From: a virus
DNA length: 45,367 nucleotides
IMG/VR virus record: IMGVR_UViG_3300049023_000013
Location: 1 to 45,367 of that record
Strand: one strand, 5' to 3'
Notes under the pieces: generated by a model
Databases searched by the model: none
What the model was told of the DNA's origin: nothing
The model's input: only the letters and a program-made list of their open reading frames with translations
In this document: positions 1 to 45,367 of the stretch, piece by piece
Position numbering within the stretch: position 1 is the stretch's first letter
How the letters are laid out: every line of letters starts with the position of its first letter
Made by a program: the position numbers and the translations under genes

Positions 1-127
1 CGGGGTCGTAACAAGCGACACGGGGACCGATGCAACAATCCCCGCCGCCGATGGAACAAACGCCGGGTTAATGGTTCCGGGGCAGTTTAACAAACTTGCG
101 TTTGTCACTGTTACTGGCGCTATTAAC
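1..127. repeat. 127-bp terminal direct repeat, left copy. Marks assembly overlap of a circular or circularly permuted genome.
   Basis: Read directly: bases 1..127 are identical to 45241..45367, so the unique length is 45,240 bp. An exact overlap of this size is typical of a circular contig written with k-mer overlap. True terminal redundancy cannot be excluded. Confidence 0.95.
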
Positions 128-253
128 TTGGACAATATTCTGTTGGCAAGTCACGCCGCTGTTACACTTGCGGGAAGTGCTTCGACCAATCCTTTGACTT
201 TGGCCGGGCAACAAATTGGTTTTTCAATCGCTAATTTGACAAGCGCGCCTTAA
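2..253 (+). CDS. 3' part of the tail-fibre-like gene that starts at 44906 (wrap-around gene)
   Basis: The frame of listed ORF 71..253 is open from base 2. Codons 2..127 (GVVTSDTGTDATIPAADGTNAGLMVPGQFNKLAFVTVTGAIN) are the same bases as 45242..45367. Joining 44906..45367 to 128..253 gives 195 aa with a TAA stop at 251..253. The AGLM....KL motif is common in phage tail-fibre proteins. Confidence 0.75.
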   Translation, partial: GVVTSDTGTDATIPAADGTNAGLMVPGQFNKLAFVTVTGAINLDNILLASHAAVTLAGSASTNPLTLAGQQIGFSIANLTSAP

Positions 254-254
254 A

Positions 255-617
255 ATGAGCGCCCAACCAACCGACCTTTTGGTTATCGAACGCGGCGGAA
301 CGCTTTATAAAGCGACCGTTTCCGAAGTCGCCGCGCTTGGCGGCGCTGGCGGGGTTTTGAAAGGTTCGTCTTTTGCCACGTTGCCTTCGGGCGATGGTCT
401 TTTTGAATGGAACGAAACAATTCCCGCTTTTGGCGTAAGCCCTTCTTCGATTATCTTTTTGTCGTTGGCATCCCATGAAAATGACGACGAAAACGACCCC
501 GAATTTATAGATTTGTTGTCTTTAGTCGGGCAAGCTGGAACGGACGAAATTTCGGTAACTTTGTCTTTTGGTTCGAAGACTTCCGGCGTTGTAAAACTTA
601 ATTGGAGTGCATTCTAA
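255..617 (+). CDS. hypothetical virion-module protein with an N-terminal module paralogous to the upstream fibre-like gene
   Basis: 120-aa ORF with its ATG 1 nt after the upstream TAA. Its N-terminus DLLVIERGGTLYKATVSEVA parallels DSIMISRGGVLYKVLGSEVA at 44906. Confidence 0.7.
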   Translation: MSAQPTDLLVIERGGTLYKATVSEVAALGGAGGVLKGSSFATLPSGDGLFEWNETIPAFGVSPSSIIFLSLASHENDDENDPEFIDLLSLVGQAGTDEISVTLSFGSKTSGVVKLNWSAF

Positions 618-1384
618 TGGCAAAAATTTCACGCGACTTTGCTACGCCTTTGGGCGGTTTTCCAACGCTAAACCCCCGTGAAGTTATTTTTCAAACAGGT
701 AATCTTGGCGCTGCTAACGCTGAAGTTGTTGTTCCGGCGGACGGCGCGGCTTCTGTCACGCTTGACGTTCGCGGAGCTTACGTCGGAACGCTTACTGTTG
801 AAGGTTCGGTTGATGGGGCTAATTGGTTTTCAATTCCAGTTCGCCCAGTCAATGCGGCGTCATTGCTTTACTTAGTGACAACCGCCAGCGCCGCCATTGG
901 ACAATTTGTAGGCAGAACGCTAGGGGCGCGAATTGTTCGGGTTCGCATGGTTGCGTTTACTTCAGGCTTAGCGATTTGCACTTTGTCAACCAACGTCGGC
1001 GCTTTTGACGACACAATGACAAGTCTTGTTACGCCAACGTTGGTAACATCGGTTGGCGCATCGGGCGCGGCTGTTACGTTAACGCTTCCAGCGCCGGGCG
1101 CTGGCTTGCGCCAATATTTGACTTATCTTTCAATCAATCGGTTCGCCGCCGCCGCTTTAACAGCCGCCGCCGCGCCTGTTACTGTTACAACAACAAACTT
1201 GCCGGGTTCTTTGGCTTTTTCGTTTGCCGCCGACGCGGCGCTGCAAGGGTCGTTAGACCGTTGGCGCGAAGATTTTTCTTATCCTTTGGCGGCTTCGGCT
1301 CAAAATACGGCGGTCACAATTGTAATGCCTATCACAACCGGGGTTATTTGGCGCACAACTGCAGGGTATTATCTTGCGCCTTAA
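617..1384 (+). CDS. hypothetical structural protein (beta-rich, Ala/Thr/Val-rich)
   Basis: The ATG at 617 overlaps the upstream stop (TAATG), giving 255 aa. It lies in the virion module upstream of the major tail gene. I recognise no catalytic motif. Confidence 0.65.
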   Translation: MAKISRDFATPLGGFPTLNPREVIFQTGNLGAANAEVVVPADGAASVTLDVRGAYVGTLTVEGSVDGANWFSIPVRPVNAASLLYLVTTASAAIGQFVGRTLGARIVRVRMVAFTSGLAICTLSTNVGAFDDTMTSLVTPTLVTSVGASGAAVTLTLPAPGAGLRQYLTYLSINRFAAAALTAAAAPVTVTTTNLPGSLAFSFAADAALQGSLDRWREDFSYPLAASAQNTAVTIVMPITTGVIWRTTAGYYLAP

Positions 1385-1423
1385 GGAAAAACGTTTTAGG
1401 TAAATTTACGAAAGGAAGTAAAC

Positions 1424-2938
1424 ATGGCGGGCGATAAACAGTCTTCGAACCAAGCAACGGTCTTCAAGGCGCGCGAAACGTCACTTATGACCATCGACGC
1501 GACGGCGGCGTTTGAAACGCGCGAACCGAACAGCTTTTCGGACTTCGGCGGCGAACCGACGCAAGTTGCGCGGCGACCCTTCAGCCAATCGCGCCAGCGC
1601 AAGAAAGGGTCGAACGTTGACCTTGACGTAACGGCGGGTTGGAACGAAGATTTCACGTTCAACAACATGCAAAGCGTCTTGGACAGCTTTTGCTATGCCG
1701 CGCTTCGCACGAAGCCGAAGACGACCGCAACCGCCGCGACCGCCGCCGACGACACTTACGCCGTTGACGACGAAGCGGGTTTCGTTGCCAACAGCATCGT
1801 TCTTGTGAAGGGCTTCAGCACGACCGCCAACAACGGTATTCACATTGTCGCGTCGAACGCGGCGGGCGAAGTCGTCGTTGGCAACGGCCTTGTTGACGAA
1901 AGCGGCGCAACGGCAACGCTTGAAGTCGTCGGCCATCGCTTTGCGAACGCTGATATGGCCGCAACGCTTGTCGGCGGAAAGCTTCGGCTTACTTCCGCCG
2001 CAATGGACATGACGACGTTTGGCGTCTTGCCCGGCGAATGGCATCTTATCGGCGGACAGGAAGTCGCGAACAGCTTCAGCCCGACCAATCGCGGTTACGC
2101 CCGGCTTTCCGCTATCACGGCGGACTATTGGGAATATGACAAGGTTACGTTCGCCGCGCTTGCCGATGCTGGCGCGGACACGGCCCTTGACATTTACTTT
2201 GGCACGGTCGTTCGCAACGAAGAAGACCCGGACCTTATCGTGAAGCTTACCGACACGATTGAACGTCCGCTTGGCCGCGATGACGACGGGCGCATGTCCG
2301 AAGTTGTTACCGGCGCGACGGCGAACGAATTGACGTGGAACAGCCCGCTTGCGGCGTTGGTCAACGTTGACGTGACGTATATCGGTATGCAACACGTCAA
2401 GCGCCCCGGCACGGACGGCGTTCTTGCCGGTTCCGGCACGACGACGCTTGCGACCGCGCTTGGCGAAGACGGTTGGAACACGTCGCGCAATCTGTATCGT
2501 TGCCGCATCGGCGTCCTTGACGGGACGTTGAACCCGACGCCGTTGTTCGGCAAGGTCACGGAATGGACCTTGACCATTGCCAACAACGTTTCGCCCGACA
2601 AGGCGCAAGGCATCTATGGGGCGTTCGATACGACCGAAGGCATGTTCGAAGTTGACGGCGAATTTACCGCCTACTTCAAGGACATGCGCGCGGGACAGGC
2701 GATTGACGACGACGCCGACGTAACGTTCGACGCAATCTATACCAAGCAAAACAAGGCGTTCATTATCGACGTTCCCTTGATTTCGCTTGGCGGCGGTCGC
2801 CCGAACGTCGAACAGGACACGGCGATTATGCTGCCCTTGACGACCGCCGCCGCCGAAAGCCCCTTCGGCCATACGCTGTTGCTTACGTGGCTTTCGTATG
2901 TGCCGAACTACGCGGTATCGACCGGCGCAATCTTCTAA
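1424..2938 (+). CDS. putative major tail (tube) protein
   Basis: 504-aa ORF with SD AAAGGAAG ending 5 nt before the ATG. It is the last large structural gene before the chaperone G/GT pair and the tape measure. The assignment rests on position and size only. Confidence 0.55.
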   Translation: MAGDKQSSNQATVFKARETSLMTIDATAAFETREPNSFSDFGGEPTQVARRPFSQSRQRKKGSNVDLDVTAGWNEDFTFNNMQSVLDSFCYAALRTKPKTTATAATAADDTYAVDDEAGFVANSIVLVKGFSTTANNGIHIVASNAAGEVVVGNGLVDESGATATLEVVGHRFANADMAATLVGGKLRLTSAAMDMTTFGVLPGEWHLIGGQEVANSFSPTNRGYARLSAITADYWEYDKVTFAALADAGADTALDIYFGTVVRNEEDPDLIVKLTDTIERPLGRDDDGRMSEVVTGATANELTWNSPLAALVNVDVTYIGMQHVKRPGTDGVLAGSGTTTLATALGEDGWNTSRNLYRCRIGVLDGTLNPTPLFGKVTEWTLTIANNVSPDKAQGIYGAFDTTEGMFEVDGEFTAYFKDMRAGQAIDDDADVTFDAIYTKQNKAFIIDVPLISLGGGRPNVEQDTAIMLPLTTAAAESPFGHTLLLTWLSYVPNYAVSTGAIF

Positions 2939-2942
2939 TGGG

Positions 2943-3311
2943 TTATGGGGCGCGGTGCCATGTGCCGCGCCCTTCCCAATATTCAACGAACTGTTCCACA
3001 ACTTCGCGTTTGGTTATGACGTAAGGCCGGATGGCTTTAACAACAGCCCGCGCCGACTTGTCTTGAACCTTCCAACGCCATTGCGGTTGCCAATTTGCGT
3101 TGCGCGGCGTTCGCGTTGTAATTCGACCGGGGAAGCGGTCGTTCAAAGCGCGAATGGTCTTTTCGCACGTCATGTTCATTTCAATTGTCGGGCGAACCCC
3201 GCCGGGGCGCGACGGGCGCTTTTCCAGTTGAAAGCAACCTTCCCCGTCCAATAGCCCGGCAAAATATGCTTCTAGCGTTTCCATGTTTTCGATGCTAGAA
3301 ACGTTCGGCAT
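2943..3311 (-). CDS. LAGLIDADG homing endonuclease, single-motif and free-standing
   Basis: Contains YFAGLLDGEGCFQL, the canonical LAGLIDADG motif near the N-terminus. The start was chosen at Met19 of ORF 2943..3365 because AAGAGGG lies 9 nt upstream. It is the only minus-strand gene inside the plus-strand tail module. Confidence 0.8.
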   Translation of the reverse strand: MPNVSSIENMETLEAYFAGLLDGEGCFQLEKRPSRPGGVRPTIEMNMTCEKTIRALNDRFPGRITTRTPRNANWQPQWRWKVQDKSARAVVKAIRPYVITKREVVEQFVEYWEGRGTWHRAP

Positions 3312-3351
3312 AACGTGCAACCCTCTTAACCAACAGCAAGGAACCATCGCC

Positions 3352-3798
3352 ATGTCGCTACGCAAGATTTACGGGACGGACAAAGCCAAGGAAACGAACG
3401 GCGTTCGTCTTGAAGTCGGCTTGAACGAATACAACAACAAGCCAATTTTCATCACTGTTTCGCGCATGTCGCGGAATAATCAGAAATACCAACAGGCGTT
3501 TTCGGACAAGTTCGACCCGCACATGGCCGCAATTCAGGCCGACGCTTTGGGCGAAATGATGGCCCGCAAGCTTACGCGCGAACTGTTCGCCGACGAAATC
3601 TTGCACAACGTCGAAAATCTGCCTTTGTCGGACCTTACCGGCAAGGACGAAGACAACAACGAAATCATGGAATACAACCGCGAAAACGTTCTGAAGCTGT
3701 TCGATGAACTGCCCGAACTTTACGACGATTGGGAAGCCCGCGCCAAGAAGGCGTCGAACTTCCGCGACAAGGTGCGAACGGATTTGGCGGGAAACTGA
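3352..3798 (+). CDS. tail assembly chaperone (lambda gpG-like)
   Basis: 148 aa from the ATG at 3352 (Met24 of ORF 3283..3798, AAGGA upstream). It lies directly upstream of the tape-measure region and ends with the slippery heptamer G GGA AAC followed by TGA. Confidence 0.7.
   Translation: MSLRKIYGTDKAKETNGVRLEVGLNEYNNKPIFITVSRMSRNNQKYQQAFSDKFDPHMAAIQADALGEMMARKLTRELFADEILHNVENLPLSDLTGKDEDNNEIMEYNRENVLKLFDELPELYDDWEARAKKASNFRDKVRTDLAGN
3789..3795 (+). promoter_or_regulatory. -1 programmed ribosomal frameshift slippery heptamer GGGAAAC
   Basis: G GGA AAC sits in the zero frame immediately before the TGA at 3796..3798. The -1 frame is open from here to 4157 and reads GKLIAVLLYTLDFPPEV... This is the classical X XXY YYZ pattern in the conserved G/GT position of long-tailed phages. 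Confidence 0.75.
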
Positions 3799-4157
3799 TA
3801 GCCGTTCTTCTTTATACGCTTGACTTTCCGCCGGAAGTTGAACGGTCGTATTACGAAGATTTCAAGCGTTTTGGCGAAGAACTGCCCGCAAGGGTGAAGA
3901 ACCGCCCGAACTTGTTACCGGGTCTAGCGTTATACTTCAACGCTTGGTTCGAACTAGACGGCGAACGGGAACGTTCGAAGTTTGAACGAATTAAGCGGTC
4001 GGACGTGTTCACGTATGCTTACGATTACGACTTTACGTTGTGGCAAACGCTAGACCTTTGGTATTATGTTCGAATGATGGACGCTGAATTTCTGCAATGG
4101 TGGAAGAAGAAGCATCCCCCGCCCAAGCAACCGACAAGGGGCAAACGTAATGGGTAA
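3795..4157 (+). CDS. gpT-like extension of the chaperone, expressed only as the -1 frameshift fusion join(3352..3795,3795..4157)
   Basis: Frame -1 relative to 3352..3798 and open to the TAA at 4155..4157. The listed ORF 3729..4157 has no convincing start of its own. The predicted fusion is about 268 aa. Confidence 0.65.
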   Translation: MIAVLLYTLDFPPEVERSYYEDFKRFGEELPARVKNRPNLLPGLALYFNAWFELDGERERSKFERIKRSDVFTYAYDYDFTLWQTLDLWYYVRMMDAEFLQWWKKKHPPPKQPTRGKRNG

Positions 4158-4587
4158 CTTGGCCGACCTTCAAAAGCGCATGTATGCCCGCGCCGGGGAA
4201 GTCGGCCAAGTCGCCAACGAAGCCAAGAAAGAAGTAGCGCGAACAATCGTCCGTTACTTGGTCAACATTACGCCGGTCGATACATCGCAAGCCTTGTCGA
4301 ACTGGCAAGCCCGCGACGGCTTCCCGGTCGCGTTCCCAATAGCCCCGTATTTCAGCGGGCAACTAGGGTCAACGCAAGCTTCTAGCGCCGAAAAGGCCAT
4401 AGCTGAAGCCAACGCCATTATTGCCAAGGCGAAGCCCGGCGAACCCATTTACCTTTCGAACGTCTTGCCGTATATCAAGCCGCTAGACGAAGGGTCATCA
4501 ACGCAGCATCCCGGCGGCTTTGTCCATGCTTCGGTTATTGTGGGCAAACTTGCGTTGCGCGACTTCAAATACGATTGGAAGAAATAA
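4150..4587 (+). CDS. HK97 gp10-like neck/tail-completion family protein
   Basis: 145 aa. The segments ARTIVRYLVNITPVDTSQALSNW and YLSNVLPYIKPLDEGSS resemble the HK97 gp10 family pattern (..P.DTG.L..s). Its position between GT and the tape measure is atypical. Confidence 0.45.
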   Translation: MGNLADLQKRMYARAGEVGQVANEAKKEVARTIVRYLVNITPVDTSQALSNWQARDGFPVAFPIAPYFSGQLGSTQASSAEKAIAEANAIIAKAKPGEPIYLSNVLPYIKPLDEGSSTQHPGGFVHASVIVGKLALRDFKYDWKK

Positions 4588-7500
4588 TGGCCGACGAACG
4601 GATTGACGTTGAAGTAACCGACAAAGTTTCGTCATCCGTTGAAGGTAAGCTTCGTGGCATTGGCGACGCGGCGGGCGATGCCCACAAGTATGTTGAACAG
4701 CTTAAAGCCGCTTTGTCTTCGATGAATGTTGCGGGCGCGCTTAAGGCTGAAGCCGCCGCCAATTCGACAACCCGCGCGTTGGCCCAACAAATGAACGCGC
4801 AAGCCCGTTTGACCGATGCTACGTCCAAGGGTGCGTTGGCCGATGCGAAAGCCGCCGTCGAAAAGCAAAAGCTGGCGACCGAAACGGCCCGCACGGAAGC
4901 CGCCACGGCCCGCGCCGCCGCTGCCCAATCCCAAGCCGCCCTTGCTGCCCTACGGGCGTCCGCCGCCGCCGACAGGGCAGCGAACAGCACGACTAGCTAT
5001 GCCGCCCGTGCCGAACGCCTGAAGTCGGCCCTTGACCCCGCCTACGCCGCCCAAAGCCGGTTCAATGCGGAAGTCGCCGAAGCGAAGACGCTGTTGGACA
5101 ACGGCGCAATCGGCATGAACACGTATGCGGACGCCGTAGCACAAGCGAACAATCGCTTGAAGGCTTCGGCGCAAGGCTTCAGCGCGGTTGCGCGCGGGGC
5201 TGGCACGTATTCCGCGAACATGAACAACGTCGCGGGTGCAACGGGTCTTGCCGGGCATCAAATGGGAAATCTTGTCGCCCAATTGAACGACGTAGGCGTA
5301 TCGTTGGCGGGCGGACAAAACCCGCTGTTGGTTCTTATCCAACAGGGTTCGCAAATTCAGTATTTGGCTTCGACGGTCGAAGGTGGCTTTACGACGTTGC
5401 TTAAGGCGACGACGGCCCTTGTCATCGGGCAACAGCAAGTCACGAACGCCAGCACGGCGGCGGCGACGGCGAACCTTGCGAACGCTTCGGCGGCTTCAAC
5501 GGCGGCGGCGGCACAAGCCGCGCAAGCTGGCATCGCAGCTAACGCCGTAATCGCTCAACAGGCATTGACCGTCGCGGAAACTGAAGCGGGCGGCGCGGCG
5601 GCACGTCTTGCCGTAGCGAACGCCGCATTGTCCAGCGCGCAAGCCGCCGTGAACGCTACGGCGGTTCCGACGACACAAGCTTTGACCGCGCTTGCTCTTG
5701 CTGAAGCCCGCGCTACGGCGGCGGCGCAAGCGGCTGTCATCGCGAACGCCGAACTAGCGACCGCAAACGCTGGCGTTGCCGCGTCCGCTGAAGCCGCCGC
5801 GTTGGCCGAACGGAACCTTGCAATGTCAACCGCCGGGACGGCGCTTGGCCTTGGCACGGTCGGCGCTATTATTGTGGGTATCGGGGCAGTTGCCGCGCCC
5901 GCTACGGCGAAGCTTGTTGCGTTCCACAAGGAACTTAACGAAAATTCGGGCATCAAAGAATACGTCAACACGCTTGGTCTTACGACGAAGGAATTGAAGA
6001 AGCTTGAAGACCAAACTATAACTTACGGCGACATGGCGTCGGGCGTATGGATGACGATTAAAGAAGGCGTCGCCGGACTTCAGCCCGTGTTCGACGCAAT
6101 CGGCGCGTTTATCATGGGAACCGTGGACCTTATTTGGAACACGCTTAAGAACTTCAGCTTCGGCATGACCGCATTGTTCAAGGGAACTTACACGGCGGTT
6201 ATTACGATTTGGAACCAATTCCCGGCGGCGTTCGCCGACCTATTCGCGCAAGCTGCGAACGCTGCTATCGGCGCGCTTGAATGGATTGCGAACAAAGCGG
6301 TTGACGTGTTGAACTATCTTGGCGGGTCGTTCGAAACCGTCACGCTTTCGCGTTGGGAAAACGCGAACGCCGGGGCAGCGGCGCGCATGGGTTCGGACCT
6401 TGTGTCGGGCTATACCGACGCCTTCCGCGAAGCCGAAAGCGGTTACAACGCATTTGTCAACCGTGTTGGCCAGAACGCCGACAAGGCAGCGCGCGACCGC
6501 CTGAAGACGGCGGCGCAAGCTATCATCGAAGACCGGGGCGCGGGTCCGAAGGCGAAGAAGGCCAAGGAAGACAAGACCGAAGAAAACCGGGCTATGGCGC
6601 TGGCCAACGTCAACCGCGAACTTGACAACGAAATTTCGCGCATGAAGCTTCTTAAGGACGAACGCGCAATTCAACAGCGTTACGACCAAATTGAAGAACA
6701 GCTTGCGCGTAAGAAGATTACGTTGACGGCGGCGGAAACGGCGGCGCTTAAGGAAAAGATTGCCGCAATTGAAGCCGACAAGTATGTTCAAACCGAACGC
6801 GACCGTATCATGGAAGAAGCCGAAGGGCCGACCCGTGATATGAACGCGGCTATTGACGCGGCAACCGACCTTTACGACCGGGGCGCAATTTCGGTCGAAC
6901 GCTATAGCAGCGAACTTCAGCGGGCAACCCGGTTGTTCGAAGAAGCGACCGACCCGCTTTACGCCATGAAGAAAGCCAACGCCGAAGCTACGGCGACGCT
7001 TGGTCTTTACGGCGATGCGCTGGCACGGGCGAACGACCTTCAGGCGATTAAGGCGGCATACGCCGAAAAGAACCTTTCGATTTACGACGCCGAAACCGGC
7101 AAGCTGAAGGAAGCGGTCGCCGCGCAACTTGCCGAAAACGAAGCCTTGCGGGCGAAGCAATATATCCAAGCGCAAGTTACGGCGGTCGTTGACCCGCTGT
7201 TGGCCGACCAACAAATGTTGGCTAACAAGGCTAATGTTTACGCCGAACTTAACCGCATGGCCGACGAATACAACCTAAGCGAAACACAACGGGCCGAAGC
7301 GCGCGTTGCGCTTGACCGCAAGTATCAAGAATTGCAGTTGAAGAACTATACCGGGTTCTTCGACACGTTGGCCGGTTTGTCGTCGTCGTCCAATTCGACG
7401 CTTGCGGCTATCGGCAAGGCGGCGGCGATTTCGCAAGCGACCATCAACATGTATGTCGCGGCGTCGGAAGCCCTGAAGCTTCCGTTCCCGGCCAACTTGC

Positions 7501-7859
7501 CAGCGATTGCCCAAGTCATCGCGACCGGCGCGGGGCTGATTTCGTCCATTACTTCGACCAACGCGGGCAGTTTCGCGACGGGCGGTCAATTCATGGTCGA
7601 AGGTAAGTCCGGCGTTGATATGAACAATATCAACATGAACGTGTCGCGCGGCGAACGTGTCACCATCGAAACCCCGGCGCAACAGCGGGCTAACGATGGC
7701 GCGGGCGGCGGCGCATCGGCTGGAATGGGCGACGTTAAGATTGTCAACCAATTTGACGAACGCGAATTTATTAGCGCAATGGATAGCGACGAAGGGGAAC
7801 GCATCATCTTGAACGTAATCAAGCGCAACCCCAACGCTATTAAGTCGGCGGGCAACTAA
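4587..7859 (+). CDS. tape measure protein
   Basis: 1090 aa from the ATG at 4587, which overlaps the upstream TAA. The protein is Ala/Gln-rich and coiled-coil-like, with hydrophobic segments in the middle. It is the largest gene and follows the G/GT chaperones. Confidence 0.85.
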   Translation: MADERIDVEVTDKVSSSVEGKLRGIGDAAGDAHKYVEQLKAALSSMNVAGALKAEAAANSTTRALAQQMNAQARLTDATSKGALADAKAAVEKQKLATETARTEAATARAAAAQSQAALAALRASAAADRAANSTTSYAARAERLKSALDPAYAAQSRFNAEVAEAKTLLDNGAIGMNTYADAVAQANNRLKASAQGFSAVARGAGTYSANMNNVAGATGLAGHQMGNLVAQLNDVGVSLAGGQNPLLVLIQQGSQIQYLASTVEGGFTTLLKATTALVIGQQQVTNASTAAATANLANASAASTAAAAQAAQAGIAANAVIAQQALTVAETEAGGAAARLAVANAALSSAQAAVNATAVPTTQALTALALAEARATAAAQAAVIANAELATANAGVAASAEAAALAERNLAMSTAGTALGLGTVGAIIVGIGAVAAPATAKLVAFHKELNENSGIKEYVNTLGLTTKELKKLEDQTITYGDMASGVWMTIKEGVAGLQPVFDAIGAFIMGTVDLIWNTLKNFSFGMTALFKGTYTAVITIWNQFPAAFADLFAQAANAAIGALEWIANKAVDVLNYLGGSFETVTLSRWENANAGAAARMGSDLVSGYTDAFREAESGYNAFVNRVGQNADKAARDRLKTAAQAIIEDRGAGPKAKKAKEDKTEENRAMALANVNRELDNEISRMKLLKDERAIQQRYDQIEEQLARKKITLTAAETAALKEKIAAIEADKYVQTERDRIMEEAEGPTRDMNAAIDAATDLYDRGAISVERYSSELQRATRLFEEATDPLYAMKKANAEATATLGLYGDALARANDLQAIKAAYAEKNLSIYDAETGKLKEAVAAQLAENEALRAKQYIQAQVTAVVDPLLADQQMLANKANVYAELNRMADEYNLSETQRAEARVALDRKYQELQLKNYTGFFDTLAGLSSSSNSTLAAIGKAAAISQATINMYVAASEALKLPFPANLPAIAQVIATGAGLISSITSTNAGSFATGGQFMVEGKSGVDMNNINMNVSRGERVTIETPAQQRANDGAGGGASAGMGDVKIVNQFDEREFISAMDSDEGERIILNVIKRNPNAIKSAGN

Positions 7860-9031
7860 TGACATACGGCGTAGCAATCCAAGTCCCCGAAGTTCCGATA
7901 ACGGAAACTTGGTCTTGGATAACCGACATTGGCGTATCGTATAACGGGACCGAAGATAGGACCGCCCTTCTTCGGTATCCCCGGCGTTCGTTTTCAGGAA
8001 GCTTCGCCTTCGATGACGTGACAAGCTTTCGTCGGCATTTGGCGATGATGACTAAGCGGTATCGAACCGAATTTCAATTTCCGCTTTGGCAATATCAAAC
8101 GAAGCTTAAGGCGGCGGCTGGCATCGGGGACGAAACCGTTACAGTGAACGCCCGTCGCGGCGACTTCCGCGAAGGCCAAACCGTAATCGTCATCGAAGGA
8201 ACGACGTTCGAAACCATCGTTATCGAAAGCTTCGACGCGGTATCGCTTACGTTCGCCACGGCGCTTACCAAGGCTTATTCGGCCCGCGCCGTCGTATGCC
8301 CGGTCGTAACGGTCTTCACGGCGACGAACGCGGGCGTTTCGCGGCGGAACCCGGATGGCAGCGGAACAAGTTCTTTCAACTACGTCGAACGGTTGCCCAC
8401 ATTGCCGTTTGTGTCGCCGTTGAACGAAGCTGCTATTGCGACCTTCGACGGCTTGCCGGTTCTTCCATACGTGCCAATCGGCCAATCGTTCGAAGCTACG
8501 GTTGCGACCGGGCTTACGTCCGTCGATTATACCGGCCTTGTCGATATTGTTTCGCCTTGGACTTACGAACAATGGGGATACGCCTTGTCGTTCAAAGCTT
8601 CGGCAATTGGCAACGTGGACGATTTCGAATGGTGGCAACTATTCGCCGACACTATCCAAGGTTCGGAAAACCCTTTTCTTATGGCGACGAACCGCGCCGA
8701 CATGGAAATTGTTACGCCAGCTTTGCCAAGCGGCACGGGAATTACGGTCAAAGGCGACGAATATTCGCAGCACTATAACGGGCATGGCGGCTTTTCGCGC
8801 ATCTTCATTGATACCGACGCCGGGCGACACTACGCCAAAGTTACCGGCATAGTCGCCGTTGGCGGCAACGACCGCTTGGTTTTCACGCCAGCCCTGCCCG
8901 CCGGGACAGCATGGGGAACCGGGCAGCGCGTCGGGTTCTTGTTGAAACTTCGCAACAACGATGACAAGATGACGCTTCAGCATAGCGGGCTTTCGACCGT
9001 CGTTGGCTTGAACGTTAGGACCGTAGTTTAA
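7859..9031 (+). CDS. distal tail protein-like (pattern resembles DUF2460 / GTA g12-type)
   Basis: 390 aa with a TAATG overlap with the tape measure gene. The N-terminal pattern ...GTEDRTALLRYPRRSFSGSF..F..PLW resembles DUF2460-type proteins. It is the first gene after the tape measure. Confidence 0.5.
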   Translation: MTYGVAIQVPEVPITETWSWITDIGVSYNGTEDRTALLRYPRRSFSGSFAFDDVTSFRRHLAMMTKRYRTEFQFPLWQYQTKLKAAAGIGDETVTVNARRGDFREGQTVIVIEGTTFETIVIESFDAVSLTFATALTKAYSARAVVCPVVTVFTATNAGVSRRNPDGSGTSSFNYVERLPTLPFVSPLNEAAIATFDGLPVLPYVPIGQSFEATVATGLTSVDYTGLVDIVSPWTYEQWGYALSFKASAIGNVDDFEWWQLFADTIQGSENPFLMATNRADMEIVTPALPSGTGITVKGDEYSQHYNGHGGFSRIFIDTDAGRHYAKVTGIVAVGGNDRLVFTPALPAGTAWGTGQRVGFLLKLRNNDDKMTLQHSGLSTVVGLNVRTVV

Positions 9032-9831
9032 TGGCGACGAATACCGAACTTTACCGCTTCGCCGAACAAGCTACGGGTCTATTTTGGACCTATACAAGCG
9101 GCAATGAAGCCGTGACTTACGACGCTGGCGACGGCGACGAAGAATACGCCCCGGCGTCCATTTCACGTTCTGAAGCCGAAGTTAAAAACGAACTAAGCAA
9201 ATCGAACATTAACGTTCAAATTCCGCTAACGAACGAAGTTGCAATTCGTTGGATGCAAGACAACGGCGAAAAGATTGTTTCGCTTACCATCTTCGAACGC
9301 GAAAAGAACGGAACGGTCAACGTCGTTTGGAAGGGTCGGCTTGCGTCGATACTTCCCGACATGGCCGACGTAACGCTTAAGATGGAAAGCATTTTTACTT
9401 CGATGCGTCGGCCCGGTCTTCGGGCGCGCTATCAGCGTAGTTGCCGACATGCCCTTTACGGTCGCGGTTGCACCTTGGACCCGGCGGACTTCGAAATTGA
9501 CGCCAGCGTGTCCGCCGCCGCCGGTCGGACCTTCACCATAGCCGCCGCTGCTGCCCAAGACGACGGGTATTTCGTCGGCGGGATGCTTCGGGCTGGCGAT
9601 GGCACCCTATCCTATGTCACGGGCCATGTGGGCAACCAAATAACCGTTCAACGCCTGTCCTTCAGCTTGGCGACTGAAGTAAGCGAAGGCTTCCCCTTCG
9701 ACGTGAAACTTTATCCGGGTTGCGACCATTCGCGCGCGACTTGCAATGCGAAGTTTGCTAATCTGCCCAACTACGGCGGGTTCGACTTTATCCCGATTAA
9801 AAATCCTCTTGGCGGAAGTAGCATCGTATAA
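9031..9831 (+). CDS. DUF2163 / BR0599-family tail tip protein (GTA g13-like)
   Basis: 266 aa. The N-terminus LYRFAEQATGLFWTYTSG and the C-terminus LYPGCDHSRATCNAKFANLPNYGGFDFIP match the hallmark DUF2163 plus phage_BR0599 pattern. Confidence 0.7.
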   Translation: MATNTELYRFAEQATGLFWTYTSGNEAVTYDAGDGDEEYAPASISRSEAEVKNELSKSNINVQIPLTNEVAIRWMQDNGEKIVSLTIFEREKNGTVNVVWKGRLASILPDMADVTLKMESIFTSMRRPGLRARYQRSCRHALYGRGCTLDPADFEIDASVSAAAGRTFTIAAAAAQDDGYFVGGMLRAGDGTLSYVTGHVGNQITVQRLSFSLATEVSEGFPFDVKLYPGCDHSRATCNAKFANLPNYGGFDFIPIKNPLGGSSIV

Positions 9832-10061
9832 TGTTTTGGTTCATCGCATTATTCGTCGGCGCTTTGGTTATTTCCTTCGCGTTGCAACCGAAGATACAAA
9901 CGCAAAAACCGGCGGGCTTGTCGGAAATCACCGCGCCCATTGCCGAAGAAGGCGTTGAAATTCCGGTTCTGTTCGGAACCCGCGACTTAAAAGGTCCGAA
10001 CGTTGTTTGGTATGGCGACTTGAAGACGGTCGCCATTAAGTCGAAGGGCGGTAAGAAGTGA
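9831..10061 (+). CDS. tail assembly protein I-like (C-terminal lambda gpI-type module)
   Basis: 76 aa. It has an N-terminal TM helix followed by GVEIPVLFGTRDLKGPNVVWYGD, which resembles the lambda gpI C-terminal G.V.PVLYG..RV.g motif. Confidence 0.55.
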   Translation: MFWFIALFVGALVISFALQPKIQTQKPAGLSEITAPIAEEGVEIPVLFGTRDLKGPNVVWYGDLKTVAIKSKGGKK

Positions 10062-10252
10062 CCGTTATTTGCAAAATGATTGACATTCGCGCGGCCAAGC
10101 TTTGCAGCAACGGGGCGCGCGGTTTCTTTCTTCGTAATAACTTGGATTGGAATAAGTTCCTGTCCGAAGGTATCCCCGAAGAAGACTTGCTTGCAACAGG
10201 CGACGCCAACGCGCTTCGCGTAGTCGAAAAGGCGCGCGAACGTCATGGGTAA
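10058..10252 (+). CDS. hypothetical 64-aa protein wedged between the I-like and J-like genes
   Basis: The GTG start overlaps the upstream TGA (GTGA), and the 3' end overlaps the J-like start by 8 nt. An alternative ATG lies at 10076. No motif recognised. Confidence 0.45.
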   Translation: MTVICKMIDIRAAKLCSNGARGFFLRNNLDWNKFLSEGIPEEDLLATGDANALRVVEKARERHG

Positions 10253-12908
10253 AGGCGGCAAAGCGCAAACCGTTGGATACAAGTATTATCTTGGGATGCA
10301 CCTTGGCCTTTGCCACGGACCTATTGACGCGATTACGCGCCTTCAAGTTGACGAACGCGACGCATGGGTTGGCACGAATAGCGGCGGAAGCATTAACGTA
10401 GCGGCTGAAGATTTGTTCGGCGGTTCGGGGCGCGAAGGCGGCGTTTCGGGCGTTGTTGACGTAGCTATGGGCGGTCCTGCCCAAACGCAAAACAGTTATC
10501 TTGTTTCGAAGCTTGGCGCGCTTATTCCAGCGTATCGCGGCATTGTCGGGCTAATCTTTCGCCAAGCGTATCTTGGCAACAATCCTTATCTGAAGACATG
10601 GGCCGCGCGCGGGCAGCGTATTCACGTAAGGCAAAATGGAATAGCGCAATGGTATGACGCACGGGCGGCGATTTATCCGCCGGTCTTGTCGGCGTCGCAA
10701 TCGTCATGGCGTTACTTGGTCGTTCCCCGCGCCGACGTAGTGAACCGTTCCGCGCCGGGCTTTGACGATAGCGCATGGCCCATCGGGTCCGCGCCGTTCG
10801 CCGATAAGCCTTGGTCGTTCCCCGGCAACTACGGCTTCGCAACAGTCCCGGCAACCGTAGTCCCGCAATCGCAAAAAGTATGGATGCGAACGACGGTCAA
10901 TTTGGCGAAGGTTCCTTCGGCGCTTCGGTTTGAAGCGTTCGTTGACAACGATTGCCAAGTATATGTCAACGGCGTTTTGGTCTTAACCCTTGGCGACCCG
11001 AACGGCAAATATTACGACAACGTTTTGTCGGGCGACCTTTTCAACGTCGGCACGAACTACGTTGCTGTTGTCGGTTCCGACCGGGACAGCGGGTCGGGCA
11101 ATTGGTTTTGGTTCGACTGGCGTTTGACGGACCTTACGACCGTTGACATGAACCCTGCCCACATTATCCGCGAATGCCTTACGGACCCCGATTGGGGCAT
11201 GGGATACACGGACGGCGACATTGACGACGCAAGCTTTATGGCAGCGGCGGACACGTTTTCAACCGAAGGGTTGGGCATGTCGCTTCTATGGGATAAGTCG
11301 AAGAATATTGAAGACTTCGTTGCGACCGTGAACCAACACGTTGACGCGGCGCTTTATGTGTCGCGCACGACGGGCAAGTTTGTTCTGAAGGCTATTCGGG
11401 GCGATTACGACGAAGACGATTTGCTTTCGCTGGACGAAAGCAATATTCAAAGCGTTACCGACCCGGTTAAGCTTTCCTTCGGCGAACTTACCAATTCGGT
11501 TACGGTCACTTATTGGGATGCTTCGACGGGCAAAGACGCGACCGTTACCGTAACGGACCCCGCGCTTGCACTTCAACAGGGCGTAATCATCAACGCGCCG
11601 GTTCAATATCCCGGCTTCACGAATGCCCGCAACGGAACGATTGCCGCCCAACGTGACCTTCGGGCGTTGTCTTCGCCGTTGCTGTCATGCACTATTCTAG
11701 CGCACCAAGTCGCGAAGGTCTTGAACATTGGCGACGTGTTCAAGTTCTCTTGGGCGAAATGGGGTATCGTAAATATGGTTATGCGCGTGACCGGCATAGC
11801 CTACGGAACCGGGCGCAATAAGCGGGTCAAAATCACATGTTCGCAAGACGTGTTCAACACGGACACGAACGTTGCCGTAACGGTCCCCGATGGAAGTTGG
11901 ACCGACCCTAGCCAACCGCCAACCGCTGTCCCCGAACAGTTGGCGACCGAAGCGCCGTATTACGAACTTGTTCAAACGCTTGGTCAAGCGGACACTGACA
12001 ACAAGTTGTTGACGCATCCCGAAATTGGATACGTCATCGGCGCGGCGGGTCGTCCTACGTCGGCTATCAACGCGCGCCTTAACACTGACAACGGCGACGG
12101 TTACGAAGATACTGGCGCGTTCGATTTCGCGCCTATCGGTTATCTGCAAACGAATATCGGCAAGCTTGAAACAACGTTCTTCCTTATCAACGGTCAAGAC
12201 TTTGACGAAGTTATTGCCGGGACGCATTTTCAGATTGGCGACGAACTATTGCGTATCGACGCAATAGACCCCGAAACCGGCGAAGTCGAAGTTGGGCGCG
12301 GCGTATTGGATACCGTGCCACAAAATCACTTGGCGGGCGACGTAGCTATGTTTTGGGATAGATACGCCGGGTTCGACCCGACCGAATACGTTATGTCAGA
12401 AATGATTGACGTAAAGATTGTGCCTATTTCGGGTTCGGGCGTATTCCCGCTTGACGAAGCTACGCCGATGGAAGTTACGCTTCAGTCACGGGCGGCGCGT
12501 CCTTATCCGCCGGGCGACTTCCGCATTAACGGCGAAAGCTACGCGCCGGGCGCATATTATGAAGGCGAAGTTACCGCCACATGGACGCATCGTAACCGTA
12601 TCGAACAAACCGGCGGCTATCTTGTGGACGCCAGCGAAGGCGACATTGGCCCCGAACCCGGCGTTACCTATCGCGTTCGCGTTTACATTGACGAAGTATT
12701 AGACCAAACAATTGAACCCGCCGTAAGTCCGCAAGACATTACGCCGACCGGAAGCGGCTTGGTTCGGGTCGAAGTGCATTCGTTGCGCGATGGCCTTTAC
12801 TCTTGGCAAGGTCCGTCGCATACGTTCATCAACAGCCGTTCGCGCCTAACTGAAGACGACGACGAACGTTACACGGAAGACGGCGACGCCCGGCTTATTG
12901 AGGATTGA
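10245..12908 (+). CDS. host-specificity / central tail fibre protein (lambda gpJ-like) with an inserted jelly-roll sugar-binding-like domain
   Basis: 887 aa. The N-terminus MGKGGKAQTVGYKYYLGMHLGLCHGPID is typical of J-like tip proteins. Residues about 150-295 resemble a GH2-N/galactose-binding jelly roll (W..PF...VWMRT..L....LRFEAFVDNDCQVYVNG...G.NYVAV). Confidence 0.75.
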   Translation: MGKGGKAQTVGYKYYLGMHLGLCHGPIDAITRLQVDERDAWVGTNSGGSINVAAEDLFGGSGREGGVSGVVDVAMGGPAQTQNSYLVSKLGALIPAYRGIVGLIFRQAYLGNNPYLKTWAARGQRIHVRQNGIAQWYDARAAIYPPVLSASQSSWRYLVVPRADVVNRSAPGFDDSAWPIGSAPFADKPWSFPGNYGFATVPATVVPQSQKVWMRTTVNLAKVPSALRFEAFVDNDCQVYVNGVLVLTLGDPNGKYYDNVLSGDLFNVGTNYVAVVGSDRDSGSGNWFWFDWRLTDLTTVDMNPAHIIRECLTDPDWGMGYTDGDIDDASFMAAADTFSTEGLGMSLLWDKSKNIEDFVATVNQHVDAALYVSRTTGKFVLKAIRGDYDEDDLLSLDESNIQSVTDPVKLSFGELTNSVTVTYWDASTGKDATVTVTDPALALQQGVIINAPVQYPGFTNARNGTIAAQRDLRALSSPLLSCTILAHQVAKVLNIGDVFKFSWAKWGIVNMVMRVTGIAYGTGRNKRVKITCSQDVFNTDTNVAVTVPDGSWTDPSQPPTAVPEQLATEAPYYELVQTLGQADTDNKLLTHPEIGYVIGAAGRPTSAINARLNTDNGDGYEDTGAFDFAPIGYLQTNIGKLETTFFLINGQDFDEVIAGTHFQIGDELLRIDAIDPETGEVEVGRGVLDTVPQNHLAGDVAMFWDRYAGFDPTEYVMSEMIDVKIVPISGSGVFPLDEATPMEVTLQSRAARPYPPGDFRINGESYAPGAYYEGEVTATWTHRNRIEQTGGYLVDASEGDIGPEPGVTYRVRVYIDEVLDQTIEPAVSPQDITPTGSGLVRVEVHSLRDGLYSWQGPSHTFINSRSRLTEDDDERYTEDGDARLIED

Positions 12909-12912
12909 CGAC

Positions 12913-13617
12913 ATGGCACAAAAACGCATTACCGACCTTGACCTAGCTTCGGCCCTGTTGGGCGGCGAACTATTCGAAGTTTCGCAGTTGTCCGACACGG
13001 TGAAGATTACGGCGACGACCCTTAGCGCGCTGGCGTCCGACAACAGCTATAACGATAGCGCGGCGGGCTTCGTTACCGCCGGGTTCGAAGTCGGCAACCG
13101 CGTTCGCGTCCAAGGCTTCACCGGCAATGTCGCCAACAACATATATGTGGGCATCATTACGGCGTTGACTACGGGCAAGATGACGATTGGCGGCACGGAC
13201 GGCGACGTTATCGTTGACGACGCGGCGGGCGAAAGCGTCACAATTACGAAATGGACTTCGGCCCGCATTGGCCTTGCTACGTTGGTAGCTTCGGTCAAAA
13301 CTTACGGTTCAACCGTGCAAACTGAAGCCGCCGATTACGTCGTTGACCCCGACGACGCGGGGAATTACATTCGCTTGACCAACGGCGGAACGAAAGACGT
13401 TACCGTTGACCCCGATGCGACGACGCCGCTTCCGGCGAACGGCGAATGGCATTTTCGAAATGTCGGCGCTGGCGACGCTACGTTCGTTGAAGGTTCCGGG
13501 GTTGTTATTCAACCGCCCAACGGCGGAACGCTTGTCGTTCCTGTTGACGGCACGGTAACGCTTAAGCGCGTCGCCGCCGATATTTTCGAACTACTTGGTC
13601 AAACGGTGGCGCTATGA
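12913..13617 (+). CDS. tail fibre protein
   Basis: 234 aa from the ATG at 12913. The N-terminus MAQKRITDLDLASALLGGELFEVSQ matches the common fibre N-terminal pattern (ITDLP.A..L.G.E...V.Q). It lies downstream of the J-like gene. Confidence 0.6.
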   Translation: MAQKRITDLDLASALLGGELFEVSQLSDTVKITATTLSALASDNSYNDSAAGFVTAGFEVGNRVRVQGFTGNVANNIYVGIITALTTGKMTIGGTDGDVIVDDAAGESVTITKWTSARIGLATLVASVKTYGSTVQTEAADYVVDPDDAGNYIRLTNGGTKDVTVDPDATTPLPANGEWHFRNVGAGDATFVEGSGVVIQPPNGGTLVVPVDGTVTLKRVAADIFELLGQTVAL

Positions 13618-14987
13618 TACCGGGGATTACGGCGCAAGTTGGCGCTGGCACTTCAGGGACGCCGACCGAACGATGGTGGCGCGTTCGCTTCGCCAAGAAC
13701 AACGGCGGCAATACGGCGGGCAACGGGTCCAACGCTTATATTGACGTTTACAAGGTCCAGTTGTTTACGACCATCGGCGGGGCGGAACAAGTCGCCACGG
13801 CAATAGCCTTTGCCGCAATGCCAAGTTACAACGTTCCGACCGCGCTTATCGCGAACGACAGCGGCGCTATTCGTTGGAACAACGCGGGCAACCAACCTTT
13901 GCTTGAAGATTGTTGGGTTGCGTTCAAACTTCCGGTTCCCGACGATATTGTTCGTGTCGATATTCGGACAGGCGGAACTTACGGAACCCAAGACGTTTTC
14001 ATTGAAAGTTCTTGGGACGGCAAAACTTGGGCGTTTGAATACGGCTATGTTCGCACCGGAACCGGAACGATTTCGCTTGACCGACAAGCGATTGATTGGA
14101 CAACCGCGACTTATCGGGATTGGCTTGTTCAACCGCAATGTATTTACAATTATACGAACCTTGGCGTTCAAGAAATGGAAATGGCTTCGACCATTGGCGG
14201 GTCGGACCTTTGCACGGGCGGAACGCCGCGTTCGACTAATAACGCGACGTATCCGGCGGCTAACCTTACGGATAACAACACGGGAACGCTTTGCGGTTCA
14301 GTTGGGCAGGGCCGAAAAGCTTACGTCGGTTATACCTTTGCAAGCGCCGTCAACATCGCCGAACTACGCTTGTTCCCGCATTCGACGGAACGCCCGGCAT
14401 GGTACGCCCTTGCGGTCGGCCTTGGAACGCCGGGTTCGTTCGCCGGGCCGTGGTATGTCAAGCAAATCTTCGAAGGCGTTGAAATGGGCGGCGTGACCGC
14501 CACATGGACGAACCTAGACGCCCGCAACCCTCGCATACCGGCAAGCCCCGCCGCCGGGGCGCATCGCTACTGGCGCGTTCGCCCGGCAAGCAACAACTGG
14601 CAAGGCGGGCAAGCCTTCAGCCTTTCCGCGCTGGACTTCAAGGCGGGCGGCACAACGCTTGTTGGCAGCGGCACCGCGATAGCCGCTAATTGGTTTAGCG
14701 GTTCATGGCTTCCTTCGTATGCCTTTGACGGCAATTCGGCGACCGCTTGGCATAGCGACAACGTGAACGTTCGAACATGGCTTGGTTATGACTTCGGGTC
14801 GGCTGTTCTGCCCGACGAAATTATTCTTACCAATCGAACCGATGGTGCATCCGACGCATGGCGGCAACAGCCGGTTATGTTCCATCTTGAGTATAGCGAC
14901 GATGGCGACAATTGGTTCGTCAAAAAAGGCTTTACAACAATCGACCCGTCCGCCGCCGGACAAACCCAAACGTTCCTTGTGACTTAG
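13614..14987 (+). CDS. receptor-binding protein candidate with tandem discoidin (F5/8 type C)-like domains
   Basis: 457 aa with an ATGA overlap. It has repeated W-R-V-R / ...GG modules (RWWRVRFAKNNGG..., HRYWRVRPASNNWQGG...) and WHSD...WLGYDFG....I.L.NR.....WRQQP..F.LEYSDDGDNW, typical of galactose-binding-like domains. Confidence 0.55.
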   Translation: MIPGITAQVGAGTSGTPTERWWRVRFAKNNGGNTAGNGSNAYIDVYKVQLFTTIGGAEQVATAIAFAAMPSYNVPTALIANDSGAIRWNNAGNQPLLEDCWVAFKLPVPDDIVRVDIRTGGTYGTQDVFIESSWDGKTWAFEYGYVRTGTGTISLDRQAIDWTTATYRDWLVQPQCIYNYTNLGVQEMEMASTIGGSDLCTGGTPRSTNNATYPAANLTDNNTGTLCGSVGQGRKAYVGYTFASAVNIAELRLFPHSTERPAWYALAVGLGTPGSFAGPWYVKQIFEGVEMGGVTATWTNLDARNPRIPASPAAGAHRYWRVRPASNNWQGGQAFSLSALDFKAGGTTLVGSGTAIAANWFSGSWLPSYAFDGNSATAWHSDNVNVRTWLGYDFGSAVLPDEIILTNRTDGASDAWRQQPVMFHLEYSDDGDNWFVKKGFTTIDPSAAGQTQTFLVT

Positions 14988-17038
14988 AACAGTTCGACGG
15001 CTTCAGTCTTGTTGCCGTGCCAACCTAGCTTATCCAAGGTTTCGTAAGCCCGTTCGACATACCATTGGCGGTTCAAATCCGCCGGTATGTCGTCGGGCAG
15101 TTCCATAAGCGGCTTCGCGCCTTCCGTGCCGCCTACCTTGTTGCCGGACAAGACGTAGTTGATTTCGCCGAAGTGTCCCTTAGCTTGATACCAACGAACG
15201 ACCTTGCCTAGATATTCGCCGTCTTGATGCCCGCCGCCCCGAACATTCTTCACGGCGATAAAGCGGCGCATGTCGGCACATTCGGCAATCGTATCTTCGA
15301 ACCGCTTGCCTTCAGCAATGAACGCAACAAGCGCGTCGTTCAATATCAGATATTCGGGGTTCTTCGATAGCGGGCTATTCAGCGCCGACCCGCGTTCGCA
15401 ATACACGCCCGCGCCTTTCGACTTGATACCGGCCCGTTCGTCGGCGAAGGCGCTGGACGGCGAAGCTTCAAGTTCGTCGGTCCATTGCTTCGTCACTTCG
15501 TCAAACTTCAGCTTGGCCGCAAGATAGCTGTTCACGTCGCGCGACGCCAAGACCTTGTAACGGGTTTCTTCCGTTTCGAAGTCCGTCATAGCTTCCCATT
15601 GGGCGACAATCGAATGGAAGTCCGCGACCCTGCTATGTGGGCATTTGGTAACGAAGCCGTCCGTATTCGCCGACACAACGCCAAGCCCTGCTAGTTCGAC
15701 CGCTTCAATCAACATTAGAATGCAAAGCTGTCCGGTTATCGTCGTTTGGATTAGCAGCTTCGGCGAATACAACGCCGAATACATCGAACCAAGCTTTCCG
15801 AACGTGCCGTTGATAGTGATTTTCAGGCCGTCGCTTATGGTTGCCCACATGCGCGCCCCGGCACTGTCCCCGGCCTTCTTACATTCCTTCGACTTGGCCT
15901 TGGCTTCTAGGCGGCGTTCAACGATGGTGCGGAATACGGCAAGGAAGTTCGCGCCCAAATGGTCGGGCGTATAGCCGTTGTTTAGAATAATGAACGGATA
16001 GAACGACGCAACGTCGCGGTCGATTAGCGCGTAATGTTCGTCGGCCCTATGGGTTGTTGACTTTTCCGTTGAATGAAGACCGCCCATGCCCATTTTGTAA
16101 ACGGACTTGCCAAGCTTAATCTTCAGCCCGGCGATTTCTTCGGGCATCATGGGCGAACCGCCCTTGTCTAGCCGGAAGGTCGAACGAAGGACCGTATCAA
16201 GTGCGCGCTGAAGTTCTGGCGTTTGGAACCGAACGAACGACGGCGGCGTATATTGAAATTCAAAGTCTTCGTCAAAGTCGGGACGCTTCGGCCAATAGCC
16301 GGTAAGCTTCTTTAGTTCCGTGCAAATGACGGTTTCGGCAACTTGGGCGTCGGACTTCGAACGAAGGTCGGTCTTGTATTCCGCCGACATGGCTTCGCGA
16401 AGTTCAATGCCGCCCGCCAAGCTATGCCAAAGGCTTTCGGTATTGTCGCAATCGTTACAGCAATATTCCCGTATGTCGTCCATGTCTTCGAAGGACAACA
16501 TGGCGTCGGGTTCAATCGGAAGTTCTTGCATCCTCTTGACATGCAAACGGGCGGCATAGGTCTTCAACGAAGTATCGGGCAGCGGCGCGACTTCGATAAT
16601 GTCGATATGATTGTAACCGGGATTGACGTTGTGGTAAATTTTGCCTTCTTTAATGATTTCGTCGGACATATCCTTAAGGTTCGACGTGTCGGCGTTCTGA
16701 ATAGCAAGTTGAACCATCGGCAAGTCATACTTGTTGCCGTTGAAGCTGATTACGCGGAAGAACCACATTGCATATTTAAGCGTTTCCCCGAAGCTGAAGT
16801 TGCCCGCGCCGCGCTGTTCAAGATAGAAATATTTGCCGGTTTTGACATGCTTAAACATTGCAAGCCAATAGTTCCGGTAACATTCCGTATCTAATATTAC
16901 GTCGTCGCCCGCCGCAAATTCCGTGAACGGGTCAAGCGAATATTCGCGATACTTCGGGGCATACTTCTTCTTTCGCAGCGGCCCGCTATACCGCTTGCGC
17001 TTCAATGAAAACGGGGAAGGCTTGTCGTCAAAGAACAT
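14984..17038 (-). CDS. DNA polymerase, family-B-like, with 3'-5' exonuclease domain
   Basis: 684 aa from the ATG at 17038 (TAATG overlap with the upstream gene; the ORF track extends to 17152). Exonuclease motifs: ILDTE, NGNKYDLPM, YCCNDCD. Polymerase motifs: DVASFYPFII (DxxSLYPS-like), KITINGTFGKLG (KxxxNSxYG-like), SANTDGF (DTD-like). Confidence 0.8.
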   Translation of the reverse strand: MFFDDKPSPFSLKRKRYSGPLRKKKYAPKYREYSLDPFTEFAAGDDVILDTECYRNYWLAMFKHVKTGKYFYLEQRGAGNFSFGETLKYAMWFFRVISFNGNKYDLPMVQLAIQNADTSNLKDMSDEIIKEGKIYHNVNPGYNHIDIIEVAPLPDTSLKTYAARLHVKRMQELPIEPDAMLSFEDMDDIREYCCNDCDNTESLWHSLAGGIELREAMSAEYKTDLRSKSDAQVAETVICTELKKLTGYWPKRPDFDEDFEFQYTPPSFVRFQTPELQRALDTVLRSTFRLDKGGSPMMPEEIAGLKIKLGKSVYKMGMGGLHSTEKSTTHRADEHYALIDRDVASFYPFIILNNGYTPDHLGANFLAVFRTIVERRLEAKAKSKECKKAGDSAGARMWATISDGLKITINGTFGKLGSMYSALYSPKLLIQTTITGQLCILMLIEAVELAGLGVVSANTDGFVTKCPHSRVADFHSIVAQWEAMTDFETEETRYKVLASRDVNSYLAAKLKFDEVTKQWTDELEASPSSAFADERAGIKSKGAGVYCERGSALNSPLSKNPEYLILNDALVAFIAEGKRFEDTIAECADMRRFIAVKNVRGGGHQDGEYLGKVVRWYQAKGHFGEINYVLSGNKVGGTEGAKPLMELPDDIPADLNRQWYVERAYETLDKLGWHGNKTEAVELF

Positions 17039-18075
17039 TAGCCGCGACGCTTCATAAGAACGCCCCGAACCTTCGGCATTTCTTCGCCGTTCGCGACAGG
17101 CCCGAAGAACAACGCCTTGGCTTCGTCCGACCAATAGTCGATTTTGTCGCATACCGGCTTGATAAGCTTCAAGTCGCGGGCGCTGAATACATGCTTGGCG
17201 ACCATGCCCGGCACGTCATACGTTGCCCCGTAAACGGGTCCGTCTTCGCCATAGTTGGCGTAACCCGACCGGACCTTATCGTTGTCGAAGTGAATACCGC
17301 CGTCCTTGCTGAAGGACGACACGGCTTCGATACCTTCGAAGAACCCGGCGGGCAGGGCTTCAGGCGTTCCAACGACGCTGTTGAATATGCTGTCAACGTC
17401 GGGCCAACCTTCAGCGGCCAAGGCGCTTTGAATGAACGCCCCGCCTTCGAACCAAAAAGTTACGCGGCTTCCCGACCATCCGAACCCTTCAAGCTTTTCG
17501 GGGACGCTGGCGATTGCCTTTGCGGTCGCCTTCAGGATGCCAAGGCCGGGCGGAAGGTCAATGCCGTGCCAATATTCGAACATGACGCTTCGGTTCGTTG
17601 CAACCATGCTGTTCGCCCGAAGCAAAATCGTATAGTCGATTGCTTGGGTTCCGTCTTCGCCTGTCAACGGCAATAGCAGCTTGAAGCCTTCTTTGATGCT
17701 GTCCGACAATACGGCAATCTTAACGTCCGGCATAACCGGCGGCATACCTTCGGGCGGAATACACGGCACAATCGCGCGCAAGTTTTCGCCAGTGACCGCC
17801 AAGTGTCCCTTGTCGTTAATCGTCATCGACAGCGACTTGCCCGACTTGTTAATGGCTGAAATCAGCGTCGGAACATGTGGGCAAACCGCCGCCAATTCGT
17901 TTTCTTCAATCGGATGCCCTACGCATATCGTGCCGTTGAACGTGACGATATAGCCGTTCACGATGCGGGCATGTGCCTTATACGTGTCGCCTTCTTCGTC
18001 AACGCCCATTGAACAGAACGTCAAAGCCTTCGCCAAACTTTCGGCGGTCTTCGATATAACTTTTTTGCGCGCCAT
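17038..18075 (-). CDS. sliding-clamp-like protein (DnaN-like), tentative
   Basis: 345 aa with SD GAAGGA upstream, translationally coupled to the polymerase gene. Length and the repetitive beta-rich pattern are compatible with a beta clamp. There is no decisive motif. Confidence 0.4.
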   Translation of the reverse strand: MARKKVISKTAESLAKALTFCSMGVDEEGDTYKAHARIVNGYIVTFNGTICVGHPIEENELAAVCPHVPTLISAINKSGKSLSMTINDKGHLAVTGENLRAIVPCIPPEGMPPVMPDVKIAVLSDSIKEGFKLLLPLTGEDGTQAIDYTILLRANSMVATNRSVMFEYWHGIDLPPGLGILKATAKAIASVPEKLEGFGWSGSRVTFWFEGGAFIQSALAAEGWPDVDSIFNSVVGTPEALPAGFFEGIEAVSSFSKDGGIHFDNDKVRSGYANYGEDGPVYGATYDVPGMVAKHVFSARDLKLIKPVCDKIDYWSDEAKALFFGPVANGEEMPKVRGVLMKRRG

Positions 18076-18090
18076 TGTCGTATCCTTCGC

Positions 18091-18327
18091 TTAGAACGGT
18101 ATCTTATCCAAGTGATTATCGCAACCCCTTGCGGCAATCGACGGCGGCGGCATCATGTGATTAAGTCCGCACTTTTCGCCGCTTCGGTCGGGCGGTCCTT
18201 CAATGAAATGTTCGCAGTTAAGGCAAGTCCGCGTTGCGTCGTCCAACGCTTTACGGACAGCTTCGGTCAAATAGTCGCTAACGCCTTTATAGAAGCCGTT
18301 GCGGTCCAATGGGGTTTCAAAACTCAT
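18091..18327 (-). CDS. small Cys-rich (zinc-binding?) protein
   Basis: 78 aa containing CLNCEHF...CGLNH...C. It overlaps the helicase stop by 11 nt. Confidence 0.55.
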   Translation of the reverse strand: MSFETPLDRNGFYKGVSDYLTEAVRKALDDATRTCLNCEHFIEGPPDRSGEKCGLNHMMPPPSIAARGCDNHLDKIPF

Positions 18328-20122
18328 AGTTGCGTATCTCCGGCGATGGTTTCTTATTTGTCCAAACGGTTATTCGCGCCGGGGTTCGCAGCTTATGCGA
18401 ATTGGCAACGATTTCGTCGTTCGTCAAATCTTCGGGCGGTTCAACGCCGGTTCGTTGGCGGAACCAATCGCGACCCTTCTTCGTCGCAAAATCCATCTTC
18501 GTTGAACCGTCGTCGTTAATCTTCGGTTCAACCGTGACGTATTCGTAAAAGCAATTGATGCCTTCGCAGTAATACGCGCAACGGATTGTCGAACGACCGG
18601 ATTTCTTGCCCACATGCTTGACATAGATAACGCGGTCAACGTTGAATATCTTCGTTTCGGGCAGCGTGTCGGCAATCAAGGCGTCCGTGCCAGCGGTCGA
18701 ATAAAGTTCGGGACCGTCGCCGGGCGGGAAGATGAAACCGCAAGACGTGCAAAACTTCGCCGACGAATGGTTGTAAAAGCCGCAACCCAACTTGTCGTTA
18801 ATGTCGCGCTTGTCTTCGGGGCATGTGCGAATTGGCGCGTCGCCCGGCGGACCTTCAGACTTCGGCTTAGGAACAACCGGGTCGTTGATAGGGCCAAGCC
18901 GGGGCGTGTTGCCCGCGTAGTCCAGCACAAGACAACCTTGCTTCGCGCCCGGCCAATAGGCTTGTTCGCCCGTCACTTCGTCAACCGTGACGTATCCGCC
19001 CAACCAAGGCCGGGTTCCACGGCCAAGCATTTGAACCCATAGGCCGGTTGACATTGTGGGCCGGAACATGCCGATAAGGTCGATAGGCGGATGGTCAAAC
19101 CCGGTCGTAAGCATGTTCTGATTTACGATGCAACGAAGGTTACCGCGCTTAAATTCTTTGATAACTTCGTCGGCGGCTTTGCGTCCGCCGGGCATCTTCG
19201 AATGAATGGCTTGCGCGTTGACGCCGAAGCATACGCGCAACGTTTCGGCCAAGTGTTCGGCATGGGCAGTCCCCGCCGCAAATATCATCCAACTACGGCG
19301 GTTCCAACCGTATTTCACCATTTCCTTTAGAGCTTCGTAATTCGTGTCGCGGTCGTCAACAGCCGCTTCAAGGGCAGCGCCCGCGAAGTCGCCGTTCGAC
19401 ATGCCGACGCCGCTTACGTCCAGCTTAACGCCCGTAGGACGCGGGAAGATATGCCCTAGAAAGCCATCGGCCAACAGCCGGGCAAAGCCTTCGATATTGC
19501 ATAGGTCGTATGATACGTCGGTAAATACTTTTCCGTTCGTAAGATGACCAAGCCCCATTCGATAGGGCGTCGCGCTAAGGCCGATGACCTTCAACCAAGG
19601 GTTCGCGGCCATTAGTTCGATAATGAAGTTCAAATACGCGGTATCGCCCGAAGGGCTGATAAGGTGCGCTTCGTCAACGAACATAATGTCGCGATGACCA
19701 AGCCGGGTCTTGCCGTCTTCGCCAAGCTGTCCGACCATAGACTTAATGCCGCCATAGACTATAGGCGCGGCAAATTCGCGCGCACCTAGCCCGGCGCTGT
19801 TGATGCCTAGCGGCGCGTTCGGCCAAAGCCATTTCAGCTTCGCCGCGTTCTGTTCGATTAGTTCTTTGACGTGCGTTGCCATTATCAGCCGGGCGCGCGG
19901 GTCCATTTGCATAATGCGCCAAGCCAACATTGCGATGACCAACGACTTGCCGGTTCCGGTCGGAAGGCAGATAAGCGGGTTAGCGCGCATCGGCGCGTTG
20001 GTCGTGTAATCCCAACCGCCCTTATGGTTGAAGAAGTCTAGCGTTTGTTCGACGGCTTCGACTTGATACCAACGCGGGTCGAAGCGCGTAATCAACGACG
20101 ATTGTTCCGATACCATCGCCAT
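18317..20122 (-). CDS. SF2 DEAD/DEAH-box helicase with a C-terminal zinc-finger extension
   Basis: 601 aa. Walker A is LPTGTGKS and Walker B is FVDEAHL. Helicase C-terminal motifs TTGFDHPP and QMLGRGTR are present. The C-terminal part carries CPEDK...CGFYNH...CTSCGF. Confidence 0.85.
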   Translation of the reverse strand: MAMVSEQSSLITRFDPRWYQVEAVEQTLDFFNHKGGWDYTTNAPMRANPLICLPTGTGKSLVIAMLAWRIMQMDPRARLIMATHVKELIEQNAAKLKWLWPNAPLGINSAGLGAREFAAPIVYGGIKSMVGQLGEDGKTRLGHRDIMFVDEAHLISPSGDTAYLNFIIELMAANPWLKVIGLSATPYRMGLGHLTNGKVFTDVSYDLCNIEGFARLLADGFLGHIFPRPTGVKLDVSGVGMSNGDFAGAALEAAVDDRDTNYEALKEMVKYGWNRRSWMIFAAGTAHAEHLAETLRVCFGVNAQAIHSKMPGGRKAADEVIKEFKRGNLRCIVNQNMLTTGFDHPPIDLIGMFRPTMSTGLWVQMLGRGTRPWLGGYVTVDEVTGEQAYWPGAKQGCLVLDYAGNTPRLGPINDPVVPKPKSEGPPGDAPIRTCPEDKRDINDKLGCGFYNHSSAKFCTSCGFIFPPGDGPELYSTAGTDALIADTLPETKIFNVDRVIYVKHVGKKSGRSTIRCAYYCEGINCFYEYVTVEPKINDDGSTKMDFATKKGRDWFRQRTGVEPPEDLTNDEIVANSHKLRTPARITVWTNKKPSPEIRNYEF

Positions 20123-20123
20123 G

Positions 20124-20981
20124 TCAGATTATCCGACTATATGCGTCGCCGCATGTCGTGCGAATGACTTCTTCGGGGATAATGCCGTTATGATGCGAAC
20201 AATACCATTGCGCGTTCTTCGCCGGGAAAGCGTGACGGCACGTCCGGCAATTCTTCAGCGGCGGGCGCTTGAAATGGCATATCCCCGACGCCGCGCACTT
20301 CTTACATTCATCGAACGAAGGATGCGTTGAAATCATCGGCAACGGGTCTTGGCTATAGATGACTTCAGCCGCCTTGTTCAACATCATGCCGGACAAGTGA
20401 CGGTCGGTCTTCAGCCATTCGAAATGCAATGCGTCGTCGTTCTTGTTGACGCCCATGTAAAGCGTCCAATCGACGCCCAAGCCGTCGCCGTAGCACGACG
20501 TTTGCGCCGGGTGTTCGGGGTGCGATATGTGAACGCCCTTCGACTTAAGCTTTTTGAATTGGTTGTCGTTGTGCGTCTTAAATTCGCCAAGGACAGGGGC
20601 GCTAAGTCCGTAGTGCGACGGCGCTAACATCATCGCGTCGGCGGACCCGCCAAAGTGTTCGTCGTGGGCAGATATGCGATATTGTTTCCCCGTGTTCGGG
20701 TCGCGTTCGCGCACGTCAAAGCCGATTAGCCGAAGCAAGGCGACGAAGCGCGGTTCTTCTAAATGCCCGCGATTGAACAGCCGAAGCATTCGGCCTTCGA
20801 ATTGTTCTTGATACGCCCAACGAAACGCCAACCAAGCCTTACGGCGGCACGGCTTCCCGATAGTGGACGCGCCCAAGTGATTACGAAAATCTTGGTCCGT
20901 AAGTTTGTGCGATACCGCGTCGGCGTCCGCGTTAAGTTGCGCCAATACGTCCGTTCGAAACTTAGGGTCTTCAAGCGACAT
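20124..20981 (-). CDS. PD-(D/E)XK exonuclease, Cas4-like, with a 4-Cys Fe-S signature
   Basis: 285 aa. It has one N-terminal Cys (GKPCRRK) plus a C-terminal C-x2-C-x5-C (CKKCAASGIC), the Cas4/AddB-type cluster pattern. The core E.K-type nuclease motif is LGEFKTH. SD GAAGGT lies upstream. Confidence 0.7.
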   Translation of the reverse strand: MSLEDPKFRTDVLAQLNADADAVSHKLTDQDFRNHLGASTIGKPCRRKAWLAFRWAYQEQFEGRMLRLFNRGHLEEPRFVALLRLIGFDVRERDPNTGKQYRISAHDEHFGGSADAMMLAPSHYGLSAPVLGEFKTHNDNQFKKLKSKGVHISHPEHPAQTSCYGDGLGVDWTLYMGVNKNDDALHFEWLKTDRHLSGMMLNKAAEVIYSQDPLPMISTHPSFDECKKCAASGICHFKRPPLKNCRTCRHAFPAKNAQWYCSHHNGIIPEEVIRTTCGDAYSRII

Positions 20982-20993
20982 GGCTTACCTTCA

Positions 20994-21025
20994 AAGAAAA
21001 ACGGGACGGGCGGCGAAGCCCGCCC
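20994..21025 (-). terminator. possible intra-operon attenuator/terminator hairpin on the minus strand
   Basis: GGGCGG (21008..21013) pairs with CCGCCC (21020..21025) around a 6-nt loop. On the minus strand this is followed, after 6 nt, by TTTTTCTTT. The stem is short and the gap is non-canonical. Confidence 0.3.
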
Positions 21026-21058
21026 CGCTTGGGATAGGGTCGGTCGAAGGTCGGGGCG

Positions 21059-21748
21059 TTATCGTGCGCCCCAACCGCCCCCGCCCTGCCCCGCCGCGCC
21101 GCCGCCGGACTGCTGCCAGCCATTGCCGCCGCCCTGCTGCCCGTTGCCGCCCTGTCCGCCCTGCTGGCCCTGTCCGGCGTTGTCCTGCTGGCCCTGCCCG
21201 GCATTGCCGCCATTGCCCCAACCGCCGGTTCCGCCGCCCGCGTTGCCGCCGCCTTGGTTCCCGCCATTGTTGTTGCCGCCGCCGAACGCATTGTTGTTGT
21301 TCTGCTGTCCGCCGCCGTTATTGTTGCCGCCGGTTTGCGCGCCGGGTTCGTTGCCGTTCATGTCATAGACCGCGACGATTTCGGTATATTCCGGCTTGTC
21401 CTTTTGCGGCGCAACTTCGATGACGAACGGCTTGTTGTGCAATTCGCTTGTGTCGTTCTGAATACCGTTCGGCATTCCGATGACGTAGCAAATCGCCGTA
21501 AGCTGTTCGCTAGAAATGCGAACGACGGTCGGGTTCGAATGCTGAAGCGTAAGGTTTTCGTCGCCCTTCGCGCCTTTCATCGGCCCGTCGATAACTTCGC
21601 ACTGAAGAACCATCTTGCCGCCGGTTCCGCTTTGCGTCGCTTCCAACTTCGTGTTGTAAATAATGACGGGATGCTTGCCGATTGGCAAACCGCCCCCGCC
21701 GCCGAACTTCGGCTGAATACCCGCCGTGTTGAATGAAAATGCAACCAT
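21059..21748 (-). CDS. DUF669-like ssDNA-binding protein with a roughly 95-aa G/N/Q-rich low-complexity C-terminal tail
   Basis: The ATG at 21748 has GAAAGGA 8 nt upstream. The N-terminus MVAFSFNTAGIQP....LPIGKHPVIIYNTKLEATQSGTGGKMVLQCEVIDGP.KG fits the DUF669 pattern. An alternative GTG at 21883 (8-nt overlap with the upstream gene) would add 45 aa. The tail is GGNNNGGGQQNNNNAFGGGNNNGGNQGGG...GGGGWGAR. Confidence 0.65.
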   Translation of the reverse strand: MVAFSFNTAGIQPKFGGGGGLPIGKHPVIIYNTKLEATQSGTGGKMVLQCEVIDGPMKGAKGDENLTLQHSNPTVVRISSEQLTAICYVIGMPNGIQNDTSELHNKPFVIEVAPQKDKPEYTEIVAVYDMNGNEPGAQTGGNNNGGGQQNNNNAFGGGNNNGGNQGGGNAGGGTGGWGNGGNAGQGQQDNAGQGQQGGQGGNGQQGGGNGWQQSGGGAAGQGGGGWGAR

Positions 21749-21875
21749 GTCTTCAAGTCCTTTCGTGGTTTTACGTTCGTAACACTGTTCGACCGCTGCT
21801 AGAAGTGTTGCCGCCCGATACGCCCATAGGTTCGCAATGTCTGTATATGCGTTTAGGGTCGCGCGTTCTTCGTCG

Positions 21876-22793
21876 CTAATCACGGTTAAACAAGTCTATA
21901 CCCTTCGCGTCGAACACCGCTTGGGCAAGTGCATTCCAAGCCGTCCCGTAACGATTACGGGCAGGGTCGGGAATTTGGATTTCGCCGGTCAAACCGTAGC
22001 GGTTGCCAGCGACATAGCCGGGCGTCCGTGATACGCCAAGAACCCGGCCTAAGTTCTTCGATTGTCCGCGCTGAAGCTGTTCGCCTTCGCCCTTCGTAAT
22101 GAACAAAGGTTCGTGAAGGAAGCCGACCAAATCGGCCCATTGCGTCAACATTTCGCGCTTGCCATACGTCTTGTTATTCTTCGGGGAATGCAACAGCAAA
22201 TCCCAACTATCGTATTCGCCATAGGCGGGGTCGGTCAACCGGGCGGCGAAGACGTGGCACGTAATGACGATATTTATTCCGCCGAAGATTGCCAGTTCGT
22301 CGCAAGCCTTCAAGAAATCATCGAACAGCCCGTTCGAATATCCGTAGGCTTTGCCGTAACCGCCGTGCGCGGTTTCCATCGTTTGCCGACCCTTGTTGTC
22401 GTCCGCAATAGTCTGTTGGTCAATGATGCGTTCAAGCGCCGTGCCGGTATCGAACACAAGCGTTCGCGCTTCGAATTGGCCAGCTTGCGCGGCTTGCTTC
22501 ACTTCGCCGATGAATTGCATAAGCATTCCATACGACGATATGAACGGGGTCTTCGGGATATTGACGACGGTTCCGCCGACTTCCATTTGGACAAGCATTG
22601 CGCGCGGGGCATCCGCGCCAAGCGAAGTCTTGCCAATCTTTTCGACGCCCGCAATAACAATGCGCTGCCCTTGCGTCGTCCGGCCCGTCGTGACTTGCCC
22701 AAGGACCGACCCGCCCGTTGTGGGCAAGGTGTTAGGCTGTTGCGGTCGAACTTGAATGCCCGCTTGCCCGAATGCGCCGCTGAAGTCGTTCAT
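21876..22793 (-). CDS. AAA_24 / Sak4-like RecA-fold ATPase (recombination)
   Basis: 305 aa. Walker A is IAGVEKIGKTS and a hydrophobic Walker B is TLVFDTGT. It pairs with a DUF669-like gene downstream, as in Sak4-type modules. Confidence 0.6.
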   Translation of the reverse strand: MNDFSGAFGQAGIQVRPQQPNTLPTTGGSVLGQVTTGRTTQGQRIVIAGVEKIGKTSLGADAPRAMLVQMEVGGTVVNIPKTPFISSYGMLMQFIGEVKQAAQAGQFEARTLVFDTGTALERIIDQQTIADDNKGRQTMETAHGGYGKAYGYSNGLFDDFLKACDELAIFGGINIVITCHVFAARLTDPAYGEYDSWDLLLHSPKNNKTYGKREMLTQWADLVGFLHEPLFITKGEGEQLQRGQSKNLGRVLGVSRTPGYVAGNRYGLTGEIQIPDPARNRYGTAWNALAQAVFDAKGIDLFNRD

Positions 22794-23062
22794 AGTTTTG
22801 CCTTCAAATCGTTAAGGATGGTTTCAACGTCGGCTAGTTCGACCATCCCGGCTTCGGACTTATCCTTAGCAGCTTGCAAAATGCCGTCAAGCAATTCGAC
22901 CGCCGACTTTGTATCGTTTTCGGACACTTCGTCGTTGTCTTCGTAAGCGTTGTTAAGGCAGTCTTCAAACCGTCCGCGAACCGTCGCCGGAACGCTAGTC
23001 GAAATCCGGGCGATATGATAGCCGTCAAATTCGATGACGTTACCGACGACGTTCAAGGTCAT
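22790..23062 (-). CDS. hypothetical protein (acidic, 90 aa)
   Basis: ATGA overlaps at both ends indicate translational coupling within the minus operon. Confidence 0.6.
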   Translation of the reverse strand: MTLNVVGNVIEFDGYHIARISTSVPATVRGRFEDCLNNAYEDNDEVSENDTKSAVELLDGILQAAKDKSEAGMVELADVETILNDLKAKL

Positions 23063-23709
23063 TGGTTGTTCAACTTCGCTTTCGGTTCCTTGATTTCAAG
23101 CGACGGGGTGCCGTTCGAAACTTCAAGAACCTTGTCAATTTCGGCCTTGACCTTGGCATGGGTCGGAATGGACGTGTCAAGCTTGTTGTATTCCGACTTG
23201 GAAAACTTCGCTTCCCAAGTGATGATACGTTCAACCAAGAACGACCCTTCGTTGCCGATGGCTTCGCAAGCTTCTTCGGCCTTTTCGACCTTTTCGTTGT
23301 CCGACGCCAGCTTGTAATTGACCTTATGGCCAAGCTTCACAACGCGACCGTCCGACAGTTCAAGGTTGTTGACGCCTTCCTTACGGCCCGAAACCGGGAA
23401 GGCGTAGTTGCCGACCATAAGCCGGGCTTCCATTTCGCTGTTCTTCGCCTGTTCAAGAACCGTCTTGGCGTGTTCGTGTTGGGCAACAAGCTTCTTCGTG
23501 ACTTCTTCCGAAATCGCGACGGTTGCACCTTCGACCAAGCCGACAATCGGGTTTTCGAACAGCGCATGGTTGACGCACGACGCGACCTTGTGCGGTTCCG
23601 CGTCGGTTCCAACGTTGATGAATACGACCGCATGTTCGCGGCATTCGGGATATTCGCAAACGACAACGCTAGGCGTTGCGGCGACGGGTGCGGGGTTGCC
23701 CCATGACAT
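23059..23709 (-). CDS. hypothetical protein, first gene of the minus-strand replication operon
   Basis: The start was chosen at Met38 (23709) of ORF 23059..23820 because AAGGAAGGA lies 8 nt upstream. 216 aa, no motif recognised. Confidence 0.6.
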   Translation of the reverse strand: MSWGNPAPVAATPSVVVCEYPECREHAVVFINVGTDAEPHKVASCVNHALFENPIVGLVEGATVAISEEVTKKLVAQHEHAKTVLEQAKNSEMEARLMVGNYAFPVSGRKEGVNNLELSDGRVVKLGHKVNYKLASDNEKVEKAEEACEAIGNEGSFLVERIITWEAKFSKSEYNKLDTSIPTHAKVKAEIDKVLEVSNGTPSLEIKEPKAKLNNQ

Positions 23710-23868
23710 GTTCGTAATCCTTCCTTGATAGTTTGCCCGGCGGTCCAGCGACGCCGAACCGACGTTGGCTTTATGCCGGTCCCGGCTTTTTCCGTCAAGC
23801 GTCTTTTTGCAGTTGTGCAAAATCTTTTCAGCGGTATGTTGTGGCGCAAATCACTTGGTAGGGCTTTC
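23710..23868. promoter_or_regulatory. divergent intergenic control region between the two transcription arms
   Basis: 159 bp between divergent starts 23709 (-) and 23869 (+). It contains the palindrome TTGCA-GTTG-TGCAA at 23807..23820. No canonical -35/-10 pair was found by eye. Confidence 0.4.
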
Positions 23869-24366
23869 ATGCAAAACACAACCCCTAGCGCGCCCCTGTT
23901 GGCGCGGACACAACAGCTTGTAAAAGAGGCACCCCGCCACGTCACTTACACGATGATGGCGACGGCGGCGGGCGTTTCCGTCGCATGGGTAAGCCGGTTC
24001 GCCGACGACAAGATACCGGACCCCGGCGTTAAGCGCGTCCAAGCTTTGCACGACTATCTAGCAGGACGGCCCGGCGAAATCGGCAACCGCCTTGACTTCG
24101 AAGAATGGAAGCGATGGAAGCCGAAGCGTCATAGTTGCGTCTATGCCGTGTTCGAAGGCGACGTTTGCCTTTATGTCGGTTGCACGGTCGATTTCGTAAA
24201 TCGGATGCGCGGACACGAACAGACAAAGAAGTTTGCCGGGCATAATCCAACGCACATTGAATTTGTTTGGTATCACGAAGAAGCCGTTACATGCGCCCAC
24301 GAAGTTAGGAAGTGCGAAAAGAAGCTTATCAAGCTTCATAAGCCAATCCTCAATAAATATAACTGA
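23869..24366 (+). CDS. HTH plus GIY-YIG nuclease-domain protein
   Basis: The ATG at 23869 is Met49 of ORF 23725..24366; earlier starts would overlap the divergent gene. The N-terminus MMATAAGVSVAWVSRF is HTH-like. The C-terminus CVYAVFEGDVCLYVGCTVDFVNRMRGH ... E..LIKLHKPILN fits GIY-(x)-YIG, R and E. Confidence 0.65.
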   Translation: MQNTTPSAPLLARTQQLVKEAPRHVTYTMMATAAGVSVAWVSRFADDKIPDPGVKRVQALHDYLAGRPGEIGNRLDFEEWKRWKPKRHSCVYAVFEGDVCLYVGCTVDFVNRMRGHEQTKKFAGHNPTHIEFVWYHEEAVTCAHEVRKCEKKLIKLHKPILNKYN

Positions 24367-24377
24367 AGGTTGGCGAC

Positions 24378-26786
24378 GTGTCATTCGAAAATATCCCCGA
24401 CGAAATGAAAGCATACGACCAATGGGTTGTATGGAAATACGAACAGCGCGACGGCGTAAGCAAGCCGACGAAGGTTCCTTATTGCCCACGATGGGCGACG
24501 AAAGCCGCCGTCGATAATCCCCGCACATGGGGCAGCTTCGTTGACGCGCTTCAAGCATATTCGACGGGGAAGGTTGATGGCATCGGGTTCGTGCTAACAG
24601 CCGAAGACCCGTTCGGATTTGTGGACTTGGATAACGCATGGCAAAAGAACGAAAACGGCGTTCCTTTGCACGACGACCCGCAAGCCGTCCACAACGTCCA
24701 ATTGAAGATATTCAACGGCTTTGACAGCTACGCCGAACGGTCGCCTTCAGGCGAAGGCTTGCATATCATTTGCAAGACGCCGAACGTTCCGAACGGTCGC
24801 AAGCGGTCAAGTGTCGAAGTCTATACGTCGAAGCGTTTTATGACGATGACGGGCGAAGTCTTCCACGACCGCCCCATTGCCGAACGCGGCGAAGTGTTCG
24901 AAATTCTTTGGAAGGAACTTGGCGGTCCAGCCCGTGCGCTTAACGCAATCGGGGACGTGGAACAAAAGCAATCCGACGAAGAAGTGTTGAAGGCAGCTAG
25001 GGGCGCAACGAACGGCGTCAAGTTCGGCGACCTTTGGGACGGCGATTGGCAAAAGTATTATCAATCGCAGTCTGAAGCCGACTTTGCCGTTGTGGACATT
25101 CTGGCGTTCTATACGCAAAACCGCGAACAGTTGAACCGCATGTTCCGTTCGTGCGCGCTAGGTCAACGCGACAAAGCGCAACGCGACGACTACATGGAAT
25201 ATATGGTGAATAAGTCGTTCGACCGTATGTTGAAGCCAATCGACGTTGATTGGTTCAAGATGGCGTTGGACGAACAGATTGCCACGGTTGACGCTATCGG
25301 GGCGGCGGAAGGACCGACCGCCCCGGCGTCGGATAGCGGGCTTATCGCAATGCCGGGCATGGTCAATGCAAACCCGCCGGACGCATCGCCAGCAATGCCC
25401 CAACGGACGGCGGCGGTCAACGACGTAATTGTTCCGCCCGGTCTTATCGGCGAAATCACGCAATATATATACGACACGTCGCCGCGCCCGGTCATGGAAA
25501 TTAGCCTAGCTGGCGCGCTGGCGTTCATGGCCGGAATGGTCGGACGCGCTTACAACATAAGCGGAACCGGCCTAAATCACTACATCATGTTGATAGCCCC
25601 AACGGGGACAGGCAAGGAAGCAATCGCGGGCGGTATCGCTAGGTTGTCCGAAGCCGTGGCATGGGGACCGGACGGCGTTCAATCGAAGGGCATTCGAACT
25701 TACGTCGGACCTTCCGAAATCGCATCCGGTCCCGGTCTTGTTCGTTGGTTCGAACGTAGCAAGTCGTTCGTGTCGGTCTTGGGCGAAATCGGCATTACGC
25801 TAAAGCGTTTGTCCAACCCAATGGCATCGTCGCACGAAAAGCAATTGCTGAAGGTTTGGCTTGACCTTTACAACAAGTCGGGCGCTGGCGACATGTTGAA
25901 CCCAAGCGCGTATTCGGACAGTAGCAAGAACACGGAAGCCGTTCCGTCGCCGTCGTTTAGCATGGTCGGCGAAAGCGTCCCCGAAGGCTTCTATCAGGCG
26001 CTTGACGAAACGATGGTATCAAGCGGGCTGTTGCCGCGCTTTACAATCATCGAATACACGGGCGCACGTCCGCCGAAGAATAAGTTCAACCATAACGTCG
26101 GACCCGCCCCAAGTTTGCTAGGCAACATGCGGGCGTTGGTCGCGAAGGTTGACGGGATTAACAACGCATTCCCACACAAGCCGATTAACGTTCCATCGTC
26201 CAAGGAAGCCGAAACCTTGTTCGACCAATTCGACAAATACGCCGACACGCAAATTAACGGCAACCAAGGCGAAGTCGTCAAACAGCTTTGGAACCGTGCG
26301 GACCTTAAGGCGATGAAACTAGCCGCCTTGGTCGCGGTCGGGCAGAACTGGCAAACGCCGGTCATTGACTACGCGACCGCGAAATGGGCAACGGACTTCG
26401 TTGCGCGTGACATTTCGGCGATGGTTGCGAAGTTTGCTTCGGGCGAAATCGGCGGAAGCTTGGACATGCAATGCCACAACGACGTTATTAAGTTCGTCAA
26501 CAACATAACCCGCATGTCGCCTGAAGAAGCGACGCGCAAATACAAAACTACGCCAGCCCTTCACGCTATGGGCGTTATCCCGTGGAAGGCTATTAGCCTT
26601 GGCGTGTTGCAACGTGCTTCGTTCCGTGCCGCTAAGAACGGCGCAACCAACGCGCTTAAGTCCGTCATTCAACACATGATAGACAGCGGCGAACTTCGGG
26701 AACTTGGTTCGAAGGACAAGGAACGGTTCAACACAACGCAACGATGCTTCGTCGTCAACGACATGTCGATAATTACGACGACCTAG
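24378..26786 (+). CDS. bifunctional primase-polymerase (AEP PrimPol) fused to a DUF3987-like helicase/ATPase
   Basis: 802 aa with a GTG start. The N-terminal segments QWVVWKYE...KVPY, GFVDLDN (catalytic DxD) and SPSGEGLHII (sGxGxH) are PrimPol motifs. Walker A in the C-terminal half is IAPTGTGKE. Confidence 0.8.
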   Translation: MSFENIPDEMKAYDQWVVWKYEQRDGVSKPTKVPYCPRWATKAAVDNPRTWGSFVDALQAYSTGKVDGIGFVLTAEDPFGFVDLDNAWQKNENGVPLHDDPQAVHNVQLKIFNGFDSYAERSPSGEGLHIICKTPNVPNGRKRSSVEVYTSKRFMTMTGEVFHDRPIAERGEVFEILWKELGGPARALNAIGDVEQKQSDEEVLKAARGATNGVKFGDLWDGDWQKYYQSQSEADFAVVDILAFYTQNREQLNRMFRSCALGQRDKAQRDDYMEYMVNKSFDRMLKPIDVDWFKMALDEQIATVDAIGAAEGPTAPASDSGLIAMPGMVNANPPDASPAMPQRTAAVNDVIVPPGLIGEITQYIYDTSPRPVMEISLAGALAFMAGMVGRAYNISGTGLNHYIMLIAPTGTGKEAIAGGIARLSEAVAWGPDGVQSKGIRTYVGPSEIASGPGLVRWFERSKSFVSVLGEIGITLKRLSNPMASSHEKQLLKVWLDLYNKSGAGDMLNPSAYSDSSKNTEAVPSPSFSMVGESVPEGFYQALDETMVSSGLLPRFTIIEYTGARPPKNKFNHNVGPAPSLLGNMRALVAKVDGINNAFPHKPINVPSSKEAETLFDQFDKYADTQINGNQGEVVKQLWNRADLKAMKLAALVAVGQNWQTPVIDYATAKWATDFVARDISAMVAKFASGEIGGSLDMQCHNDVIKFVNNITRMSPEEATRKYKTTPALHAMGVIPWKAISLGVLQRASFRAAKNGATNALKSVIQHMIDSGELRELGSKDKERFNTTQRCFVVNDMSIITTT

Positions 26787-27028
26787 TGTAGTCGGGTTGT
26801 ATGGGCGTAGTAGGCAAAAACCCCGGAAAACCGCCAAATAGTAGGTTGGATAGGGTTCGTGGTCTAGGGCGGGTTCGGGAAGAAATTGGGTTCGGCTGAA
26901 GCTACGGCAATACCAACAATTAATATACTACATACTATTATATACTACTTCTATGTTTTTCAACGGTTTAGGCCATCCGGCAACCAAACAACCCCATACA
27001 ACCGGGGTCCGACGAAGGGATTGACGAA
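26787..27028. promoter_or_regulatory. repeat-rich intergenic region with an AT-rich core: candidate replication origin and/or early promoter region
   Basis: GGGTTCG occurs three times at 26853, 26871 and 26888 (17-18 bp spacing). ATATACTAC occurs twice, at 26923 and 26940. The core 26911..26960 is about 20% GC. An 11-bp inverted repeat GGTTGTATGGG (26795..26805) / CCCATACAACC (26993..27003) flanks the region. It is the largest non-coding gap in the genome. Confidence 0.45.
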
Positions 27029-27325
27029 ATGTATATCGAACTTAGCGTTGAAACGGAAAAGAAGGGCGAATATCAAAAGCGATGGTTCGACGCCCAAGCC
27101 ATCAACGTAATTTGCGAAGCTGAAGGCAAGACGACCTTCATGTTCTTTGACCTATGGTATGTGGTCGAAGGCTTCGCCCCGGTCGAACTTGTCGAAGCTG
27201 TCATGCAATGCCGAATGAACCCGGCGGAATATTTGCCGTCGCGTTATGTGGGCAAAGGCGAAGAAGTCGAAACAACTTCAACAGGGTCGTTGCGTTGGAA
27301 GGCGAACCCGAAGAAAAACGCTTGA
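27029..27325 (+). CDS. hypothetical early protein
   Basis: 98-aa ORF with GAAGGGA 8 nt upstream of the ATG. Confidence 0.65.
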   Translation: MYIELSVETEKKGEYQKRWFDAQAINVICEAEGKTTFMFFDLWYVVEGFAPVELVEAVMQCRMNPAEYLPSRYVGKGEEVETTSTGSLRWKANPKKNA

Positions 27326-27371
27326 CGTAGTTTGCGACGTAGCTTAAGCGTAGCGAAGAAAGGAACGAACA

Positions 27372-27776
27372 ATGGCAATTTCAATCGGAATAGGCGTTTT
27401 CGTTTTCGTCGTCGTATATGTCGGCGGAACGCGCATTATGGCGACGCTTGAACGTCACAAGGCAACCGCTAAGGACGCTATCAACGCAATGGTCGAAGCT
27501 TTGAACGAAGCTATTAGCGACTTCAAGGAAACGTTCGCGGACATTGCTACGGCAATTGAAGAACTTAAGGACGAAGAACAAGAAAAGTTCGACAACATGC
27601 CTGAAGGGCTTCAGAACGGCGAACGCGGACAGGCAATCGAAGCAACCGTTAATCAGCTTGAAACGGCGTTGGACGCCGCTAATAACGTTAGCGAAATCGA
27701 AGACTTCGAATTTGACTTTGACAGCGACGAAATCATTACGGCGCTTGCTTCGCACCTACGCCCGGTCCCGACTTAG
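27372..27776 (+). CDS. hypothetical protein: N-terminal TM helix plus an acidic coiled-coil
   Basis: 134 aa with a strong SD (GAAAGGAACG). The hydrophobic N-terminus is ISIGIGVFVFVVVYVGG. It also carries EEQEKFDNMPEGLQNGERG. Confidence 0.65.
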   Translation: MAISIGIGVFVFVVVYVGGTRIMATLERHKATAKDAINAMVEALNEAISDFKETFADIATAIEELKDEEQEKFDNMPEGLQNGERGQAIEATVNQLETALDAANNVSEIEDFEFDFDSDEIITALASHLRPVPT

Positions 27777-27790
27777 GTTGTTGCGGCGTT

Positions 27791-28150
27791 TTGGCCGTCG
27801 CCAACTTCGCCGAAGTCCCCTTTGCCGACGTGTTCAACTTCATTAAGCGGTTGAAGCCGAAGCGTCGGGCGAACTGGACAGGCGCAACCTATGATTGGGA
27901 ACGTCGCAAGGCGCTTGAACATTTCGGCGTTCATTGGTCGGTCACTGATTACAAGGGCAACGTAAGCGTCGGCGAATTTGCGTCGCATCATGCCCAACTT
28001 GGCCGCGTCTATATGGTCGAAGTGCCGCGCCATGTGCTAATCGTTCGCGACGAATTTGTGACTGACCAAGGCGACGATTGCCATTGGTCGAAGCATCCTA
28101 ACCGTCGTCGTCGTGTCGGCGAAGTTTGGCTAAGGACATATAAACCATGA
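27791..28150 (+). CDS. hypothetical protein (start uncertain, TTG)
   Basis: 119-aa ORF with no in-frame ATG near the 5' end. Its 3' end is coupled (ATGA) to the next gene. A competing antisense ORF 27773..28033 was judged less likely from operon context. Confidence 0.45.
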   Translation: MAVANFAEVPFADVFNFIKRLKPKRRANWTGATYDWERRKALEHFGVHWSVTDYKGNVSVGEFASHHAQLGRVYMVEVPRHVLIVRDEFVTDQGDDCHWSKHPNRRRRVGEVWLRTYKP

Positions 28151-28368
28151 CCGACGAACAGTATCTTGAACGCATCAACGCGCTTGACGAAACGTTGCGT
28201 CGCGCGCATACTGATACCGTCGAACTGTTGGCGTATGCCATCGGCGAACGTGTGGCGGCTAAGAACGACGCATTGCGGAAGAAGAAATTTCGCCGGGATA
28301 CGGTGAAGCTTGACCTTATCCGCGAAGCGTTGGGCAAGGCGAACATAAGGATGGAACAAATAACATGA
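28147..28368 (+). CDS. hypothetical protein
   Basis: 73 aa with an ATGA overlap upstream. Predicted helical. Confidence 0.55.
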   Translation: MTDEQYLERINALDETLRRAHTDTVELLAYAIGERVAAKNDALRKKKFRRDTVKLDLIREALGKANIRMEQIT

Positions 28369-28541
28369 CCTTCAAAATCATGGAACAGCGCGAACCGCGC
28401 GACCGCAAACCGTTTCGCATCATCGAAACGACGCCGACCGTTGACGGGCCGCGCGACCGCATCACGAACCAAACGTTTACGTCTATGGCTGAAGCCGAAG
28501 ACTACGTTAAGCATGAAATGGCAAAGCGTCATGGCAATTGA
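28365..28541 (+). CDS. hypothetical 58-aa protein (below the ORF-track cutoff)
   Basis: Hand translation gives MTFKIMEQREPRDRKPFRIIETTPTVDGPRDRITNQTFTSMAEAEDYVKHEMAKRHGN with a TGA stop at 28539..28541. The ATG overlaps the upstream stop (ATGA). Confidence 0.5.
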   Translation: MTFKIMEQREPRDRKPFRIIETTPTVDGPRDRITNQTFTSMAEAEDYVKHEMAKRHGN

Positions 28542-29110
28542 CCCCGAACGCGATTACACGCCCGACGACGTGTTGACGTGCGACGATGCGTTGTCCTTGG
28601 CCGTCATCGGTTACAAGGTGCGCGCCGTCGATATGGCCGAAGGCACGTTCGTTGATTACAACTTTGCGGGCTGGCGCATCAATCATGCCGCCGGGGCTTC
28701 GTCGGGTTGGTCGGCACGAACGATTGACTACGCCGCCGATTGGCACGTTCTGCCCGACGAACATTACGACGCCTATAAGCGCGTTATCATGGAACGCGAC
28801 GGCATCGTTGAACGCGACAAGGCCGAAGCGAACACCAAATGGGGACGGCCAACCGTGGCACCGGACATTCAAAAGCTAGGCCGGGCGTTGCGCCCTGTCC
28901 CGTCGTTCGAAGTGCCTGTTGGGGCGGTCGTGCGTGATTGGGGGGCTGAAGCCCGCCGCCGTGGTCGCCAGCCCGCCGCCCGCGCCCCATGTGGGCAAAT
29001 GGGGCAAGCCGGTTGAATGTGCGCCTTTCACCGGACCCGACGCCGACGCATACCATAAGACGTTGCCGCCGGTCGTCCCAAAGAAGGACAAATGGGGTCG
29101 CCCAAAATGA
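28531..29110 (+). CDS. KWG[RK]P-repeat protein interrupted by a +1 frame change at a G6 run (sequencing indel, pseudogene or recoding)
   Basis: Frame A (ATG 28531) reads ...NTKWGRPTVAP...VVRDWG and then decays into Arg/Ala-rich sequence up to the stop at 29016. Frame B, from the G6 run 28940..28945, reads GLKPAAVV...HVGKWGKPVE...KDKWGRPK with its stop at 29110. Frame B has no ATG and is ATGA-coupled to the next gene. Confidence 0.55.
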
Positions 29111-29352
29111 TTGACGCGGCTTCGTATAACGGGCATGAAATAACGGGCTATTGGAAGGACGAAGCTATGGAAGAAGTTGTTAGCGCATATCCGGCGAAGA
29201 TTATGCCGCATGTTATCGAACGCATTTCACGTATGGCAGGGCTTGGCCGGGGCATGGAACTTGACCCGAAGCCGTTTTGGAAGCTTGGCACGTCGTTGAC
29301 GACGACGCCGCGTTTTATCGCTTACGCCATGTTGCCGAAGCGTGACGCCTAA
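29107..29352 (+). CDS. hypothetical protein
   Basis: 81 aa from the ATG at 29107, with an ATGA overlap with frame B of the upstream gene. Confidence 0.55.
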   Translation: MIDAASYNGHEITGYWKDEAMEEVVSAYPAKIMPHVIERISRMAGLGRGMELDPKPFWKLGTSLTTTPRFIAYAMLPKRDA

Positions 29353-29554
29353 AACGGAAACGTTAGACGCTATATGCGTCCTGCTAACCGGCGATGACGA
29401 AGCAAAGTTCGACCGCGTGAAGCTGCCCGAACAACGCCTTGAAATCGTCAAGATGGCGCTTGCCGCCGAACACAACGAACTATTGGACGCAATCGACACG
29501 TCGTTGTCGCATGTCGGACGTTGGTTCGAACTGTCAAGGTTATACGAACCATGA
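29342..29554 (+). CDS. hypothetical protein
   Basis: 70 aa with a GTG start overlapping the upstream 3' end. Its own 3' end is ATGA-coupled. Confidence 0.5.
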   Translation: MTPKTETLDAICVLLTGDDEAKFDRVKLPEQRLEIVKMALAAEHNELLDAIDTSLSHVGRWFELSRLYEP

Positions 29555-29982
29555 AAACGCATACGCTTAAATGCCATCCGCATTTCTTCGCAGCTATCGC
29601 CGCCGGGAAGAAGACGTTCGAAATCAGGCGCAACGACCGCGACTATCGCGTTGGCGACGTGCTGGACCTTCGCGAATTTGACCCGTCCTACGGGAATACG
29701 GGCCGTTCGTTGTCGGGGCTTGACGTGGTTTACATTATGACCGCCGAAGACTTCCCCGCAATCCTGCCCGGCTTCGTCATCATGGGGCTTAGGGGCGTCC
29801 CGTCCATGCACGACGAACGCGAAACGCCAGCGAAGCAAATAGGCGACATTGTGAAGGGGCTTCCGTTCGCTTGGAAGAACTGTAACGAATACAAGAAAGT
29901 CGCTGGCGAAGTCATGCCGCGAACGTGCGCCGAATGCGGGCTTGGCCCGTGCAAGTTCCCCAACGCACCGGACATAGGCTAA
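29551..29982 (+). CDS. ASCH-fold DUF3850-like protein
   Basis: The N-terminus MKTHTLKCHPHFFAAIAAGKKTFEIRRNDRDYRVGDVLDLREFD matches the DUF3850 signature (HxLK..P.yF.....G.KtFEiRkNDRdf.vGD.L.L.E). The C-terminal extension carries CAECGLGPC. Confidence 0.7.
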   Translation: MKTHTLKCHPHFFAAIAAGKKTFEIRRNDRDYRVGDVLDLREFDPSYGNTGRSLSGLDVVYIMTAEDFPAILPGFVIMGLRGVPSMHDERETPAKQIGDIVKGLPFAWKNCNEYKKVAGEVMPRTCAECGLGPCKFPNAPDIG

Positions 29983-30212
29983 TGAAGAAGCTTGTTACCA
30001 TAACGTTAAGTGTCGAAGTTGACGGCGAAGACTTTCACGTTCACGACGACACGCAAACGCATGGTAACGCATGGGCCGACGTATATAGGGGTATGTTAAT
30101 ACTTCGCGATGAACTGCAAAGACAGATTGACGAACGCGCGGGTTGCCCGTATCATCCGAAGAATATTAAAGCGAACGGGGAACCGAACTTTGACGCCGGA
30201 CCAACTAGCTAA
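29982..30212 (+). CDS. hypothetical protein
   Basis: 76 aa from the ATG at 29982 (TAATG overlap). Confidence 0.55.
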   Translation: MKKLVTITLSVEVDGEDFHVHDDTQTHGNAWADVYRGMLILRDELQRQIDERAGCPYHPKNIKANGEPNFDAGPTS

Positions 30213-30675
30213 GAGCGGCACGGAACACGGGGAGCAAAGGGCTTTATTCCAATGGCTGAAGGTCGCCGAACAACACGGCTTCGCGGTCGCATGGGCGTTC
30301 GCTGATATAGGGCCGCGCGCCTTCGAAGGGTCGCCCAAGATTGGCGTTCCCGAACTGGCGCGTTGCTTCGCTATCCCCAACGGCGGCTTGCGTGACAAGA
30401 TAACCGCCGCGAAGCTGAAGCATGAAGGCGTTAAGTCCGGCGTCCCCGACGTGTTCTTGCCGTTGCCTTGTCGCGATTACGCCGGGCTATTTGTCGAAAT
30501 GAAGCGTAGCGCGGACAAAGCGACGAAGCGCCGGGCGGGCGTAACGTCGAACGAACAAGACGATTGGATTGCATACTTGCGAAGCGTTCGTTATGCGTGT
30601 AGTGTATGCTTCGATTGGCGTAGCGCCGCGCGCGACATTCAATCATACGTCGAAATGGCGAAAGGGTTAACGTAA
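30190..30675 (+). CDS. VRR-NUC domain nuclease (PD-(D/E)XK)
   Basis: Carries EHGEQRALFQWL...AIPNGG.R....A.KLK.EGVKSGVPDVFLP.....GLFVEMK...G..S..Q..W, the VRR-NUC pattern (D...E.K). A TTG start at 30190 is proposed. The alternative ATG at 30109 would overlap the upstream gene by 104 nt. Confidence 0.65.
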   Translation: MTPDQLAKSGTEHGEQRALFQWLKVAEQHGFAVAWAFADIGPRAFEGSPKIGVPELARCFAIPNGGLRDKITAAKLKHEGVKSGVPDVFLPLPCRDYAGLFVEMKRSADKATKRRAGVTSNEQDDWIAYLRSVRYACSVCFDWRSAARDIQSYVEMAKGLT

Positions 30676-30893
30676 TGGTCAAGGTCAAGGACGACGAACG
30701 TTGCTTGGATTGCAACGGCATTGGGTTGATGCGAAACGACGACCCTATGTCCGACCGAACCTATGGTGAATTTTGCCCGTCGTGCAATGGAACCGGGATG
30801 CGTTCGAACCCGACCGCGCGAAGCTTGGCGTTCCTGCTGTTCGTCGTTCTTAACGTCCTGTCCGTCGTTATCTTCGTCAAGTCTTGCACATGA
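30675..30893 (+). CDS. membrane-anchored DnaJ-CR-type zinc-finger protein
   Basis: 72 aa. It has two CxxCxGxG motifs (CLDCNGIG, CPSCNGTG) followed by the C-terminal TM helix LAFLLFVVLNVLSVVIFV. Confidence 0.6.
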   Translation: MVKVKDDERCLDCNGIGLMRNDDPMSDRTYGEFCPSCNGTGMRSNPTARSLAFLLFVVLNVLSVVIFVKSCT

Positions 30894-31036
30894 TTAATTG
30901 CAAGCCGCCCGCCCGCAACCGCGAAAGCCGAAAGAAGCCTTCGTTAGCTTTTCCGTATCGTTGCAAAGATTGCGGCTATCACTTTCGGACGGAAGCTAAC
31001 TTGAACGACCATCGAAAGGCTTTCACGAAATGTTAA
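30890..31036 (+). CDS. 48-aa zinc-finger-like protein (below the ORF-track cutoff)
   Basis: Hand translation gives MINCKPPARNRESRKKPSLAFPYRCKDCGYHFRTEANLNDHRKAFTKC, a C-x2-C-x12-H-x6-C arrangement. The ATG overlaps the upstream TGA. Confidence 0.45.
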   Translation: MINCKPPARNRESRKKPSLAFPYRCKDCGYHFRTEANLNDHRKAFTKC

Positions 31037-31083
31037 GACTTGTGGTCGATAACGGTTCCAACGAAGCAACGAAGGGAACCACA

Positions 31084-31257
31084 ATGTTTATCAACCACAA
31101 CTTCAACGTCGCGCCGGTCGGACAGAACTACGGCGAATGGTCGTATTTTGACGGATACGCCTTCGCGCATATCGCCGCATGGCAGGAAGCCGCCCGGCTG
31201 AAGCGTATTCGCACGACGGCGATTAAGGCGCTTGACCGTCGTAACGTTCGTCGCTAA
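31084..31257 (+). CDS. hypothetical 57-aa protein
   Basis: Met19 of ORF 31030..31257, with GAAGGGA 6 nt upstream. Confidence 0.45.
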   Translation: MFINHNFNVAPVGQNYGEWSYFDGYAFAHIAAWQEAARLKRIRTTAIKALDRRNVRR

Positions 31258-31297
31258 GAACGTCGTATCAACAGTCACTTGGATAAGGGCTAACGAA

Positions 31298-31552
31298 ATG
31301 GCATACGAAATCGACACGACCGTTCTTGGCGGGCTTCCCGTTACCATCGAATACACGGTTCAAGGCGCGGAACCGGACGTTGGTATTATGTCGTCGTATG
31401 TTGACGAATGGTATATTACGGCAATCAATGGTCGTGCGGTGAAGAAGTGCGATTGGCTGGACCGTCGTATTGCAGCGACGAAGGGCGAAACCGACCGCAT
31501 TCTTGAAGAATTGAACGAAGCCGACCACGACGACTATTACGACGATTATTGA
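31298..31552 (+). CDS. hypothetical protein with an acidic tail (DHDDYYDDY)
   Basis: 84 aa from the ATG at 31298 (Met23 of ORF 31232..31552), with AAGGG upstream. Confidence 0.55.
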   Translation: MAYEIDTTVLGGLPVTIEYTVQGAEPDVGIMSSYVDEWYITAINGRAVKKCDWLDRRIAATKGETDRILEELNEADHDDYYDDY

Positions 31553-31568
31553 CCCGATATGGGACGCC

Positions 31569-31595
31569 GGGCCGCGCCTTCATTGGTTGCGGCCC
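31569..31595 (+). other. GC hairpin in the intergenic region
   Basis: GGGCCGC (31569..31575) pairs with GCGGCCC (31589..31595) around a 13-nt loop. No U-tract follows. It lies in the 103-nt gap upstream of the MazG-like gene, which also holds a copy of the ATGTGGGCAA motif. Confidence 0.3.
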
Positions 31596-31655
31596 GCCCC
31601 TGTTGGGCGTAAGCTGGCCCGCCCCCATGTGGGCAATCCAAGGAAGGACAACTTT

Positions 31656-32402
31656 ATGAACGAAAAAGAATTTCGCACGGGCAAAGACGCCAGCGGAAAC
31701 AACATCGGCGCGCACTTCGACTATATGGCCGAATGCGATAAGACGTGTTCCGTTGAATTTCACCCCGAACAAGTCGAAGTAACCGATATGCGTTACGTCC
31801 TTATGGGCGTGAAGGGTTTTGCCGAAGACTTGAACCTTATCAAGAAACTGTTGTTTCGCGGCAAAACGCGCAACGACTTGAACTTTCCGCCGGTCATCAA
31901 ACCGACGCTTCACGACCTTATCGAAGGGTTGTCCGCAATCAACGCATGGTCGCCCGCCGACATTGACGTTCTTCATGGTGCGGTCGGTGTCATTACTGAA
32001 GCCGGGGAAGTCGCCGAATATCTGCTGAAGTTCCTTGAAGGCAACGGCTTCGACCGTGTTAACGTCATGGAAGAAGCGGGCGACGTGTCGTGGTATGTCG
32101 TGCGGTCGCTTCGGGGCATCGGCCTTACGCTTGACCAATCGAACCGTGCGAATATCGACAAGTTGCGCGGTCGGCACGGCGAAGCGTTCGACGTGTTCCG
32201 CGATGCGAACCGCGACCTTCAGGCCGAACATTCCAAGCTTGAAGACGCCTTCAAGTCCGCCGCGCCCGATGCGCCTTTGCTGCCCGGCGTCGAAGTCGTC
32301 AAGAACCCTGCCCACATGGAAGCGCGCGGCGATATGGCGGATATGGCCGACCGTATCCGCGACGCCAACAACGCGCATGACATGAAGACGACGCGCGGCT
32401 AG
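31656..32402 (+). CDS. MazG-like nucleotide pyrophosphohydrolase domain protein
   Basis: 248 aa from the ATG at 31656 (SD AAGGAAGGA). The core LHGAVGVITEAGEVAEYLLK...VMEEAGDVSWYVVR...NIDKLRGRH matches the MazG EAGE...EE.GD...N..KL..R pattern. The N- and C-terminal extensions are unassigned. Confidence 0.7.
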   Translation: MNEKEFRTGKDASGNNIGAHFDYMAECDKTCSVEFHPEQVEVTDMRYVLMGVKGFAEDLNLIKKLLFRGKTRNDLNFPPVIKPTLHDLIEGLSAINAWSPADIDVLHGAVGVITEAGEVAEYLLKFLEGNGFDRVNVMEEAGDVSWYVVRSLRGIGLTLDQSNRANIDKLRGRHGEAFDVFRDANRDLQAEHSKLEDAFKSAAPDAPLLPGVEVVKNPAHMEARGDMADMADRIRDANNAHDMKTTRG

Positions 32403-32411
32403 AACCATTTG

Positions 32412-32440
32412 GCCCGGCGGGCGTTGTTTGTTCGCCGGGC
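32412..32440 (+). terminator. hairpin after the MazG-like gene (weak terminator/attenuator candidate)
   Basis: GCCCGGCG (32412..32419) pairs with CGCCGGGC (32433..32440) around a 13-nt loop. Only TT follows. Confidence 0.3.
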
Positions 32441-32462
32441 TTCACATGTGAAAGGCAATACC

Positions 32463-32780
32463 ATGACCGATAAGAAGGCAACGACAAAGGCGAAAGAACC
32501 CGCCGAAGTCAAATCGAACCACAACACGACCGAACCGGCGAAGCCAATTCAGACCGCGCAAGTCAAGTCCATGCCGGACTATAACCCGATGCGTCGGGAA
32601 GTTTCGAAGGCGAACGTTCTTTCGGATACGTCCATGAACGAAGACGACAACGCCGAAGTCGTGGCAGAAAAGGGGGACCGCCCGACCGTCGCCGAAACCG
32701 ACGCCGCGTCGCCTTGGGGTGAAAAGACCGCCGCAAGCGAAGCGCCCGCTGAAGGCGACGCCGCCAAGGGCGCGAAGTAA
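32463..32780 (+). CDS. hypothetical, predicted disordered acidic protein
   Basis: 105 aa from the ATG at 32463 (GAAAGG upstream). The TTG-extended version at 32409 would run through the hairpin. Confidence 0.5.
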   Translation: MTDKKATTKAKEPAEVKSNHNTTEPAKPIQTAQVKSMPDYNPMRREVSKANVLSDTSMNEDDNAEVVAEKGDRPTVAETDAASPWGEKTAASEAPAEGDAAKGAK

Positions 32781-33082
32781 TGGACGGCGCGGACAGGAAG
32801 CGGCTATGGGCCGACGCGCAAGCGAACGTCGATAAGCTTAACGCCTGTCCGCGCCATTACTTCGTAATGACCGACGAACAAGTTCAAGGCGGACCCGGCG
32901 CGTTATTCGGCGCGAAGCTTACATGTCAACGTTGCAACGGACGTATGGACATGATACACGTCAACCAATACGTTCGCGGCTTCGAAGCGGCGGGCGGAAA
33001 TCCCAATGACATTTTACCGGGCTGGAACGATGACAAAACCGAACGAACCCAACGGCGCTTCTTCAGGGGCAGCGAAGATTAA
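32780..33082 (+). CDS. hypothetical protein with a C..H...C..C putative zinc site
   Basis: 100 aa with a TAATG overlap. It contains CPRHY...CQRCNG. Confidence 0.55.
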   Translation: MDGADRKRLWADAQANVDKLNACPRHYFVMTDEQVQGGPGALFGAKLTCQRCNGRMDMIHVNQYVRGFEAAGGNPNDILPGWNDDKTERTQRRFFRGSED

Positions 33083-33092
33083 AGCGGACTTT

Positions 33093-33449
33093 ATGTCGCG
33101 TATCTTCGTAACCGACGCGGCGGGCCATATCTTCGCCCTGCCTATCGGTCCCGAACATAACGCCGTGTTGGCGGCGGGCGGCGTTCCGCCGGGGCTTGAA
33201 TTGGTCATGCTTGCCGGACAGTGCCACCCCGATTATCGGCATTTGGTCGCGTCGTCGTTGCTGCTATTTCAGTTGGTCGAACAAGCGAAGATTATGTTCG
33301 AACTTCATAGCGAACAGCTTCAGGCGGTCGGCAATCCCGCGCTTATGAACCTTGGCGTTCAATTCGAAACGATGGCCGCGAACTTGAACCTTGCCCAACG
33401 ACAAGCCATCGAAGGCGGCGCGACGCTTTACGCGAACGTTGCAAAATAA
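33093..33449 (+). CDS. hypothetical protein (start uncertain)
   Basis: The ORF is open from 33006. The ATG at 33093 is the first start after the upstream stop. Alternatives are 33006 and 33030. Confidence 0.5.
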   Translation: MSRIFVTDAAGHIFALPIGPEHNAVLAAGGVPPGLELVMLAGQCHPDYRHLVASSLLLFQLVEQAKIMFELHSEQLQAVGNPALMNLGVQFETMAANLNLAQRQAIEGGATLYANVAK

Positions 33450-33532
33450 TTGTTGACATGGTTTCGCGCGTAGTTTAGCGCGTTGTTCGGACGACGGTTC
33501 GTCCACATTCAAGCAAGGAAGGATTTTACGAC
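33450..33532 (+). promoter_or_regulatory. 5' control region of the insulated cassette: perfect TTGACA and a leader hairpin
   Basis: TTGACA lies at 33453..33458 but has no good -10 at 16-18 nt spacing. The leader hairpin is GGACGA-cggt-TCGTCC at 33489..33504. The strong SD CAAGGAAGGA precedes the ATG at 33533. Confidence 0.3.
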
Positions 33533-34222
33533 ATGGCAAAGAAGCTTACCGCTGGCGACAAGTCGCTGTTGGCCGTAATCATCGCGGCGATGGCAAACGA
33601 CGACGCGCCTTTTCATTTCGCGACGGTTGCGGAAGTGAAAAATCTTGTTGACAACGATATGGTCGAAGTCAATACGGAAATCACGGACGGCGACAAGGTT
33701 GCTGTTCGCGCAACCGAAAAGGGCATGGCCGAAGCGCCCAAGCCCGCAACCGAAGGAACCAACAACGTGACCGACGCCGCAACCGCAACCAACAGCAACC
33801 CCAACAAGTTCGCAATCATCACGGGCGTTGCTGCCAGCTTCCCGACCGGACGGACCCGCAAGGCTTCGTCCATGTATGACTTCGACGCAATGAACGTCGG
33901 CGACATGATTTTCGTCCCGAACAGCGAAGACAAGCCCGACGCGGCGAAGTCGCTGGCTTCGACCATTTCCAGCGCGAACGCCCGCTTCGCGACGCCGACC
34001 GGCGAAAAGAAGGAAGTGACGTTGAAGGTCTATCAGACCGACGAAAACGGCAAGCGCGTCAAGGGCGAAGACGGCAAGCTTATCGTCATCGGCGAAAAGA
34101 AGGAAATGCGCGACGTGACTACGCCGGGCAAGACCTTCGCCGTCAAGCCGGTTGAAGGCGGCAAGGCATACGGCGCGTGGACTGCCCCGGCGTCCGGCGC
34201 GGTCATCCTTCGCGAAGCCTAA
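33533..34222 (+). CDS. hypothetical protein with an N-terminal winged-helix-like domain, in an insulated and probably highly expressed cassette
   Basis: 229 aa. The N-terminus FHFATVAEVKNLVDNDMVEVNTEITDGDKVAVRATEKG resembles a wHTH recognition helix plus wing (L...g.Ve.......d.r...v..TekG). A Thr/Asn/Pro linker follows, then a Lys-rich C-terminal domain. A strong terminator lies downstream. Confidence 0.65.
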   Translation: MAKKLTAGDKSLLAVIIAAMANDDAPFHFATVAEVKNLVDNDMVEVNTEITDGDKVAVRATEKGMAEAPKPATEGTNNVTDAATATNSNPNKFAIITGVAASFPTGRTRKASSMYDFDAMNVGDMIFVPNSEDKPDAAKSLASTISSANARFATPTGEKKEVTLKVYQTDENGKRVKGEDGKLIVIGEKKEMRDVTTPGKTFAVKPVEGGKAYGAWTAPASGAVILREA

Positions 34223-34270
34223 GCCTAGCCCGCCCGGCGCGCCCTCGGCGCTAGGGCAGGGTCGCGGGAA

Positions 34271-34309
34271 GGGTCGATATGGGGCAACCCATGTCGGCCC
34301 TTTTCTTTT
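34271..34309 (+). terminator. rho-independent terminator
   Basis: A 13-bp stem GGGTCGATATGGG (34271..34283) / CCCATGTCGGCCC (34288..34300) with two G-U pairs. The loop is the GNRA tetraloop GCAA. TTTTCTTTT follows directly at 34301..34309. Confidence 0.8.
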
Positions 34310-34363
34310 GCCCTACGCCCGTCTATGGTGCGCCCATGACTTCAACCTAGCTGGGCGGGATTT

Positions 34364-35275
34364 ATGGCCAAGACTTCGTTCAAACCTTCGCTTTCCTTGA
34401 CGCTTGCCCATGAAGGCGGCTTCGTCAATCATCCCAAAGACCCCGGCGGCGCGACGAACAAAGGCGTTACGCAAAAGGTCTATGACGATTATCGGGTTCG
34501 CAAGGGCGAAGCTACGCGAAGCGTTCGCTACATTACGTCCGCCGAAGTCAACGACATTTACAAGAACCAATATTGGGACGCCGCCAAGTGTGACGCGCTG
34601 CCCGCCGGACTTGATTACGCCGTGTTCGACTACGCCGTTAACAGCGGCGCGGGCCGCGCCATCAAAGACCTTCAGCGCACGATTAATAGTGTGGGCAACA
34701 TGGTCGGCACGACGACGAAGATTGGCGTTGATAGCCAAATTGGTTCCGCCACAATCAACGCCGCATGTGCCATCGCAGCGATTGACGAAGTTGCGCTTAT
34801 CGAAGCGTATTGCAATCGTCGCATGGATTTCTTGCATTCGCTGAAGACCTTCGGAACGTTCGGCAAAGGCTGGACCCGTCGCGTCCTTGGCGACAAGCCG
34901 AACAAGAACGCGGACGAAGGCGACAACGGCGTAATCGACTACGCCGTTAAGATGGCCAACGATGATTTGACATTCCCGTTGAAGGCTGGCGAACTTCCGA
35001 CGCCGATTGGCGCGAAGGCTGGCGAAGTCAACGGCAAAGCGCCCGAAGCTGCGAAGGCCGTTACCAAGACGCCCGAAGGCGTCGGCGCGGTCGTTGCTGG
35101 CGTCGGCGTTTCCGGCGCAACCGTTATCCAAGCCGCCGACGCTGTTAAGGCGCACATTGACGATACGACAATTGGACGTATCGCCGCAATTGTCTTCGGC
35201 GTTTTGATGATTGCGGGCGTCGGCCTTGTTGTTTACACGTTTTGGCAGAAACGCCGGGAACTTTCGGCGAAATAA
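34364..35275 (+). CDS. endolysin: GH108 lysozyme plus PG_binding_3 domain with a C-terminal transmembrane anchor
   Basis: LAHEGGFVNHPKDPGGATNKGVT is the GH108 signature. RRMDFLHSLKTFGTFGKGWTRRV is the PG_binding_3 pattern. The C-terminus has the TM helix IAAIVFGVLMIAGVGLVVYTFW followed by KRRE. Confidence 0.8.
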   Translation: MAKTSFKPSLSLTLAHEGGFVNHPKDPGGATNKGVTQKVYDDYRVRKGEATRSVRYITSAEVNDIYKNQYWDAAKCDALPAGLDYAVFDYAVNSGAGRAIKDLQRTINSVGNMVGTTTKIGVDSQIGSATINAACAIAAIDEVALIEAYCNRRMDFLHSLKTFGTFGKGWTRRVLGDKPNKNADEGDNGVIDYAVKMANDDLTFPLKAGELPTPIGAKAGEVNGKAPEAAKAVTKTPEGVGAVVAGVGVSGATVIQAADAVKAHIDDTTIGRIAAIVFGVLMIAGVGLVVYTFWQKRRELSAK

Positions 35276-35297
35276 TCGGTATAGCGGGGGCTAAGAC

Positions 35298-35780
35298 GTG
35301 CAAAGGAACGACGAACGCGATATGATGCTTATTCGCTTCCATCACAAGTTTACTTCGCGGGCGACCGAATGGTTATTCGCGTTCTTTTTGCTTGGTTGGG
35401 CTTTGATGCTGTTCGCGTTCCCGTCCATGTTTGAAGACGCCAACGGCCTTCAATACGTCGGTCTTCAGGGGACTTTCGGTCAACGCGGTTGGGCGTTCGG
35501 TTGCGCGTTCATGGGGTTGACGCGAATTGTTGCGCTCTATATAAACGGCGCGCTTCGTTCAACGCCTTATGTTCGTATGATAATGGCGTTTCTTTCCTGT
35601 TTCTTTTGGTATGAAATATCGCTAGGCTTGTTCGTGTCCGGTGTTCCGACGACAAGTTGGGCGATGTATCCCGTTATACTTTTGTTCGAAATGTATAACG
35701 TTCTTCGTGCTTCGTCGGATGCAAGGCAAGTATTCGATGAAACACGGATGACGAAAGATGGACCCAATAACGATAAGTGA
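35298..35780 (+). CDS. holin candidate (four predicted TM helices)
   Basis: 160 aa with a GTG start (alternative ATG at 35322). Hydrophobic segments are WLFAFFLLGWALMLFAF, WAFGCAFMGLTRIVALYI, MIMAFLSCFFWYEISLGLFV and WAMYPVILLFEMY. It lies next to the endolysin gene. Confidence 0.55.
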   Translation: MQRNDERDMMLIRFHHKFTSRATEWLFAFFLLGWALMLFAFPSMFEDANGLQYVGLQGTFGQRGWAFGCAFMGLTRIVALYINGALRSTPYVRMIMAFLSCFFWYEISLGLFVSGVPTTSWAMYPVILLFEMYNVLRASSDARQVFDETRMTKDGPNNDK

Positions 35781-36126
35781 TAAGGTGCCGGATTGGGTTA
35801 CGGCTATCGGTTCGTTCTTAGTCTTTCTTACAACGTTTGGGTTCGCGGCTTACGGTTGGTTCAAATCAAAGCTTCCTATCGAAGGTAAGAAAGACGAAAG
35901 CGACGCCGTTGTTCTGCTGTCCGCCGCAATCGCCGACAGCAAATCCATTTCTAAACTTGCCGATGCCATCGAAGTTCTTTGCGACCATCTTGCGCTTGAA
36001 CGCGACCTTTCGAAGCTTCAACATGAAGTCTTGAACGAACGCCTAAAGCTGATATTAGGGGAACTTCGGAAGTCGAACGAACGCGACGAAAGGGAAGACG
36101 ATGCTAGAAGGATTAGCCTTCGCTAA
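35758..36126 (+). CDS. single-TM lysis-cassette protein (holin/antiholin or regulator candidate)
   Basis: 122 aa. It has the N-terminal TM helix VTAIGSFLVFLTTFGFAAYGWF and a charged coiled-coil C-terminus. Confidence 0.5.
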   Translation: MDPITISDKVPDWVTAIGSFLVFLTTFGFAAYGWFKSKLPIEGKKDESDAVVLLSAAIADSKSISKLADAIEVLCDHLALERDLSKLQHEVLNERLKLILGELRKSNERDEREDDARRISLR

Positions 36127-36478
36127 GAAGTTTTGGCATTGGTTCGCGCTTGCCGGGCTGTTGTTTGTCGTTCTGTATATGCGCGGCGACATTGCGTCGT
36201 TGAAGTCGCGGGCCGAACAGGCCGAAACCAAAGCGGCGACGCTTCAGAAAGTCAACGACACTAACGCCGAAGTCATCAAAGGCTTTAGCGAACAGCGGTT
36301 GGCGAACGACGCAATCATTCAATCATTGGCAGGGGCGAAGACGGCGAACGCGACGCGCGAAACGACCGTTCGAACCGTAGTTGAAAGGGCGGCACGAAAT
36401 GACCCGACTGTTCGCGATTGGCTTAATCAGCCTATCCCTAGCGGGGTGCGCGGGGCTATCAACGCGCCCGGCAATTGA
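36101..36478 (+). CDS. i-spanin (Rz-like)
   Basis: 125 aa. It has the N-terminal TM helix WHWFALAGLLFVVLY and a coiled-coil periplasmic domain. The C-terminus is WLNQPIPSGV. An o-spanin ORF is embedded out of frame at its 3' end. Confidence 0.65.
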   Translation: MLEGLAFAKKFWHWFALAGLLFVVLYMRGDIASLKSRAEQAETKAATLQKVNDTNAEVIKGFSEQRLANDAIIQSLAGAKTANATRETTVRTVVERAARNDPTVRDWLNQPIPSGVRGAINAPGN

Positions 36479-36683
36479 ATACCGCTACGTCGAAGACTTG
36501 CCCGACGCGGCGCTTGTCGTGCCGTGCGACACGTCCGAACGGCCCGCCACGGTCAACGGCGACCTAGTGGACGAATTGACGCGGACCCGCCGTCAACGCA
36601 ACGATTGCGCCGCCCAAGTCGAAGCAACGGCCCAATGGCGGCGCGACGCTGCGAAACGTGCCGCCGCCCGCAACAAGCCCTAG
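36399..36683 (+). CDS. o-spanin (Rz1-like outer-membrane lipoprotein), overlapping the i-spanin
   Basis: The ATG at 36399 (Met7 of ORF 36381..36683) gives the signal peptide MTRLFAIGLISLSLAGC with lipobox L-A-G-C. The overlapped architecture is typical of two-component spanins. Confidence 0.65.
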   Translation: MTRLFAIGLISLSLAGCAGLSTRPAIEYRYVEDLPDAALVVPCDTSERPATVNGDLVDELTRTRRQRNDCAAQVEATAQWRRDAAKRAAARNKP

Positions 36684-36716
36684 ACTTCGCGCCCTTCGTC
36701 GGATACGTTGCCCGGC

Positions 36717-37220
36717 ATGTCATGGGCGCATCAACAACCCGTAATCTTCAGCGACGAAGACGAATTGCAATTGAAGTTGCAGTTTGCCCACATGTGCGCC
36801 GAAGACCCGGCCAACGCCGCGTTGCACGGTTACACGCTGTTTCCCGGCGAACACAATTACGGGCGCGCGATGGCCGCGCAAAAATGGATTAACGACCCGT
36901 TCGTTCAACGCGAAATCAGCCGTCTTGTTAAGGAAGACCCGACGCCGTTTGTTCCCGACGAATTGGCGTTGGCGAAAGAACTTATCGACAAGGCGCGTAG
37001 CGTAGGCGACCCGAAGGACAGCTTAGGCTTTTACAAGCTGTTCGCCGACGTAATGCAATACACGGGGCAGAACAGCAACAACGTTCAAGTCAACGTAATT
37101 CAGAACGTAATCGAAGTGCCTTCCCGCGCGACCGATGACGAATTGCCAATCTTGGAAGGCCAATGGGCCGAACAACAACGACAGTTGATGGCCGATGCGC
37201 GTTCGTCCCGCCCGTCATAG
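36717..37220 (+). CDS. terS: terminase small subunit (by position)
   Basis: 167 aa from the ATG at 36717 (a TTG at 36708 is possible). It lies directly upstream of terL and overlaps it by 26 nt. Confidence 0.5.
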   Translation: MSWAHQQPVIFSDEDELQLKLQFAHMCAEDPANAALHGYTLFPGEHNYGRAMAAQKWINDPFVQREISRLVKEDPTPFVPDELALAKELIDKARSVGDPKDSLGFYKLFADVMQYTGQNSNNVQVNVIQNVIEVPSRATDDELPILEGQWAEQQRQLMADARSSRPS

Positions 37221-38757
37221 GGGGAAAGACAATGCCGCGCCCGAACGTAACACGGTATGGGCATACCTTAAGGGAACTTCGCAAGAAATTGCGTTGAAGA
37301 CCCCGGCGAACCATATCTTGTATCACGGGACGCGCGGGCCGGGCAAAACCGATTGCCAGCTAATGCGCTTCGCTAAGAATGTGGGCAAGGGCTATGGCAG
37401 CTATTGGCGCGGCGTAATCTTCGACCGCAAATACAAGAACCTTGACGACCTTATATTGAAGGCCAAGCGTATCTTCCGCCAAGCCTTCCCCGAAGCTAGG
37501 TTTCTTGAAAGCAAGTCGGACCTTAAATGGGTTTGGCCGACTGGCGAAGAACTGTTGTTTCGGCAATTCCTACGTAGCGACGACTATTGGAACTATCACG
37601 GGCAAGAATTTCCGTTCATTGGTTGGAACGAACTTGCCAAGTATCCGAATAGCGAACCTTACGACGCAATGATGAGTTGTAACCGTTCGTCGTGGACGCA
37701 AGAGAAAAACAGCGCGGTCAACGAAGACGGGTCGTATGTTACGCCGCCTATGCCGCTTGAAGTCTTCAGCACAACGAACCCTTACGGGCCGGGTCACAAT
37801 TGGGTTAAGGCGCGCTTTATCGACCCTTGCCCGTCCGGCGTAATTCATCGGACTGTTGTTAAGGTCTTTCATCCCGGCCTTAAGAAAGAAGTCGAAATTG
37901 AACGTCGTCAACAAGCCATTTTCGGGTCGTATAAAGAAAACCCGTATCTTGACCCGTTGTATATCGCCGAACTTGACAGCATAACCGACCCGAACAAACG
38001 GGCGGCTTGGTTGGAAGGCGATTGGGACATTGTTGCGGGCGGCGCGCTGGACGACGTATGGCGCAAAGAAATTCACATTCTGCCCCGCTTCACGGTCCCC
38101 GATACTTGGTATATCGACCGTTCGATGGATTGGGGTTCGACGCATCCTTGTTCAATCGGATGGTGGGCCGAAGCTAACGGCGAAGAAGCCGAAGTTGAAT
38201 TTGACGACGGTTCAACGTGGACGTTCTGCCCGCCGCGCGGGACGCTTATTCGTATCGGCGAACTATACCTTACGGAAAAGTTCGGGACGAACAAAGGTCT
38301 TCGCATGTCATCAACGGCGGTTGCTGAAGCCGTGCGCGATTACGAAATAAAGCAAATGGAATTAGGATGGTTCCCGAAGCAACCGCAACCGGGTCCGGCG
38401 GACAACCAAATTCGGAACGTCACGGATAACGCCGTTGATACCATCGAAAAGAAGATGGCCGACGTTGGCATTTGTTGGACCGAAAGCGACAAGTCGCCGG
38501 GGACGCGAAAAGTCGGTTTGCAGTTGATGCGCGATAGGTTAGAAGCTGCTATGAAGCGACCGGAAGACCCGGCGCTTTACGTTATGGAAAATTGCCGGGC
38601 CGCAATTGCCACATGGCCGACCTTGCCGCGTGACGACGACGACCCCGACGACGTGGATACGGACGCGGAAGACCATCCTTACGATGACGCCCGCTATCGC
38701 ATCCTAAACAGTGACAACCGCGCGCCGACGAAGTTGAAGATTAAGCGGCCAACGTAA
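37195..38757 (+). CDS. terL: terminase large subunit
   Basis: 520 aa. Walker A is YHGTRGPGKTD. The C-terminal nuclease region MDWGSTHPCSIGWWA ... DAEDHPYDDARY is typical of terminase RNase-H-like domains. The gene precedes the portal gene. Confidence 0.85.
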   Translation: MRVRPARHRGKDNAAPERNTVWAYLKGTSQEIALKTPANHILYHGTRGPGKTDCQLMRFAKNVGKGYGSYWRGVIFDRKYKNLDDLILKAKRIFRQAFPEARFLESKSDLKWVWPTGEELLFRQFLRSDDYWNYHGQEFPFIGWNELAKYPNSEPYDAMMSCNRSSWTQEKNSAVNEDGSYVTPPMPLEVFSTTNPYGPGHNWVKARFIDPCPSGVIHRTVVKVFHPGLKKEVEIERRQQAIFGSYKENPYLDPLYIAELDSITDPNKRAAWLEGDWDIVAGGALDDVWRKEIHILPRFTVPDTWYIDRSMDWGSTHPCSIGWWAEANGEEAEVEFDDGSTWTFCPPRGTLIRIGELYLTEKFGTNKGLRMSSTAVAEAVRDYEIKQMELGWFPKQPQPGPADNQIRNVTDNAVDTIEKKMADVGICWTESDKSPGTRKVGLQLMRDRLEAAMKRPEDPALYVMENCRAAIATWPTLPRDDDDPDDVDTDAEDHPYDDARYRILNSDNRAPTKLKIKRPT

Positions 38758-38768
38758 AGGAAGACGAA

Positions 38769-40265
38769 ATGCCCGTTTCAAGCGTCCGCGAAGAACTTCG
38801 TAAGAAGTTGAAGCAATACGAACTTATCGAAGATTGCTTGGCTGGCGAACAGCAAGTTAAGTATCGTCGGACGAAGTATCTTCCGATGCCAAACCCCGAC
38901 GATACGTCGAACGAAAACATGGCGCGCTATGAAAGCTACATTACGCGCGCTAACTTCTTCAACGTAGCGCAACGGACGCAACTTGGTCTTCGCGGTCAAA
39001 TCTTCCTTCGCGACCCGCTTGTTGAACTTCCGTCGTTGCTTGAACCAATGATTGACGACGCGACGGGTTCGGGCGTGTCGCTTCAGCAAGTCGCGCAAGA
39101 ACTTACGGACAAGGCGCTTGGCTTTGGCCGCGTCGGTCTTTACGCCGACTATCCCAACACGACGACCGAAGCCGGGCAAGGCACGTCGCGCGCCGACCTT
39201 GAAAGCGGGAACGTCAAGCCGACGCTGAAGATTGTTGACCCGAAGGACGCGATTAACTGGCGCGTTCGTCGGCGCGGCGCGAAAACAATTCTTTCGTTGG
39301 TCGTCTTCCGCGAAGATTACGAAGAAGAAGACGACGGCTTTGAAACGAAGAAGAAAGATCAATGGCGGGTTCTTCGGCTGGACGGCGACGTTTACACGAT
39401 TGAAATATATCGCAGCAAGACGGGTTCGACGCCAGCCGAAAGCTACGTTCCGACCGATGGCGCGGGCAACACGTTTGACGAAATCCCGTTCGTCTTCATT
39501 GGCAGCGTGAACAACGACCCGACGATTGACGCGCCGCCGATGTATGACATTTGTTCAATCAACATCGCGCACTATCGCAACAGCGCCGACTATGAAGAAA
39601 GCGTTTACGTCGTCGGACAGCCGACGCTATGGGTTTCCGGCCTTACGCAAAAATGGCTTGACGACGTAATGAAGGGCGAAGTTCGCATGGGCAGCGTCGG
39701 CGGCATTCCGCTTCCCGTTAACGGCGCGGCGGGCATCCTTCAGGCCGAACCTAACACGATGGCCAAAGACGCAATGGAAATGAAGCAAGGGCAAATGCTG
39801 GCGCTTGGCGCAAAGCTTGTCGAAGCTTCGCAGATTGAACGGACGGCGACCGAAGCCGACCACGACAACGTTTCCGAAACGTCGGTTCTTGCGACCATCG
39901 CGAAGAACGTTGGCAGCGGTATGCAATTTGCCCTTGGCTTCGCCGCCCGTTTCGTCGGACAGGAAGCAACCAACATTGCATACGAACTTAATACCGAATT
40001 TGATTTGGTCAACTTGTCGCCCGAAGAACGCAAGGCGCTGTTGGCCGAATATCAGGCGGGCGGTATTACGTGGACCGAATGGCGCGACAGCTTGCGCCGG
40101 GCTGGCATCGCTTCGTTGACCGACGAAGAAGCCAAGGCCGAAACCGAAAAGGAAGAAGCCGACCGCATGGCAAACGCCGTCAAGGAAGCCGAAGGTATGG
40201 CGAAGGCGGCGGCGCTGGCCAACCCCGAAGACCCGAACGCTAATCCCGGCGGGGCTGTTGCGTAA
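38769..40265 (+). CDS. portal protein
   Basis: 498 aa, immediately after terL. The N-terminal pattern Y..I.DCL.G...VK......YLP.PNP.D.S.EN..RY..Y..RA.F.N resembles DUF4055-type portals. Confidence 0.75.
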   Translation: MPVSSVREELRKKLKQYELIEDCLAGEQQVKYRRTKYLPMPNPDDTSNENMARYESYITRANFFNVAQRTQLGLRGQIFLRDPLVELPSLLEPMIDDATGSGVSLQQVAQELTDKALGFGRVGLYADYPNTTTEAGQGTSRADLESGNVKPTLKIVDPKDAINWRVRRRGAKTILSLVVFREDYEEEDDGFETKKKDQWRVLRLDGDVYTIEIYRSKTGSTPAESYVPTDGAGNTFDEIPFVFIGSVNNDPTIDAPPMYDICSINIAHYRNSADYEESVYVVGQPTLWVSGLTQKWLDDVMKGEVRMGSVGGIPLPVNGAAGILQAEPNTMAKDAMEMKQGQMLALGAKLVEASQIERTATEADHDNVSETSVLATIAKNVGSGMQFALGFAARFVGQEATNIAYELNTEFDLVNLSPEERKALLAEYQAGGITWTEWRDSLRRAGIASLTDEEAKAETEKEEADRMANAVKEAEGMAKAAALANPEDPNANPGGAVA

Positions 40266-41179
40266 TGGCCGACTTGTTCGACGTTCTAGTTCGGCATCAA
40301 GTCTATCTTGAAGGGCTGAAGCGCGGACGCAACGCCGACTTCCCGAAGGTTCTAGGGCGGCTTGACGCGGTATTGCGGGCTAGTCTTGCCCACATTACTT
40401 ACGACAACTTGGGCGACGCGAACAAGCGCCAGCTTAACGCGGTCTTGGTCGAACTTCGGCGTTCAATGCGATTGGTCTTCACGCCTTGGTTGAACGAACT
40501 TGTCGTTTGGCTTGAACGTTACATGCAAGTCGAAGTCGGCGCGTTCGCCCAATACTTCGAAACCGAAGCCGACCCCGACGCAATCTTTGCCGCGTCGAAG
40601 ACCGAACCAATGGGCGCAAACGGCATGTTTTGGCTTCCGTTCCTAACGGGGTCAACGACCTATACAATGTCGCGCATCGAACGCTTGGTCGTCATGGGTT
40701 ACGCTAACCGGAAGACGAAAGCCGAAGTCGCTACGTCGTTTCTAGGGACGAAGAACAACCGATATAAAGACGGCATTGGTCGCTTGCTGGACAACGCTTC
40801 GACCGCCGCGCTTAATACCGTAATGCAACACATGTCGGCGCAAGCCGCGATGACTACGGCGAAGAAGGTATTCGGTAAATACGAATGGGTTTCCGTTATT
40901 GACGACGGCACGACGAACATTTGCCTTGGACGCGACGGCAAGATTTACGTCTTCGGTCGCGGCCCTGTCCCGCCCGCCCATGTTGGTTGCCGGTCAATCA
41001 TCGTCCCCGACTATGGCAGGGCTTCGACGCCCGAATTGCGCTTCAGCATGTGGGCAGCTTCGCAACCCGCCGCCTTTGTCAACGATGCCTTTGACGCCGC
41101 GCCGTCGTCGCGTTATGAAGGTTCGACGGCGATTTCGTTGGAGCAATACCAAGGCAAGCGCGCGTTGATTTTAAGTTAA
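40265..41179 (+). CDS. minor head protein, Mu gpF / SPP1 gp7-like head morphogenesis
   Basis: 304 aa with a TAATG overlap with the portal gene. The segment VSVIDDGTTNICLGRDGKIY...GPVPPAHVGCRS matches the Phage_Mu_F signature (D.rT...C...dG......PP.H..CR). Confidence 0.65.
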   Translation: MADLFDVLVRHQVYLEGLKRGRNADFPKVLGRLDAVLRASLAHITYDNLGDANKRQLNAVLVELRRSMRLVFTPWLNELVVWLERYMQVEVGAFAQYFETEADPDAIFAASKTEPMGANGMFWLPFLTGSTTYTMSRIERLVVMGYANRKTKAEVATSFLGTKNNRYKDGIGRLLDNASTAALNTVMQHMSAQAAMTTAKKVFGKYEWVSVIDDGTTNICLGRDGKIYVFGRGPVPPAHVGCRSIIVPDYGRASTPELRFSMWAASQPAAFVNDAFDAAPSSRYEGSTAISLEQYQGKRALILS

Positions 41180-41199
41180 AGCAAGGAAGGTTTTTCAAC

Positions 41200-41898
41200 A
41201 TGGCAATGAAGTTCAAAATCAACAAGGCGGCTTACGACAAGCTTTCGGACGAATTTAAGGGCGAATACATCGCCGGGGACAAAGACGGCGAATACGTCCT
41301 TGACGTGTCGGACCTTCCGCAAGGCGAAGACGTTGAACCCGTCAAGCGCGCTTTGGCGTCGGAACGCGAAAAGAACAAGTCGCTTACGACGAAGGTTCGC
41401 GAACTTCAGACGACCATTGACAGCGCGCCGGACGTTGCCGCGTTGACCGCCGAACACGAAAAGACAACGGGCAAGCTGAAGACCTTCGCCGAAAAGACGT
41501 TGGTTGACAACGCCGCGCTTGCGCTGGCGACCAAAATTTCAACGTCCCCTTCGCTTCTTCTTCCGCACATTCGTTCGCGCCTTGTTGCCGATATGTCGGG
41601 CGACGAACCCGTTACGAAGGTCTTGGGCGCGGACGGCAAGCCGGGCGACCTTACGATTGAAAAATTGGGCGAAGAATTTGTTGCAAACAAGGATTTCGCC
41701 GCTATTATCAAAGCATCGAATGGCAGCGGCGGCGGGACGCCCCCAAAACCAACGATCAAGCCCCTTGGTAGCGGGATGCAACCGAATGGTGGCGAACAAG
41801 CCGACGCGAACGTTGACCTTTCCAAGTTGCCCGCCAAAGACATGGCGGCGCGCATCGCGGAACGTAAGGCAGCAGCAGCGGCGGCGGCGCAACAGTAA
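41200..41898 (+). CDS. scaffolding protein
   Basis: 232 aa with the strong SD CAAGGAAGG. The protein is charged and helical with an Ala-rich C-terminus. It lies directly upstream of the major capsid gene. Confidence 0.6.
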   Translation: MAMKFKINKAAYDKLSDEFKGEYIAGDKDGEYVLDVSDLPQGEDVEPVKRALASEREKNKSLTTKVRELQTTIDSAPDVAALTAEHEKTTGKLKTFAEKTLVDNAALALATKISTSPSLLLPHIRSRLVADMSGDEPVTKVLGADGKPGDLTIEKLGEEFVANKDFAAIIKASNGSGGGTPPKPTIKPLGSGMQPNGGEQADANVDLSKLPAKDMAARIAERKAAAAAAAQQ

Positions 41899-41955
41899 CG
41901 CGCGGTTCGTTCAAGTCTATTCGGACGCGACGCCGCACAACAAGGGAACAAGACA

Positions 41956-42918
41956 ATGGCACTTTCCGACTTGGCCGTGTTTTCGGAATTTACTTACGAA
42001 AGCATGACGGAAGTTCTTACGCAGCAGATTGAACTTTTCAACGCGGCGTCGCAGAATACGCTTATCCTTCGCACGTCGCCTATCATCGGCGACTTCAGCG
42101 ACAAGGCGCATTGGGGTCTTATCGACGGCCTTGTTCGTCGTCGTAACGCTTACGGCACGGGCGACGTAGCGTCGAAGACGCTGGAACACTTGGTCGATAC
42201 GATGGTGAAGGTTGCCGCTGGCACCCCGCCCGTAACCATGCCGCCTTCGCAGTTCCGTTGGATACAGCAGAACCCCGAAGAAGGCGGCGCGGTCTTCGGA
42301 CAGCAGCTTGCCGTTGCCGCAATGGCCGACATGCTGAATACGGCTATCATGGCCTATGTCGCGGCGTTGACCGGCGAAACCGACGTGTTCGAAGACGTGT
42401 CGGGCAGCGCAACGACCTTCGCAACCCTGTTGGGCGGCGCGTCGAAGTTCGGCGACCGTTCGAACGACCTTCGGGCGTGGTTGATGCACTCGCAAACCAT
42501 GTTCACGATTTTCGGCACGGCGCTGGCGAATACCGAAGGGCTGTTTACCTTCGGCACTGTCAACGTTCGACAGGACGGCTTCGGTCGGCCTTTCATCGTG
42601 ACCGACAGTCCGTCGCTTATCAATGTCACGCCGACGCCCGACGAATATTACGTCGCCGGGTTGACGGCTGGCGCAATCGTTGTCGAACAGAACGACGACT
42701 TCGACCAGAACATTGAAACCACGAACGGCGAAGAAAACATTCAACGTTCGGTTCAGGCCGAATGGTCGTATAACCTTGGTATCAAGGGTTATTCGTGGGA
42801 CAAGACTTCGGGCGGCAAGTCGCCGAACGATGCGGCGCTTGCCACGGCGAACAATTGGGACCGGGTTGCGACTTCGCACAAGGATACGGCGGGCGTTCTG
42901 TTGCAGGTTGCGGCGTAA
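41956..42918 (+). CDS. major capsid protein
   Basis: 320 aa. It follows the scaffold gene and is followed by a stable hairpin. Assigned by position, size and composition. Confidence 0.7.
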   Translation: MALSDLAVFSEFTYESMTEVLTQQIELFNAASQNTLILRTSPIIGDFSDKAHWGLIDGLVRRRNAYGTGDVASKTLEHLVDTMVKVAAGTPPVTMPPSQFRWIQQNPEEGGAVFGQQLAVAAMADMLNTAIMAYVAALTGETDVFEDVSGSATTFATLLGGASKFGDRSNDLRAWLMHSQTMFTIFGTALANTEGLFTFGTVNVRQDGFGRPFIVTDSPSLINVTPTPDEYYVAGLTAGAIVVEQNDDFDQNIETTNGEENIQRSVQAEWSYNLGIKGYSWDKTSGGKSPNDAALATANNWDRVATSHKDTAGVLLQVAA

Positions 42919-42929
42919 CGTTTGACGTA

Positions 42930-42965
42930 GGGGCGGCGCGTGTTCCTTGCTTCGCGCGTCGCCCC
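42930..42965 (+). terminator. stable GC hairpin after the capsid gene (attenuator or mRNA stabiliser, no U-tract)
   Basis: GGGGCGGCGCG (42930..42940) pairs with 11 of the 13 bases of CGCGCGTCGCCCC (42953..42965), including one G-U pair. The loop is about 14 nt. ATTCGT follows. Confidence 0.35.
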
Positions 42966-43003
42966 ATTCGTCTAAGTAGCAGGGAAAGCAAGGACTTATT
43001 GGC

Positions 43004-43336
43004 ATGGCAAAGAAGAAGCAACACAAGACGTTGTATTTCGTGACGGGCGTTGTTCCCAACGAAGAACAACAGCTTGAAATCGACGCAATCAACGGCTTGG
43101 TTTGCATCCGCAACGCGGTCAAAGTCCAGTCCGACGACAATATCGAAGACTTCGACTATGTGGCGGGTGACGTTCCCCCCGTCTATGCCAAGGCAGCGGC
43201 AATCAAGGCCGAAGCCGCCAAGGACGAACCCGACCCGCCCAAGGCGTCCACGGACGCCCCGGCGGCACCGCAACAGGCCGTCACTGGCACCGCAACGCCT
43301 AAACCGGGCGGGGCGACCGCGTGGAAGGCAAACTAG
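43004..43336 (+). CDS. hypothetical head-module protein with a Pro/Ala-rich tail
   Basis: 110 aa with SD GGGAAAGCAAGGA upstream. It lies between the capsid and adaptor genes. A decoration role is possible but unsupported. Confidence 0.6.
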   Translation: MAKKKQHKTLYFVTGVVPNEEQQLEIDAINGLVCIRNAVKVQSDDNIEDFDYVAGDVPPVYAKAAAIKAEAAKDEPDPPKASTDAPAAPQQAVTGTATPKPGGATAWKAN

Positions 43337-43348
43337 GGGGATACGACG

Positions 43349-43843
43349 ATGGCTTTGATTGTTGAAGACGGAACCGGGAAGGACGACGCAACTTCGTTCG
43401 TAACCCGTGCGGAATACATCGCCTATGCGGCGGCGCGCGGCGTCGTCGTTGCGGACGTTGACGCATCCGACATTGACTTAATCAAAGCCGTCGATTTCCT
43501 GTTGGCCGAATGCTGGCGTGGCAACGTGACGGTTGCGGCGCAAGCGTTGCCTTTCCCGCGAACCCTTTACAACTTCGACGGAACGTTGGCCTATCCGTCC
43601 GACGAAGTGCCGACGCCTATTAAGCGCGCCCAAATGATGCTTGCGCTTGCGTCAAAGTCCGGCGTTGATCTTATGCCAAACTTCGAAGGCGGCGCTTCAG
43701 TCACGCGCGAAAAGATTGGCCCTATCGAAACCGAATATTCGGAAGCGTCGCTTTACAACGCGCCGTCATTCCCCGCCGTTACCGCTGCCATCGCGCCCTA
43801 TACATGTGGGCAAGGTGGAAGCTTCCGCGTGATTCGCGTATAA
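43349..43843 (+). CDS. head-tail adaptor (gp6-like / DnaT-like N-terminal pattern)
   Basis: 164 aa. The N-terminus MALIVEDGTGKDDATSFVTRAEYIAYAAARG is the pattern common to phage head-tail connector proteins. Confidence 0.55.
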   Translation: MALIVEDGTGKDDATSFVTRAEYIAYAAARGVVVADVDASDIDLIKAVDFLLAECWRGNVTVAAQALPFPRTLYNFDGTLAYPSDEVPTPIKRAQMMLALASKSGVDLMPNFEGGASVTREKIGPIETEYSEASLYNAPSFPAVTAAIAPYTCGQGGSFRVIRV

Positions 43844-44229
43844 TGGGCGTGTTCGACCGCCAAATTGCGACGGCCAAGCGCCTTATCGCGAAGTATGGCG
43901 AAGACTGCCTTTGGTTTAAGCCGGGCGCGAAAGACCCGGCGGCGAAGCCTTGGGTTGGAACCGAAGTCGCGCCGAACGACCCTACGCCGGTTAAGATTGC
44001 GTTCTTTCCGAACGGCGGCGACAATTCGCTTGCCGCCGTCATCGCCGCGCTTGGCGATACCGACGTGAACGTTGCCGCTGAATACGGCCTTATGGCCGCT
44101 GTTGATTTCGACCCTGCTACGTCCGACACTTTGACGGATAGCACGGGGCGGAACGTTGAAATCGTCAAGATGACGCCGCTTAGTCCGAACGGTGAAATCA
44201 TCTTGTGGAAGCTTTGGATTGAACGCTAA
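43843..44229 (+). CDS. neck protein (head-closure-like), by position
   Basis: 128 aa from the ATG at 43843 (TAATG overlap; Met14 of ORF 43804..44229). Confidence 0.45.
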   Translation: MGVFDRQIATAKRLIAKYGEDCLWFKPGAKDPAAKPWVGTEVAPNDPTPVKIAFFPNGGDNSLAAVIAALGDTDVNVAAEYGLMAAVDFDPATSDTLTDSTGRNVEIVKMTPLSPNGEIILWKLWIER

Positions 44230-44894
44230 TGCCGACGACCCGTCAAGTTGCGCGCGGCGAAATGTTCGACATACTCTTGTCGGCTGGCGACGACTTGCGC
44301 GGGCTTCACGCCGACCTTAACGCCTTCGAAATGCGCTGGCAGGGCATTGAAACACCCGACGAAGTGTCCGAAGCTTCGAAGCAAATGCAAGGCAAATTTT
44401 GGACCCGTGCGTTGACAATGGTTGTTGATAGCCGCCAAGTTGCCCACATGATGACCGACGAACCCGGCGGTTCGCCCGCTAACTGGCGCACGGTCGGACA
44501 AATAATTGTTCAAGTCTTCGCGCCCCGGAACGTCAAGGACAGTTATAATACTGGCGACTTGCTGGCCGGGGTAATTGCCGATATATACCGCAACGTCGAA
44601 ACGCCTTCCGGGGTCGGCTTTGAAAAGTCCGCCGCCAAAGAAGCTACGTCCGAACATTCTTTTTGGCGTTGGAACGTAACGGTTGACTTTGAATTTTACG
44701 AAAGACCGTCGCTTCAAGGAAAGTCGTTCAAAGAATTTTTGTCTGTTGACGGACCCGGCGACGGTCTTTCAATAATAGCAGATAGGTTGCGGGTTGATAT
44801 TGAAAATTTGCCTAGCGTTAGCGACCCTAGCGACGGCTTAGAATTGGAAGGTTCCGACCTTAGAATAAACATCGAAAGTCTTCCAAACGGATAA
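44229..44894 (+). CDS. neck/tail-terminator-like protein with a C-terminal tandem repeat
   Basis: 221 aa with a TAATG overlap. The C-terminus carries DGLSIIADRLRVDIENLP followed by DGLELEGSDLRINIESLP. Confidence 0.45.
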   Translation: MPTTRQVARGEMFDILLSAGDDLRGLHADLNAFEMRWQGIETPDEVSEASKQMQGKFWTRALTMVVDSRQVAHMMTDEPGGSPANWRTVGQIIVQVFAPRNVKDSYNTGDLLAGVIADIYRNVETPSGVGFEKSAAKEATSEHSFWRWNVTVDFEFYERPSLQGKSFKEFLSVDGPGDGLSIIADRLRVDIENLPSVSDPSDGLELEGSDLRINIESLPNG

Positions 44895-44905
44895 GGAAAA
44901 TTAAA

Positions 44906-45367
44906 ATGGCGTTTCAAGGTTCCGACAGTATTATGATTTCACGCGGCGGCGTGTTGTATAAAGTGCTAGGTAGCGAAGTCGCTTCTTACGTTGCTTCGGC
45001 CTTGGGAACGACAAACTATATTGTTGCCGACATTGCCGCGCGAAACGCGCTTGACGGGACTTTAAGTCTAGGGGACGTTGTTAAAGTAAACGACGCAAGC
45101 GGCGACGCTAGTGTTGACGCCGGTTGGGCGCTTTATCAATGGCTAGGAACCGCAACTTGGTCTAAGATAGCCGAAGAAGAAAGCCTTGACGTAACGGTTG
45201 GCGGTATGACCAATCTTGCATATTCGGCGGCATCAACTAACGGGGTCGTAACAAGCGACACGGGGACCGATGCAACAATCCCCGCCGCCGATGGAACAAA
45301 CGCCGGGTTAATGGTTCCGGGGCAGTTTAACAAACTTGCGTTTGTCACTGTTACTGGCGCTATTAAC
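44906..45367 (+). CDS. 5' part of the tail-fibre-like gene that continues across the junction to 253
   Basis: The ATG is at 44906 and no stop occurs before the window end. The frame is continuous with 128..253. The product begins MAFQGSDSIMISRGGVLYKVLGSEVA... and is absent from the ORF track because it is open-ended. Confidence 0.75.
   Translation, partial: MAFQGSDSIMISRGGVLYKVLGSEVASYVASALGTTNYIVADIAARNALDGTLSLGDVVKVNDASGDASVDAGWALYQWLGTATWSKIAEEESLDVTVGGMTNLAYSAASTNGVVTSDTGTDATIPAADGTNAGLMVPGQFNKLAFVTVTGAIN
45241..45367. repeat. 127-bp terminal direct repeat, right copy
   Basis: Identical to 1..127. Confidence 0.95.

Follow-up and report, generated by a model that had tools for sequence, protein, structure and literature searches.

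The window, that is the whole stretch of 45,367 nucleotides of viral DNA that was analyzed, is related, in circularly permuted form, to the Sphingomonas phage Eidolon, with which it shares 91.6% identity. On the plus strand it encodes a primase-polymerase/helicase of 802 aa (24378..26786), and just upstream of this gene lies a gene for an HTH-GIY-YIG fusion (23869..24366). Primase residues 5-261 match the NrS-1 PrimPol structures 6k9a/6a9w (E = 3e-22) and also the primase-helicase 7ola (E = 2e-25), and identity to the NrS-1 enzyme is about 30% across roughly 250 aa. The DxD and SxSGxGxH catalytic motifs and the GxGK ATPase motif are kept, and about 150 aa extend past the ATPase core. At aa 231-282 (25068..25223, plus strand) the protein matches PF22763, the NrS-1-type helix-bundle domain, above the curated cut-off (E = 1.6e-7). 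In the pRN1 and NrS-1 enzymes the helix-bundle domain binds the template recognition site (PMC8718748). NrS-1 PrimPol requires the 8-nt template site 5'-TTTGGTTA-3', uses 5'-GTGG/GTGA-3' with even higher efficiency and initiates on the base immediately upstream of this site (PMC8718748; PMC7102993). A primase with a helix-bundle domain of this type is the feature expected where such recognition sites are present, and the window encodes it.

The octamer TGTGGGCA is strongly enriched in the window. It has 22 copies between 4539 and 44448, of which 12 are on the plus and 10 on the minus strand, a density of 0.485/kb or about one site per 2 kb, against a mean of 0.85 in dinucleotide shuffles. The 9-mer ATGTGGGCA is found 18 times, with 10 copies on the plus and 8 on the minus strand (shuffle mean 0.28), and the 10-mer ATGTGGGCAA 13 times on both strands together (shuffle mean 0.06, maximum 2). 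Exact enumeration thus agrees with the counts and coordinates of the initial annotation, and with 11 occurrences of CATGTGGGCA it bears out that 11 of the 18 copies have a C in front of the motif. The excess persists under the stricter nulls that had been proposed as checks. Under an order-3 Markov model, 0.40 copies of TGTGGGCA are expected (z = 34; the word ranks top among the 8-mers of the window), and for Eidolon, as annotated relative, 300 synonymous-codon shuffles average 3.96 copies and reach 8 at most, compared with the 24 observed. The one-mismatch neighbours are not enriched: all 24 variants together have only 20 copies in the window, hence TGTGGGCA is strict. By construction of the search, T-GTGG-GCA is unchanging in 22/22 window sites and in 500/500 pooled sites. 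A comparison of the flanks of the window copies revealed no relation between them. Eidolon has sites in each of the three reading frames, in sense as well as antisense orientation, and 22 of the 24 are intragenic. The proposal that the signal acts at the DNA level and independently of coding holds. Bases 1-127 of the window are an assembly overlap identical to 45241-45367, and this overlap contains no TGTGGGCA site.

Site coordinates given here are exact TGTGGGCA matches, and conservation was judged against Lucius and Kharn. The start of the tape-measure gene is surrounded by an inverted pair, 4539..4546 (+), conserved in Lucius and Kharn, and 4679..4686 (-), conserved in Kharn. Among the sites that lie within ATGTGGGCAA are 8394..8401 (-), which is conserved in Lucius and Kharn, and 9627..9634 (+), an exact match. 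Also conserved are 11156..11163 (-), 13146..13153 (+) and 15636..15643 (+), the latter antisense inside the DNA polymerase B gene, while 27247..27254 (+), downstream of the primase gene by about 460 nt, is conserved in Kharn. Lucius and Kharn have CGTGGGCA at 15842..15849 (-) and 44441..44448 (-), and both have lost the sites 18607..18614 (-) and 36785..36792 (-). Further exact matches are 17876..17883 (+) in the sliding-clamp gene, 22719..22726 (+) and 32309..32316 (-); a plus site in or near the sliding-clamp gene is present in 11/11 genomes compared. The exact matches at 28990..28997 (+), 34690..34697 (+, in the lysozyme gene), 40387..40394 (-) and 41049..41056 (+) were covered by the Lucius/Kharn comparison, as were 31628..31635 (+), 37380..37387 (+, 185 nt inside the large terminase gene) and 43805..43812 (+). 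The copy first reported at 31627 (31628..31635) indeed lies between genes, a short way upstream of the MazG-like gene, and its Eidolon equivalent at position 37755 is likewise intergenic. The syntenic plus site of 43805(+) is intergenic in KL1, PA73, RcTitan and Halfdan. An arrangement as clustered origin iterons, which would place several copies at one locus of a few hundred bases, was rejected, since sites run from 4.5 to 44.4 kb and the closest pairs, 140 and 206 nt apart, are inverted.

Selection acts on the DNA word. Among 17 alignable sites 13 are intact in Lucius and Kharn, compared to 3.2 expected from flank divergence, and every plus-strand site among the alignable ones is intact. Plus copies are both better conserved and more evenly spaced than minus copies. 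In the window the plus sites are about 3.5 kb apart with a CV (gap standard deviation over gap mean) of 0.36; random placement gives about 0.9, and the observed spacing is far evener than chance (P ~0.0003). Halfdan has a plus-site CV of 0.17, Eidolon, Lucius and Kharn have values of 0.27-0.34, and in JenP2 and VpKK5 spacing is even within each strand and less even when strands are pooled. Such regular spacing suggests a built-in grid of priming sites in the genome. The description of the copies as unpolarised holds in so far as both strands are used, but there is a consistent plus bias independent of gene direction: with the virion genes set on the plus strand, plus copies are in the majority in every relative (54-83% of sites), and the bias persists within the leftward-transcribed gene block, where GC and AT skew flip. 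Composition skew tracks transcription and is uninformative on replication direction. In viral loci, 316/500 sites are on the strand of the primase gene. The biased orientation, together with a helicase and a Cas4-like exonuclease conserved in the replication module, would also suit a Chi-like regulator of a phage helicase and Cas4/RecB-family exonuclease that switches end resection to recombination-dependent replication. We consider this very unlikely, because 17-46% of sites have the opposite orientation, Chi sites are not known to be evenly spaced, and the match to the published primase sites would then be a coincidence.

The word is independent of the host. TGTGGGCA is the top over-represented 8-mer in related phages of Sphingomonas, Rhodobacter, Burkholderia, Pseudomonas, Acinetobacter and E. 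coli, six genera across alpha-, beta- and gammaproteobacteria, so that the enrichment looked for in related phages was found. Among 80 uncultivated viral loci, picked solely by their primase homologue, it is the top word in 43, and its density over the 80 is 0.39/kb. In contrast to the 0.485/kb of the window, sphingomonad DNA contains 8 copies in 798,834 nt (0.010/kb), which is below chance; this sample consists of 120 genome loci, each of them around a 16S gene, from strains other than the host strain. Carli, an unrelated phage that shares its Sphingomonas strain with the motif-bearing Birtae and Kimi, has zero copies of TGTGGGCA, and its primase is of a different type. The initial annotation had likened the motif to the uptake signals of competent hosts and had suggested to look for enrichment in the host. 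Neisseria DUS, Haemophilus USS and Chi/KOPS words are likewise short, exact, over-represented and frame-independent, with about one copy per 1-2 kb, and the window with about one such site per 2 kb resembles them. However, those words are traits of host genomes and host machinery, whereas TGTGGGCA moves with the phage replication module. Scarcity in sphingomonad DNA and absence from Carli therefore make the uptake reading fail, and the identical word in phages from six unrelated host genera likewise speaks against it; that the phage acquired an uptake signal or another host genome signature is hardly conceivable. A polar host word of the Chi/KOPS type, for which almost full strand polarity and RecBCD/AddAB or FtsK as host reader would be expected, was rejected as well, since only 54-83% of copies are on one strand, hosts that differ in machinery share the word, and the words of E. 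coli phages differ.

The latter point concerns three phages that infect E. coli K-12 MG1655 and bear three different strict variants, and no single host reader explains these. Of the earlier suggestion that the word is a recognition site for a host or phage protein, a phage protein is favoured and a host reader is not. The same observation bears on sequence-specific modification and on host defence or repair factors such as DnaA, of which the word might be a target. The reverse complement TTGCCCACA resembles the DnaA box TTATCCACA, with 7/9 consensus positions matching, and some relatives encode deazaguanine modification genes. However, the DnaA-box consensus is TT(A/T)TNCACA, with T at position 4, where TTGCCCACA has C, and the phages of one E. 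coli strain carry the variants TTAACCACA and TTGACCACA; the DnaA box was therefore rejected. No modification enzymes were found among the window proteins scanned, and avoidance, not enrichment and conservation, is the usual fate of sequences that defence systems target. We thus regard this whole group of explanations as highly improbable.

The word family tracks the replication module, and neither host nor virion. Relatives that are more distant but possess the same set of replication genes have the sister words TGTGGTTA, TGTGGTCA and TGTGGCCA, and these share with the window word a GTG/GTGG core and a fixed 5' T. TGTGGTTA, of which CAjan has 41 and PBPA162 has 33 copies per 50 kb, matches the NrS-1 site TTTGGTTA at 7/8 positions. 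RHEph04 combines the same replication module with an unrelated terminase and virion module and has CTGTGG(A/T)C words. The pattern is not common to every PrimPol phage: 9NA and rho14, whose sole PrimPol homologue is distant and N-terminal, have no strong dispersed TGTGG word. Covariation of the word variant with the PrimPol N-terminus gives a mixed picture. The TTA-variant phages CAjan and PBPA162 have the mutually closest PrimPol N-termini (42-44%), while by terminase CAjan is nearer to JenP2; Loki retains TGTGGGCA with a PrimPol N-terminus just 29-33% identical to those of other TGTGGGCA phages. The word is linked to a module that bears the primase, and an SF2 helicase, a Cas4-like exonuclease, SSB, Sak4 and, encoded beside the primase, a small Cro-like HTH protein are co-inherited with the primase, from which co-occurrence alone does not separate them. 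A site that some other replication- or early-module protein binds or cuts, be it for strand-specific nicks as in phage T5 or for architectural binding, is therefore an alternative, albeit a doubtful one. Candidates are the Cro-like HTH protein, which is fused to GIY-YIG in the window and in RcTitan, a VRR-NUC nuclease and DUF7173; their genes are co-inherited with the motif, and programmed nicks would also suit strand-specific, regular sites. Against this, the HTH part occurs without the nuclease in most motif-bearing phages, and the operators of Cro-like HTH proteins are as a rule paired or palindromic, so that a lone asymmetric octamer would be atypical. Moreover, biochemistry with GTGG words exists for the primase homologue and not for these proteins.

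Taken from sequence comparison, the dispersed TGTGGGCA copies are probably recognition sites of the phage's own primase and serve as hard-wired priming points. TGTGGGCA would be the single-strand template recognition site of the primase-polymerase/helicase (24378..26786), whose helix-bundle domain may bind the GTGG-containing word on the unwound template. Primer synthesis is predicted to begin opposite the invariant T immediately 5' of GTGG, so that primers would begin with A, and the primer would then be extended by the separate phage DNA polymerase and sliding clamp. If each 3-4 kb of strand requires its own priming point, selection would keep the word regardless of reading frame. A plus-strand site would prime leftward synthesis, which is the lagging strand for a fork that follows the virion-gene direction; the more numerous, better conserved and even plus sites would therefore be the main Okazaki-type starts, and minus-strand sites may serve forks that travel in the opposite direction.

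The closest known system is NrS-1. The enzymes are homologous, both with an AEP domain and the NrS-1-type helix-bundle domain, and both words are 8 nt long, asymmetric and contain (T)GTGG, although the 3' half is GCA in the window word and TTA in the NrS-1 site. A main difference is distribution: the putative NrS-1 origin, which adjoins the primase gene, contains one TGTGGTCA and two TGTGGTTA, clustered with 11 iterons, and sites are confined to it, whereas in the window the sites lie on both strands, evenly spaced and positionally conserved. All phages with dispersed words encode a separate DNA polymerase and clamp, as the window phage does, whereas NrS-1 PrimPol doubles as replicase, and this would be why the words are dispersed here and not in NrS-1.

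The clustering at the NrS-1 origin would also fit duplex loading or origin sites for the same protein, with the C-terminal part of this primase-helicase as the binding part, in which case the window would have many dispersed origins. About 150 aa beyond the ATPase core would be available for such binding, and a precedent exists in phage P4, where octamer iterons (TGTTCACC) at ori and crr are recognised by the alpha protein, likewise a multifunctional primase-helicase of about 780-800 aa. However, the iterons of P4 form clusters at two loci, where a C-terminal domain binds them as duplex, while the window sites are dispersed, with no local cluster near the primase gene. The evenness of spacing per strand and not of pooled sites is not predicted by duplex binding, and residues 1-300 of NrS-1 PrimPol are sufficient for site-specific priming (PMC8718748). 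We therefore judge duplex sites to be an unlikely explanation.

Recognition of the single-stranded template by the primase has other parallels. The pRN1 ORF904 primase likewise recognizes a GTG core on a single-stranded template through a helix-bundle reader and starts the primer just 5' of it, but the motif of this archaeal plasmid is only 3 nt and genome-wide patterning is not reported. The sites of the T7 (GTC) and T4 (GTT/GCT) primases have the same role as cryptic template signals that fix lagging-strand primer starts. These primases are, however, of the unrelated DnaG/TOPRIM type, and their sites of 3 nt are frequent by chance, hence no over-representation or spacing is detectable. All eight positions of TGTGGGCA are strict, whereas NrS-1 recognition is reported to be flexible (GTG suffices), and the reader in the window phage would therefore be more stringent than the characterised enzyme.

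We show here that the dispersed word of the window is strongly over-represented and strict. The 10-mer ATGTGGGCAA occurs 13 times, the 9-mer ATGTGGGCA 18 times (10 plus, 8 minus) and the 8-mer core TGTGGGCA 22 times (about 12 plus, about 10 minus), against means of 0.06, 0.28 and 0.85 in dinucleotide-preserving shuffles. These counts and their positions reproduce those of the initial annotation exactly, and the 11 C-preceded copies reported there are matched by 11 occurrences of CATGTGGGCA. Among the top 9- and 10-mers of the window, the motif is the sole word that is not of low complexity. Three further checks proposed in the initial annotation were run, and the enrichment withstood them all. 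Under an order-3 Markov model 0.40 copies of TGTGGGCA are expected in the window (z = 34). In Eidolon, the annotated relative in which synonymous codons were permuted gene by gene, 24 copies are observed, compared to a mean of 3.96 and a maximum of 8 in the shuffles. The 24 one-mismatch neighbours of TGTGGGCA together reach 20 occurrences in the window, fewer than the 8-mer alone, and the word is thus strict. The Eidolon sites occupy every reading frame in both sense and antisense orientation, with 22 of 24 located within genes. An artefact of codon or amino-acid usage is ruled out by the synonymous-codon shuffles and the Markov nulls, and membership in a longer repeat or a mobile element is ruled out because the flanks of the window copies share no similarity. 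Partial words also look scarce: GTGGG is found 30 times in the window, 22 of these within the full motif, with a naive expectation of about 89, and TGTGG 50 times, again 22 of them within the motif. This apparent depletion, relative to a naive expectation, may reflect selection against near-cognate sites.

The word is widely distributed among related phages. Following the suggestion of the initial annotation to look for enrichment in relatives, we find that TGTGGGCA ranks first among over-represented 8-mers in all nine of the following phages: the Sphingomonas phages Eidolon (24 copies), Lucius (19), Kharn (18), Birtae (15) and Kimi (18), Rhodobacter phage RcTitan (17), Burkholderia phage KL1 (18), Pseudomonas phage 73 (19) and Escherichia phage Halfdan (MH362766.1; 20). 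Acinetobacter phage Loki has 13 copies, and ATGTGGGCA is its top 9-mer. In 80 uncultivated viral loci, taken solely for a homologue of the window primase (39-56% identity, GC 34-58%), TGTGGGCA occurs 500 times in 1.29 Mb (0.39/kb); it ranks first among the 8-mers of 43 loci, and about 14 others have an overlapping or one-base variant at the top. The initial annotation had likened the motif to the DNA-uptake signals of competent hosts and proposed to measure its density in host genomes. Sphingomonad DNA (0.8 Mb from 120 genomes) contains only 8 copies, or 0.010/kb, and Sphingomonas phage Carli (OR225223.1, 1-50000), which shares its host strain with Birtae and Kimi, has zero. Because the word is scarce in sphingomonad DNA and absent from Carli, the uptake-signal reading is unsupported; we reject a host uptake signal or host signature on these two controls and on the breadth of hosts involved, since the word is carried by phages of six host genera. 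The word belongs to the phage lineage and not to the host. An uptake-sequence-like signal in a phage, however strong, need not inform on the host. The primase of Carli is of a different type (Prim-Pol + PriCT-2 + VapE-like), and this phage has over-represented dispersed words of its own, GGAAAT[CG]ATTT and GAAACGATTT, with 14-17 copies (z = 22-33).

Bases 1-127 of the window are repeated exactly at 45241-45367, hence the record is a circular assembly with a true length of 45,240 bp; the terminal repeat is an assembly overlap, and the genome is circular or permuted. Window position 37195 corresponds to position 1 of Eidolon, a rotation between two genomes that are 91.6% identical; Lucius and Kharn are more distant (76%), Birtae and Kimi remote. 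The virion genes form a rightward block and the replication genes (family B polymerase, sliding clamp, SF2 helicase, exonuclease, SSB and ATPase) a leftward one, after which a second rightward block opens with the primase/helicase. Of the 17 sites that can be aligned with Lucius and Kharn, 13 are unchanged, where 3.2 would be expected at a flank identity of 0.81. Degradation is confined to four minus-strand sites, and every plus-strand site is unchanged. Several sites are syntenic across phages of different host classes, for example about 142 nt ahead of the terminase stop codon, within the clamp gene and after a capsid-proximal gene. When the genomes are oriented so that the virion genes read as plus, the plus strand carries 54-83% of sites, and in the 80 primase-selected loci the primase-gene strand holds 316 of the 500. 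The bias is kept within the leftward-transcribed block (25 plus vs 8 minus, summed over 11 genomes), where GC and AT skew flip. A promoter or transcription signal is ruled out, since most sites are intragenic in both orientations and the bias is unflipped where the skew flips. GC skew was uninformative for fork direction.

The plus-strand sites are spaced far more evenly than random points on a circle. We express spacing as the CV, the ratio of the standard deviation to the mean of the gaps, which is about 0.9 for random placement. The 12-13 plus-strand sites of the window have a mean spacing of 3.5 kb and a CV of 0.36 (P = 0.0003), and the plus-strand values for Eidolon, Lucius and Kharn are 0.34, 0.28 and 0.27. 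The most regular case seen is Halfdan, with 12 sites on the virion-gene strand about 3.6 kb apart (CV 0.17). Per-strand CVs are 0.38 and 0.49 in JenP2 and 0.24 and 0.31 in VpKK5, and pooling the strands makes the spacing less even in both. This per-strand order fits a single-strand process such as priming, and not an architectural protein that binds duplex DNA.

More distant relatives have the same replication module and other strict words, all sharing TGTGG. Per 50 kb, TGTGGTTA occurs 41 times in CAjan (E. coli) and 33 times in PBPA162 (Pseudomonas), JenP2 (E. coli) has 31 TGTGGTCA and 17 TGTGGTTA, and VpKK5 (Vibrio) has 19 TGTGGCCA and 18 TGTGGTCA; RHEph04 (Rhizobium) carries CTGTGG(A/T)C-type words. 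Halfdan, CAjan and JenP2 share the host E. coli K-12 MG1655 and use three different words, therefore the reader must be phage-encoded. A DnaA box, suggested by a resemblance to CCACA, was set aside because phages that share an E. coli strain differ in their word. In RHEph04 the terminase is unrelated and the virion module differs, but the replication module and a TGTGG word are both retained, which rules out a packaging signal. The word tracks the replication genes and not the packaging or structural genes. Covariation with the primase N-terminus is mixed: word variant and N-terminus covary in CAjan and PBPA162, while Loki keeps TGTGGGCA although its primase N-terminus is only 29-33% identical. 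Loki and Halfdan are filed in one genus and their large terminases are 73% identical, yet their primase N-termini are only 33% identical, suggesting that the primase was replaced or diverged very fast with TGTGGGCA kept.

The candidate reader is the 802-aa primase/helicase (24378..26786). Pfam PF22763 identifies a helix-bundle domain of the NrS-1 type in it, the N-terminal 260 residues show homology to the NrS-1 primase-polymerase of known structure (E = 3e-22), and the primase catalytic motifs are kept in 11 phages. According to two later papers that quote Zhu 2017 PNAS, primer synthesis by NrS-1 requires the 8-nt template 5'-TTTGGTTA-3', sites with 5'-GTGG-3' and 5'-GTGA-3' are of still higher efficiency, residues 1-300 are sufficient and the site is bound by the helix-bundle domain (PMC8718748, PMC7102993). 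The NrS-1 site differs by one base from TGTGGTTA, the word of CAjan and PBPA162, and TGTGGGCA includes GTGG with an invariant T before it. Judged from sequence, the fit of the phage words to the NrS-1 sites is close. In NrS-1 (AB746912), 11 AAGTGTAAC iterons in both orientations lie at 17062-17440, directly after the primase gene, and the same stretch of about 400 nt holds TGTGGTCA, two TGTGGTTA and the single TTTGGTTA of the genome. This cluster looks like an origin, and Chen et al. place the putative NrS-1 origin directly after the primase gene (PMC7102993). In NrS-1, PrimPol serves as replicase without a separate polymerase and clamp, whereas the phages with dispersed words all encode both. 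NrS-1 would accordingly need sites at the origin only. The specificity of the window reader would have to exceed that of the flexible NrS-1 enzyme, since one-mismatch words are not enriched. A strong dispersed word was not found in 9NA and rho14, which have only a distant N-terminal PrimPol homologue, and the pattern is thus confined to the clade with full-length primase-helicase, polymerase and clamp.

We tentatively propose, giving it a slightly less than even chance, that a large group of lytic siphoviruses whose members span different hosts (Septimatrevirus-, Lokivirus-, Kilunavirus- and Titanvirus-like phages, Queuovirinae and relatives) encodes its own lagging-strand priming grid, a strict 8-nt word read by a primase-polymerase/helicase of unusual sequence specificity. 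The helix-bundle domain of the primase-polymerase would bind the word on the unwound template, the primer would begin across from the T that lies 5' of GTGG, and the phage polymerase, together with its clamp, would extend it. A plus-strand site would prime leftward synthesis, the lagging strand of a rightward-moving fork, and the dominant, conserved and even plus-strand lattice would yield Okazaki-type fragments of about 3.5 kb that start at fixed, predictable places. Selection would maintain the word on each strand at regular intervals of about 2-3.5 kb and at conserved intragenic positions, and its 3' half (GCA, TTA, TCA, CCA) would co-evolve with the enzyme. If true, priming is a deterministic and not a stochastic process in these phages, the start of each discontinuous fragment is readable from the sequence, and fork direction, fragment size and primase specificity are directly testable in tractable phages such as Pseudomonas phage 73 or Halfdan; the latter, an E. 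coli K-12 phage with the most regular spacing, is a convenient experimental system. A priming grid would account for a strong constraint at the DNA level, so far unremarked, that acts on the coding sequences of hundreds of phage genomes, and would point to a primase-polymerase family with tunable 8-nt specificity that could serve site-directed priming. The word is also a simple annotation marker for this replication module. Primase recognition sequences, including the published 8-nt site of an NrS-1-type enzyme, are already known; the genome-wide, strand-wise even and positionally conserved distribution is not described in the KL1, Loki and Birtae/Kimi genome papers, and text searches for the word and its variants returned primers and one incidental RBS table entry only.

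Another co-inherited protein of the module may instead use the word, for programmed nicking or binding, as other module genes are inherited together with the primase. One of these is the Cro-like HTH protein that adjoins it. In the window the ORF directly upstream of the primase gene (23869-24366, plus strand) fuses this HTH (aa 1-65, 77% identical to a 102-aa Eidolon protein) to a C-terminal GIY-YIG nuclease domain; in RcTitan gp36 the two parts come in reverse order, and most relatives have the HTH part alone. The leftward replication operon starts with a conserved DUF7173 protein (23059-23820, minus strand; E = 6e-26), and 33533-34222 (plus strand), a DNA-binding candidate of the initial annotation, encodes a conserved DUF7303 protein (E = 6e-64). 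Inverted site pairs occur at window 4539-4686, 140 nt apart around the tape-measure gene start and kept in Eidolon, Lucius and Kharn, and at Loki 9528-9559, where two sites 24 nt apart form the stem of an annotated rho-independent terminator.
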